In this document: positions 1 to 64,000 of the stretch, one piece after another
How the letters are laid out: each line of letters starts with the position of its first letter
Position numbering within the stretch: the first letter of the stretch is position 1
Source: Mobula hypostoma
Lineage: Eukaryota
Direction of reading: 5' to 3'
Length of the DNA stretch: 64,000 nt
Assembly: GCF_963921235.1 (NCBI RefSeq)
Contig: NC_086101.1
Span: forward strand, 117,676,001 to 117,740,000
The notes under the pieces: model-generated
Told to the model about the DNA's origin: nothing
The model's input: the letters and a program-made list of their open reading frames with translations, nothing else
Database searches by the model: none
Program-made: the position numbers and the translations under genes

Positions 1-152
1 AGTTCGCAACTACAGATGCGCTGTTACACGATTAGTTGAGGAGGGCAAAGGGTCAGAATGGGTTTGTTGGGTGAATGCATCATACAACCCAGTAGCACAT
101 TCAGTGGACAGGAGGTCGTGCAACACAGACCGAGGTGGAATGGGGCTCTTAC

Positions 153-302
153 CAAGTACGCCGAGTCGGTAGTTGATAGTGACCACTATAACGTTGCCGT
201 AGCTTGCCAAGACACTTCCCTCGAACATATTCCCTGTTCCCTCCATGTATGATCCTCCATGCACAAACATCATCACCGGCTTGGGACCGCTGTCTCTGAT
301 AT
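153..302 (-). CDS. NLGN2: Neuroligin (NLGN2-like) constitutive coding exon following splice site A, cholinesterase-like domain; 150 nt, phase 1/1
   Basis: Translates (D)[49 protein letters not shown](G), the conserved neuroligin [11 protein letters not shown] block. Acceptor tctctctttcag|AT, donor TTG|gtaaga. MxFxHGG and NMF resemble NLGN2 more than the MVYIHGG of NLGN1/3/4. Family is certain; the paralogue call is less so. Confidence 0.95.
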
Positions 303-372
303 CTGAAAGAGAGAGGAACACGCAAGGTCTTAGGCGCTGCTCAGTTTAACGCCGGCTGCCTCACCCACAGGA

Positions 373-450
373 CAGGAGCTCCCGACCTTTTTTATGCGAT
401 TGACCCCGACCATTAACCAAGGGGCCCTTCGACCCCAGGATGGGAACCCC
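373..450. mobile_element. hAT-like MITE (~80 bp), degenerate copy
   Basis: caggagctcccgacc...ggatgggaacccc termini; homologous to copies at 7422, 10359, 31686 and 61996. Confidence 0.65.
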
Positions 451-1129
451 CCTCCCCCCCACCGTAGGAAATCGAGCAGAAGGAGGTCATACAACCCTCA
501 TTCATTGAGAAGACTTGAGATCTCCCTCAGACCCAAGCCCTGGTACTGCCCACCCGCGAATCTATAGAACCCTGCTTTGAACCACAGGTTGGAACTCTCT
601 AATCTGGCACCTTTGGAACCTGACCAACTCCAGCTTCTCCTCTGAGCATCTCCCTCTGAACTGGAGAACTCTTCTTGCCAGTCTCATGTTATCGGAGCAG
701 ACTCCCCAAACACAAAGTCTGTTCACTTTTGGTATCATGAGCAGTTAGAGATGTTCACGCCATGGAAATTCTCTGGTCCAGCACCCTTGGGTCTGACTGG
801 TACCAGGCCACAAAATAATTCCATATCACAGGAATTTCTTCCCTCCCTCATCATCCACCTCTGAGTAGGGGAACCTTCCTGCTAAGTGTAGACGCTGCCC
901 AGTCCATCACCCAAAGTTCCCCTAAGATAGAAACACTCTCAGCTGAGATTTTAAAAGTTACCCGGGTAGGTTAGTTCACTGTGCTTTAGTATAGATCTTC
1001 ATTAAGATTAGCTCTCAGGTAGATGTTAGATAGAAGTAGTTAACTATTGCAGATCTGTACAAGAGATTCAGAATATATTGGACCACGAGGGACACCAGAC
1101 TACCAGACAGTTTCAACTGGTATAGCAGA

Positions 1130-1188
1130 ATGGCACAGTGAGTGCAGCCACTGCTGCCCAGCACCAGAGACCTGGGTTCCATCCTGAC

Positions 1189-1224
<36 letters not shown>

Positions 1225-1282
1225 TGTGTAAGGCATGTGGGTTTCTACCAGGTGTTCCAGTTTCTTCCCACATTCCAAAGCT
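1130..1282 (+). mobile_element. tRNA-derived V-SINE fragment with internal (TG)n
   Basis: tggcacagtg...ctgggttccatcctgac A/B-box-like head and gggtttc...ggtgttccagtttcttcccacattccaaag V-domain. Confidence 0.75.
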
Positions 1283-1409
1283 GGTAAAAGATCTGAGCTG
1301 AATACAATATTGTTCCTTCCTGTGGACCCATTAAGAAGGTGAGTTGTGCGAGTAGCTCAGATGGAAATCTTCAAATATTCCCATTTAACTTTTAGCTATT
1401 AGAATATAT

Positions 1410-2030
1410 AAGATCTTAAGACCATAAAATATCGGAGCAGAATTAGGCCAATTGTCCCATTGAATCTTCTCCATTATCTCATCATGGCTGATCCATTTCT
1501 CTCTCAGCCCCAGTCTCCTGCCTTCTCCTCGTATCCCTTCATGCCCCGAGTAATCAAGAATCTATCAACCTCTGTGTTAAATACACCCAATGACTTGGCC
1601 TCCACAGCCACCTGTGGCAACAAATTCCACAGATTCACTCTCTAGCTGAAGGAATTCCTCATCGCTGTTCTAAAAGGGCACCCCTCTATTCTGAGGCTGT
1701 GTCCTTTGGTCTTAGACTCCCCCACCACAGGAAACATCCTCTCCACATCCACTCTATTAAGGAAGGCCTTTAAACATTCGATAGGTTTCAATGAGATCCC
1801 CCCTCATTCTTCTGAATTCCAGTGAGCATAGGCCCAGAGCCATCAAACGCTCTTCATATGACAAGCCTTTCAATCCTGGAATCATTTTCACGAACCTCCT
1901 TAGAACCCTCTCCAGTTTCAGCACATCCTTTCTTAGATAACGGGCTCAAAACTGCTCACAATACTCTGAGCGAGGCCTCACTAGTGCCTTATAAGGCTTC
2001 AACATTACATCCTTGCTTTTATATTCTATA
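1410..2030 (-). mobile_element. CR1 LINE 3' fragment
   Basis: Reverse complement of the CR1 ORF2 C-terminus and 3'UTR with (tcttatgg)-like tail; same family as 44265, 50520, 54255, 59730 and 61735. Confidence 0.85.
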
Positions 2031-2409
2031 TACACCTCTTACCGAAATCCACCGTTTTTATTATGTATTGCAATGTGCTGCTGTCAGTCAACAAATTTCA
2101 TGACATGAGCCTGTGATATTGAACCTGATTCTGATTCTGATCCTGGACATCTCTGTAATTACCTGCCACTGCTGAAATGCACTCGTTTAAGAGTCATTGA
2201 AAGTGAGAGTCTTACAGCGCGGAAGCAGGAGTTTCGGCCCAACCCGTCACTGCCGACCAAGATGCCCATCCAACTTTTACTCTATCAACAAGTTTCAGCT
2301 GCATTCCTCTCAAAATTAACACAAATCCTTTGTATTTATCAAGGAAGTCTGAGGCAGGTGTATTTCTAATTTGTACAATGTAAAAAAATGTTCTAATTGT
2401 CCACCTTTT

Positions 2410-2625
2410 CTACGCATTTGACTACTTTGTAAACTTCTAACAGGTCACCCCTCAGCTTCCAACGCTCTAGAAAAAACAACCTAGGTTTGTCCAACCCTCT
2501 CCTTACAGCTCATACCCTTGAATCCTGGTAGCCCTCTTCTTGACAACTTTTCTAAGCCTCCACCTCCTTTCTATAATGGAGCGGCCAGAATTGTAAGCAA
2601 TACTCTAAATGTGACCTGACCAATT
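2410..2625 (-). mobile_element. CR1 LINE ORF2 fragment
   Basis: LVRSHLEYCLQFWPLHYRKEVEA, a CR1 C-terminal motif. Confidence 0.75.
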
Positions 2626-2799
2626 TAATTTCTTTGACCACTGGTGATAGGACAACCCTTTCATGCTTGGAATTAGCCTGGTGAATATTTTCTAGACTTC
2701 TCCAACACTGACAGAACCCTTTTGAAATGTGGACAAACACTACATCCAGAAGTGCAGGAGATTGGTTGAGCTACAGAGGGTGGTTGGGGGGCGTGTTTA

Positions 2800-2995
2800 A
2801 GGGTGGGTGCCATGGTTAACCAGGCATTGGAGTTCAGAATTCAATCCCACAGTAAGGCGCTTGTATGTTCTCCCCATGGCCACGAGGGTTTTCTCTGGGT
2901 GCTCTGGTTTCTTCCCACAGTCCAAAGTAGTATTGGTCATTGTAAATTGTCCCGTGATTAGGCTAGGTTTAAATCATGGATTGCTAGATCAAAGA
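2800..2995 (+). mobile_element. V-SINE copy
   Basis: gggttttctctgggtgctctggtttcttcccacagtccaaag...gtcattgtaaattgtcccgtgattaggctagg. Confidence 0.75.
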
Positions 2996-3179
2996 CCCGC
3001 TTAATATTCCTCCTACCACCACCATGGCCATTCCCTTTCTCTCTTCTGCCTTCTGAGAGAAGATACAGGAGTTTGAAAGCCCGGACAACTGGACTTAAGA
3101 AGAGCTCCTTCCCCGCTGCTGTCAGCTCCTGAACTAGTCACTGCTCTCACATCCTTTTCCCAGTGAGGATGCCACGTTA

Positions 3180-3660
3180 GAATCATAAATTCATAGAAAA
3201 TTACAGAACAGAAACAGGCCCTTCAACCCATCTAGTCTGTGCTGAACCATTCAAACTGCCTACTCCCATCAACCATAGCCCTCTGTACCCCTGCTATCTA
3301 TGTACCTATCCAAACTTCCCTCAAACGTTGAAACCGAGCTCTCATGCATCACTTGTGGTGGCAGCTCGTTCCACACTCTCACAACCCTCTGAGTTAAGAA
3401 GTTTTCCCTCATGTCCTCTTAAACTTCTTACCCTTCACCCTTAACCAATGATCTCTCATTGTAGTCCCACCCAAACTCAATGGAAAGAGCTTGCTTGTAT
3501 TTACCCTATCTACACCTCTCATAATTTTGTATACCTCTATCAAATCTCCGTTCAATCTTCTACATTGCAAAGAATAAAGTTCTAACCTGTTCAATCTTTC
3601 CTTATAACTCAGGTCCACCTGTCCTGACAACACCCTGTAAATGTTCCTGAACTCTGAACT
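3180..3660 (-). mobile_element. CR1 LINE 3' fragment
   Basis: SYKERLNRLELYSLQCRRLNGDLIEVYKIMRG followed by the 3'UTR. Confidence 0.88.
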
Positions 3661-3825
3661 CTTCCTTTTCCATCACTGCCCTTCTCTTGGCACTGTCTCA
3701 GAGTACACCACCGTCTCGGTGACATTCTGTGGTTTTGCACTTGCTGGTATTTATCATTGTTGTACATGCTGCTTACGCTGTGAGCTTCACACAAGGGAAG
3801 AACTTTATTGCCCACCAGCAAACAC

Positions 3826-3907
3826 CTGAATCTGAATCTGAATCTGAATTTGAAATGGAACCTGAACCTGAATCTGAATAAGAATATGAAATTGAATCTG
3901 AATCTGA
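3826..3907 (+). repeat. (TGAATC)n microsatellite (LINE tail expansion)
   Basis: ctgaatctgaatctgaatctg... about 13 imperfect units. Confidence 0.85.
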
Positions 3908-4044
3908 AAGGCATGACCTCACACTCGCCCGCGTTAAACTCCACACTCACCCACTCGCTCGGCCAGTTCAGGTCCATCTGCAGGGTCCTGTTACCTTCAT
4001 CCCAGCCTTCCCTCCCAACTACTTCCATGCCGTTGGTAAACTCG

Positions 4045-4310
4045 GGCAACCACAGTGGTTAGTGTGAGGTTACTACAGCTTTGGGCCTCAGAGTTTGGGG
4101 TTCAATTCTAGGGCCTTCTATAAGGAGTTTGTACATTCCTCCGGGTGCTCCGGTTTCCTCCCACAGTCCAAAGACGCACCGGTTGGTAGGTTAACTGGTC
4201 ATTGTAAATTGTCCCGTGATCAGGCTAGGGTTAAATCAGTGGGTTACTGGGCAGCAAAGGGCTGGATGAGCCAGATGGACCCGTTGTGCATTTTATCTCC
4301 AAATAAATAA
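4045..4310 (+). mobile_element. V-SINE, near full length
   Basis: tRNA-like head, V-domain (ccgggtgctccggtttcctcccacagtccaaagac) and aataaataaa tail. Confidence 0.85.
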
Positions 4311-4764
4311 ACAGACGCTCTGCCCACGCTGCAGATCAATAATGTGAGCAGCAAGTAACTGAGGGCCCCATGCGTGTGGGTGAGGAGGGGACGAGGTGGG
4401 AATGTGGGAGAGGTTTGGTTATAGGAAATAATATGCGGAAATGGGAACTGATGAGATTGCTCCGCGAGCCGGTGGAAACTCGATGGACCAAATGGCCTCC
4501 ATCCATTTGTATCAGTTCATTATTATCATCACATACTAAATAGTTCATCCATTACATACGTCAAGGTAGCTCAAAGAGAAGGAGGCTGCAGAATACAGAG
4601 AAAGGGCAGTGCAGGTAGGCAGGCAAGGTGCGAGGGTCATGGCAAGGTAGACTGGGAAATCAAGAGTTCATCTTTAGCAAATAGCAGGGCAGGAGCTGTT
4701 CTTGAGCCTGGTGGTAGTTGTTTCCAGGTTTTTGTATCATGGGGTGGGGGTGGACAAGAGATAC

Positions 4765-5103
4765 TGGTTTGATTGAGTTGATCTTCCATCCTGGCAAACG
4801 TTTCGTATACCAAGCGAGGAGACACCGTCAGTGCGCTGTTGATTATGGTGTGTCCCCCGAACGCTTGGCCTTTACGTGCTTTTCAATCAGCTGATTGCTC
4901 ACTATTTCAGAAACTCAATGTGATGTGGGGAGGAGGTCTCGTCGCTGACTGGTTGTGTAGTGAACTTTGTGCGTTGTGGTCTGGAACTTTGCACAGAGAT
5001 GTCTCCTCGTGTGATGACAAGACATTGAGGAATAAATTGCCAAGAACAGAGATCAACTCAACCCGACCACCAACCACCCAAGCCACACATTTTCCGAATT
5101 ATT
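4765..5103. mobile_element. Penelope-like element remnant with inverted termini and degenerate hammerhead motif, inserted in a Rex-Babar fragment (4560-5385)
   Basis: Minus 4836-4772 gcactgacggtgtctcctcgcttggtatacgaaacgtttgcc...gatcaactcaa mirrors plus 4991-5061 gcacagagatgtctcctcgtgtgatgac...gatcaactcaa. Confidence 0.55.
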
Positions 5104-5788
5104 TCCAGGAGAGAGACTGGTCGGGCTGGGAGTGGTCCTTCATTATGTTGACTGCTTTCTCGAGGCAGCAGGAGGTATAGATGGAGTCAATGCAAAGGGG
5201 TGGGGTCTGGTTTCTGTGATGTTCTGAGCTGCATCCACAACTCTCTACAGTTTCTTGTGTCCTGGGCAGAGCAGTTGCCATCCCAAGCCATGATACTTAT
5301 GTAAAGATGGGCAAGGGTCATCAGGGAGAGGCCCAATGTCCTCAGTCTTCTGAAGAAGTAGAGGTGTCGGTGTCCTTTCTTAGAACTGAATAGAATTTAG
5401 ATAGGTGGAACTGCTAGATCTGATGATTGGTCCTCCGTCTCTGGCTGGCCCTCACTGGTGAGGGTGGCATTCTTTGCCCCATGCCCCCGAATGGGGCTCT
5501 TTCCTCCAACTCTGCCTGCTGTGAGGCACTTTCCAGATACAAGTGGAGGGACATCCCAGCAGGAGCAGCTGTCTTTGTAAGCAAGCACCTTTGCATCATC
5601 CCCTACCTGGCCCACGTGTCCTTGAAACAAACCCTACGCCCCTCCGACTCAAGGCGCACTACAAAAGCTCCAGTTAAACTGCGGATCTTAATCCCTCCCC
5701 TCAGTGCAAAGTCACTACAGTGAGAGGCAGCTCGCCCGTCGGTTAACAAAATAAACAGAGAGAGAGACTTTGGAACCAAACAGCGTAC

Positions 5789-5887
5789 TTGGTTGGTTGT
5801 GGAGTGGCTGACTAGATGAGCTGGAGTCAAAGCTGCGAGCTGGTTGGCTCCAACCAGGACTCTTTCTGTGCAGCAGAGGAAGAGGGT
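5789..5887 (-). CDS. Candidate novel 99-nt cassette exon at neuroligin site A: (D)PLPLLHRKSPGWSQPARSFDSSSSSQPLHNQP(N)
   Basis: Long polypyrimidine acceptor ttttctccctctcttcccttttcag|AC and donor CAA|gtacgc. Length 99 nt, phase 1/1, no stop in the neuroligin frame, in a non-repeat island. No transcript evidence available. Confidence 0.5.
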
Positions 5888-6019
5888 CTGAAAAGGGAAG
5901 AGAGGGAGAAAACTGAAAAGAGTGAAAAATAAAGAAGGCAGTACTCTTTCCCCTCCATCCCCACTCCCTCCCACACTTCACGCTAACAAACTCTCTGGCA
6001 GACTCCTGTTGCAAGCCCT

Positions 6020-7395
6020 GACTGGTTACATCATGGTATTCAAAGGTGTGGGGATGTATAAGCTGCAGAGGGTAGCGGACTCTGACCAATACCTCATGGG
6101 CACATCCTCCCCACCACTGGCAGTATTTACAGAAGATGCTGCCTCAAGAAGGCAACATCCATCATCAAAGATTGGGACTATGCTTTCTTCTTGCAGTTGC
6201 CATTGGGTAGAAAAGTACAGAAACAGAAAAACGCGGTGAGTTTTGCAACTAATACCCTTGGTCCACGTTAACAGCTCAACCAACCTCATTCTGCAGGTTA
6301 TCCATTACTGTTGGAGCACTCTCTGTGGGAGCCACCATACAAAAGGTACTGGATCCAGTCCAGTACATCACAGGTAAACCTCTCCCAGCCATTGAGCACG
6401 TCTACATGACATGCTGTTGTAGGAAAGCAGCATCCATCATCAGAGATCCCCACCACCCGGGACATGCTCTCTTCTCACTGCTGCCGGCAGGTAGAAGGAA
6501 CAGGAGCCTCAGTACTCACACCACCAGGTTCAAAAATAGTTACTACCTCTCAACCATCAGGTCCTTGAACAAAAGGGGATAACTACACACACTTGTCCCA
6601 TTATTCAAATGTTCCCACAACCAATTATCTCACTTTAAGGACTTGTTATCGCATTACCTCATGTTCTCATTATTTATTTATATTTGCATTTGCACAGTTT
6701 GTTGTCTTCTACACTCTGGTTGATCTTTCATTGATCCTGTTTACAGTCACTATTCTATAGATTTGCTGAGTATGCCCACAGGAAAATGAATCTCAGGGTT
6801 GTGTATGGTGACCTATGTGTACTTTGATAATAAAATTTACTTTGAACTTGAACATTGAAATAGATTGCACACCAGTGGCTATACTTCATTAGGAGTTGAG
6901 GAGACCTGATGCACCACCAAAGGTGTTAGCAAATTTCTGCCGATGTACAGTGGAGAGCATTGTGACTGGTCACATCACGGTCTGGCACAGAGGCTCCCAT
7001 GCACGGGACTGCAAGCCACTGCACACTGTTGTAGACTGAGCCAACTTCATCATGGGCACTAGCCTCCCAACTGTAGAGGATACTTTCAAAAGCTGACGCC
7101 CCAAGAAGGTGGCACCCGACATTAAGGACCCTCACCACCTGAGACATGCCCCCTTCTTGCTAGGACCACTGAGGACCCTGAAGATTCATACCCAGCATCT
7201 TCTTCCACTCTGCCACCGGATTTCTGAACGGTCCAGGAAACCATAATCACTATCTCACTTTTCCTCTTCTTTTCCAATTTTAAATTTTACTTTTTATTGT
7301 AACTTGTAGCAATTTTTTATTATCTTGCACTCTACTTCGATCACACAACAACAAATTTCACAGTATATTTCACTGATAATACGCCTGATTCTTAA
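6020..7395 (+). mobile_element. Cluster of three Rex-Babar-type LINE 3' fragments
   Basis: RKAASIIRDPHHPGHALFSLLPAGRRNRSLSTHTTRFKNSYYLSTIR motif, and tails ending actttgaac and cctgattct. Confidence 0.85.
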
Positions 7396-7421
7396 CAGAA
7401 TGAGACAATACCCTTCTAACC

Positions 7422-7500
7422 CATGTGCTCCCAACCACTTTTATGCCATGGACCCCTGCCAATAACTGAGTGGTCCATGGGTGCAGGTTGGGAGCTCCTC
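7422..7500. mobile_element. hAT-like MITE with 8-bp TSD
   Basis: TIRs catgtgctcccaacc / ggttgggagctcctc; flanks ttctaacc and ttctaccc (7/8 match). Confidence 0.75.
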
Positions 7501-7880
7501 TTCTACCCAAAGGGGATGTGTGCATGATACCTAAATTCTCGTGGATTTGTATAATCCAAAAAGCCTGTTCCAAAGGACATGAATGGGAGGACTATGGTCT
7601 GGATGCAGGCCGATGGGACGAGGCAGAATAATAGTTCAGAGTGGACTTTATGGGCCAAAGGGCTTATTTCTGTGCAGCAGTTTTATCTGATTCTATGACT
7701 CTCTCTCTCACTCTCTACAGCCTCCTGCGCTATTACACTTGCTCAAAGAACAGTGTCTCATTTTCCAGCCTTCCTAACTCAATAAAAAGTTCTCAAACTT
7801 CACTCATTTACATAGAAATCCAGTGGACAAGTAGACCCTTCTGGCCCTTCCGGTTATGCCCCCCAGCATCTCACAGATTT

Positions 7881-8125
7881 AACCCTAGACCAATCACTGG
7901 GCAGTTTACAATAAATCAGAATCAGGTGTAACCCCAGACCAATCACTGGACAGTTTACAATGAATCAGAATCAGGTTTAACCCTAGACCAATCACTGAAC
8001 AGTTTACAATGAATCAGAATCAAGTGTAACCCTAGACCAATCACTGGACAGTTTACAATGAATCAGAATCAGGTGTAACCCTAGACCAATCACTGGACAG
8101 TTTACAATGAATCAGAATCAGGTGT
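7881..8125 (+). repeat. 49-bp tandem repeat, 5 copies
   Basis: Unit aaccctagaccaatcactggacagtttacaatgaatcagaatcaggtgt starts at 7881, 7930, 7979, 8028 and 8077. Confidence 0.92.
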
Positions 8126-8810
8126 AATATCACCAGCACACATTGTGAAATTTGTTGACTTTGTGACAGCAATACAATGCAATACATGAGAAAAAAAGAC
8201 TGTGAATTATAGTAAACATACTTAAAATACTTAAGTAAGTAGTGCAAGAATAGAAATAAAAATGTAGTGAGGTAGTGTTCATGGTTTCAATGTCCATTCA
8301 GAAATCTGATGGCAGAGAGGAAGTTGTTCCTGAATCGCTGAGTGTGTGTCTTCAGGCTTCTGTACCTCCTTCCTGATGGTAGCAATGAAACAGGGCATGA
8401 CCTGGGTGATGGGGATCCTAAAAAATGGCCGCCACCTTTTTGAGGCATGTTTTTGAAGATATCCTGGATACCATGGAGGCAAGTGCCCATGATGGATGTG
8501 ACTCAGTTTACAATGCTTTGCAGCGTGTTTCAATCCTGTGCAGTGTCCCCCACCCCTATACCAGATGGTGATGCAGCTGGTTAGAATGCTCTTCACAGTA
8601 CACCTGTAGAAATTTGGTGACATACCAAATCTCCTGTAACTCCTAATGAAATATAGCCGCTGTCCAGCCTTCTCTGTGGCTGCATAGATATGTTGGGTCC
8701 AGGATAGATCCTCAGAGATATTGACATCCAGGAAATTGAAATTGCTCACTCCTTCCACTTCTGATCCTTCTAAAGGACTGGTGTGTGTTCTCTCGTCTTA
8801 CCCGTCTTGA
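8110..8810 (-). mobile_element. Rex-Babar-type LINE 3' fragment
   Basis: ISEDLSWTQHI...QRLYFIRS...FYRCTVKSILTSCITIWY and LLPSGRRYRSLKTHTQRFRNNF. Confidence 0.88.
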
Positions 8811-9209
8811 AGCCCAATTAACCTACCCAGTACGAATTCGGACTGTGGGGGGAAAGTGGAGAAAAGCAAGGAAACCCACATGTTCACCAAGAGTAAATAC
8901 AAATTCCTTGAGAGATGGCATCAAAATTGAACTCTGAACTCTGACCCTCCCTCCCACATGTAACAGCAGCGCACTAACCACTACGCCATCATGGCACCAA
9001 TTTAGATAGTTCAATTTCTGTCTGTATCGGAATTAGCCAATATTGCCTGTTATTATCTTGGCACAGTGTTTTATTGTCCCTTTTTTCTATCAGCTGATCT
9101 ACGGACATGTTGTACGTTGCCATAAGCAACACATTACACAAAGGAACTTAATTTGTCCCCCCAAAAAAATTGTCCTTAACACAGGACACATTTACACAGG
9201 TCCTTCTAG

Positions 9210-10010
9210 AGTCATAGAGTCATAGAAAACTACAGCACAGAAACAGGTCCTTTGGCCCATCTAGTTTGTCCTTAACCACTTAAGCTGCCTACTCCCATCA
9301 ACCTGCATCCAGGCCATTACCTTCCATACCCTTCCATCCATGTACCTATCCAAAGTTCTCTTAAATGTTGAAATCAAAATCACATACACCACTTGCGCTG
9401 GCAGCTCGTTCCACACTCTCACCACTCTCTGAGTGAAGAAGTTTCCCCTCATGTTCCCCTAAACTTTTCACCTTTCACCCTTAACCTATAGCCTCTAGTT
9501 GTAGTCTCACCCAACCTCAGTAGAAAAAGCCTGCTTGCATTTACCCTATCTATACTCCTCATAATTTTATATACCTCAATCAAATCTCCCCTCAATCTTC
9601 TATATGCCAAGGAATAACTTTCTAACCTATTTAATCTTTTCTAATAACTTAGTTTCTCCAATCCTGGCAACAACCTTGTACCTTTTCTCTGTACACTTTC
9701 AACCTTTTTTTACATTTTTTTTCTGTAGGTAGGTGACCAAAACTGCGCACAATACTCCAAATTAGGCTTCACCGATGTGTTATACAACTTCAACATAACA
9801 TTCCATCTCCTGTACTCAATATATTGATTTATGAAGGCCAATCTGCCAAAAGCTTTCTTTACGACCCTATCTACCTGTGATGACACTTTCAATAAATTAT
9901 GAACCTCTATTCCCAGATCCCTTTGTTCTACCACACTTCTCAGTGCCCTACCGTTCACTGTTCAAAATCTACCCTGGTTGGTCCTTCCAAAGTCCAACAC
10001 CTCACACTTG
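9210..10010 (-). mobile_element. CR1 LINE 3' fragment
   Basis: EQRDLGI...DRVVKKAFG...PNLEYCAQFWSPTYRK and NFFTQRVVRVWNELP. Confidence 0.9.
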
Positions 10011-10358
10011 TCTACCCACGTCATCCCTCTGTTCTACCATTCCACCCTCTAATAAGTGAAAAACTTGTCTTCTCTTCTTCCCAGTTCTGCCAGGTCTCAG
10101 ACATGAAACACTCACTCTGCCACCTCCCCACAGATGGTGTCTGACATGTCGAGTGTTTTCAGCATTTTTTTAAAATTTTGGGCTTCTGACATCTGTGGTT
10201 ATTTTTATGATCACCAAATTTCACACCCATTTAGCAGAATGATAAATTCTTTTTCCTACAGCTGTCATGAACCGGGAATTATTTTTAGCACTCAAAGCCG
10301 AGACAGGTGGACAGCTGGTATCATTTATCCAAGGTAAAAGTATCTGATACATTTAAGA

Positions 10359-10437
10359 CAGGGGTTCCCAACGATTTTTATGCCATGGAACCCTACATTA
10401 ACCAAGGGGTCCGAGGACCCCAGGTTGAGAATTCCTG
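10359..10437. mobile_element. hAT-like MITE with 8-bp TSD
   Basis: caggggttcccaacg...ggttgagaattcctg flanked by atttaaga / atttaagg. Confidence 0.8.
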
Positions 10438-10469
10438 ATTTAAGGTGAGAAGGAGAAGTTCAAAGGAGA

Positions 10470-11060
10470 TAGACCATAGAGTCATATGAAACTTCAGCAC
10501 AGAAACAGGCCCTTTGGCCCACCTAATCCATGCTGAACCACTTGGACTGCCTACTCCCATCGAACTGTACTAGGACCATAGCCCTCCATACCCTTACCAT
10601 CTACGTACCTATCCAAACTTCTCTTAAATGTTGAAATTGAGCTCACATGGACCACTTGTGCTGGCAGCTCGTTCCATATGACTCTCTGAGTGAAGAAGTT
10701 TCCCATCATGTTCCTCTTAAACATTTCATCTTTCACCCTTAACCCATGACCTCTAGTTATCCCACCCAACCTCAGTAGAAAAAGCCTCCTTGCATTTACC
10801 CTATCTATACCTCTATCAAATCTCCCCTCAACCTTCTACGTTCCAAGGAATTGAGCTCTAACCTATTCAGTCTGATAACGCAGGTCCTCCAGTCCCAGTA
10901 ACATCCTTGTAGATTTTCTCTGTTCTCCTTCAACCTTATTTACACCTTTCCTGTAGGTCAGTGACCAAAACTGCACACAATAATCTAAATGAGGCCTCAC
11001 CAATGTCTTATACAACTTCACAATAACGTTCCATTTCTTGTACTCAATACATTGAGTTAT
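10470..11060 (-). mobile_element. CR1 LINE 3' fragment
   Basis: TRGHGLRVK...NFFTQRVIWNELP. Confidence 0.88.
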
Positions 11061-11149
11061 GACGTGCGGGATAGTTTATTTTTTAATTTGGATAGGGGAG
11101 TACCTGGACTGGTACTGACAGCGAGGCGGTGGAGGCAAGTACTTAAATA

Positions 11150-11392
11150 TTTATTTATTTGTTGAGATACAGCACAAAATAGGCCCTTTGGGCCCTTCCA
11201 GCCACACAGCCCAGCAACCCTCGATTTAACCCTAGCCCAGTCACAGGACAATTTACAATGTCCAATTAACCTATGTGGCACAACTTCGGACTGTGGGAGG
11301 AAACCCACTCAGTCATGGTAGGAATGTACAAGCTCCTTACAGCAGCGCAAGGAATTACAGCGTTGTGCTAACCATATGCTACCATACCACCC
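11150..11392 (-). mobile_element. V-SINE copy
   Basis: Reverse complement of the SINE body (ggactgtgggaggaaacc on plus) with a tatttatttattt tail. Confidence 0.8.
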
Positions 11393-11451
11393 TATGATGG
11401 ATGTGTTTAGGAAGTTCTTAGACATGCCCTGGGACGTGCAGAGAATGGCAG

Positions 11452-11892
11452 TTTTTGGAAACCAGTGTTTTTTTAAACAATACTTTTTATAAGATTTGTA
11501 CTTTTTTAAGAAACTTATGTATTTTTCACACTGACTGGCAGAAAACGGTATAGCAGCTAAACTAACAGTTTATCACCATTCTCATTTTTCATTGGCTAAG
11601 TATTAGCACATCACCCACATGATGTAATTGTTTTAATTATGTAACCTTTTAACTAGTTTATTCCTATCTAAGGAAATTCTTATCTTGCCTATAAAAGTGA
11701 TGGATTTTTCAGATGCACCATCTTCTCATTTTGCAGTTTTATTCCATTTGTCTTCACTGTTCATCTACTTTTCAGCATCATTTCTCGGCTCTTTATTCCA
11801 TTTGCTTAGTATTTGTGTGTTTGTTTGTACTCTAAAATAAACTGAGATCTTGGAATTAAAACTGCCTGTCATTCCTGATTCCTGGTAGAACA
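11452..11892 (+). mobile_element. Probable solo LTR
   Basis: AT-rich ~440 bp insert with ATTGG (11591), TATAAAA (11690), AATAAA (11836) and a ...gaaca end. The 5' TG and TSD are not clear. Confidence 0.5.
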
Positions 11893-11919
11893 GTAAGGAT
11901 CAGAAAATAAACAGAGATC

Positions 11920-12570
11920 CATAAAACTCTGGTTCGCTGACGTCGGGAGTATCACATATAGTTCTGGTCACCCCACTACAGGAAGAACGTTGAGGCTTTG
12001 GAGAGGGTGCAGAAGAGGTTTACAAGGACGCTACCTGGTTTAGAAGCCATGTGCTATCACGAGAGGCTGGATAAACTTGGGTTGTTGTCTCTGGAGCAGC
12101 AGAAGCTGAGGGGAGATCTGATAGAGATTTATAAGACTGTGAGAGGCATAGATAGAGTAAACAGGGAGGATCTTTTTCCCAGGGTGGAAATGTTTAATAC
12201 CAGAGGGCATGTATTAAAGTTGAGAGGGGGTAGGTTCAAGGGGGATGTGAGGGGTAAGTTTTTTACTCGGAGAGGGGTGGATGCCTGGACTGTGCTGCCT
12301 GGTATGGTGGAGAGGCAAATACATTAGAGGCTTTTGGATAGGCACATGGATGTGAGGAGGATGGAGGGATATGGACATGGTGTAGGTAGGAGGGATTAGT
12401 GTTTGGGTGTTTTTGATTTGCTCTTTAGATGGTTCAGCACAACACTGTGGGCTGAACAGCCTGTTCCTGTGCTGTACTCATCTATGGTCTATGTTCTGAG
12501 AAATTAATTGTTGTTAGCTCAACTAGTTCAGCACAACACTGTGGGCCGAATGGCCTGTTCCTGCACTGGG
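11920..12570 (+). mobile_element. CR1 LINE 3' fragment with duplicated tail
   Basis: ERVQKRFTRTLPGL...RLDKLGLLSLEQQKLRGDLIEIYK; tail gttcagcacaacactgtgggc occurs twice. Confidence 0.9.
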
Positions 12571-13204
12571 TCTTTCAGTGTGGGATGGTGAACCTCTCCA
12601 CCGTAAACATCTAAAACAAAGCTGATGTTTGACGTCTGGAAAGGACCTTAAAGGTGGGATTCAAAAGGAGTTCAATATCATTGACAGAATCCTGTCTGCA
12701 TAGCAAGGAATGAATTCCCCAGGTAACTGAGACTGGATATGGTTAGGAGCGATTTATCTCATATTGACTGAATGGCAATAGGTAGAGGTTGGGAGGATGA
12801 ATTTTAAAACCCATTGGGAATCATTTCAGAGTGGAAACTCAGTCATTATACCACGAACCTGCAAGTCACATAGCACAGTCAGGGGCCCTTTGGCCCATCG
12901 AATGTGAACTGATCCTCAACCAATGTTTACATGGATCCAACATTAATCCCGACATTCCCATCCACTCCCCAGATTATTCCTCTCATCCACACACCACGGG
13001 GGGAGGGGAGAGGTATTTACAAATTACCGTGGTTTGTTAACTCAGCAAGCCCACACATTGCTGGAGGGGTGGGATGAAACCACAATACCTGTGAGAATGG
13101 GGTTGAGAGGGATAATAAATCAGCCATGATGGAAGGGCGGGGTAGACTTGATGGTATGAATGACCTAATCCTGTTCCTTTGATCAGTCACAGGGAGAACG
13201 CACC

Positions 13205-13224
13205 ACACACTACACACACACACA

Positions 13225-13283
<59 letters not shown>
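13205..13283 (+). repeat. (CA)n microsatellite within a minus-strand SINE (~12860-13345)
   Basis: Long CA run with an internal cgcgcg. Confidence 0.9.
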
Positions 13284-13285
<2 letters not shown>

Positions 13286-13619
13286 CTGTAGGTGGGGATC
13301 GAACCCCGGTCTCTGGGACTGAGAGATGGCTGCTCTCCCCACTGCCGGGAGAGAATAAGAATCTTCAACGAGAAAGACACAGTCCATTGTTCTTCAGATG
13401 ACTTTGGATCGTGTGATGGGACAGTACAGAGTGAACATTACTCTAAATCTAACTGCTGGCTGTACCATCGATTTTCTGAGGAGGCAACCTGAAGTGAGTT
13501 TCTCCAGCACAATTCTTTTGTGAAGACAGCTTCAACAGCAGGTAACTTTTTGTATTTTCAGTGATGTTTAATTGTGAATTTTTTCTAATGGGCTTAAATC
13601 CAAACTATCAGTCAGTTCA

Positions 13620-13945
13620 TCGCTACAGTGACACAGTGGGAAGTGCTGTTGCCTCCCAGTCCCACAGACTCAGGTTCGATCCTGACCTCTGGTGCTGTCT
13701 GTGTGTCTGTGTGGAGTTTGTAAGTTCTCGCTATCAACCACATGTATTTTCCCCGCGTACTCTAGATTTCTCCCATGTCCCAAAGACGTACAGGGTCAGA
13801 GAGTTAATCAGACGCTGTAAATTGCCCTCTTAGTGTGTGGGTGAGGGATAGGATCTAAGGGGAACGTGAGAATGTTGGGAGAATGAAATAGGATTGGTGT
13901 AAATGTAAATATATAATAGTGTAAATGGGTGGTTGATTGTCAGTA
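13620..13945 (+). mobile_element. V-SINE copy
   Basis: caggttcgatcctgacc B-box and tgtggagtttg V-domain. Confidence 0.8.
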
Positions 13946-13949
13946 TGAG

Positions 13950-14530
13950 GTTCCCTAAGTTTGTTATAGGTTGTGATGGGGATAAGCTCCCACTAGCTAT
14001 TAAATGCTCCCAATGGTGTACACCTCAAATAACCTCTGACTACCAAATCCAGCTCCTGGCCTTCACGTGTGGCTTAGCTACTAAGTCTGGTGGACCCATT
14101 TCTACTGACAGGAGAAGGGGCAAAGGCGGGTTGCTGGCACCTTAAAACCAGTCACTTTGGGCAAATGGGGCTCATCAGACGTGGTTGGCAGCTCATCTGG
14201 AAGAAGGAAATCTCTGATCTCAAAACTCCGCTGCCTAGTGGCTATACCCACTCATTGAGAAGGCTTTGGGAGTAAACCTCGAGAAAAAGTCCGGAACTGG
14301 AGTCCCTAAGGCAGTCATACATTGAGTTCAACACTGACTGGCAACTCCTACCAAACTGTAAGAATCTCTACCATTCCTTTGGGTTCATCAGATGCGTAAA
14401 GAGGCTGAGCTTGCTACATGGGCAACAGCTTTCTCTCCACATTGTACTGCCCTAGCTTGCATATCATGTAGACAGCTGGGACACAACATCGATGGTCGAC
14501 CCTGACCGATGCAGAGCTCAACATCAATAT
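13950..14530 (+). mobile_element. Interspersed repeat, family unassigned (possibly RTE-related); partial homologue at 25150-25375
   Basis: Shared text tgctacatgg...acagctt...attgtactgccct.gctt.cat...gtagaca.ctggga at ~14410 and ~25260. Confidence 0.55.
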
Positions 14531-15249
14531 GAAAACAATGGGACAAAGGACCTGTTTCTGCGCTGTACCTCTGTGTGACTGTGACAGTTCATGACTGCGG
14601 ACATCTTCAACAGTGAGATTGGTTTTAGGAAGCAATTTGTACTAGTGACTATATTGACTATAGTGACTAGTGATTATATTCCTGAATAACACACACAAAA
14701 CACTGGAGGAAATCAGCAGGTCAGGCAGTATCTATGGAAGTCAACACACTGCGGACCTAGAACCTTCTTTGTGACTGGAAAGGAAGGGGGAAGACACCAG
14801 AATAAAAAGGTGGGGAGAGGAGAAGGAGGATAGCTGGAGGTTGATAGGTGAAGCCAGGTGGGTCGGAAAAGTGAAGGGCTGGAGAGGAAGGAATCTAATT
14901 GGAGAGGGAAGGTGGGACCTGTACAGAAGAGATGGTTTGCACCTGACCTGACCTGAAAGGAGACTAATATCCGAGCGGGTAGGTTTACTAGTGCTGAACA
15001 GTGAGGAGTTTAATCTAGAGTTGCAGGAACAGAGAGTGGAGAGGTTGTGGAGACAGATGTTGTTAAGACCCCAGACAAAGTCGGAAATCAAAAGGTTAAG
15101 TATGGTGGGGCTAATGCGTATATTTCAATGCAAAAAGTATTTGTAGGAAAGACTGATATCTCAGGGATCAACTCAATGTTCCAGGGTTCCGGTGTTTTAG
15201 ACATGATGGAATGTGAGGAATTAAAGGAGGAGGGGAGGTGTTACTAGAA

Positions 15250-15435
15250 AGCCCTTAACTCCGAGTCACAACGGCGTTTTTTTAGCAGGCTTTCTTGTTT
15301 TTACGAGGCCGAGTTGCCAGCTCGACGCTCAACCCAGTATGGATGGAAAGTGTGCAAGGGAGCCAGCTGGATTCAAACTCGGGACCCTCCGCTCCTAAGT
15401 CCGGCGCTGATGCTACTACGCCACCAGCTGGCTGG
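15250..15435 (-). mobile_element. tRNA-derived SINE nested in CR1
   Basis: Minus strand ggtggcgtagtagcatcagcgccggac...cccgagtttgaatccagc (A and B boxes); related piece at ~43215-43325. Confidence 0.7.
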
Positions 15436-15699
15436 AGGTGTTACTAGTCAAGGAAAATGTCACGGTAGTGCTCAGTCAGGACAGACTGGAGAACTCATCT
15501 CGTGAGGCTTCATGTTTGGAACTGAGAAATAAGAAAGATATAACCACGTTAATGGGGTATACTACAGACCACCCAACTGTCCAAGGGGTTTAGAGAAACA
15601 TATCTATAAAGAGATCACAGACTGTTGCAAGAAACATAAGGTTGTGCTAATACATGATTTTAACTTTCAACATAGTGGGACTCCTATACTGTAATTGGA

Positions 15700-16550
15700 C
15701 TTCCAGTAAGATGGTGACACATATTCACACAGCGGCCTCTCAGGGACCAACCAAAGGTGCTTTTTCTCTTTGTTAAATGTATTTTTGTACATAGTAAGAC
15801 TATTCTTGGCTCCCATCACTACATGTACAACAGGTGTACTGCATCAGTGAGCTGCTCATTGTTCGGAGTAGCTGGCCGGGGCGCTGTAAGAGCTGGCCAG
15901 CGATTCAGAGGAGGTGAGTCAGCCCGTCAGATCGAGGGATTCAAGTTGGGCCATCGGGCTGAGAGATTTGAGTCGGGCTGTCGGTCCGCAGGAGGAGCTG
16001 GATTGCGTTTCGAAGAGCTGACCAGGGCGCTACCTACTACGCGTGGGCATGAGAGTTGGTGTCTTCCGGCTGACACAAAGGTGGCGTGCAATGAAACCAT
16101 GCATAACTGTCTTGATCGTTTCTTTTGCAGTCGTAAGATCCTGTTGGACATTGATTGCCGCAGGCCTGCATCCCTTGTTTGGTGACCAGACAGGCGGCGA
16201 GGCAGCAGTGTCTCCTCAGTTGGAGCGAGGACTAGGTCTCAAGCTGTGGGCTTGCATCATAGCGTGACATCCCTGATCGGGAGGAGGTGGCCTCTCCTGT
16301 CACTGTTGCCCTCCAGTGTTGGATTGGTGGAATTACAGGTTAGACTGCTGGGAAACATCACTTTGTGAGACTTGCTGCTCAGGGTCTTGGACTAAGAATG
16401 TGATTTTTTTACATGACTATGTTCTCTTTTTTAATTTTTTCACTATTTTGAAAGCGCATGTATGTTTTTGCACCTTGGCCACAGAGGAACGCTGTCTCAT
16501 TCGGGTGTATCCACATATGGTTTGAATGACAATTAAAATTGGTTTGATTT
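15700..16550 (+). mobile_element. Non-autonomous LINE-tailed element nested in CR1
   Basis: Starts cttccagtaagatgg, has a CpG-rich body and a Rex-like tail (gacaattaaaattggtttgatttg). CR1 resumes at gatgggatagag. Confidence 0.6.
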
Positions 16551-17695
16551 GTGATGGGATAGAGTTTTTCAAATGCATTCAGGAAAGTTTCTTTAATCAG
16601 TACATGGAAGTCCCAACGAGAGCGTGTTCGATACTTGATTGGCTATTCGGGAAGGAGACAAGGCAGGTGACAAAAGTTTGTGTAGGGGAACACTTTGCAT
16701 CTAGTGATCATAATGCCATTAGTTTCAAGTAATTATGGAAGAATATAGGTCTGGTCCATGGGTTGGGATTCTAAATTGGAGAAAGGCCATTTTTGATGGC
16801 ATCAGAAAGGAGCTGGATTGGGATAGACTGTTTTCTGGCAAAGATGTACTTTGTAAGTGGGAGGCCTTCAAAAGTGAAAATTTGAGAGTATAAAGCTTGT
16901 ATGTGCCTGTCAGAATAAAAGGTAAAGATAACAAGTGTCGTGAACTTTGCTTTTCACGAAATATTGAGGTCCTGGTTAAGAAAAAAAGGAGGTACATAGT
17001 AGGTATAGGGAGGCAGGAACAAATGAGGCACTTGATTATAAGAAATGCAGGAGAACTCTTAAGAAGGAAATCAGGAGGGCAAAAAGAAGACATGAGGTTG
17101 CTCTAGCAGACAAGGTGAAGGAGGATCTTAAGGGCTTCTACAGATATGTTAAGAGCAAAAGAATAAGAAAGGACAAAATTGGTCCCCTGGAATATCAGAG
17201 TGGTAATCTATGTAGAGAGCTAAAAGAGATGGGGAGACCTTAAATGGATTTTTTGCACTTTCATTTTTTCGAGAGATGGACACAGAGTCTATAGATACGA
17301 GACAATGAAGCAGCAAGCTCATGGACCCTGTACAGATTACAGAGGAGGAGGTGCCCAGAGGCAAATTAGTGTGGATAAATCCCCAGGGCATGACAAGGTG
17401 TTCCCTTGGACTCTGTGGGAGGCAAGTGCAGGGACCCTAGCAGAGATATTTAAATAAGCAACAAGTAAGGGACCGGAGGATTGGAGGATAGCTAATGTTG
17501 TCTGGCTGCTTAAGAAAGGCTCTAAGAATAAACTTTGAAATTATAGGCCAGTGAGCCTGACGTCAGTAGTGGGGAAGTTATTGGAAGGTATTCTAAGGGA
17601 CTGGATAAATGAGTATTTAGATAGATAGGGTCTGATTAAGGGGAGAGCCAACCTGGCTTTGTGTGTGGTAGGTCATGTCCAAACAATCTTATAGA

Positions 17696-17952
17696 CAAGT
17701 AAAGTCTTCTCAGGCTTCCTGCCTGATACAAGTCGATGCTTCAATGACAAACTCTGCCATTTTCTTCAGGGACGATGATTGGATGAGAACTAATCAATCA
17801 GGAGGGATGGACTACAGGGATATAAATACCACCAGACTAGACATGCCCAGGCATCATCCCTGAAGAAGATTGCGAGTTTGTCATCAAAACATCACTTATA
17901 ATCAAGAAGAGTTTATTCATCATATACGCCAGAAAAGCACTAGATCCTTTTT
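17696..17952. mobile_element. Penelope-like insertion with inverted hammerhead-like repeats and 12-bp TSD
   Basis: Flanks caatcttataga (17684) and caattttataga (17953); internal inverted pair atgacaaactctgccattttcttcaggga / tccctgaagaagattgcgagtttgtcat. Confidence 0.65.
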
Positions 17953-18859
17953 CAATTTTATAGAGTTTCTCAAAGAAGGGAAGTTGATAAGGGATGACAG
18001 TAGCTTTTGTCTCCATAGACTTCAGCAAGGCATTTGCGACGTCCTGCATGGGAATTTGGTCAAGAAGGTTTAGTCACTTGGCATTCAAGATGAGTTAGGA
18101 AATTGGATTAGATATTGGCTTTGTGGGGGAAGCCAGGGAGTGATAGTAGATAGTTGCCTCTTTGACTGGAGGCCTGTGACTAGTGGAGTGCCACAGGGAT
18201 CGGTGCTGGGTCCGCTGCTGTTTGTCATCCATATCAATGATCTGGATGATAATGCGGTTAACTGGATCAGCAAATGTGTGGTTGACACTAAGATTGGGAG
18301 TGTAGTAGACAAGTGAGGAAGGCTATCATAGCTTGCAGTGGGATCTGAACCTGTTGGAAATGAAGGCTGAAAAATGGCAAATTTAATGCAGACAAATGTC
18401 AGGTGTTGCACTTTTGGAAGCCCAACCAGCGTAGGTCTTAAATAGTGGTAGGGCACTGTGGAGTGTGGTAGAACAAAGGAATCTGGGAATACAGGTCCAC
18501 AATTTATTTAAAGTGGTATCACAGATAGATAAGGACATTAAGAAAGCTTTTGGCACATTGGCTTTCATAAATTAAAGTATTGAGTTCAGGAGATGGGAGG
18601 TTATGTTGAAGTTGTATAAGAGGTTGGTGAGGCCTAATTTGGAGTATTGTGTGTAGTTTTGGTCACCTACCTACAGGAAAGATGTAAACAAGATTGAAAG
18701 GGTGCAAAGAAAATTTATAAGGATGTTGCCAGAACTTGAGGACCTGAGTTATAAGTAAAAATTGAATAGGTTAAAACTTTATTCTCTAAAACACATTAGA
18801 TTGAAGGGAGATTTGAAAGCAGTATACAGAATTTTGAAGGGTATAGATCGAGTAATGTA

Positions 18860-18982
18860 AACACAAAAAAGTCTGCAGATTCCAGAAATCCAAAGCAACA
18901 CATACAAAATGCTGGAGGATTAGCACCTATGGAAATGAATGGATAACTGACGTTTCAGGCTGTGACCCTTCTTCAGGGCTGA
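18860..18982 (-). mobile_element. Penelope-like terminal repeat fragment with minimal hammerhead motif
   Basis: Minus strand cagccCTGAAGAagggtcacagcctGAAACGTC; same family at ~14690, ~19300, ~54065, ~54865 and ~60365. Confidence 0.65.
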
Positions 18983-19869
18983 GCAAGCAGGCTTTTTCCA
19001 CTGAGGTTGGGTGGGACTACAACCAGAGGTCATGGGTTAAGGATGAAAGGTGAAAGTGGAAGAGGAACATGAGGGGAAACTCCTTCACTCAGAGGGTGGT
19101 GAGAGTGTGGAACAAGCTGCCAGCGCAAGTGGTGCACGTGAGCTCAATTTCAATGTTTAAGACAGCATTGGATAGGTACATGGATGGTAGGGGTGTTGAA
19201 TACTATGGCCCCAGTGCGGGTAAATGGGTCTAAGCAGTTTAAATGGTTCAGCACGGACTGGATGGGCCAAAGGGCCTGTTTCTGAGGTGTACTTTTCTAA
19301 GACACTACGACTGTATGATGGGTAATCAGGTGGGTAAGAAAGGCAAAGGTCTGGAGAGGAAGGAATCTGATAGGAGAGGAGAAAGGGAAGGAGGGGACCC
19401 GGGGGAGGTGATAGGTAGGTGAGAAGAGGTAAGAGGCCAGAATGGGGAATAGAGGGAGAGGGAAGTCGGGGGTGGGGGGTTGCGGGCAGGACATTTTTTT
19501 AACAGAAAGAGAAATTGATATTCATGTCATCATTTGGAATCCATAGTGGAATGAAATTAAAGAAAGAAATGTAGAAGGAACAGGTTGAAAGTATTTGAGT
19601 AATCTCAGCAGGAATGACTGTTCAGATTGGAATAAAAAAGTGTACAGTAGTGGGGATTGGAAATAATTAGGAAAGATTTATACAGTATTGATTGAAACCC
19701 AATAGGCACACTCGTAGTGTCAATTAAAAGCCATTAGCAAATATCTAACCGTGAGAAGTGAAATCCACTAGGAACCGTTTAACAGTGGGAGTCCAGACTC
19801 ATTCATGTCCCTTGTAAAAAGTGGATACAGAACCATTTCAAACTAATTAGAAAACAAACTGCTGCCACG

Positions 19870-20552
19870 CTGAGGCAGGACAGATCTCGCTGGGGATGGG
19901 ACAGTTTTAGGGTGAGGACTGATACCTCAAGGAGCGGCCTGGAAGACATGTGCCTTCAGGGTGCGGCTCTTCACCCCTGTGGATGGCACGTTGCTTGCCA
20001 GTGTCGCCGGAGATCGGAATATCAAGACAGCGGGTGCAGCTGTTTGAGACCTCTGCGCTCGAGCGATCACTTTTCTTGATAGTGAGAGAGAGTTTGCTGC
20101 TGATTCTTGAGTTGGGGGAACTCGAAATAAAGCAACTCTGCAGACTGTAACATTGAAACAGGGAGCTGCTGGTCTTCCCTCTCACTGCGGCAGGAGTGAT
20201 ACCTCTCTCTCTTCCTCGTTAGTGACAGGGAGAGTCTGCGGCATGTTGAACTGTTGGATGAAAAGTGTTTTTGATGGACCCTAGAAAATGATCTCTTTGG
20301 GGGCTTTCCTGTTGCTTGCATGGAAGGTGGTGGGAGGGCTGATACTTTCTGCTGGAATAAGTCGGGAGAGGGGGAGGAGGGAGGGTCGATACTTTGCGGC
20401 TGCTTATTCATGGGAGGGGGTATTTGCGGTTCTGACATTCCTGTCATTCATTCTTTGGGGTTTTTCTTCTGTTTTGTGGATATCTGTGAAGAGTAAGAAT
20501 TTCAGATTGTATACTGTATACATTCTCTGATATTAAATTGAACTATTGAACA
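19870..20552 (+). mobile_element. Non-autonomous LINE-tailed element
   Basis: Ends gtgaagagtaagaatttcag.ttgtatac...attaaattgaactattgaac; the same tail occurs at ~35720-35810. Confidence 0.6.
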
Positions 20553-20609
20553 CTATCGGCACCAGTTTAAGAGAGGGGGACAATTGCTCATTACTAATTG
20601 AGCGGGAGT

Positions 20610-20824
20610 GTGGAGCTAGTGCATCACTTTACAGTACAGGTGACTCAGGTTTAATTCCCATCGCTGCCTGTAAGGTGTTTGTACATTCTCCCTGTTATCG
20701 CCAGGGTTTTCTCCCACAGAATCAGAATCAAGTTTAATATCACCAGCATATGTTGTGACACTTGTTAACTTTGCGGCAGCAGTACAATGCAATACAAAGT
20801 AATAGAAAAAAATATGAATTACAG

Positions 20825-20871
<47 letters not shown>

Positions 20872-21170
20872 CATAGTTAAATTAAATAAGTAGTGCAAAA
20901 ATAGAAGCAAAAAACTGGTGAGGTAGTGTTTATGGGTTCATTGTCCATTCAAAAATCAGATGGCAGAGGGGAAGAAGCTATTCCTGAATCATTGCATGTG
21001 TGCCTTCAGGCTCCTGCACCTCTTCTCTGAGTCCAAAGACATACCAGTTGGTAGGTTAATTGGTCACTGTAAATTGTCCTGTGATTAGGCTAGGGTTAAA
21101 CCGGGGGATCACTGGATGGCGTGGTTCAAAGGGCTGGAAGGGCCCATTCCGTGCTGTATCTCAATAAAAT
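20610..21170. mobile_element. V-SINE (+) split by a Rex-Babar 3' end (-) that contains (TA)n at 20828-20870
   Basis: SINE ...ctcccacag | aatcagaatc...ctctg | agtccaaagac resumes. Confidence 0.8.
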
Positions 21171-21434
21171 ACGATTTTAAAAAAATAATTTTATACCTAG
21201 TGTTATTGGCAGTAAAAGCCATTTTAAAATGGGGATTTAACTAATCCCAGTAGTATCCAATTCATTGATGCCCAGTATAAAATCTTATATATTAGAGACT
21301 GAACCCCAATAGGAAGGTGTTATGTGGTGATTGAACCCCAATAGAGTATATTTTATATGGGAACAGATTATATTGGTGACTGAATTCCAATGGGAACCAT
21401 TTTGCATTAGGGATGGGATTGGCCAAGCACAGAC

Positions 21435-21900
21435 AACAACTGTGGCTTATGGTCGGGAATGTTCCGGAGGGAAGGCCTCAAAATCCCTGGCTTTGCCTGC
21501 TGTTGGCGACCGAGATTGAGGTTGAATCGTTCGGATAGAGATGGCGCTCAGTACTCGGTGTTGGAGAGCTGATTGGAGGTTCGAAGTTTTCCGATGACTC
21601 AGAGTCGGACTGTGGTCGGGCATGGCAGGGAGAGTTTTTCTTCCTTCTCCCATCTGCGTGAGATGTGGGACATTTGAGAGACTTTGAACTTTTTACTGTG
21701 CTCATGGACTTCTTCGTCAAGTTATGGTATTGTTGCACTGTTGTAACTATATGTTATAATTATGTGGTTTTGTTAGTTTTTTCAGTCTTGGTCTGTCCTG
21801 TGTTTTGTGATATCACACCAGAGGAAATATTGTATCATTTCTTAATGCATGCATTACTAAATGACAATAAAAGAGGACTGTCTGTCTTCATAATCATCAT
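21435..21900 (+). mobile_element. Young non-autonomous LINE-tailed element
   Basis: CpG-retaining body with a 3' tail gacaataaaagaggactg...cataatcatcatc. Confidence 0.55.
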
Positions 21901-24900
21901 CAACTCCAGAAAGACAATTTGGTTGCCCAGGGTTTAAGATTTGAATTGACAAGGAATAAAGTAATTGATTAGACAACAGTGCAGATCTAGATTAGACAGG
22001 GAGTGGCTGAAAGGAAAGATACAAAATGGTTGGGAACAGCCACTGGTCTGGATAACCACAGGAATCTGGATTGGCTAGGAACATAGAGGATGAATGGCGA
22101 CCAAGGAAGATCTTAATTCATTGGTAATAAATTTCTGGATTGGTCAGAAACTGATATGTGGATTAGAGAGGAACAGAGATCTGGACTGGTCAAAATGGAG
22201 ATATGGATTGGCTAAAACAAGATCAGGGTTAGTGAAAATGGAGATCTGGATTGGCTGGAACAGAAATCTAGATTGCTCAGAATAGTGATCTGGATTTGCT
22301 AGAATAGAGATCTTGAACGGAGAGCCAAATTGTGTGGTGATGATGATTTTGATTGGCTAGGAACAGGGGACTGAACTTTACCAGAAATGGACATTTAGAG
22401 TGGCCGGAGATATGGACTGGCCATCAGCTGCGATCTGGATTAGTCACAAAGGCAGTTCTGGATTGGGTAGGAATTGGCAGTTGGAGTCTACAGAACTTGA
22501 CATTAAGATTGGACATAAATGGGGATTTGGAGTGGGAAGAGAGAACACTTTGGTATTGCTGGAATGAAGATTTGGTTTTCCTTAGGATAGGTGTTGGCAA
22601 GTAATGGGGGTGGGGGTACTGTAGTTTGGTCAGGATTGGGATTGAGTGGCTTGGGATGGGTATCTAAACTGGCCCAGAACAAAGATCAGGACTGGCCAGG
22701 GTCAGAGATAAGTACTTGCTCAAGATTGGTCAACATCTGCGTTCAGTTTTAGCCAAGGATGCAATTCTGGATCGGCCAAGAAAGAAGAACTGGACTGGCC
22801 CAGAACAGCGGTCTGGAAGAATCACCATTGGCCAGTCATGGCCTGCTCAAATGGCCAGTGCCAGAGCCCTGTACTGGCCAAAAGCACAGCTCTTGACTGG
22901 GCAGGATCAAGGGTACAGAGTAGGTATGAATAGTCATTTAAACTGGCCAAGATTAATCGCAGAAAAGGCCAAGGTCAGAGATCCTCAATGGCATGCATCA
23001 GAAGTCTGGATTGGTCAATGGTGTAGACCAGGATTTGTCAAGCACTGGTTAGAAGGCAGATTATGGAGCCAGAATACTGGAATAGGGATCTGAATTGAAC
23101 ATGGGCACCAATCTAGATTTGCCATGGACAGGGATTTTGTTTGGCCAGGAGCAGGTATTTGGAGTGACTAGAAGAAAAGATCTGGATTGGGAGAAAGTGG
23201 AACAGCTTCCTGGATTGGCAAGAAAGTGGATGTACATTGACAACCCAGGAAGATTGTAATTGATTGGTAATAGATTTCTGGATTGTTTAGTAACTGATAC
23301 GTGAATTAGTGAGGAACAGAGATCTGGATAGGCCAGGGCCAGAGACTGGGATTGGCCAGGAATAGAGAGCTCAAGTAACCATGGAGAGAGAGTTAGTGAG
23401 TGAAGAAAGAAAGCTAGATTAACCAGAATTGGACATTCGGAACAGGCAAGAACTTTGAATTGTTTGGCCACACATAGGGATCTGATCATAGAAACAGTGG
23501 ACAGGAATGCAATCCCTCATTTACAAAGAAAGAGATCAGCGGTGGCTGGGGAGGGAGAGCTGGAGAAGCCAAGGATGGTGACCCAGAGAAGACAAGAGGA
23601 GTGACCTGGACTGGTCAGGGACAGAGATCTGGATTGTAGAAGAAAATAAGCAATTTGGGCTAGAAGATGTGGATAAAGTAGGCACGATGCTCTAGATAGC
23701 TGGGAATAGACTAATTAATAGCTGGATCACCAGGATCACCAGCCGCTTTAGCCAAGGGTGGAAGTTCCTTATTGGCCTGGAGCAGGACAATTTAGCTAAA
23801 ACAGTTATTGGAACTGGACAAGGGCTGGGCTTGATTCTTTGTGATCACAGATCAGGATTGACCAGGAACAGATCTGCATGGCTAGCAACAGAAATCTGGA
23901 TTGGCCTGGAACAAAGATATGGATTAACCAGGAATCAAAGATTGGATGGGTCAGTGAGAGAGAACTTGTGTGTGCAGGGATTAAAAGAGAGGTATAGCCA
24001 ATAATCCAGAACTGTGTTCCTACCCAATTAAATTTGAATTCCTGTTCAATATGGACCCATGTTCCTGGCCAATCTCAACTTGTGTTCCTAGCCAATCCAA
24101 ACATACCTTTAATTCCTTGCCAATTCAGATCCAGCCAAATAATCTGGATAAAACATTATTGCATGTGGCCAGCAACATCATCTGGATTAACACGTTTTAG
24201 CGATCTGGAGGAACCTTGCATAGAGAACTAAGACCATGGAGTATATCCTGGATTGGCCATAAATGGAAATGTGCAGTGGCCGGGATAGGGATCAGGATAA
24301 ACCAGGAATAACAAACAGTGATCAGGATGTGTTGTCAGGAGCACAATTGTGGATTTGCCAGATGGCCACATCGTGCAAAGACAGAAATCTGGAATATCTA
24401 GTAGAGAACCAGGATTGTCCAGAAGTTCCATTTGGATTCTCCAAGGAAAGATATCTAGAATACTATGATTGACAAGGACAGAAACCTGGAATGGCCAGGA
24501 GTTGTGATCTGATTGGGCAGGGACTGAGATGTGGATTAACCTAGAAACCAGGAATGGAATAGGAGCAGAGGCTCGAATGGGCAAGGAATTTGGCTATGGA
24601 TTGAGCCAGATTCGGAATTCTGGAATGGCAAAGAAACAGATCAACTACGAATGGAAATGTGTATAGGGTCAGAATACTGAACTGACCTAGAGACTGGCAT
24701 GGCTAGCAAAGGGAATCTGGACTGGTCTGGATTGGTCAGGAATGGGGTTCTGGATCAGCCAGGGACAGGAAGCTGAGTGGCTGGAAATAAAGACTTGGAT
24801 TGACCAGGAAACAGGATCTGGATTGGCCAGGAATGGGTATCTGGACTGGGCATGTATAGGGATCCGGATTGATCAGGATGGAGATTTCTGGATTGGATAG

Positions 24901-26089
24901 AAATGGGTATCCAGATTGTCCAGGCACAGGAAGCTGGAGTGGCTTGAAATAAATACTTGAAATGACCTGAAATGTGGATCTGGATTGAACAGACTTACTG
25001 ATCTGGACTATGCAGGAATATGGATTTGGATTGGCCAGGTAATGGATATCTGAATGGATATACAGATTGGCCAAGAATAGAGATCTGGATTGGGTAGGAA
25101 TTGGGATTTGGATTGGCCAAGAATGGTAATCTGGATAGTGACTAGGCATTCTTATGTTGAGTTGAGCACTGAATAGCAATTCCTGCGATGCTGCCGGTCC
25201 CAAACTGTATTGGTCTCTGCCGTTCCTTTGGATTCATTAACTGCATGGAGAGGGGAGGCCTGCTACATGGACAACAGCTTTCACTGCATATTGTACTGCC
25301 CTGGCTTACATACTGCCTTGGATATCACGTAGACAACTGGGATGCAACATCCATGGTTGAGCGACCACTGGAGGGCCTCATACGGTGATACAGGTTAATC
25401 AAGATTGGCCAAAAATAGATAATTTACTTGGCCAGGAATAGGGATGTGAACTGGTCAGAAATGGGAATCTGGACTGATCAGGAATTGGGATTGGGAATGG
25501 TCAGGATGGAGACTTGGATTGGCCAGGAAGAGGGATCTGGATTGGCTGGGAATAGATAGATGGATAGCCCAATAATGAACATCTGGATTGGCTAAGGAAA
25601 CAAGAATTTGTCAGAAGTGAGGATGGAGTGGTTAGTGAGTGTGCCTGGAAATGGAGAACTGCTTTGTCCAGCAGTAGGTGCCTGCACTGGACAGGAATGG
25701 ACACCTGGACTGGTCAGTAACAGGAGTTTCAGTAGTCCGGGAAAGGAAACATGAAACAGCCAGAATGAAGACTGGATTAGTCAGTAGAAATGATCTATGA
25801 TGGTGGAACAGAAATCTCAGGTGGGGAGGAGGAGATAGCTGGCAAAGTAGGGAAGAGAATGCTGATTGGTTATGAAGGAAGACCTGAAAGTGGGAAGGAA
25901 CAAAGATATCTATTGGTCTGTCATGGGTAAGAACAGAGGTGTGGTTTGGCCAAGAATGAACATCTTGATTGGCCAGTAATCAAGATATGGACAGGCCAAA
26001 AACAGAGATCTAGAATTGAAAGGAATTACACTCTGGGCTGGATAAAAGCAAGGATCTGTAACTGTCTAATACCAGAGAGCATGCATTGG

Positions 26090-26352
26090 ATGTGAGAGGG
26101 GGTACATTCAAGGGGGATGAGTGGTGGATACCTGGAATGTGCTGCCTGCTATGATGGTAGAGGCAAATGCATTAGAGGCTTTTAAGAGATGTTCGGATTA
26201 GCACATGGATGTAAGGAAGATGGAGGAATATGGACTTGGAGTAGGTAGGAGAGATTAGTGTTTGGATGTTTTTGATTTGCTGAATAGATGATTCAGCACA
26301 ACACTGTGGGCTGAATGGCCTGTTTCTCTGCTGCCCTCTTCAATGTTCCATG
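26090..26352 (+). mobile_element. CR1 3' end (same subfamily as 11920)
   Basis: gagagggggtacattcaagggggatg...cagcacaacactgtgggctgaatggcctg. Confidence 0.8.
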
Positions 26353-26723
26353 ATTCTTGTATTGATTTGGATTGGCAAAGAATAGAAAACTGGGTTGGAT
26401 GCCACGAGGAATGGAGTTTCTCCTTGGCCAATTCGGATCCTTGTTGTAGTTGCTAGGAATACTGACCTGATTGACTGGAGTGAACTCCTGGATTAACCAT
26501 GAAGAGAGGAGTGGGAAGGAGCCCCAGAAAGGGAAAGGAGAGATTTGGTGAAGTAGTTGGAGATAGCAGTTTGGCTAATCCGGGAGTGGTGATTCAGACT
26601 GAAAAGAGTGCTGGATTCTACAAGAATGAGGCTCTGCACAGCCGAGATACGTACAGTCCTAAAACAGATATCTGGAAGAGATGGGGACAGGAGTTTTCTC
26701 TGGACAAGGACAAATATTTCCCA

Positions 26724-27320
26724 GGTTGAGTACAGGAGTTGGGATGTTATGTTGAGGTTGTATAAGACGCTAGTGAGGCCTAATTTGGAGCATTGTGTGC
26801 AGTTTTGGTCACCTACCTACAGGAAAGATGTAAATAAGATAGGAAGAGTACAGAGAAAATTTACAAGCATGTTGCCGGGTCTGGAGGACCTGAGTTATAA
26901 GGAAAGATTGAATATGTTAGGACTGTACTCTTTAGAACATAGAAGATTGTAAGGAGATTTGATAGAGGTATACAAAATTATATGGGGTATAGACAGGGTA
27001 AATGCAAGCAGGCTTTGCCACTGAGGTTTGGTGGGACTGCAAATGGAGGTCATGGGTTAAGAGTGAAAGGTGAGAAGTTTAAGGGGAACATAAGGGAAAC
27101 TTCTTCACTCAGAGGGTGGTGAGAGTGTGGAACGAGCTGCCAGCACAAGCGGTGCATGCAAGCTCAATTTCAATGTTTAAGAGAAGTTTGGATAGGTATA
27201 TGGACAGTAGTCCCAGTGCAAATCGATGGGAGTAGGCAGTTTAAGTGGTTTTGCATGGACTAGATGGGTCATAGGGCCTGTTTCTGTGCTGTAATTTTCT
27301 ATGACTTTATGACTCTATGA
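26724..27320 (+). mobile_element. CR1 LINE 3' fragment
   Basis: EYRSWDVMLRLYKTLVRPNLEHCVQFWSPTYRKDV; tail tctatgactttatgactctatg. Confidence 0.92.
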
Positions 27321-30300
27321 GATATGGATTGGCTGAGAAGAATGGTCTAGAATGGCCAAGAATGGAGTTTTCCATTAGCCAGCAACAGAGTTCTCCATTG
27401 GCAAGGAACAGATAACTGCATTGACCAACAGCAGACATTGTTTTGCTGAACTGTTCTTGTATCAATTATCCAGAAATACAGATGAGATTTGGCCAGGGAT
27501 AATGATTGTGATTGGTTAGGACTGGCTATCTGAAGGAGCAAGTAACACCAAATTAGATTGCCAGGATCCATGATCTGGACTGACTGGGAAAAGGGATCTG
27601 GTTTGGCTTAGGATTCAAGCTGGAGTGATTGGTAAGCAAGATGGAATTAGCATGGAACAGAGAACTAGAGTCCTGGGACGGAAATTCTAGGTTGGTCATA
27701 AATAAAGAATTATTTAGCCAGGAATGAAGCCTGGATTGGCCAGGAATGAAAATCCGGGACAATCAGGGGCAGAATTGTGGAATGGCAAATGATGTGAATC
27801 ATGATTGGTTAGGGCTGAAAATTTGATTTGGTAAGGAAAGAAATGTGGATTCTGCAAGAATACAGGTCATGGATTACCCACAACTGGGCATCTTCAATGG
27901 CCAGGGTCAAATGTCTGGAGAGGCCAGAAACAAGAGGTTTGGTGTGGCCAAGAACTAAGATCTGGGTTGGCCAGAACCAATAATCCATATTGACAAGGAC
28001 TAGAGTTCTGTAACGACCAAGTTTAGGGTTTTTGATTTTGCCAGGAAAGGAGATTTCCACAAGTGTAGTCATCTACATAGATTGTCCTAAGCTATCGATC
28101 TGGAATGCCCAGGAGCAGAGTTAATGATTGGGAGAAGAGTATTGGATATGAAGTGACATCTGCATTGTCTAGTAATGGGAGTTGGTGTGGTCAGAAGCAA
28201 AGATCTGTTCTCACTGGCAATGCAGAGCTGGATCTGATTGTGGTGGAGATTGGGGTTGACCAGGGCAGAGTTCTAGATTGGATACCAACAGGGCTCTGGG
28301 ATAGCCAAGGTAAGTAACCAGATACTACCAGGAGCAGATACTCAGGGTGGCCAGAGTACAAAGTGGAGTGTCTAGATCAGCAGGGAGTGCTCAACTGACT
28401 TAGACAGTATCTGACTAGGGTCTTTGTCCAAACACTGAGATCAACATCAGTCCAATGATGAGATCTGGGTTTGCCTGCAACATATTTCTGAATTAGTCTT
28501 GGACTATTCAGTTCTGGTCAAGGAGAGCAGTATGCATTAGGCAGGGAGAGTGGTCAAAAGTGACCAGCAATAAACTGAGAAACGTCAGAGTATGAGGTAG
28601 GCATGGTCAGAAATCAGAGTTCTCAGTTTACCAGAGGTGGGGTGCTGAATAGCGACCTAAAGTAACAAGAATGGAGAACTGCAAAAACAAAGGAATAGCT
28701 TGGACAGACAGGTTAGTCAGCATGGAAGAGTTGGGAAGAAGTGCCTGTTTCCACACTGTGAAGATCTGGAATAGCCAGGAACAGGAGTTTGTGGGACCAG
28801 GAAATCAAATTTACTCGAGCCAGGTACATGTGACTGAGATGGAGATTTGAAGGGTGCCTGGTGTGAGGTGGGTGTGCTCATGGTCAGAGTTCAGATATGG
28901 AGAAATGATCTGCAGTCAGGAGTACATATCAGAGTGCCCACCAATGATTGACCAGGGATAAGGGTTTACAATGGCCAGGAATAGTAAGCAGTTTTGCCCA
29001 CAAACAACAGTTTTGATTGGCTATGAACAGAAATGAACATATGGGATGAAAGACCAGTTTCTGTGCTGTAGTGCTCTAGGACTCTATATATCTGGAGCAC
29101 TAGGACAGGAGATCTGGAATGGCCAGGAATAGAGGTCTGGTTTGGTAAATATTGGAGATCGAGGTTAATATGGAACAAAGATCTGGAATGTACGGGAATG
29201 GAGATCAGGATTGGACAGGAGTAAACTCCAGATAGGCTAGGGATGGATATAATTGTACTGGCCGGGAATAGGAAAAAGAACTGGAGCAGCTTAGAGTTGA
29301 GATCTGAGCTAGCCAGGGAATTATATCGAATTGTCACGAATGGAAATTTGGAGTAGACAGGGTGGGAGATCAGAGAGTAACTGAAAAGGGAATTCACCAG
29401 GAATGGAGATATCCAATGACTGGGCTGTGATCCAGATTGGCCAAGATTAGAGAGATGGATTGATCAGAAAGCAGTCTCCATTGGTCAAGTGTAAGAGTCT
29501 ATATTTGTCTGATAACAGATGTCTCCATTAGCTGGAATCAGAGAGCTAGACTGGCCATCAAGAAATGAGCTCCATTGGCTAAGTGTAGGAACCTGGTTTG
29601 GCCAAGAAGAGAGATCAAAATTGGTCAGGAATAAAGAGATTGGCAAAAGGTCAAAGCAAGTATTGTCCAGTGAGGCAGATAGGGTTTGTCTGGGAACAAG
29701 GGTGCTCATTCCTGAACAACAAAGACCTGAACAACAGAAGTCAAGAACAGAGAATTGGATTGGTAAGGAATAGAGACTGGACATGGATAAGAATTACAAT
29801 CTGGAGCGACAGGAAGGAACATCTAGATTGGCCAGGACTGGGAGTCAGGATTGACCAAATATTTGGATGGTGCAAGATATAGTTTTGGAGAAGCCAAGAC
29901 TGGAGATTTCAAGTCCTCAGTGAGTTTGGGATGATCGGGAACAGAGAAGGGGAAGAGTCAGAATGGAGACCTGAGATGGTTGATCTGAGTTGGTCAAGGA
30001 CAGAGTTCTCAGATGGCTGAGAACAGGCATTGGTGACCACCAACAGACACCTGTAGTGCCAAGATATGGAGGTCTGAACCACAGAAGACTGGAGAAGTGG
30101 AATGGGCAGAAACAGATGTAGATTGGTGCGGACCAATCATTCAGCAGTGGCAAGGAGATATCCATCAGAATGGAATGGAGAATGCGTTTGGCCACAACCA
30201 GTGATTTCCATTGGCTGAGATTGGAGCGCTACTCCAGCCAGTACAGAGATTTCAATTGGCTGGGAATGGGAGCTAGACTGATCAAGCCAAAAAAACCATT

Positions 30301-31685
30301 AGCTGAGATTGGGGCTGAGTAGACTGGCTGGTACAGGGATTTTCACTGGCCAGGAACAGAGATTTCAGGTATTGGAAGATGACAGGCCAAGATCAGAGAT
30401 TTTCATTAGCGAAGAACATTTATTTGTATTAGCCAAAATGATAAATCAAACTTGACCAAGAATTTAGATAATATGCTTTCCAAGAGTAAAAATCTGAATG
30501 GAGCAGGAACAGAAGTTTATGTTGTCCAGAATACAGGTGGAATTTGGCTAGGAATGACAATTTGATTGGCTGAGAAAATAGATATTATGGGCCAGGATGT
30601 GAAGAACTGGGATGGATAGGAACTGAGATCGAGCTTAACAAGAAACGAAGATTTAAACTGGTCGGTAACGCGATCTAAATTGCCCTGGAACCTATGGTGG
30701 CTCCGGAAACATGGCAGGACTGTGCTGCTTGTTGGCAAAAATGACACATAATTCACAATGTTTCAATATACATATGACAAATAAAACGAAGATCTGAAAT
30801 GGCCAAGAATAAATGTCAGAGTCAGCCAAGAATGAAATTGGGTTGTAAAAGAGATCTTAACTCTCCCGGGATGAGGATTTGGAATGGACAGTAAAGGACA
30901 GGAACTGGACTAGCCAAGAATGGAGATTCAGATAACCCTGAGATGGAAAGCTGGATTAGTCAGAACCAAGATCTTGTGTGGCCAGAAATGAAGATCAGGA
31001 GTTGTCAAGAACAGATGCCCAAGGACAGAGATCACAGCTCCAGTATAGTCAGGAACAGAGGTTAGTTTGACCACGAGCAGACAATCTGATTGTCTGGGAA
31101 GAGCAATCTGGGATGGAGATTTGGAATAAGGTTCAGGAAGAATGGCAGAAACAGAGCTCAGGTGAGCCAGGAATGGACACTGATCGACATCGGAGATCAG
31201 CAGATTAGCTGGAACAAAGATTGCCATTGGTTGGATGCAAAGATCTGGAATGGCCCAGATTGGACATTTATAATGGTCACCAAAAGACCTCAAGATTGAC
31301 AATGGCAAAGAAAGAGGCTTCTTGGATCATCCTGGAAAGGGCATCTAAATTGACCAGGATCAGAGATCTTGATTGATAAAGAGCAGGGATTAGGAATGGC
31401 AGAATGGAGATCTGGATTGGTCAAGACCACCGGAGATCAGATTGTTCAGCAATACAAATATGGATTGTCAGAACCAGGGATCAGGAGTTCAGGAATTGAG
31501 ATCTGGATTGGTCAGGACCAGAGATTGGAGTGTTCGGCAACACAGATATGGATTGTCCAGGATCAGCAGAGATTTTGATTGGGCAGGACCAATTTAGAAA
31601 CACAGATCTGGATTGGTTAGGACCAGAGGTCAGTGGTGATCAAGAACAAAGATCTGGATTGGCCAGATGTGTTAAAGGTGTACAG

Positions 31686-31765
31686 CAAGGGTTCCCAACC
31701 TTCTTTATGTCATGGGCCAATACCAGTAAGCAAGAGATCTGTGGACCCCAGGTTGGGAACCCCTG
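31686..31765. mobile_element. hAT-like MITE
   Basis: caagggttcccaacc...ggttgggaacccctg; flanks gtgtacag / gtgtgcaa. Confidence 0.78.
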
Positions 31766-32479
31766 GTGTGCAAGAACACATATTTGGATTGGCCAGGACC
31801 AGAAGTCAGAGATGTTCAAGAATGAAGATATCAATTGGCCTGGAGTGGGGTGATTGCAGTAGCAGCTGTAAATCTCCATTCTAGACCACCCCTAACCAGT
31901 GCCCATCCTTGTCCTAGCTAATCTCTACATCTATCTCTATATCTGGCGATGGCCAGTGTAAGTCTCCATTTTTGGCCAATCCAGGCCTTTGTTCTTGCCA
32001 TTACAGATCTTCATTTCTGGCCAATCAAAAGCTCCCTTCCTTGCTCATTCACATCCTTGACCCTGAGGAATGCAAATGCAGGAATGGATCTGGACTGATG
32101 GAGTAGGAGATCTGCCTTGTCCAGGAGGGAAAATCTGGATTAACCAAAGGGAGAGATGAAGCTTAGCCTGGAACACGAACCAAGATTGGACAGGAATAGC
32201 ATTCATCAGGAATGAGGAAAGAGCTTGGCCTACATCACCAATTATGATTGGCTAAGAAACTGTTAGGTGCAGCGAACAGGAACTGAGAACAGGATTAACG
32301 ATGAAGGGATAGGACCAGAGATCCTGAAATCCTGAAAACTATGGCCTTGAGTCGCAAAGAATTGAGGTCAGCTTATTGAGAAAAGAAGGATCTGGATTGA
32401 CCAGGAATGGAGATTTAGTGTCAACAGAGAGAGATGGGTGTGAGCAGGACCTGAAGTGGAACTGAAACAGGGAAGGATG

Positions 32480-33620
32480 TCAGGGTGAGGGAAGAGTGGA
32501 ATGCGGCAGCGGTGGGAGTGAATGACAAGACAGTGGTGGGAGGGGGGAGAGCGATGGGACAGTCGGGGGAGAAGGGGAGGGGGGAGAGACACGGGGGGTG
32601 GTGGGAGAGGGGGATGGGGATGGGACAGTGGTGGGAGAGGGGGACGGGGATGGGACAGTGGTGGGAGAGGGGGACGAAACAGTGGTGGCAGAGGGAGAGA
32701 CAGAACAGTGGGGGGAGAGGGGGAGAGAGACAGGATGGTGGGGGGAGAGGAGGAGAGAAATGGGAGGATGGTAGGAGATGGGGAGGGGCAGAGGTCAGTG
32801 GTGGGAGAGGGCAAGACAGGACAGTGGGAAGAGAGGGGGAGAGAGACAGGATAAAGACGTGAGAGGGGGAGGGGATGGGAGGATGGTGGGAGAGAGGGAG
32901 GGAGACAGGACAGTGGTGGGAGAGGGGGAGAGTGATGGGACAATGGGGGGAGCGGAGGGGAGGGAGGGCAGACAGTGGTAGGAGAGGAAGGGGGACGGTG
33001 GTGGGAGAGGGAAGGGGACGGTAATGGGAAAGTGATGGAACGGTGGTGGGAGAGTGATGGAACAGTGGTGGGAGACTGGGAGACAGGTACAGTTTGGGAA
33101 CGGTGGAATTTGCAGGCAACATCTGAATAGAGGGAGAGATGGAGTAAAGAAACGGGGCAGGAATGGCAGGAGGGGGGGGAAATAGGACTGTAGAGGGGCT
33201 GCGACATATTTGGGAATTTGAGGGAACAATGCTCTAGCCTTGCAGCAGACAGACAGAGAAAGTGTCCTGAGTTGGGGGAGGGGAGCCGGGTGAGGCTAAA
33301 GTGTGGTGGTGTCACAGAGAAACAGAGAAGGAGAAGAGAGAAAGTATGGGTGTGTGAGAGTGAAACAGAGAAGGAGAAGAGAGGAAATATGGGGGTGTGA
33401 CAGAGAGACAGAGAGACGGAAAACAGGAAGTATGGGGTGTGACAGAGAAACAGAGGGGGGAAGAGAGAAAGCATGGGGGTGTCTGAGCAAGAACCAGCAA
33501 GAGTGGGGGTTGAGAGAGAAAAGGAAGTGAGGAGAAGAGGAGGGGAAGAAAATTGGAGAGAGAGAGATGGAGAAACAGGAGGAGAAAGTATTGGAGAAAG
33601 AAGGGATTGAATACTATGGG
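32480..33620 (+). repeat. G/A-rich low-complexity tandem repeats (gggacagtggtgggagaggg units, then gggtgtgacagagaaacagag units)
   Basis: Visible repetition; the source of the 418-aa and 233-aa Pro/Ser/Leu pseudo-ORFs. Confidence 0.88.
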
Positions 33621-34089
33621 ACAAAGAGGTAGGATGAGGATGACTTGGAGAGGCATCAGGCTTTGAGGTGATGGTATCCAGACTAGATAGATATAAGGAT
33701 AATAAGGGTATGGAGGGCTATGGTCCTCACAGGAGGGCTGGTCAATAGCAGTAGGCAGTGTAAATGTTTTGGCATGGACTAGATGGGCCGAAGGGCCCGT
33801 TTCTGTGCCACAGTTTTCTATGACTCCCTGACTGAGGGGAAGAAAATGTTGGAGCCAGGAGTGAGGTGCTGAGGCAGAGGTATGCGTAGGCTGGCCAGAG
33901 GCAGAGAGCAGCGAGTTCTGCCATACCCGATGGGCGGAGTAGCAAGGTTGGGGAGGAGAGACACTCAGAGATTCTGGGACTGACAGAGGTCCAGGGTGAA
34001 GAGAGGGGTGATTGTGATACAGAGATACAACATCAGAGAGGGAGAGCCTGGAGCTGTCAGATCTGCATTGTAAAGGAACGGTAATCCAG

Positions 34090-34470
34090 ATTGGGTCGGA
34101 GTGGTGACCTGAAGTGGGTTCAACAGTGACCTGGAGTGGAATAGAATCATGTCCTGGAGTGGGATGGAACAGTGAAATGGAGTGGATTAAAATGGTGACC
34201 TGGAGTGGATTGAAATGGTGACCTGGAGTGGATTGGAATGGTGACCTGGAGTGGATTGAAATGGTGACCTGGAGTGGATTGAAATGGTGATTTGGCGTGG
34301 ATTAACATGGTAACCTGTAAAGGGTTAGAACAGTGGGTTACAGTGGTGACCTGGACTGGGTTAGAATGGTGACCTGGAGTGGATCGAAATGGTGACCTGG
34401 ACTGGGTTGGAACAGTGAACTGGAGTGGATGAGAAGGGTGACCTGGAGTGAGATACAGCGGTAACCAGGA
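34090..34470 (+). repeat. Homogeneous 23-bp tandem repeat (atggtgacctggagtggattgaa)
   Basis: Units start at 34192, 34215, 34238, 34261 and 34284, with more diverged copies on each side. Confidence 0.9.
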
Positions 34471-35274
34471 GTGGAGATGGTGATTTTGTCTGGATTGAAA
34501 GAATAATGCAAAATGGGTTAGAAAGGCATCAGAATTGGAATGGAGGCAGAAAATGGATTGGGATCAAGGGAGTTCTGGAGTGGACTGGCATAAGAGATGT
34601 AGAGATACAGGAGGTACTGTATCAGCAGTCAAGACTGGCGTAAGAGGTACAGGAGAGGCAATACAGTGTTAGGAGAGGTGTTTGTTGTGGTCTGCACAGA
34701 GCTTTATTAAGGGGGAACAGCACGGAACATGGGCATGGAGTTGGAAGCTGGACCTTGGAGCAGAGATTCACACCAGTCTGCTGAACAGCTAACCAGGGAA
34801 TCCAGGAGGTGAGAGGGAAGGACAAACGTGCGGAGTGGTGGGGGGTGGGTTGGGTGACTCGGGCAGAGGGAGGGAAATGTACCGTGAAAGAAAGGTGTGG
34901 ATCAGAGATCTGGTGTGAAGGAAGGGTGTGAATCAGAGATCAAGTGTAGAGGACACAAGTGGACCTAGCACATCTGGAGTTTAGGAAGACTAATTCCAAC
35001 ACTTTGAGCAATGTACTAGAGTGAGCTGAAGATATGGGTGGTGGAATAGTGGATCCAACATCTGGAATGTAAAGAGAGTGCATTTAACATCTTGAGGAGG
35101 AAAAAATGGTCTAACATCTGGCATTAGAAGAGTGGAGAATGGATCTGGCATAGGTGAACAAACGGCCTAATATCTGGATCATGTCAGAGATCAAGCAAGA
35201 TGGATCCAACATCTGGAGTGGGGAACAAGAATGGAAGTCAACATCTGGACCATATCAGAGACCTGGAGTTCATG

Positions 35275-35680
35275 ACCATGCTCCCTTCTCGCTGCTACCA
35301 TCAGACAGGTGGTATAGGAGTCTTAGATGCCACGCCACCAAGTTCAGGAACAGTTATTACCCCTCAACATCAGGCTCTTGCACTAGCCTCAACACTGAAC
35401 TGATTCCACAACCTATGAACTCACTTTGTGGGACTCCACAACTCACGTTCTCAGTATTATTTATTCATATATTTATCAATTATTCCTTTTCTTTTGTTCT
35501 TGCACAGTGTCTTCATTTGCGAATTGGTTTCAAATATTGGTTATCAGCCTTGTCTGTAGTTTTTCATTGAGTCTATTGTATTTCTTTGCCCTTCTGTGAA
35601 TGCCTGCAATAAAATGAATCTCAAGGTAGTATATGATGACATAAATGTATTTTGATAATAAACTTAATTTGAACTTTGTG
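35275..35680 (+). mobile_element. Rex-Babar-type LINE 3' fragment
   Basis: HAPFSLLPSDRWYRSLRCHATKFRNSYYPST. Confidence 0.85.
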
Positions 35681-36339
35681 CATGGGAGAGGGAGGGGATC
35701 TTTCTAATATTTTCGGCCATTCATTCTTTGGGGTTTTTTTTCTTCTGTTTTGTGGATGTCTGTGAAGAGTAAGAATTTCAGGTTGTATACATTCTCTAAT
35801 ATCAAATTAACCTTCTGGAGTGAAGGAAGAGAATGGGCCCAACATCTGGACTATATGGACAACCCGGAGCAGAGGGCAGGGAAATGGATCCAGCATCTGG
35901 AGGATGCAGTTTAGAGTGAGCCTGAGCAAATATCCAGGATGGATCATTGGAGCACTGAAACGGCTGAGATCTGGGAGAGAACGGCTGAGGGGGGTGAGGT
36001 GCGGGAGCAAGATACCTCGTCGGTTCCCTTGGTCAGCAGAACCAGATATCTGGGCTATGTTGCCCTTGGGCTTTGCAGTGGCCAGGAAGAGAGATTGGAG
36101 GAGAGCTGGTCACAGGGGGCATCTAGTTCTGCGGTGGTGGGGATGGGGGCTGAAATCTTGAGGAAGAAAGGAGTCGGGGGGAGGAGGGGAGCGTCGCTGA
36201 TGAACAGGTCCCTGGGATCCAGAGCGAGTTCATCAGGAACACCAGGCATTGGTGGACCCGGGGGCTGCAGGGGCCTCAGTGAGGACGGAGGACCTCAGAT
36301 CAGGGAGTGTGGAGAGAACATTAACAGTGGAGCCCGAGG

Positions 36340-36690
36340 ACTGAGTGAGCTAAGGCTTTTCCTCTTTGGAGCAATGGAGGATGAGAGGTGACTTCTAGAG
36401 ATGATAGGAGGCATGGACAGTGCCTTTTTCCCAGGGCAGCAATGGCTAATTAATACCAGAGGACATCCGTTAAGGTGGATGGAGGGAAGTTTAGGGAAAG
36501 TTTTTTTTACACAATGTGATGGGTGCATGTGGTGACGGTAGAGGCCGATACATTAGGGACATTTAAAGGACATGGATGAAAGAAAAATGGAGGGTTATGT
36601 AAGAGGGAAGGGTTAGATTGATCGTGGAGTTGGTTAAAAGGTCGGCACAACGTTGTGGGCCAAAGTTCTCATACTGTGCTGTAATGTTCC
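36340..36690 (+). mobile_element. CR1 3' fragment
   Basis: ctaaggcttttcctctttggagcaatggaggatgagaggtgac...ggcacaacgttgtgggccaaag. Confidence 0.8.
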
Positions 36691-37058
36691 GCCTTCTGTG
36701 TGAGGTAGAAATTACCTAGTAAGGCTATAGAGCAACCCAGGGTCGGCAAATAGGCAGAGGGATACCGAGGGACAAACTTAACCAGACAGGCTTCTAATCA
36801 CTGCCATTGGAAGGTAGGACATGGGAAGAGCCCATCACCCATTGGGACTCAGCGCCTCTCCCCCTCAGCCCCGACGTTCGCTGGCGCGGAGAAAGAGAGA
36901 GTGGTACATGGTCCCACTTTTTGCGGCAACAGGCAAGGGAGCCTCAGCAAACCTCTGACACTCTCGGGCAGTGCCCAGCAGTTGATGGCCAGTCTGTCGC
37001 GCTCTTGGCTCGATACCTGCCAGGTGCCTGAACAACGCACCGTTCTCCACCAGCTCAC

Positions 37059-37106
37059 CCAGCGCCTCCACCGGACAGACCGGGATCAGTGATTCCGGGA
37101 CTCCTG
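37059..37106 (-). CDS. Candidate novel 48-nt cassette exon at neuroligin site A: (A)GVPESLIPVCPVEAL(D)
   Basis: Acceptor accttccctccgtcccttcag|CAG (NAGNAG; 45 nt if the second AG is used) and donor TGG|gtgagc. Phase 1/1, stop-free, CpG-rich non-repeat island ~1 kb downstream of A2. No transcript evidence. Confidence 0.45.
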
Positions 37107-37330
37107 CTGAAGGGACGGAGGGAAGGTGATGAAGCTCTTCGTCCGAGGAGAGCTTTCGGAGAAGTCAACCGAGGTAGGAATTGGAGAAACACATGAGGGG
37201 TTGGAGACGATCCAACTGGGATATTTTGGGATTTTACTGGACCAGGAGAGACCTGTCCGGCTCTAACTTCTTGAGGCCTAACACTATAGTTTCTTTGAGA
37301 TTGGAATCAATTGTGGTACTAAGGACAGAG

Positions 37331-37332
<2 letters not shown>

Positions 37333-37376
<44 letters not shown>

Positions 37377-37620
37377 GATCCCTCACGCACAGACACACAT
37401 AAACAAAATAACGTTTGCACATGCACACACACGCATCAGTATATACACACTAGAAATAGCAAAAACATACGTAGTGAATAGATTGACATTCTACGTGTAT
37501 GTATGTGGTACTTATACTGCGCGCACACCGCAACAACGCGTGCACGCGCACAAGCAGAAAATAACACACATACACACAACACGCACACGCGCAAAATAAC
37601 ACGCACGCGAGTGCGCACAC
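37333..37620. repeat. (CA)n plus mixed CA/CG alternating purine-pyrimidine tract
   Basis: About 20 CA units, then acgcgtgcacgcgca and acgcacgcgagtgcgcacac. Confidence 0.85.
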
Positions 37621-38064
37621 AGAGATCAAAACAAAACACTGCATAACAATATCACTGCCATTGGAAATGCCTTGTGCCAAATTACTAGATTAACACTGCA
37701 GACTAGATCTCACTTAAACTCTCCTTTCAATTCTTTGGTCCCCCAAACCTCCCCTCCCTCCACCAGCCAACCCCCACCCTCTCCACACCCAACACTCTTT
37801 TGGGTCATAAAATGGATAAAAAAATAAAGAACATTTTAAATATTTTAAAAGCCAAACTCTTTGAAAGCTTACGGAACATGTAAACGACTGATTTGAAAAC
37901 AGACTTGTGAAAAGAACAAAAAAAAGCACATTTATTGAAAGAGTGCAAAAAAGTTTCGGAAGATGAATAAAAAAGAAGACAAGCTTTTGAAATAAAAGGA
38001 GATTTGAAAAAAAAGGAAAAATCCGGAGGAGGGTGGAAGGGGGTGAGGTGGGAGGTATTGTTAA

Positions 38065-38070
38065 CATGCA
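38065..38070 (-). promoter_or_regulatory. RBFOX-type UGCAUG intronic splicing element ~15 nt downstream of the A2 donor
   Basis: Minus strand reads G|gtatttttccccaaTGCATGttaac. A second TGCATG lies at 37420-37425. Confidence 0.55.
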
Positions 38071-38084
38071 TTGGGGAAAAATAC

Positions 38085-38141
38085 CTTCATCTTCAAGACC
38101 ACCAAATGCGCCGTTATCGTCGGGTTTTTTTGTGAGCGGAC
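38085..38141 (-). CDS. NLGN2: Neuroligin alternative splice-site-A insert exon (A2 type), 57 nt, phase 1/1: (G)PLTKKPDDNGAFGGLEDE
   Basis: GPLTKK start and acidic ...EDE end match the site-A inserts of NLGN1/NLGN2. Acceptor ctctcctcccgttttttctggtcttag|GT, donor GAAG|gtattt. Splices in frame to exon 153-302 (G+AT = Asp). Confidence 0.92.
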
Positions 38142-39225
38142 CTAAGACCAGAAAAAACGGGAGGAGAGAAAAAGAGATTTCAAAAACCATCATTTCTTGT
38201 TTTTTTTCGTCAAATCATTTTTCTTTTTTTAAAAAAAAGATACAATCAAGAATTGATTTCAAAAATCCTAAAAAGATTTGCTTCAGTTTGTGGTTAAAAA
38301 AAAGACAAGCAACAAGACACACAAGAAAAGACATTTTTTCTCCTTCGTAATCTTTTTAAGGTCGATTCGGCAAGATCATTAGAGGAAAAAAAAGATTAAA
38401 CAAGTCAAAAAAAGATTATTCCACCCCCCCAACAAAAAAAAAGTTGGCAAGAAAGCCAAAGAATTTCAATTGACATCATTCTCAAGAATTCTTAAAGGCA
38501 TCAAGAAGAAAGTTCACTTTCCACAAGGTACAGCTTGTTTCTTTCAATTAAAAAAAAGAATTGCAAAAGTAAGTAATTTTGGCTTTTAACTTTGTTCATC
38601 TGCTTCTGTCTTCCTGAAGCCTTGTTAATCTAGGTCCCAGCTACAAAATATTGCATGTTTCAAAGAAAAAGAAGTCTTTCTCAGTAGGAATTAGGACTTC
38701 ATTATTGCTTCCCAGTATTACCTGTCTTATAGATTCATTCTGATGTTTAATCTAGACTTCAATGTCTTGTTCTTTTTTTGAGATCAATATGTTATTAAGT
38801 TGTCACCTGGGAAGCATCCGAGCAGATGCGGCTTTCCCTGCATCATTCATAAGGTAAACCATTAAGGTTCTAACTAAAAGTAATCAGCACCGAACATAAT
38901 TAGGTATGGAGGTGGCATTTAGATGAGACCAGTGCACAGTCTGTCAGAGAAGGTCCAACATATTCCCTTACTAAAGGCAAAGAAATACCAGTGAAAAGGG
39001 TAACCAACATCTTCCCCTCTCCTGTATCTGTAGATACCTTTTGCTGATGCAAGTATCTCCTGAACTATTTTTCCATTCTCCAGAGCCACATGGACATTGC
39101 CAGAAGATTAAAGGACCCTAACATTGAGGTAAAAAAGGAAAGTTCTCCATCTATTCAGGGAAACATAGCAGCGCCACTGCCTCGTGACTCCAGAGATCTG
39201 GGTGCAATCCCTGGCCCCTCGGGGC

Positions 39226-39263
<38 letters not shown>

Positions 39264-39617
39264 TTTCTTTGCCCCGGATCCTTGCATTTCCTCTCACGTC
39301 CCAGCAATGCATGGAGTTAGTCACCCCCATCCCGCCAGTCTATGTGTGAATGTGGGGATGGAGTCTGGGGGGAAGGGTAACTAGTTGAAAGGAAACGTGG
39401 AAAATCAATTATATCACAGTAAATTGATGGTTGATGGTCAGTACACATTCGATGGGCCGAAAAGCCCACTTCTCCAGTGTACGACTTAACAACACAATAC
39501 TCCATAAGTCTAGGGTCACCTCGACTAAAGGAAGGAGGGTTTAGTTCAACGTCTGAAACCTTCTCTGGGAGAAATATTATATCCATTGTCAGTAACATCG
39601 ACCAGATCTCCATCCAT

Positions 39618-40122
39618 TTACAGGAAAGATATAAATAAGTTTGAAAGAGTACAGAGAAAATTTACAAGGACGTTGCCGGCTCTGGAGGACTTGAGTTATA
39701 TGGAAAGATTGAATAGGTTAGGACTTTAATCCTTGGAACATAGAGGATTGAGGAGAGATCTGATAGAGTATACAAAATTATGAGGGGTATAGATAGGGTG
39801 AATGCAGACAGGCTTTTTCACTGAGATTGGGTGGGACTACAACTACAGGTCATGAGTTAAGGGTGAAAAGTGAAAAGTTTAAGGGGAACATTAGGGGAAA
39901 CTTTTTCACCCAGAGGGTGGTGAGAGTGTGGAACGAGATACCTGTACCAGTGCAAGTGGTGGATGCAAGCTTTATTTCAACGCTTAAGAGGTTTGGATAG
40001 ATACACGGATGGGGGGTATGGAGGGATATGGTCCTAGTGCAGATCGGTGGCAGTAGACAGTTTAAATGGCTCAGCACAGATTAGACGCGCTGAATGGCCT
40101 GTTTCTGTGCTGTACTTTTCTA
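39618..40122 (+). mobile_element. CR1 LINE 3' fragment
   Basis: tacaggaaagatataaataag...gcctgtttctgtgctgtac, same subfamily as 26724. Confidence 0.9.
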
Positions 40123-40689
40123 GGACCCCTTCCTTCTTGATTCTTGTGTAGAAACTATGTGGGTGGAATTTGTGTGCTTTCCCTGTGACCGCATGGGTCT
40201 CCCCCAGGTACTCTGCTTTCCTCCCTCAGCCCAACGGCATGCCATAAATCCGCCACGGTAAATTGCTCACCGAGTGTGTGGAATCCCGGGGGGGCGGGAG
40301 TGGGTGGAGGGGGGGAATGGAGGAAGTCAATGGGAATTTGGAGTGAATAAACAGGTCAGCACTGAATCTTTTGGCCAAATTGACTGCATCTCTCCCCCAG
40401 ACATTACTGTTTGCACGATTTTCTCCCACCCCCACCCCCTGTCTGCACTTTGACAGTCTTTTTTTCAATGGGTTCTTTTGGAGTCTCTTTGTTTAGTGGC
40501 TGCCTCTACGGAGATGGATCTCAAGGATGAGGCAAGCACACTGGTATCATTTAAGAAGCACTTGGATGGGTGCATGGAGGTGAGGGGGTTGGGGCCCAAA
40601 TGCAGGAAATTGGGACTAGTTGGATGGGCACTGTGGTTGTTGTAGACTGGTTGGGCGAAGGACCTGTATCTGTGCTGCATTCCTCTACA

Positions 40690-40902
40690 GGTGACAGAGG
40701 TGGAGATACGTCTCGACCACAGGAGGTATAAGGCATTGCTTCCCTCCGCTAGCCTGCAGGTCACCCTTGGGCAAGGTGTAGCCCTGAAGGAGGCATTGGC
40801 AAACCACATGTGTAGAAAAATTTGCCAACAGCAATCATGATCGTGGAAAGACCGTGATCACCCGCGTCATACGATACGGCACATAACGACGATGACGACG
40901 AT
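40690..40902 (+). mobile_element. RTE/BovB-tailed SINE-like repeat
   Basis: ggaggcattggcaaaccac RTE-type 3' motif and a (gacgat)n tail. Confidence 0.5.
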
Positions 40903-41344
40903 AGCTCAGAGGCTCCGTCTGAGTTTGGATGAAGACTGTGGTTTTCTGGGCTACTGGTTACCCGGGCAACTGCCTCTGAGCTTATTTATTTATTATTATT
41001 CTTTCTTTCTTTTTGTACTTGCAGTTTGTTGTCTTCTGCACTCTGACTGAACGCTAAAGTTAGGCGGTCTTTCATTGATTTAGTTATGGTTAGTACTCTA
41101 TGGACTTATTGACAATGCCCATAAGAAAATGAAAATGATTGTATATGGTGACATATATGTACTTTGATAATAAATTTACTTTGAACTTTGAACTTTTTCA
41201 CACAGGGCGGGGGGACAAAATGCATTGGATATAATTATGATGTTGGAAAGACATTCGAACAGTTCACAGTTCAAAGTAAAGTTCCCAGAGCTGGACTCTG
41301 AGATGTAAGAAAATTGAAGCTGGGGACCACGAAGGGAGAGGTGT

Positions 41345-41770
41345 CGGAATCAGAATCAGGTTTTATATCACTGGCATATGACGTGAAACTTGTTGGCTTT
41401 GTGGTAGCAGTACCAATGCAATACATGATAAGAGAAAAAAGATGTGAATTACAGTCAATATATGTATAAAATAGTTGCATTAAATAAGTAGTGCAAAAAT
41501 GTAGTGAGGTAGTGTTCATGGGTTCAATGTCCATTCAGGAATTGGATGGCAGAGGGGAAGAAGCTGTTCCTGAATCATTGAGTGTGAATCTTCAGGCTCC
41601 TGTACCTCCTCCCTGATGGTAGCAATGAGAACAAGGCATGTCCTGGATGATGGGGGTCCTTAATGATGGATGCCGCCTTTTTAAGGCATCACTCCTTGAA
41701 GATGTCCTGGATACTACGGAGGCCAGTGGCCATGATGGAGCTGACTGAGTTTACAACTCTCTGCAGCCAG
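41345..41770 (-). mobile_element. Rex-Babar-type LINE 3' fragment
   Basis: (aatcag)n tail and ggcagaggggaagaagctgttcctgaatc (FRNSFFPSA on minus). Confidence 0.85.
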
Positions 41771-41974
41771 GTGTGTGGTAGGTGGCACCACCATCAGAAG
41801 TGCCGAAGACAGTATAAGTGGGAGTACAACGACAGTATGTAGAGGAAATGGTGTGTACAGTTCAGTGTTGGAGTGGTGTATAAGATGTTTTCCTTTGTTA
41901 GACAAGCCCCAGTCTCTATAGGTGGGAAAATAACCCAGGAACTGTGTATAAAATTGGCATACTGTTGGAATATA

Positions 41975-42037
41975 CGGTACTGTGCAAAAGTCTTGGGCAC
42001 TTACAGCTGGGGAACCTAAGAGTTTTGCACACTACTG
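41975..42037. mobile_element. Tc1/mariner mini-MITE (TIRs only)
   Basis: TA|cggtactgtgcaaaagtcttgg...ctaagagttttgcacactactg|TA. Confidence 0.7.
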
Positions 42038-42454
42038 TATTTGTCAATATGGAGTGGAGAGCGAGTTTGTAAATCTGGCAGGAGCAAAGGATGTTGGGAA
42101 TGGTGAGGGTGGAGTGCCACAGGAGACGCGTGGGACAGGTGGCAGAGGAGGAGTGCCAGAGGTGGGGGTGGTGCAGGTGCAGATACCCCCAGCCCTGAGA
42201 CACCAGGCAAGGTTATTTGATTCCAAACAATTGGTTTATTGATCATTATAGAATGTCTCTCCGGTGCTTCCTGCTCCCTCCCCTCTCCCTTCCCCTTTTC
42301 CCAGCCATGATTCCCCTCTCCCTGCCCCCTGCCCCCTTTCCACTCTCAGTCCACAATAGAGACCCAGATCAGAATCAGGTTTATCATCACTCACATCTGT
42401 CATGAAATTTGTTTGTTTTGTGGCAGCAGTACAGTGCAATACATAAGATTACTA

Positions 42455-42858
42455 CAGTACTGTGCAAAAGTCTTAGGCACATGTGAAAACATTCTGGAAA
42501 GCGAAGATGCTTTCAAAATAATGAAAAAAAAGTTTCTAAGGATCAAAAATGTTACTGTAAAGAGCAGAAAGGAGTAAAAATCTAAATCAAATCATTATTT
42601 GATTGTGTGACCACCCTTTGGCTTTAAAACTGCATCAACTCTCTTGGGTACATTGTCATGCAAAAAAATTGACTGGTAGGTTGTTACAAGCATCTTGAAG
42701 AACTTGCCACAGTTCTTCTGCAGACTTTAGCTGTCTCACTTGCTTCTGTCTCTCCAGGTAATCCCAGACAGCCTCGATGATGTTGAGATCAGGGCTCTGT
42801 AATGGCCGTATAAACCATATGAAACATCTATGATGCCCAAGATTTCTGCACAGCACTG
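42455..42858 (-). mobile_element. Tc1-like transposon deletion derivative
   Basis: TA-flanked TIRs cagtactgtgcaaaagtcttaggcac / tgcccaagatttctgcacagcactg; transposase remnant QSPDLNIIEAVWDYLER. Confidence 0.88.
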
Positions 42859-42934
42859 TAGCTGTATTTTTCTGCTCACTCAAAAATAGAAGAAATGAGG
42901 TTGCATTTCAGGGGTCAGAAGAGGTTTTAAAGTC

Positions 42935-43612
42935 AGAGATTCATAGAAAAGTACAGCACTGATACAAGCCCTTCGGCCCATCTAGTCCATGCCAAAACCA
43001 TTTAAACTGGTTACTCCTTCTGACCTGCACTGGGACCACAACCCTCCATGTACCTATCCAAACTTCACTGAAGTACAGAAATCAAACTCACATGCACCAC
43101 TTGTGCTGGCAGCTCGTTCCACACTCTCACCACCCTCTGAGTGAATAAGTTTCCCCTCATGTTCCCCTTAAACGTTTCACCTTTCACCCATAACCCATGA
43201 CCTGGGTTGTTGTCGTTCCTCTCCATGCCTCGCGGCACATTGGGTGACTACCTTGCCATCTCTTTAGCATTTATGTCCGCTTTTATGAGGCCAAGTTGCT
43301 AGCTCAACGCTCAGCCTGGCACAGATGTACTACCACTCATAATTCTGTATACCTCGATCAAGTCTCCTCTTAATTTTCTATCTTCCAGGGAATAAAGTCT
43401 TAACCTATCCAGTCTTCCCTGGTAACTCACGTTTTCCAGTCCTGGCAACTTCCTTGTAAATTTTCTCTGTGCATTTTCAAATTTATTCATATCTTTCCTG
43501 TAGGTAGGTGACCAAACCTGCACATAATACTCTAAATTAGGCCTCAGCAACGTCTTATACAACTTCAACATAACATCCTAACTCCTGTACTCAATACTTT
43601 GACTAAGGAAGG
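42935..43612 (-). mobile_element. CR1 3' fragment with a SINE piece inserted (~43215-43325)
   Basis: MLKLYKTLLRPNLEYYVQVWSPTYRKD...RGDLIEVY. Confidence 0.88.
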
Positions 43613-44264
43613 CAAGGTATTGTGCAAGGCACAATAGTGAAGCAGGGAGAGCCACCGGCTCAACCCCAGAAACACTGCTTCAATACTGACCTGTGCACAT
43701 GCGTGTGCGTGTGTGCAGAGAGCTTGCACACTTCTCCCCATGGCCATGTAGGTTTTCACCCGGGTGCTCCAGTTCCCTCCCGGTGGGTTAATCGGCTGCT
43801 ATTAATTGCCCCCCTAGCGTGTGGGTGAGTGGGTGGAATCTGCTGGGGACTTGATGGGAACATGGAGAGGTGGGGAATGGGTTACAGGGAGAATTAGTGA
43901 GGGAATGAATCAGCAAAAACTCAGTGGGCTGATAGGCTCCTCTTTTTAAAATATGGAAAGATATGGACCATAATATAATATTATTATATGTTGTGATCAG
44001 GATAGCATGTGCCTGCAATTCCATAGATTAGTAGCACAATTCTCACTGCGTGGAATTGTCATACACCTGGAATATTTGACTGTTATTTTGGCCCGTTATC
44101 TCGAGGTCATGAGGCTGACACTTGAGAAAACATCTTGATCACGACTACAGCTCAGACTGAATCGCAAGGCTCCTGGTCTCTGTTCTCATGGGCGCCATGG
44201 TGTAAGCAATGCTATCTCAGCTCGGTGCATTCCAGATTTCGGAGTTCAATTCTAGCATCCTCTG

Positions 44265-47200
44265 TAAGACCACAAGACCATAAGATGCAGGAACTGAATT
44301 AGGCCATTTGGCCCATCGAGTCTACTCTGCCATTTCTTCATGGCTGATTCAATTTTCCTCTCAGCCCCAATTTCCTGTCTTCTTCCCATATCTCCTTATG
44401 CCCCGACCGATCAAGAATCTACCAGCCTCTGCCTTAAATATACATAAAGACTTGGCCTCCACAGCTGCCTGTGGAAAGGAATTCCACAGATTCATCACTG
44501 TCTGGCTAAAGAAATTCCTCCACGTCTCTGTTCTAAAAGAATGCCCCTCTAAGACCAGAGACTCTCCCACCATAAGAAACATCCTCTCCACATCCACTCT
44601 GTCAAGGCTTTCACTAGGTCACCCTTCATTCTTCTGAATTCCAGTGAATACAGGCCCAGAGGTATCAAACACGCTTCATATGACAAGACATTCAATCCTG
44701 GAATCATTTTCATGAACCTCCTTCGAACCCTCTCCAGTTTCAACACATCCTTTCTAAGATAAGGGGCCCAAAGCTGCTCACAATACTCCAAGTAAGGCCT
44801 CACCAAAGCTTTATATAAACTCAACATTATATCCTTAGATATATATTTTCATCCTCTTGAAATGAATGCTAACATTGCATTTGCCTTCCTTACCTCTGAC
44901 TCTACCTGCAAATTAACCTTTAGGGAATCCTGCACAAGGACTCCCAAGTCACTTTGCATCTCAGTTTTTTATATTCTCTTTCCAGTTAGAAAATGGCCAA
45001 CCCTTTCATTTCCTCTACCAAAGTGTATGACCATACACTTCCTGACACTGTATTTCATCTGCCACTTCTTGCCCTTTCTTCTAATCTGTCTAAGTCCTTC
45101 TGTAGCCTCTCTACTTCCTCAAAACTACCTGTCCCTGCACCTATCTTTATATCATTTTCAAACTTTGCAACAAAGCCATCAATACAGTACCATCATCCAA
45201 ATCATTAACATATAACATAAAAAGAATCAGCCCCAACACAGACCCTGTGGAATACCTCTAGTCACTGGCAGCCAGCCAGAAAGAGTCCCTTCATTACCAC
45301 TCTTTGCCTCCTGCCAACCAGTCACTGCTTTATCCATGCTAGAATCTTTCCTGTAATACCATGTTGTTAAGCAGCCTCATGAGTGATATCTTGTCAAAGG
45401 CCTTCTGAAAATCCAAGTACACAACATCAACCGGTTCTGCTTTGTCTATCCTGCTTGTTATTTCTTCAAAGAATTCCAACAGATTTGTCAGGCAAGATTT
45501 TCCCTTGAGGAACCCATGCTGAGTGTGGCCTATTCTACCAAGTGCCTCCAAGTACCTCAAAACCATATCTTTAAAATTGACTCCAACACGTTCCCAACCA
45601 TTGAGGTCATAATAACTGGCCTATAGTTTTCTTTCTTCTGCCTCTCTCCCTTCTTGAAAAGTGCAGTGACATTTGCAATTTTTAGTCTTCCAGAACCATT
45701 CCAGAATCTAGCAATTCTTAAAACATCATTACTAATGCCTCCACAATCTCTTCGGCCACCTCTATCAGAACTCTGGGGTGTATACCAACTGGTCCAGGTG
45801 ACTTAAAAACCTTCAGACCTTTCAGTTTCCCAAGAACCTTCTCTCTATTTGTGGTAACTTCATGACCCCTGACACCTGGAACTTCCACCATACTGTTAGT
45901 GTCTTCCACCGTGAAGACTAATGCAAAGTATTTATTGAGTTCATCCACCATTTCCTTGTCCCCCTTTATTAACTCTCCAGTATCATTTTTCAGTGGTCCA
46001 ATATCCACTCTCGCCTCTCTTTTACACTTTATGTATCTGAAGAAACTTTTGTTATCCTCTTTAATATTATTGGCTAGCTTACTTTCGTATTCCACCTTTG
46101 CCTTCTTAATAACTTTTTTTGTTGTCTTCTGTTGGTTTTTAAAAGCTTCCCAATCCACTATCTTCCGACTAATTTTTACTCTATTATATGCCCTCTCTTT
46201 AGCTTTTATGTTGGCTTTGACTTTTCTTGTTAGCCACAGTTGTATTTAGAATACCTCTTCCTTTTAGGATGTATATATTGTGTGCCTTCCGAATTGCTTC
46301 CAGAAATTCCTGCCACTGCTGCTCTGCCATCATCCCTGCCTGTGTTCTTTTCCAATCAATTTTGACCAAATCTTCTGTCATGCCTCTGTAATTCCACTGT
46401 AATACTGATTCATCTGACTTTAGCTTCTCCTTCTCAAATTTCAGGGTGAATTCAATCATATTATGATCATGTGTCCCTAAGGGATCTTTTACTTTAAGCT
46501 CTCTAAACAATTCTAGTTCACTGCATAACACCCAATTCTCCAGTGGGCTCAACCACGAGCTGCTCCTAAAAGCCGTCTCATAGGCACTCTAGAAATTCCC
46601 ACTCCTGGAATCCAGCACCAACCTGATTTTCCCAATCTACCTGCATACCGAAATCCTCCATGATTGTTGTAAAGTTGCCCTATTAGCATACATTTTCTAT
46701 CTCCCATTTTAACTTGTAGACCACATCCTTACTACTGCTTGGGGGTCTGTATACAACTCCCATCAGGGTCTTTTTACCCTTGTAGTTCCTTAGCTCTATC
46801 CACAGTGATTCAACACCTTCCTGCCCTAAGTCACCTCTTTTTAATGATTTGATTTAATTTTTTACCAACAGAGCAACACCACCCCCTCTGCCTTCCTGCC
46901 TGTCCTTTCAATACAATGTGTATCCTTGGACATTAAGCTCCCAGCTATAATCTACCTTCAGCCATAATTCAGTGATGCATACAACACCATACTTGCCAAA
47001 CTGTGCTGCAGGTTCATCTGCCTTATTCCATATACTGCGCATGTTCAAGTCCTGTATTCACCCTTTTCAATTTTGTTCATTTTTTACATTGCAACTCCTC
47101 CTGGTGACTGCAATTTTGCCCTCTCAACGGCCTCTCCTCACCACACAATTGCCTCTGTTTGTAAACCAGCTACCTCACCTTCAGCACTATTATACACTTT

Positions 47201-47550
47201 TCCTATGACAGTTTTTGCATTGAAACATAGACAGCTCAGGACACGAGTCACACCATGCTCAACCTCTTGATTCCTAACTTTGTCTGAGGTCTTACCAATA
47301 TCTGCCTCCACAGCGTCCCCACTTACTGTTCCGGCACTCTGATTCCCATCCCACTCCAACTCTAGTTTAAACCCCACTGTGCAGCATTAACAAACCTTCC
47401 CTCTGGGATATTAAACCCCACCCCCTCCAGTTCAGGTGCACACTGACCCCTTCTGTACAGGTCCCAGCTTCCCAGGAAGAGAGCCCAATAATCCAAAATC
47501 TTATGTCTTCCCTCCTACGCCAACTCCCTAGCCACGAATTAAACTGTACC
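44265..47550 (-). mobile_element. Long decayed CR1 LINE (ORF1 end plus ORF2 endonuclease/RT, many frameshifts)
   Basis: LGTHDHNMIEF; KSPGPVGIHPRVL; QHGFLKGKSCLTNLLEFFE...DVVYLDFQKAFDK; ALVRPYLEYC. Confidence 0.93.
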
Positions 47551-48711
47551 TCCTCCTTGTGGAATGCGTGGGTCTTTTTTTCCCCAGGTGCTCTGGTTTC
47601 CTCCCACAGTCCAAAAACATACTGGTTATATTAGCTGGAAACTGTGAATTGTCCAGTGATGAGGTTAGGGTTAATCAGGTTTTCCGGGGCCTGCTGGGGC
47701 AGCATGGCTTGAAAGGCCAGAAAGGCCTACTCCACGCCCCATCGCTAAATAAATAAATAAATGGTCGGTCAATCTACGAGATTGTACGGACTGGGGAAAT
47801 TGCTTTCTTTTCTCCATTTATAAGAGGTCAAACATAACAGATGGCTGTAAGGTAATTTGCTGTTCGTTTTCACCATCTGCTTCTGTTAATCAGCCACCGA
47901 GACCGTCATCAGGGACCCCCCGGCATCGAGAACATGGCCTCTCCTCACTGCTGTCGCCACTGGGCAGGAGGTACTTCACCACCAGCTTCAGGAACAGTCA
48001 GCACCACCCTGCAACCATCAGCCTTCTGAACCAGCATGGATAATTTCAAAACTCATAACCATCAACTGATTCCATCATCTACAGACTCAGTTTCAAATTC
48101 TCATTTCTTAGATTTATTCTGCATTTGCACTGTTTTTGTCTTCTTTTGCACACTGGTTGTCAGTCCATCTGTTTCTGCATAGTTTTTCATAACATTTTAT
48201 TTCCTTTCTCTTGTGAATGCCTGCAAGAAAATAAATCTCAGGGTTGTATATGGTAACAATAAATTTTGACAATAAATTTACTTTGAACTTTGAACACTTG
48301 CCCGGCTTCCCTGCACGGGGGGGTGCAGTGTGGATGAACCCTCTCGTCATCTGCCCGAGCTCACCCCAAGCTCTGGCCCTGTCATCTCCACTCCCCCCGC
48401 ATCAATCATCCACCGGCCCCAGCGCTTCCATTCTGAAAGCAGACACACTCAGCAGGTCGGGCAGCTTCCACGGAGGGAGAAACTTTCAGGTTGAAGAACT
48501 GCGAGTGAAACAAGGGTGTTCGACCGAAATTGTTCAGTCTGGTTTTCCCTCACGATTTCATGGGGTAGGACACGGCGGGAAGAGCACCATCTCAGAGACC
48601 CGGGGTTGATCCTGACCTCAGGGTTGTGTGTTTTATATGGTGTGTTTGAGAGAGGGAGAGGGGAGAGGGGAGAGCGAGAGGGTGAGGGGGAGGAGAGAGG
48701 GGATAGGGGAG

Positions 48712-48853
48712 NNNNNNNNNNNNNNNNNNNNNNNNNNNNNNNNNNNNNNNNNNNNNNNNNNNNNNNNNNNNNNNNNNNNNNNNNNNNNNNNNNNNNNNNN
48801 NNNNNNNNNNNNNNNNNNNNNNNNNNNNNNNNNNNNNNNNNNNNNNNNNNNNN
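48712..48853. other. Assembly gap (N run) inside a GA-rich repeat
   Basis: Ns flanked by gagaggg repeats. Confidence 0.99.
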
Positions 48854-49824
48854 AAATAGAGAAAAAGAGAGAAAGAGAGGGGGAGATGGAGAGAGGGAGA
48901 GAGGGAGAGAGACACACACACAACCTGGGAGCTGACACGGGCCTGATAGGTTGAATGGCGACATTCTGTCCTGTAACAATAAGCAGGATGTGTGTGAGTA
49001 GGACAAAGCTTTGAGTGTGTGGGGCGAATCTGTAATCACGGTTATGGGGTTTACAGGAGCTGTCAGAACAACAGAAAGTGGTACAGGAGGAAACCGGTTT
49101 GTAAATCAGATTGGGAAGAAACTGCTTAACATAGTGATGAAAAAGAGGAAGGGGGCTCTTAAAAGACAACTGGACTCTACCTATGGGGAAATCGGGTACT
49201 GTAAATTGTCCACTAGTTTGTAGGTGAGAGGTAGAATTAGCAGTAGTTGGCAGGGATTAAATAGGATTAGTGTAAATGAGTGGTTGACAGCCAGCATTAA
49301 CTCAATGGGCTGAAGGGTATGTTTCTGCTAGTCCAAGATGTATTCTCCAGCCAGACTTGGCAGACTGGTGGAAGCAGCAACTTCTCAAAGGGGAACGGGT
49401 AATTTCTGAATAAAAATGCCAGGGATGGGGGAAGAGGAAGGGGAGAGATAGATGAAGGATCTTTCAAGGTCACATTGGCTCTTCTAGTGAAGGTGTGATT
49501 GTGTGAAGAGTTTCCACAAATCAGCAATTGGTTTAAAATTGTCACATGAACCAAGATACAGTGAGAAGCTTTTGTCTGCAGATCATTCTGCACGTAATTA
49601 TGTCGATGCCATAAAAAGGAAAACACAACACAGAATAAAGTGTTACAGTTACAGAGAGTGTGTGTAGTGCAGGCAGACAAATAGAGCACGAGGGTACAAA
49701 AAAGGTAGATTGCGAGGACACATGTTCGTCCTTTAATGTACGAGAGTTCCATTCAAAAGTCTGATAACAGCAGGATAGAAGCTGCATTTGAGTCTAGTTG
49801 TTTGTTCTCTCAGTCTTTAGTATC

Positions 49825-50100
49825 CTACGGTGGTACGGTAGTGTAGCAGTTAACACAACACTTTACAGTACAGGTGACCCGGGTTCAATTCCCGCTACTG
49901 CCTGTAAGGAGTTTGTACATTCTCCCCGTGACAACGTGGGTTTCCTCCGGGTGCTCTGGTTTCCTCACGCAGTCCAAAGGTTGGTAGGTTAATTGGTCAT
50001 TGTAAATTGTCCCGTGGTTAGGCTAGAGTTAAATCAACAGTCGCTGGGTGGCAAAGGGCTGGAAGGGCCGATTCCACACTGTGTCTCAATAAATAAATAA
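49825..50100 (+). mobile_element. V-SINE, near full length, nested in Rex-Babar fragments (~49540-50390, minus)
   Basis: ggtagtgtagcagttaac...cccgggttcaattccc...gggtttcctccgggtgctc...caataaataaataa. Confidence 0.85.
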
Positions 50101-50519
50101 ACAGAAATCTTCTGCCCAGTGGGAGGAGGGAGAAAAGAGAATGCCTGGAGGGAGGGCTCCTATGTTGGTTGCTAATGCAGTGGGATGTGTAGACAGAGTC
50201 CATGGAGGGGAAGCTGGTTTCTGTGATGGACTGGGCTGTGTTCACAACTCTGCAGTTCCTGGCAGTCTTGGGCAGAGCAGGTGCTGTACCAAGCTATGCC
50301 TCTGTAAAAATTGGCAAAAGTCATCAGGGACATGATGAATTTCCTTCATCTCCTGAGGGAGTAGAAGCTTTGGTGTGTTTTCTCAGTTGCAGAGGAAGAT
50401 CTGGGACTTACAAATGAGTAGGATTTTCTCAGTAGGGCTTGGAAGACTGGGAATGGATCCTAATGCTTGAGGTCATTGGGGAAGAAAGTCTCAGATTGTG
50501 AAACTAGGAATAAATCACG

Positions 50520-50890
50520 GACCATTAGACCATAAGACATAGGAGCAGAATTAGGCCATTTGACCCATCAAGAATGCTCGGCCATTCGATTGTGGCTGAT
50601 TTATTATTCCCCTCGACCCCATTCTCCTCCCTTCTCATGGAACCTTTGATGCCCTGTCAAATCAAGAACCCTTTGAACTTTGTTGTAAATGTACCCATTG
50701 ACTAGGACTCCACAGCAGTCTGTTGCAGTGAATTCCACTCTCTGGCTAAAGAAAATCCTCCTCGTCTCTGTTCTAAATGGACGTCCCTCTATTCTCAGAC
50801 TGTGCCCTCTGGTCCTGGACTCCCCCACTACAGGAAACATCCTCTCCACATCCACTCTGTCAAGGCCTTTCAATATGCAATAGGTTTCAG
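50520..50890 (-). mobile_element. CR1 3' fragment
   Basis: KGLDRVDVERMFPVVGESRTRGHSLRIEG. Confidence 0.88.
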
Positions 50891-51519
50891 TGGGGTTTGG
50901 AAGGCAGTATGATAAGGTTCAATGAGACCACAATCAAGAGGAGGTGAGATTGTGGAAAGAAGATCTGACTTTATTAACAGTCATCAATATATACAGTACC
51001 TCTGCAGCTAACAATCCTTCTGAAAATCCATTCACGATATGCATCTCCACCAGCAGTCCCATTCCTTCCCTGTCCAACTATCGTGGCCTGCTAAACATTG
51101 AGCTGATGCCTACACACTCCCCTCTGTCTTCAGACATCGCCAACACCAGCACTGAGCTTCCTCTGAGCCCCTCCTCTCACTCAGAGCAGGACCAAGGCAG
51201 AGGTTACCCACACAGACAGCTCGGAACATGGCCACATTAACCCACAAAGGAAGTTGCCCTCTTGCTCCATAAATGAACTGCGTCGAGAAGAATATTCTCA
51301 GTATTTTGAGGGGGAGAAGTCGCAACCTCGACAAAGAGGCCTCTGGGTCACCATCGAGAAGGTAAATCTATCCACGTGCAATAACACAGGTAGTTATCAC
51401 AGACATTCAAAAGGTTCAGGAACAGTTAGTGCCCCTCAACCAGACTGACATGGTCACTCACCTCGACACCGGACTGATTCCACAAACTATGGACTCACTT
51501 TCAAGAACTTTACATCTCA

Positions 51520-53535
51520 TGTTCTTAATAGCCATGCCCTCTTCTCGCTGACCACCATCAGGAAGGTACAGGAGCCTCAGGACTCTCACCACCAGGTTCA
51601 GGAACAGTTACTGCCCCTCAGCCATCAGGCTCTTGAACCAGAGTGGATAATTTCACTCACCTCAACTCTGAACTAATTCCACAACCTATAGACTAATTTT
51701 AAGTACTCTAAACCTCACGTTTTCAGTATTTCTTACTTATTTATTTATTATTGATAAATTTTATTTTTTGTACTTGTACAATTTATTGTCTTTTTCACAT
51801 TGGCTGTTTGTCCATCTTGTATGCAGTGTTTCTTTGTACTTACCGTGAATGCCTGCAAGACAATGAACCTCAGGGTTGTTTATGGCGACATAAATGTACT
51901 TTGATAATAAATTTACTTCGAACTTTGACCAACAAACAATGGAGGAACCTTCACAAACCCACACAGCCCCTGATGACCCTGTGATTTCAGTCTCTGAGGC
52001 CGACATGAGAGCTTCTTTCAGGAGGGTGACCCCACTGAGATCATCTGGCCCAGACAGGGTACATGGCTGAGTCCTGAAGACCCGTGCTCATCAACTGTCC
52101 GGAGCGTTCACCAGTATCTTTAACCTCTCACTTCCGCAGTCTGAGGCAACTACCTGCTTCAAACAGGCTTCAGTTATACTTGTGCCCAAGAAGGACGTGG
52201 TAACCTGCCTCAGTGATTATCATCCAGTAGTACTTACACCCACAGTGATCAAGAGCTTTGAGCGGTTGGTGATTAAGCATATCAACTCCTACTTGGGGAG
52301 CGCTCTGGACCTGCTCCAATATGCAACAGGTCACAGATGAAAAGAAGATGACATCTCACTGGCTCTTCACTCAGTTCTGGGACATCTGTGAAGATGCATA
52401 CATCAGGATGCTCTTCATTGACTACAACTCAGTACTATCATCCCCTCAAAACTAATCAGTAAGCTCCAAGACCTTGGTCTCAATATCTCTTGGTTCAACT
52501 GAATCCTTGATTTCTTCATCTGAAGACCCCAGTCAGTTCGGGTTGGCAACAATATCTCCTCCACAATGTCCATCAGCACAGGTTCACCACAAGACTGTGT
52601 GCTTAGCCCCCTGCTCTACTCGCTTTACACTTGTGACCGTGAGACAAAGCATAGCTCCGATGCCATATTCAAGTTTGATGATGACACCATTGTAGTGGGC
52701 TGAAAAATTATTATTAACTACAGGAGGAGGAAACTGGAGGTTCTTGAGCCAGTCCTCATCAGGGGATCAGAGGTAGAGAGGGTCAGCAACTTAAAATTCC
52801 TCAGTGTTATTATTTTGTTCGACCTGTCCTGGGCCCAGCATGTAAGTGCCATTACAAAGGAAACACGACAGCACCTCTACTTCCCTAGAAGTTTGCAAAG
52901 ATTTGGCATGCCATCTAGTGCTTTGACAAACTTCTATAGCTGTGTGGTGGAGAGTATACTGACTATTTGCATCATAGCCTGGTATGGAAACACCAATGCC
53001 CTCCAACAGAAGAGCCTACAAAAAGTAATGGATATGACCCAGTCCATCACGGGTGAAGTCCACCCCACCATTGAGCACATTCACACAGAGCGCTGTTGCA
53101 AGAAAGCAGCATCCATCACCACGGACCCTCACCACCCAGGTCAGACTTTCTTCTCGCTGCTACAACCAGGAAAAAGGTACAGGAGCCTCAGGACTCACAT
53201 CACCACGTTCAGGAACAGTTACTACCCCTCAACCATCAGGCCCTTGAAATAAAGTTTCACTTGCCCCGTCACTGTACTGTTCCCACAAACTATGGACTCA
53301 CTTTCAAGGGCTCTCCATCTATGTTCTTGATATTTATTGCTTATTTATTATTATTATTTATTTTGCATTTGCACAGTTTGTTGTCTTTTGCACATTGGTC
53401 CTTTGTCGCTCTTATTTGTGTGCGGCGTTTCATTAATTCTATGGTGTTTACTGTGAATGCCCGCAAGAAAATGAATCTCAGGGTCGTATATAGTGACATA
53501 TATGGACTTTGATAATAAATTTACTTTGAACTTTG
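51520..53535 (+). mobile_element. Rex-Babar LINE fragments including a decayed RT-to-3'-end copy (~51930-53535)
   Basis: LSWAQHVSAITK...RQHLYF...FYSCVVESILTICIIAWYG...FRNSYYPSTIR; GxPQ-CVLSP-like and DDT-like RT remnants. Confidence 0.9.
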
Positions 53536-53731
53536 TTCTTTGAGGAGCACATCACACCAGACAAAGCAACATGTTTTCTTTTCTCATCGTCTGTCGCATG
53601 TGCCCATTACTGGCAAGTTCAGTTTGCTCTTCCGCCCTCCAAACCACTGCACCCTCTTCCCTCTCCCCATTCAGAAAGTGCAAATCTTCCTTGAAACAAG
53701 AAAATCAAGTGATCAATGTCTAACCTGCTCT

Positions 53732-53868
53732 NNNNNNNNNNNNNNNNNNNNNNNNNNNNNNNNNNNNNNNNNNNNNNNNNNNNNNNNNNNNNNNNNNNNN
53801 NNNNNNNNNNNNNNNNNNNNNNNNNNNNNNNNNNNNNNNNNNNNNNNNNNNNNNNNNNNNNNNNNNNN
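53732..53868. other. Assembly gap (N run)
   Basis: Ns. Confidence 0.99.
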
Positions 53869-54067
53869 CTCGCTAGAGAGCCTCTAATATTTGCTAATCA
53901 CTGCTTCAGACTCAGTAACCACAGACTGCAACAACATGAGTTAAAATCTCATCAGATTATCTACAATAAATTACCAACTCAAAGCCCAAGTCTTTGAAGG
54001 ATTTTCTTCAAACAATCAGCACAACACATTTAACAGGTACATTCAATCATAAAACACTTCTTTTTAA

Positions 54068-55095
54068 TCAACACAAGAGATTCTGCAGATGCTGGAAATC
54101 CAGAGTAACACACACACAAGATGCCAGAGGAACTCAGCAGGTCAGGCAGCAACTATGGAAGATGAATAAAAGGTCGACGTTTTGGGCCAAGACCCTTCAT
54201 TGAGTCTATCCACTTTTATCAGGTTCCTTCTTTTATGCCCCTTTACCTGTTCCACCAAAGCAGGGATGTAATGTTGAGACTTTATAAAGCACTGGCGAGG
54301 CCTCACTTGGAGTATTCTGAGCAGTTTTTGGCCCCTTATCTTAAAAAGGATGTGCTGAAACTGGAGAGGGTTCAAAGAAGTTTTACAAAAATAATTCTGG
54401 GAATGAAAGAGTTATCATACAAGGAGCGTTTGATAGTTCTGGGCCTGTACTCACTGGAATTCAGAAGAATAAGGGGTGACCTCATTGAAACCTATCGGAT
54501 GTTGAAAGGCCTCGATAGAGTGGATGTGGAGGGGATGTTTCCTGTGGTGGGAGAGTCTAAGACCAGAGGGTACTGCCTTAGAATAGAGGGATGTTCCTTC
54601 AGAACAGAGATAAGTAGGAATTTCTTTAGCCAGAGAGTGGTGAATCTGTAGAAGTTGTTGTCACAGGTGGCTATGGAGAACAAGTCATAGGGTGCATTTA
54701 AGGCAGAGGTTGATAGATTCTTGATTAGTCGGGACATGAAGCGATACTGGGAGAAGGTAGGGGATTTTTTTTTCCTGAGAGAGAAATGGATCAGCCATGA
54801 TGAAATAGCAGAGCAGACTCGATGGGCCAAATGGCCTAATTCTGCTCTGACATCTTATGGTCCTATCGCCTCCCAGTTTCCCCCTTCCCCCACTCACCTA
54901 CCTTCCCCCTCATCTGGCTTCACCTATCACCTGCAATCTTGTACTCCGTCCCCTCCCAACATCTCATTCTGGCTTCTTCCCCTTTCCTTTCCAGTCCTGC
55001 TGAAGGGTCTTGGCCCAAAATGTCGATTGTCTATTCCCCTCCTTAGATGTTGCCTGACCTGCTATGTTCCTCCAGTATTCTGCATGTGTGTCACA
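54068..55095. mobile_element. Penelope-like element with inverted terminal repeats, interrupted by a CR1 3' fragment (54255-54862, +)
   Basis: 54110-54200 (aggaactcagcaggtcaggcagc...gtcgacgttttgggccaagacccttca) is inverted at 54990-55090. The CR1 encodes ALARPHLEYSEQF...RGDLIETY. Confidence 0.75.
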
Positions 55096-55333
55096 CAGTA
55101 CTTTTGACTTTTCCTTACTGAGGATTGGAATTCTCAATTACTATAAAAACAAAGGCAAGCTGGTATTTTGAACAGTTTATTGAGAGCCAGTTATGCCCTG
55201 ATGGCACGATTATTATGACTGAACATAAGCAAAACAGGGAGGAACAGCAGACAAGTCACCACAGAACTTTAACACATTTTCAATTAATCTAACAGATGAT
55301 TGTACATAAGATTAAATCTTCAGCTGTAACATA

Positions 55334-55882
55334 CACTCAGTGGCCATTTTGTTAGGTACACCTGTACACCTGCTCATTAATGTAAATATCTAACCAGCCA
55401 ATCATGTGGCAGCAACTCAATGCATAAAAGCATGCAGTCATGGTCAAGAGGTTCAGTTGATGTTCAGACCAAACATCAGAAAGGGGAAGCAATATGATCT
55501 CAGTGACTTTGACCATGGAATGATTTTTGATGCCAGGCAGGTCTGGGTATCTCAGAAACTGCTGATTTCCTGGAATTTTCATGCACAACAGTATCTAGAA
55601 TTTACAGAGAATGATGCAAAAAACATCCAGAGAGCAGTAGTTGTGTGGGCAAAAACGCCTTGTTAATGAGAGAGGTCAGAGGAGAATGGCCAGACTGGTT
55701 CAAGCTGACAGGAAAGGCCACAGTAACTCAAATAACCACGCGTTACAACAGAGGTGTGCAGAAGAGCATCTCTGAATGCACAACACTTCCAACGTTGAAG
55801 TGGATGGGCCACAGCAGCAGAAGACCATGAACGTACACTCAGTGGCCACTTATGTAGTACCTAATAAAGTAGCTACTAAGTG
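55334..55882 (+). mobile_element. Tc1-like transposon, internally deleted
   Basis: TA|cactcagtggccattttgttaggtac ... gtacctaataaagtagctactaagtg|TA; N-terminal transposase remnants KGKQYDLSDFDHGMI and ATVTQITTRYNRGVQKSISECTT. Confidence 0.9.
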
Positions 55883-56124
55883 TAGATTTGCAAGCGCCCC
55901 ACCATAATGGGAAGATTAAAGCCAGGAAGAGCAATGAGAAGATGGAATGTCTATGCTTGAAGAGATTAAGACAAAGAATTAAATGGGAAAGTCCTCAGTC
56001 TGATGCTGTCCCACCGATGCACACTTGTCAGGAAATGTAGAGGAGGCTTGCCCCAAAAGCAGGATAGCGAAGATGATTTAGTGGTGAAGGATAACTAGTG
56101 ACCTGGTAAGGAAACACCAATACC

Positions 56125-57725
56125 ATTGAACAGAAAATTCTACCAAATACAGTGGATTTGGCTCAGTACATCACAGGTAAAACCCTCCCAACCATTGAGC
56201 ACACCTACATGAAACGCTGTTGTAGCGTCCATCATCAGAGATCCCCACCACCCACGTCATGCTCTTTTCTCTCTGCTACCATCAGGGAGAAGGTACAAGA
56301 GCTATAGGATTCGCACCACCAGGTTCAAGAACAGTTACTACCCCTCACCCATCAGGCTCTTGAACAAATGGGGATAACTTAACTCAGTGACTCCTTCTGC
56401 AGCTGAATCCTTGACCTCCTGCCCAACAAACCAGAAGGAGTAAAATAGGCAGTGACATCTCCGCCATTATTGTTTTCAACGTCATGTCCGCAGCCCCCTA
56501 CTCTACTCCCTGTACACCAACAAATTCGTGGCTAGATGTTTCTCTAACTCTATCTGCAAGTTTATAGTTGACACCACCCCAGAGGGCTGTATCCCCAGTA
56601 ACAACAAGGTGGAGTACAGGAAGGAGATAGAGAGCCTAGTGACGTGTTGTCATGACAACAACCTCTCCCTCAGTGTCAGGAAAACAAAAGATCTGATCAT
56701 TGCATCAAAACGGGGCCGGTGGTCTCAATGGTGCTGAGGTGCGGAGTGTTAAAAACTTCAAGTTGCTTGGAGTGAATAGCCTCTCCTGGTCCAGCCATGA
56801 TTACATCACATCCAAGGAAGCTGACAAACGCCACTATTTTCTCAGGAAGTGAAATAAATTAGGCACGTTGCCTCCCCGTTGGCCCTCGCCAATTTTTATT
56901 AATAGACCATGGACGGTATTCTATCTGACATCACAGCCCCGGTATGGCAACTGCTCTGCACGTGACAGCAAAAAATCTGCAGAGAGTTGTGGACACAGCT
57001 CAGAATGTCACAGAAGCCAACCTGCCTGTCTACACTTCCTGCTGCATCAGTAAAGCAACCAGCATTATTTATTTATTGATGGATTCAATTGATTGACTAA
57101 GTGACTAATTGAGATTTGCGTGGAATTTGCCCTTCTGGCCCTCTGAGTCGCTCTGCCCTGATTCAATCCTATCCTAATCACAGGACTATTTACAAAGACC
57201 AATTCACCTACCGACAGGTACATCTGTGGACTGTGGGAGGAAAGCAGAGCACCCGGAGGAAACTTGCGTGGTCACGGTGAGAACATACAGACTCCTTACA
57301 AGCAGCGGCAGGAACTGAACCCAAGTCTCCGGTACTGGAAAGAGTTGTGCTAACCACTACGCTACTGTGCCAAACCTCAAAGACCCCATCCACCTCAGAC
57401 ATTCTCCCTTCTCTCCCCTTCCGTCATGCAGAAGATACAACACTTGAAAGCACAGACCACCAGGTTCAAGTACAACTTCTATCCCACTGTTATTAGACTC
57501 TTGAATAGGTCTCTTGTACAAAAAAAATAAAATAGCCTTGACCTCACAATTGACATTGTTAAGTTCTTACACATTATTGTTTACCTGCATTGCACGTTTT
57601 AACAATTGATTCTGCATCGTTATGCTTTACCTTGTTCTACCTCAATGGGTTGTGTAATGATCTGATCTGTATGACCAGTAGGCAAGACCAGATTTTTACT
57701 CTATCTCGGTAAATGTTACAATAAT
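56125..57725 (+). mobile_element. Rex-Babar-type fragments with a nested minus-strand V-SINE (~57065-57372)
   Basis: EYRKEIESLVTCCHDNNLSLSVRKTKDLII; FKNSYYPS-like end; SINE body ggactgtgggaggaaag. Confidence 0.82.
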
Positions 57726-58251
57726 AAACCAATTCCAATATCAATCATTTTTAAAATTTTATTTAGCAATACAGTGCCAAGTAGACCCTTCCAGCCACAC
57801 CACACCAGCAACCCCACAACCCCAATTAACCCTAACCTAACCGCGGGACAATTTACAATGACCAGTTTACCTACCCAGCACGTCTTCAGACTGTGGGTGG
57901 AAACTGGAGCACCCGGGCAAAACCCACGCATTCCACGGGGAGGGTTTGACTCACGCAAGGACAGACGTGGATGTAGGATTGCCTGTTTGGAAGACTCTTA
58001 CAAACTGCTCCTGATGTAGAGTGGAGACAGTTCCGGCTGGCTGCATCACCACCTGGTCTGGAGGCACCAGTGCACAGTGTCGCAAGAGGCTGCAGAGGGT
58101 GGTAGACTCAGCCAGATCCATCGTGGGTACGATCCTCCCACCAGCGAGGAGAGCTTCAAGAGGCAGTGTCCCAAGAAGCCGGCATCCATCACCAAGGACC
58201 TTCAGCATTCGGGACATGCCCTCTTCTCATTCCTACCATCAGGGAGGAGGC

Positions 58252-58690
58252 ATAGAGCCATAGAAAACTACAGCACAGAAATAGGCCATTCGGCCCATCT
58301 AGTCTATGCCTACTCACATCGGCCTGCACTGGGACTACAGCCCTCCATACCCCTACAATCCATGTACCTATCCAAACTCCTCTTAAATGTTGAAATCGGG
58401 CTGGCATTCCCCACTTGTGTTGGCAGCTCATTCCACACTCCCTCCACCCTCTGAGTGAAGAAGTTTTCCTTAAACTTTTCACCTTTCACCCATAACCCAT
58501 GACCTCTAGTTGTACTCCCACTCAACCTCTGTGGAAAAAGCCTGCTTGCATTTACCCTGTCTATACCCCTCAATAACTTTGTATTTCTATATCAAACCTC
58601 CTCTTAATCTTCTATGTTCCAAGGAATAAAGTCCTAACCTATTCAAACTTTTCTTAAAACTGAGGTCCTCCAGACCTGGCAACATGCTTG
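58252..58690 (-). mobile_element. CR1 3' fragment
   Basis: MLPGLEDLSFKKSLNRLGLYSLEHRRLRG; NFFTQRVEGVWNELP. Confidence 0.88.
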
Positions 58691-59729
58691 TCTGAGATAC
58701 CAAAGTGTTTGTCTGTGAGCTGTAGTTTGATGGACTCTTTGGGGCTTCTACTACTGATTGTATGGTGGGGGGGAGGGGGGTCTGTTGGAATGACTGGGGG
58801 TGTTGGGGTGTCGGTGCTGTTTGCTGCTGCTTGTGTGAAGCACAGGGGGGAGGAGGAGCTTCAGGACTTCTGTGGGGTTTCTTTGTTTCGGGGATGTTTG
58901 TGAAGTGTACAAAGTTCAGGTTGTGAGGTTTCTTTGTTTCGGGGATGTCTGTGAAGAGTACGAAGTTCACGTTTTACTTACTCTGATAGTTTAAAGTTAT
59001 TTAGAGATACATCGGGGAACAGACCCTTCTGGCCCAACAAGTCGTGCCGCCCAGCAACCTACCCAGCTCACCATAATCATGGGACAATTTACAATGACCA
59101 ATTAAACTACCAACCGATATGGCTTTGTACTTTCTACCCGGAGGAAACACACAGTTACAGGGAGAACACACAAAATCATTACAAACAGCGCCTGAATCAA
59201 ACTCTGACACCCCAAGCTGTAATAACATTGCGCTAACCACTATGTTACCATGGCCCCCCATGTGTTGTCACACTGCACTCTCTCTGTAACACTTTATTCT
59301 GCTTTCTGTTACTGCTCTGATCCTGCACTACCTTAGGTACCGATGAGATCTAAATAGATGGCATGCAGAAATGTACCTTTGAAACCTTTGAAGTTTCTCT
59401 GTACTCTTTCAATCTAATTTACATCTTTTCTGTAGGTTAGTAACTGAAACTGCACACAATACTCCAAATTAGACCTCACCAACATTTTATACAACTTCAA
59501 CAGGACTGAAAAGGACCCTGCTCTCCATGGGATTTACTGTACCCAATTTAAGGCCTCCTATATACGAATCGTTGGTGTAAAGTACATAGGCAGATTCTGA
59601 GGTTGTCTAAGACATTGGTGAGCCTGAAGACACCAACTCAACATACTGTATTAGGTACAGCTACAATCACTTCGCCATCAGATCTCTCAATAGTCCATGA
59701 AGCCACAAACTCTACCTTGCTATTAGTTT

Positions 59730-60200
59730 ATCTAAGAAATGATGTGTTGACATTGGAGAGCATACAAAGGGGGTTCATGAAAACGATTCTGGGATTGAAA
59801 GGTTTGTCATATGAGGAACATTTTATGGCTCTGGGTCTGTAGTCACTGGAAGTCAGAAGAATTAGGAGAGAATCTCATTGAAACTTAGCGAATGTAGGGA
59901 GGATGTTTCCTATGGTGGGGGAGTCTCAGACCAGAGAGCACAGCCTCAGAATAGAGGGGAAATTTTCATAGCCAGAGAGCAGTGAATCTATTCGTTGCCA
60001 CGGGTGGCTGTGGAGGCCAAGTCATTGGGTATGTTTAAGGCAGAGGTTGATCGATTCTTGATAAGTCAATGCATGAAGGGATACGAGAAGAAGGCAGGAG
60101 ATTGGGGCTGAGAAGGAAATGGATCAGCAGTGACAAAATGGCAGAGCAGACTTCCTGGGCCAAACGGTCTAATTCTGTTCCTATATCGCATGGTCTTATA
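59730..60200 (+). mobile_element. CR1 3' fragment
   Basis: DVLTLESIQRGFMKTILGLKGLSYEEH and a tggtcttat tail. Confidence 0.85.
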
Positions 60201-61142
60201 CTCTGATGGAACAATGCTGTAAAGTGCTTTAATTAAGGTAAAACTTGTAAAGTCTATATTTCTAACTTGGATTCCATGTGACATGGCTGTGAAGTTCACA
60301 GTTGTGGCGTAATAGTTAGCCCTCAAACAATCTCCCTGATGACACAGCTCATTATTACCCAATGCAACACACACAAACTGCTGGGGGAGCTCAGCAGGTC
60401 AGGCAGCATCTATGGAAATGAATACACAGTAGGAGTTTCGGGCTGAGACCCTTCTTCGGGACTGAAAAGGACCCTGCTCTCTCTGGGATTTAGACACTTC
60501 CAATTTAAGGGTTGTGCCTCCTACATCACCAAAGATGAATCATTGGGTGTAATGCACTTTGGCAGGTTCTGAGATGGGAAGGATGATACGAAAACGTTAT
60601 TTTCCTGTAAATTTCAGGACAAATGATGGAAGAATCAAGGGGTAAGGAATGGAGATTTTAGGTTTTTCCCTAATGATTATCCGGTATTGGTCAATGTTAC
60701 TGACACTGGAAGTAATTTTTCCCCAGAGGTTTCAGACATTGAACTAAATCCTCCTTCCTTTAGTCGAGGTGACCATAGACTTTTGGAGTATTGTGCTGTT
60801 GAGTCATACACCAGGGAAATAGGTCCTTCAGTCCTTCAAGTGTGTGCTGACCATCAACCATTAAACTTACACCAATGTACTGTGACCTGGTTGATTTTCC
60901 CAATGTTCCCTTTCATCTGGTTACCCCTCCTCCCAGACTCCATCCCCTCACTCACACACAGACTTTGGGGGGGGGGGAATAATTAACTTCGTCGATCGTT
61001 GGCACGCGAGAGGAAATGGGAGGACCCAGGGCAAAGAAACTCTCACATACACGTACACACACGCATGCACATGCATGCACTCAGTATATCAAGTCAAGTT
61101 TATCGTCATTTATCTATACACACACACACAGACACACACACA

Positions 61143-61196
<54 letters not shown>

Positions 61197-61734
61197 GCTG
61201 GAGGAGGAAATCGAACTCAGTTCTCTGGAGGTGTGAGACAGCGGTTCTACTTACTGTGTCGACTGTGAGGATGGGATTTCCATATGGTCCAGACTGCAGG
61301 ACGACTGCAAGCAGCTGCCCTACGAGCAGAGTCTTAACTCTGTTGGGTTCCTTTTAAGCAATATTTTGAATCCTCAGCAGGTGGAGAAAGGTAGCTCAGC
61401 GGTGAAGAGTGACTAATCCTGAGGTGCTGGCGAACAGCCAAGACCTCTCACTGAGTGTCTCAGCACCTGTCAGTTCAAGAGCCATGCAAGAACTCATTTC
61501 TTATCACCCAGATAAAGAATAAGCCCTAACGCATAAAAACTGTATGAGTCTCCCTCTCATAGACTAAGCCACAGACACAAACTCCACTTCCTGATAACCG
61601 TCCCACTAATACAACTGTACAGTAATGATTCTGCCCCAGGGCAGTAGCAGATTCAATGTGTGGAGTGTTCAGTCAGTACCAGGAATAGTCATTAGCTGAG
61701 GAGAACTCTGACAGCTCATGGGGAAGGAAGCCCA

Positions 61735-62092
61735 TAAGACCATAAGACACAGAAGCAGAATTAGGCCATTTGGCCCATTGTGTCTGCTCCACCAATCAAT
61801 CGTGGCTGATATATTTTCCCTCTCAACCCCATTCTCCTGCCTTCTCCCCGTAACCTTTCATGCCCTGATAAATCAACCTCCACTTTAAATATACCCAATG
61901 ACTTGGCCTCCACAGCAACGAATTCCACAGATTCACCACCCTCTGGCTAAAGAGATTCCACCTCATCTCTGTTCTAAATGAATGTCCCTCTATTCCAGGT
62001 GTCCCAACCTTTTTGATGCCATGGACTCCTACCATTAATCGAGGGGTCTGTGGATTGAGAACCCCTGCTCCACTATTAGGCAATATCCTCTG
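61735..62092 (-). mobile_element. CR1 3' fragment containing an hAT-like MITE (61996-62067)
   Basis: cataagaccataagac tail; caggtgtcccaacc...gattgagaacccctg. Confidence 0.82.
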
Positions 62093-62099
62093 ACCTTAC

Positions 62100-64000
62100 A
62101 GAATCAGAATCAGGTTTATTATCACCAGCAACTGTCATGAAATTAGTTAACCTTGTGGTAGCAGTACAATGAAATGCAGGATTAAGGAAAACCCCAAGGC
62201 ATTCCACAAGTATGTGAAGAGTAAGAGGATAAGACATGAAAGAATAGGACTAATCAAGAGTGACAGTGGAAAAGTGTGTATGGAACCGGAGGAGATAGCA
62301 GAGGTACTTAATGAATACTTTGCTTCAGTATTCACTACAGAAAAGGATCTTGGCGATTGTAGGGATGACTTACACGGACTGAAAAGCTTGAGCATATAGA
62401 CATTAAAAAAGAGGATGTGCTGGAGCTTTTGGAAAGCACCAAGTTGGATAAGTCTCCGGGATCCGACGAGATATACCCCAGGCTACTGTGGGAGGCAAGG
62501 GAGGAGATTGCTGAGCCTCTGTCAATGATCTTTGCATCATCAAATACATGATAAATAAATATAGAGAGAAGAACTGAGCTACATTAAGTATATATATGTT
62601 TTTAAATAGACAAGTCAAAATAAATACTGCAAATTAACAGAAATAAAAAAGCAGTGAGGTAGTGTTCATGAATTCAATGTCCATTCAAAAATCAGATGGC
62701 TGAGGGGAAGAAGCTGTTCCTGAATCGTTGAGTGTGTGCCTTCAGGCTCCTGTACCTCCTTCCCGATGGTAAGTGTGAAGAGGGCCTGTCCTGGGTGGTG
62801 GGGGTCTTTAATGATGGGAGCCACCTTCCCAAGACACCGCTTCTTGAAGATACTACAGAGGATGGAAACCATGGTAGAACTGCGCACGCGCCCTCCATAC
62901 CAGAGAGTGATGCAGCCAGTCAGAATGCTCTCCACGGTAGAAGGCTTTGAGTGTTTTAGTTGACAAACCAAATTTCCATAAACTCCTAATGAAATATAGC
63001 GGCTGCCTTGCCTTCTTTATAGCTGCATCAATATGTTGCATCCATGTTAGGCCTGAGATATTGACACCCAGTAACTTGAAATTTGCTCACTCTCTCCGCT
63101 TCTGATTCCTCTGTGAGGATTGGTTTGTGTTCCCTCTTCTTACCCTTTCTGAAGTCCACAATCAGATCTTTGGTCTTACTGATGCTGAATACAAGGTTGT
63201 TGCTGCGACACCACTCAACCAGCTGGTATATCTCGCTCCTGTACACCCCCTCGTCCCCATCTGAGACTCTGCCAACAAGCAACCCGTATCATCAGCAAAT
63301 ATATAGATGGCATCTGAGCTGTTCCTAGCCACTGATTCATGGGAATAGGGAGAGTAGAGCTGTAGGCTAAGCTCACATTATTGAGTTGCACCAGTGTTGA
63401 TCGTCAGCGAGGAGGAGTTATTAATTCCAATCCACACAGCTTGTAGTCTTCTGGTTTGGGAGTCGAGGATTCAATAACTGAGGGAGGTACAGAAACCCAC
63501 CTTCCATGGCTTATCAATCAGGACTGTAGGAATTACGGTATTAAACGCTGAGCTGTAGTCAACAAACAGGATCCCGACATAGGTGCTTGTGTTGTCCAGG
63601 TGATCTAAGACCGTGTGAAGAGCCATTGAGACAGCGTCTGTTGTAGTTCTATTGGGCAATAGGCAAATTACAACGGCTCCAGGTCCTTGCTGAGGCAGGT
63701 GTTGATTCTGGCCATGACCAACCTCTCAAACCATTTCATCACCAGAGACAGATTTTCGATCACCCTCCGAAGTGCTGATTCATCACCACATCGGAGGCCA
63801 CATGGGTTCAATGTCCATTCAGAAATCAGAAGGCAGAGGGGAAGAAGCTGTTCCTGAATCGTTGAGTATGTGCCTTCAGGCTCATTAACTCCTACCTGAT
63901 GGTAGCAATGAGAACAAGGCATGACCTGGGTGACGGGGTCCTTAATTATGGATGCCTCCTTTTTGAGAGTTTGCTCCTTGAAGATGTCCTGGAATACTAC
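62100..64000 (-). mobile_element. Rex-Babar LINE fragments (RT region to 3' end) with an internal CR1 piece at 62176-62542 (+)
   Basis: MKWFERLV; LFVDYSSAFNTVIP; WCRSNNLVFSISKTKDLIVDFRK; LPSGRRYRSLKAHTQRFRNSFFPSAI. Confidence 0.88.

Follow-up and report, generated by a model that had tools for sequence, protein, structure and literature searches.

A probable additional splice-site-A cassette common to a ray and a shark in a neuroligin-2-like gene

How many cassettes can splice site A of a neuroligin gene hold? The inserts known at this site are A1, A2 and A1A2 in NLGN1 and NLGN3, and a single A2-like insert in NLGN2 and NLGN4 (PMC7486126, PMC7182215). We analysed a stretch of 64,000 nucleotides from the devil ray Mobula hypostoma (the window), for which an earlier note had proposed that two unrecognised exons follow A2. 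The note took as its starting point that inserts at this site modulate the interaction with neurexin, which is imprecise: little effect has been reported on the neurexin protein domain, and A1 acts through heparan sulphate (PMC7486126).

The minus strand of the window contains part of a neuroligin-2-like gene. The constitutive exon that bounds site A downstream shows 100% amino-acid identity to a protein model of the bamboo shark Chiloscyllium punctatum (GCC19333.1, here P0006), which carries a carboxylesterase type-B domain (PF00135) and has neuroligins as its best matches. Among solved structures, the core of P0006 matched neuroligin-2 best (217 bits), followed by NLGN3 and NLGN1 (about 208 bits) and NLGN4X (197 bits), and the model is 88–89% identical to tetrapod NLGN2. 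On these scores the paralogue appears to be NLGN2-like, with a modest margin over the other neuroligins. The exon at the upstream end of the intron is a clear A2 exon: it has the GPLTKK...(D/E) pattern of the A2 inserts in the listed neuroligin proteins, with a GPLTKK start, an acidic C-terminal half and a length within the range of about 17–20 residues. The constitutive exon that precedes site A, ending in YVPTED, lies outside the window, and we found no A1-like exon in the 26 kb of the window upstream of A2. The window also contains runs of N at 48712–48853 and 53732–53868. Direct reading confirmed A2, both proposed exons (candidates 1 and 2) and the downstream constitutive exon at the positions given in Table 1; the intron between A2 and the constitutive exon spans 37.8 kb and holds both candidates.

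Table 1. Positions of site-A features and candidate exons in the window
Feature	Position	Strand	Description
A2-type site-A cassette exon	38141..38085	-	57 nt, phase 1/1, GPLTKK start, acidic tail; read directly
Candidate 1 unit	37106..37059	-	48 nt, AG..GT, phase 1/1, open frame, CAGCAG (NAGNAG) acceptor, GTGAGC donor
Candidate 2, candidate cassette exon	5887..5789	-	99 nt, Ser/Pro-rich, 33 codons, long CU-rich tract and CAG, GTACGC donor
Upstream flank of candidate 2, conserved	5888..5936	-	Candidate branch point TTCAC, close upstream AG, A-free CU-rich tract, then CAG
Donor-side flank of candidate 2, conserved	5759..5788	-	GTAYGCTG; conservation decays after about 12 nt
Constitutive neuroligin exon after site A	302..153	-	150 nt, phase 1; begins DIRD

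Both candidates have the form of a site-A cassette, being bounded by AG and GT, in phase 1/1, a multiple of three in length and free of stop codons, and each is single-copy within the window. The junction codons are as the earlier note had claimed (G+CA, G+AC, A+AT and G+AT), the G of the upstream constitutive exon being taken from homologues because that exon is outside the window. By themselves these properties are no proof of an exon: 1,626 units of 27–150 nt in the same intron share them, 55 with a length of 48 nt and 31 with a length of 99 nt. When splice-site strength was scored with a crude position-weight matrix, candidate 2 ranked first among the 1,626 units and candidate 1 third (the second-best locus), and candidate 2 kept first place with all frames allowed. 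The acceptor of candidate 2 is the best in the intron, at 12.0 versus 8.5 for the constitutive exon, and its donor (CAA/GTACGC) is weak, at 0.6; the corresponding scores of A2 are 6.4 and 1.9. Loci as strong as candidate 1 occur about 3–4 times per 38 kb on either strand, the control strand also holds strong pseudo-exon-like loci, and a chance in-frame unit in the 26 kb upstream scores 9.3, above the real A2 (8.4). As some 1,600 units pass the bare criteria in one intron, exon calls of this kind therefore need conservation or RNA support.

Candidate 1 scores inside this chance range and, judged by its motifs and setting, is probably a chance pseudo-exon, unsupported rather than refuted. It lies about 1 kb from A2 in a single-copy, GC-rich patch (62%, CpG o/e 0.70), in which its frame stays open for 99 codons with three in-frame donors. 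A search for a counterpart in a GC-rich patch upstream of candidate 2 in the shark showed no similarity. These features bear on the proposal that both candidates are used and form, with A2, a combinatorial code of up to eight isoforms, either lineage-specific or ancestral. Its attractions are that both candidates rank among the very best in-frame units, that every junction combination keeps the frame, and that candidate 1 sits in a single-copy CpG-rich patch close to A2. Against this, candidate 1 is backed only by motifs that chance supplies at the observed rate, its openness belongs to a long GC-rich stretch with several donors and not to a delimited exon, and its inclusion would leave an extracellular loop with one unpaired Cys.

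For candidate 2, we compared the window with a single contig from one other species, Chiloscyllium punctatum; this contig (L001) ends 7.3 kb upstream of candidate 2, short of the position of candidate 1, and the local BLAST comparison left out window positions 2884–2919. Collinear single-copy matches were confined to the constitutive exon and a 178-nt island with candidate 2 at its centre (E 5e-30); no other conserved stretch occurs in the part of the intron that was compared, the rest being unalignable. Although the island accounts for no more than about 1.4% of the sequence compared, it coincides with the top-ranked predicted exon. Both species keep the CAG acceptor, the pyrimidine tract and the GTAYGCTG donor, and the unit is exactly 99 nt long in both, with no indels, whereas the flanks contain indels of 3, 5 and 11 nt. 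Within the unit, 76 of 99 nucleotides are identical, and the required frame is the only one open in both species. The upstream flank is identical at 36 of 50 alignment columns with one 5-nt indel, and the stretch that separates the two AGs at the acceptor is free of A. On the donor side, identity is 8/12 over positions +1 to +12 and 18/38, with indels, farther out.

P0006 splices the shark orthologue of candidate 2 to the constitutive exon; the model may be purely ab initio, because its first exon is spurious. When other short protein models were searched for a candidate 2-like peptide, only P0006 itself was recovered. A search with the NLGN2 region returned, among the matches listed, bony-vertebrate proteins only, and the conserved acceptor core had 0 hits in a metagenome scan. 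The claim that unrecognised site-A cassettes lie beyond A2 thus divides: conservation of both splice sites, the length and the frame in the shark, together with use in the shark model, speaks for candidate 2, whereas candidate 1 shows splice-like motifs at the chance rate. One could still suppose, from the number of qualifying units and the strong loci on the control strand, that both candidates are functionless chance pseudo-exons. This is barely credible, as it is contradicted for candidate 2 by conservation of the island where synonymous sites are saturated and the remaining intron cannot be aligned.

The substitutions in candidate 2 tell a different story from those in the neighbouring exon. 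The constitutive exon is identical at 127 of 150 nucleotides between ray and shark, with 21 of the 23 differences at third codon positions and a dS of 1.94, indicating that neutral divergence is saturated. By comparison, candidate 2 has a K of 0.28, with a dN of 0.277, a dS of 0.326 and a dN/dS of 0.85. Its substitutions are distributed 8:9:6 over the codon positions, without codon periodicity, and only 20 of 34 residues of its peptide are identical. Purifying selection on the peptide, as for A1 and A2, was thus not observed; the constraint on candidate 2 is on its nucleotides and not on its peptide. Alignment of orthologous introns, which the earlier note had suggested as a check, accordingly gave a split answer in the one shark compared: the splice sites of candidate 2 are conserved, but its substitutions show no codon-like pattern. 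The published pattern for minor-form alternative exons combines a low dS with a high dN/dS. Candidate 2 resembles this class, on a comparison of two species, in its low dS relative to the constitutive exon, its high dN/dS, its conserved intronic flanks, its weak donor and its CU-rich upstream tract.

The substitution pattern fits a minor-form alternative exon and a non-coding conserved element equally well. The island may be an element of the latter kind that contributes no residues to the protein (a transcriptional enhancer, a regulator of splicing within the intron, or a decoy exon helping to process the long intron), with candidate 1 a chance unit and A2 the only insert at site A. Constraint that is even across codon positions would be expected from such an element, the probability of the frame staying open after 23 random substitutions is 0.52, or about half the time, and a conserved GGTTGG..CCAACC inverted repeat within candidate 2 could be a protein-binding site. 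Run X1, which is probably RNA, also points this way: it contained 0 of 16 words of the island, though all sampled constitutive-exon words were present, which is weak negative evidence. However, conservation peaks exactly at the pyrimidine tract and CAG and at the GT donor, the indel-free stretch coincides with the 99 nt of the predicted exon, and so small an island falls on the best of the 1,626 units. Predicted folding of the island RNA was also unremarkable (z −0.45 and −0.66), and a scan of window positions 2920–64000 gave no Rfam match; we rejected a structured RNA or miRNA on these results. A recursive splice site was likewise rejected, because the acceptor is followed by AC and not GT. 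We regard the non-coding reading as possible but doubtful.

The near-neutral evolution of the candidate 2 peptide leaves a peptide code of up to eight combinations unsupported, and the lack of island words in X1 further counts against it; with candidate 1 at the chance level, we judge this code improbable. Its more specific form is a cartilaginous-fish module of three cassettes (A2 plus inserts of 16 and 33 residues), with candidate 2 at least as old as the shark–ray split and the old code lost or replaced in bony vertebrates. That both units are real in this sense seems quite improbable.

On balance, we lean towards candidate 2 being a minor-form alternative site-A cassette that is selected mainly at the RNA level, with candidate 1 a chance pseudo-exon. 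One new site-A cassette common to a ray and a shark is, from the genomic comparison, the probable outcome. Candidate 2 would be a further exon-like element in the long intron between A2 and the next constitutive exon, spliced in vivo at low inclusion and probably regulated in neurons. Its acceptor-side CU-rich tract contains many UCUU and CUCUCU motifs, and selection may act on this tract, the splice signals, internal splicing signals and a length divisible by three, but not on the peptide. With candidate 2 included, site A would gain a Ser/Pro-rich loop of 33 residues.

Like A1 and A2, candidate 2 is a short, phase 1/1 unit with a length divisible by three in the intron before the DIRD exon, and it may share their alternative use. 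It differs in length (99 nt versus 51–60 nt for the A1 and A2 inserts) and in its position downstream of A2. Its Ser/Pro-rich composition contrasts with a basic A1 with two cysteines and an acidic A2 with GPLTKK, and its nearly unconstrained peptide contrasts with A1 and A2 inserts for which high conservation across vertebrates has been reported. Several inserts other than A2 already occur at this site in NCBI models of teleost nlgn2a (Pagrus major X3, Scomber japonicus X3 and X5, Chanodichthys erythropterus X6 and Chelmon rostratus X4), which makes further site-A cassettes plausible. These inserts are in-frame, 17–20 residues long and at exactly the same protein position as site A. Their conservation between species is poor, and more than one can occur in the same species; the Scomber models, with at least two different inserts, are a further point in favour of the eight-isoform code. 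None has a convincing sequence relationship to either candidate. An SPGW motif common to candidate 2 and the Pagrus X3 insert was rejected as a sign of homology and is most likely a coincidence: it is missing from the homologous insert of Scomber and was found in no other protein.

Only two inserts are described in the literature for neuroligin site A, a small splice site of relevance to disease. If candidate 2 is a third cassette, with splice sites and frame kept since the shark–ray divergence, site A would be more plastic than the mammalian picture suggests. As a real cassette, it would also be a clean example of an exon kept by selection at the RNA level and not at the peptide level.

The earlier note proposed a three-cassette site-A code for this gene: the splice-site-A cassette A2 plus two candidates (cand1 and cand2) in the intron between A2 and the next constitutive exon, giving up to 8 combinations. 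Read on the minus strand, all four features lie where that note placed them, and its split codons are correct at every junction combination, with the upstream exon's final G inferred from homologues because the exon upstream of site A lies outside the window. The window also contains two runs of N. The constitutive exon showed 100% protein identity with a bamboo shark (Chiloscyllium punctatum) protein model, GCC19333.1 (P0006), which contains a carboxylesterase domain. When the neuroligin core of P0006 was compared with solved structures, neuroligin-2 matched best, NLGN3 and NLGN1 slightly lower and NLGN4X lower still; its identity with tetrapod NLGN2 was 88-89%. These matches suggest that the gene is neuroligin-2-like, with a modest lead over the other paralogues.

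Features of the window, in forward-strand numbering
Feature	Position	Strand	Length	Details
A2-type insert exon	38141..38085	minus	57 nt	product starts GPLTKK, acidic run at end
cand1	37106..37059	minus	48 nt	acceptor CAGCAG, donor GTGAGC
cand2	5887..5789	minus	99 nt	long CU-rich tract and CAG before; GTACGC after
Constitutive exon	302..153	minus	150 nt	read directly
Pseudo-exon-like unit	8802-8842	minus	41 nt	splice score as high as that of cand1; frame-breaking length
Pseudo-exon-like unit	28632-28678	minus	47 nt	splice score as high as that of cand1; frame-breaking length
Inverted repeat inside cand2	5835-5853	minus		GGTTGG-NN-CCAACC, conserved in ray and shark
G-rich tandem repeat arrays	32371-34500			30-nt and 23-nt units; CT-rich on gene strand
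High-CpG block	37250-38400		~1.2 kb	around and downstream of A2; CpG o/e 0.9-1.5 (window median 0.27), the window maximum despite low GC

The properties by which the candidates had been recognized (an AG...GT unit in phase 1/1, a multiple of 3 and stop-free) do not mark real cassettes above chance, as 1,626 units of 27-150 nt in the 37.8-kb intron share them. We therefore ranked the units by splice-site strength, using a crude position-weight matrix whose frequencies approximate vertebrate consensus sites, so that the scores are relative only. Among the 1,626 units cand2 ranked first and cand1 third, making them the two best loci, with scores comparable to those of the real A2 and constitutive exons. 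With any frame or length allowed, a combined score of 10 was reached at four loci in the intron (5887, 8842, 28678 and 37106) and by three units on the opposite strand, and within the 26 kb upstream of A2 an in-frame unit that is there by chance scored higher (9.3) than the real A2 (8.4). These counts indicate that strong pseudo-exon-like loci arise by chance about once per 10-25 kb; that one of three such chance loci should be open and a multiple of 3 is unremarkable. The two frame-breaking units illustrate chance sites within this very intron, or may be poison exons. Within the tandem arrays, reading frames stay open for as many as 449 codons of Pro/Ser-rich pseudo-protein, a trap for ORF-based exon calls.

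Taken alone, cand1 is within chance. It occurs once in the window, in a 300-nt patch that has 62% GC and a CpG o/e of 0.70 and lies ~1 kb downstream of A2. The GC-rich stretch around it is open for 99 codons and has three in-frame donors, so the 48-nt unit is not singled out by its open frame, and the cand1 peptide would bring one unpaired cysteine into the loop. No cand1-like sequence was found in the 7.3 kb upstream of shark cand2 on the P0006 contig (L001), which ends before the cand1 position. We consider it quite unlikely that cand1 is in use as an exon, and the full three-cassette code is improbable. The high-CpG block around A2 may be constrained or unmethylated.

BLAST comparison of the 66-kb L001 with the ray window returned only two collinear single-copy matches, the remaining hits being dispersed repeats. 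One was the constitutive exon (86% identity); the other was a 178-nt island around cand2 (window 5936..5759, L001 7264-7445; 76% identity, E 5e-30), a match that leaves almost no room for the reading that both candidates are pure chance. The sequence compared extends from 7.3 kb on the upstream side of the island through the entire 10-kb interval to the constitutive exon; across it, the sole conserved non-exonic island coincides with the top-ranked predicted exon. In the alignment of this island, the CU-rich tract and CAG are kept in the shark, as is the donor GTA(C/T)GCTG, and a candidate branch point precedes the acceptor by ~35 nt. Ray and shark both have precisely 99 nt between the two splice sites and align there without a gap, the nearest indels (3, 5 and 11 nt) falling immediately outside; identity fades within ~12 nt downstream and ~50 nt upstream. 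The only reading frame open in both species is the required one. A GC-rich patch (~61%, CpG o/e ~0.75) lies directly upstream of the shark orthologue (L001:6750-7250), whereas the equivalent ray flank is CpG-poor (o/e 0.1-0.25). The inverted repeat inside cand2 may form a hairpin or bind a protein.

The two conserved matches differ in the kind of constraint that they show. In the constitutive exon, 21 of the 23 ray/shark differences fall at third codon positions (dN 0, dS 1.94), which is a classic coding pattern and implies that neutral sites are saturated between these species. In cand2, 23 of 99 sites differ (K = 0.28), spread 8:9:6 over codon positions (dN 0.277, dS 0.326, ratio 0.85); 20 of 34 peptide residues are identical, about the expectation after 23 random substitutions, which the frame survives half the time. 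These figures therefore indicate clear nucleotide-level constraint and no peptide constraint, and the island evolves several-fold more slowly than the synonymous sites of the adjoining exon. The intron alignment that the earlier note had called for thus bears it out, in one shark species, for the splice sites, length and frame of cand2, but not for a codon-like substitution pattern.

Minor-form alternative exons show low Ks, high Ka/Ks and conserved flanks. The cand2 pattern would fit such an exon, and a conserved non-coding element with no part in the protein would look alike, since nucleotide constraint without peptide constraint is equally expected of it. We nevertheless prefer the exon and regard the non-coding element as a less likely alternative, because conservation is centred on the pyrimidine tract and AG, the GT and the gap-free interval whose length is a multiple of 3. 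We found no sign of structured RNA at the island (z -0.45 and -0.66), and an Rfam scan of 2920-64000 matched no family. A recursive splice site at the cand2 acceptor was rejected because no GT follows it.

The shark model also uses cand2. In P0006 the orthologue (L001 7318-7416) is spliced to the constitutive exon, which in turn is joined to the exon after it, and the 34 residues directly before the constitutive exon align without gaps to the cand2 translation. The model begins with a spurious open frame in the GC-rich patch as its first exon, joined via a 108-nt intron, so P0006 may be largely ab initio. What it shows is acceptance of the cand2 splice sites by an independent gene finder in a second species, as distinct from support by RNA. 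Among P0102, P0111, P0142 and numerous short teleost NLGN3 fragments, many ab initio models begin with intron sequence and continue across the acceptor to the constitutive exon (...ATLADIRDTGAK), indicating that gene finders often invent sequence at site A.

We also searched read runs with cand2 plus equal flanks, for which a share of ~0.4 means exon only and ~1 genomic or unspliced sequence. All sampled constitutive-exon words were present in X1 and X2, two small runs from one organism that we guess to be RNA. X1 contained 0 of 16 query words, and several larger runs from related organisms contained 0.69 of them. If X1 is RNA, cand2 is missing from its assembled, dominant isoform; this speaks only against constitutive or major use, because contigs lose rare variants and the tissue of X1 is unspecified.

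In the literature, NLGN1 and NLGN3 have A1 and A2, and NLGN2 and NLGN4 have one A2-like insert. Public teleost neuroligin-2a isoform models carry other in-frame inserts of 17-20 residues exactly at site A. Five different non-A2 inserts occur in NCBI models of Pagrus (X3), Scomber (X3 and X5), Chanodichthys (X6) and Chelmon (X4) (P0206, P0326, P0197, P0205 and P0324), two of them in Scomber japonicus alone. Between the X3 inserts of Pagrus and Scomber only the first six residues are shared, and conservation is otherwise poor. Databases thus already contain additional site-A cassettes for NLGN2-type genes, even though the papers searched contained no description of these inserts. The inserts have no credible homology to cand1 or cand2: SPGW, common to cand2 and the Pagrus insert, was rejected as homology because the Scomber counterpart lacks it. 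Two primate/mammal NLGN2 models (P0116 and P0060) replace the canonical A2 with inserts of 8 and 13 residues starting GKGAGT, which may arise from the use of other splice sites or be artefacts of the models.

The proposal of extra site-A cassettes is therefore supported in part, for cand2, which is conserved in shark and used in the shark model, but not for cand1. On balance we lean towards a locus in which A2 is accompanied by a single real cassette of low inclusion, cand2, common to ray and shark, with cand1 a pseudo-exon. Cand2 can be tested cheaply with elasmobranch neural RNA.
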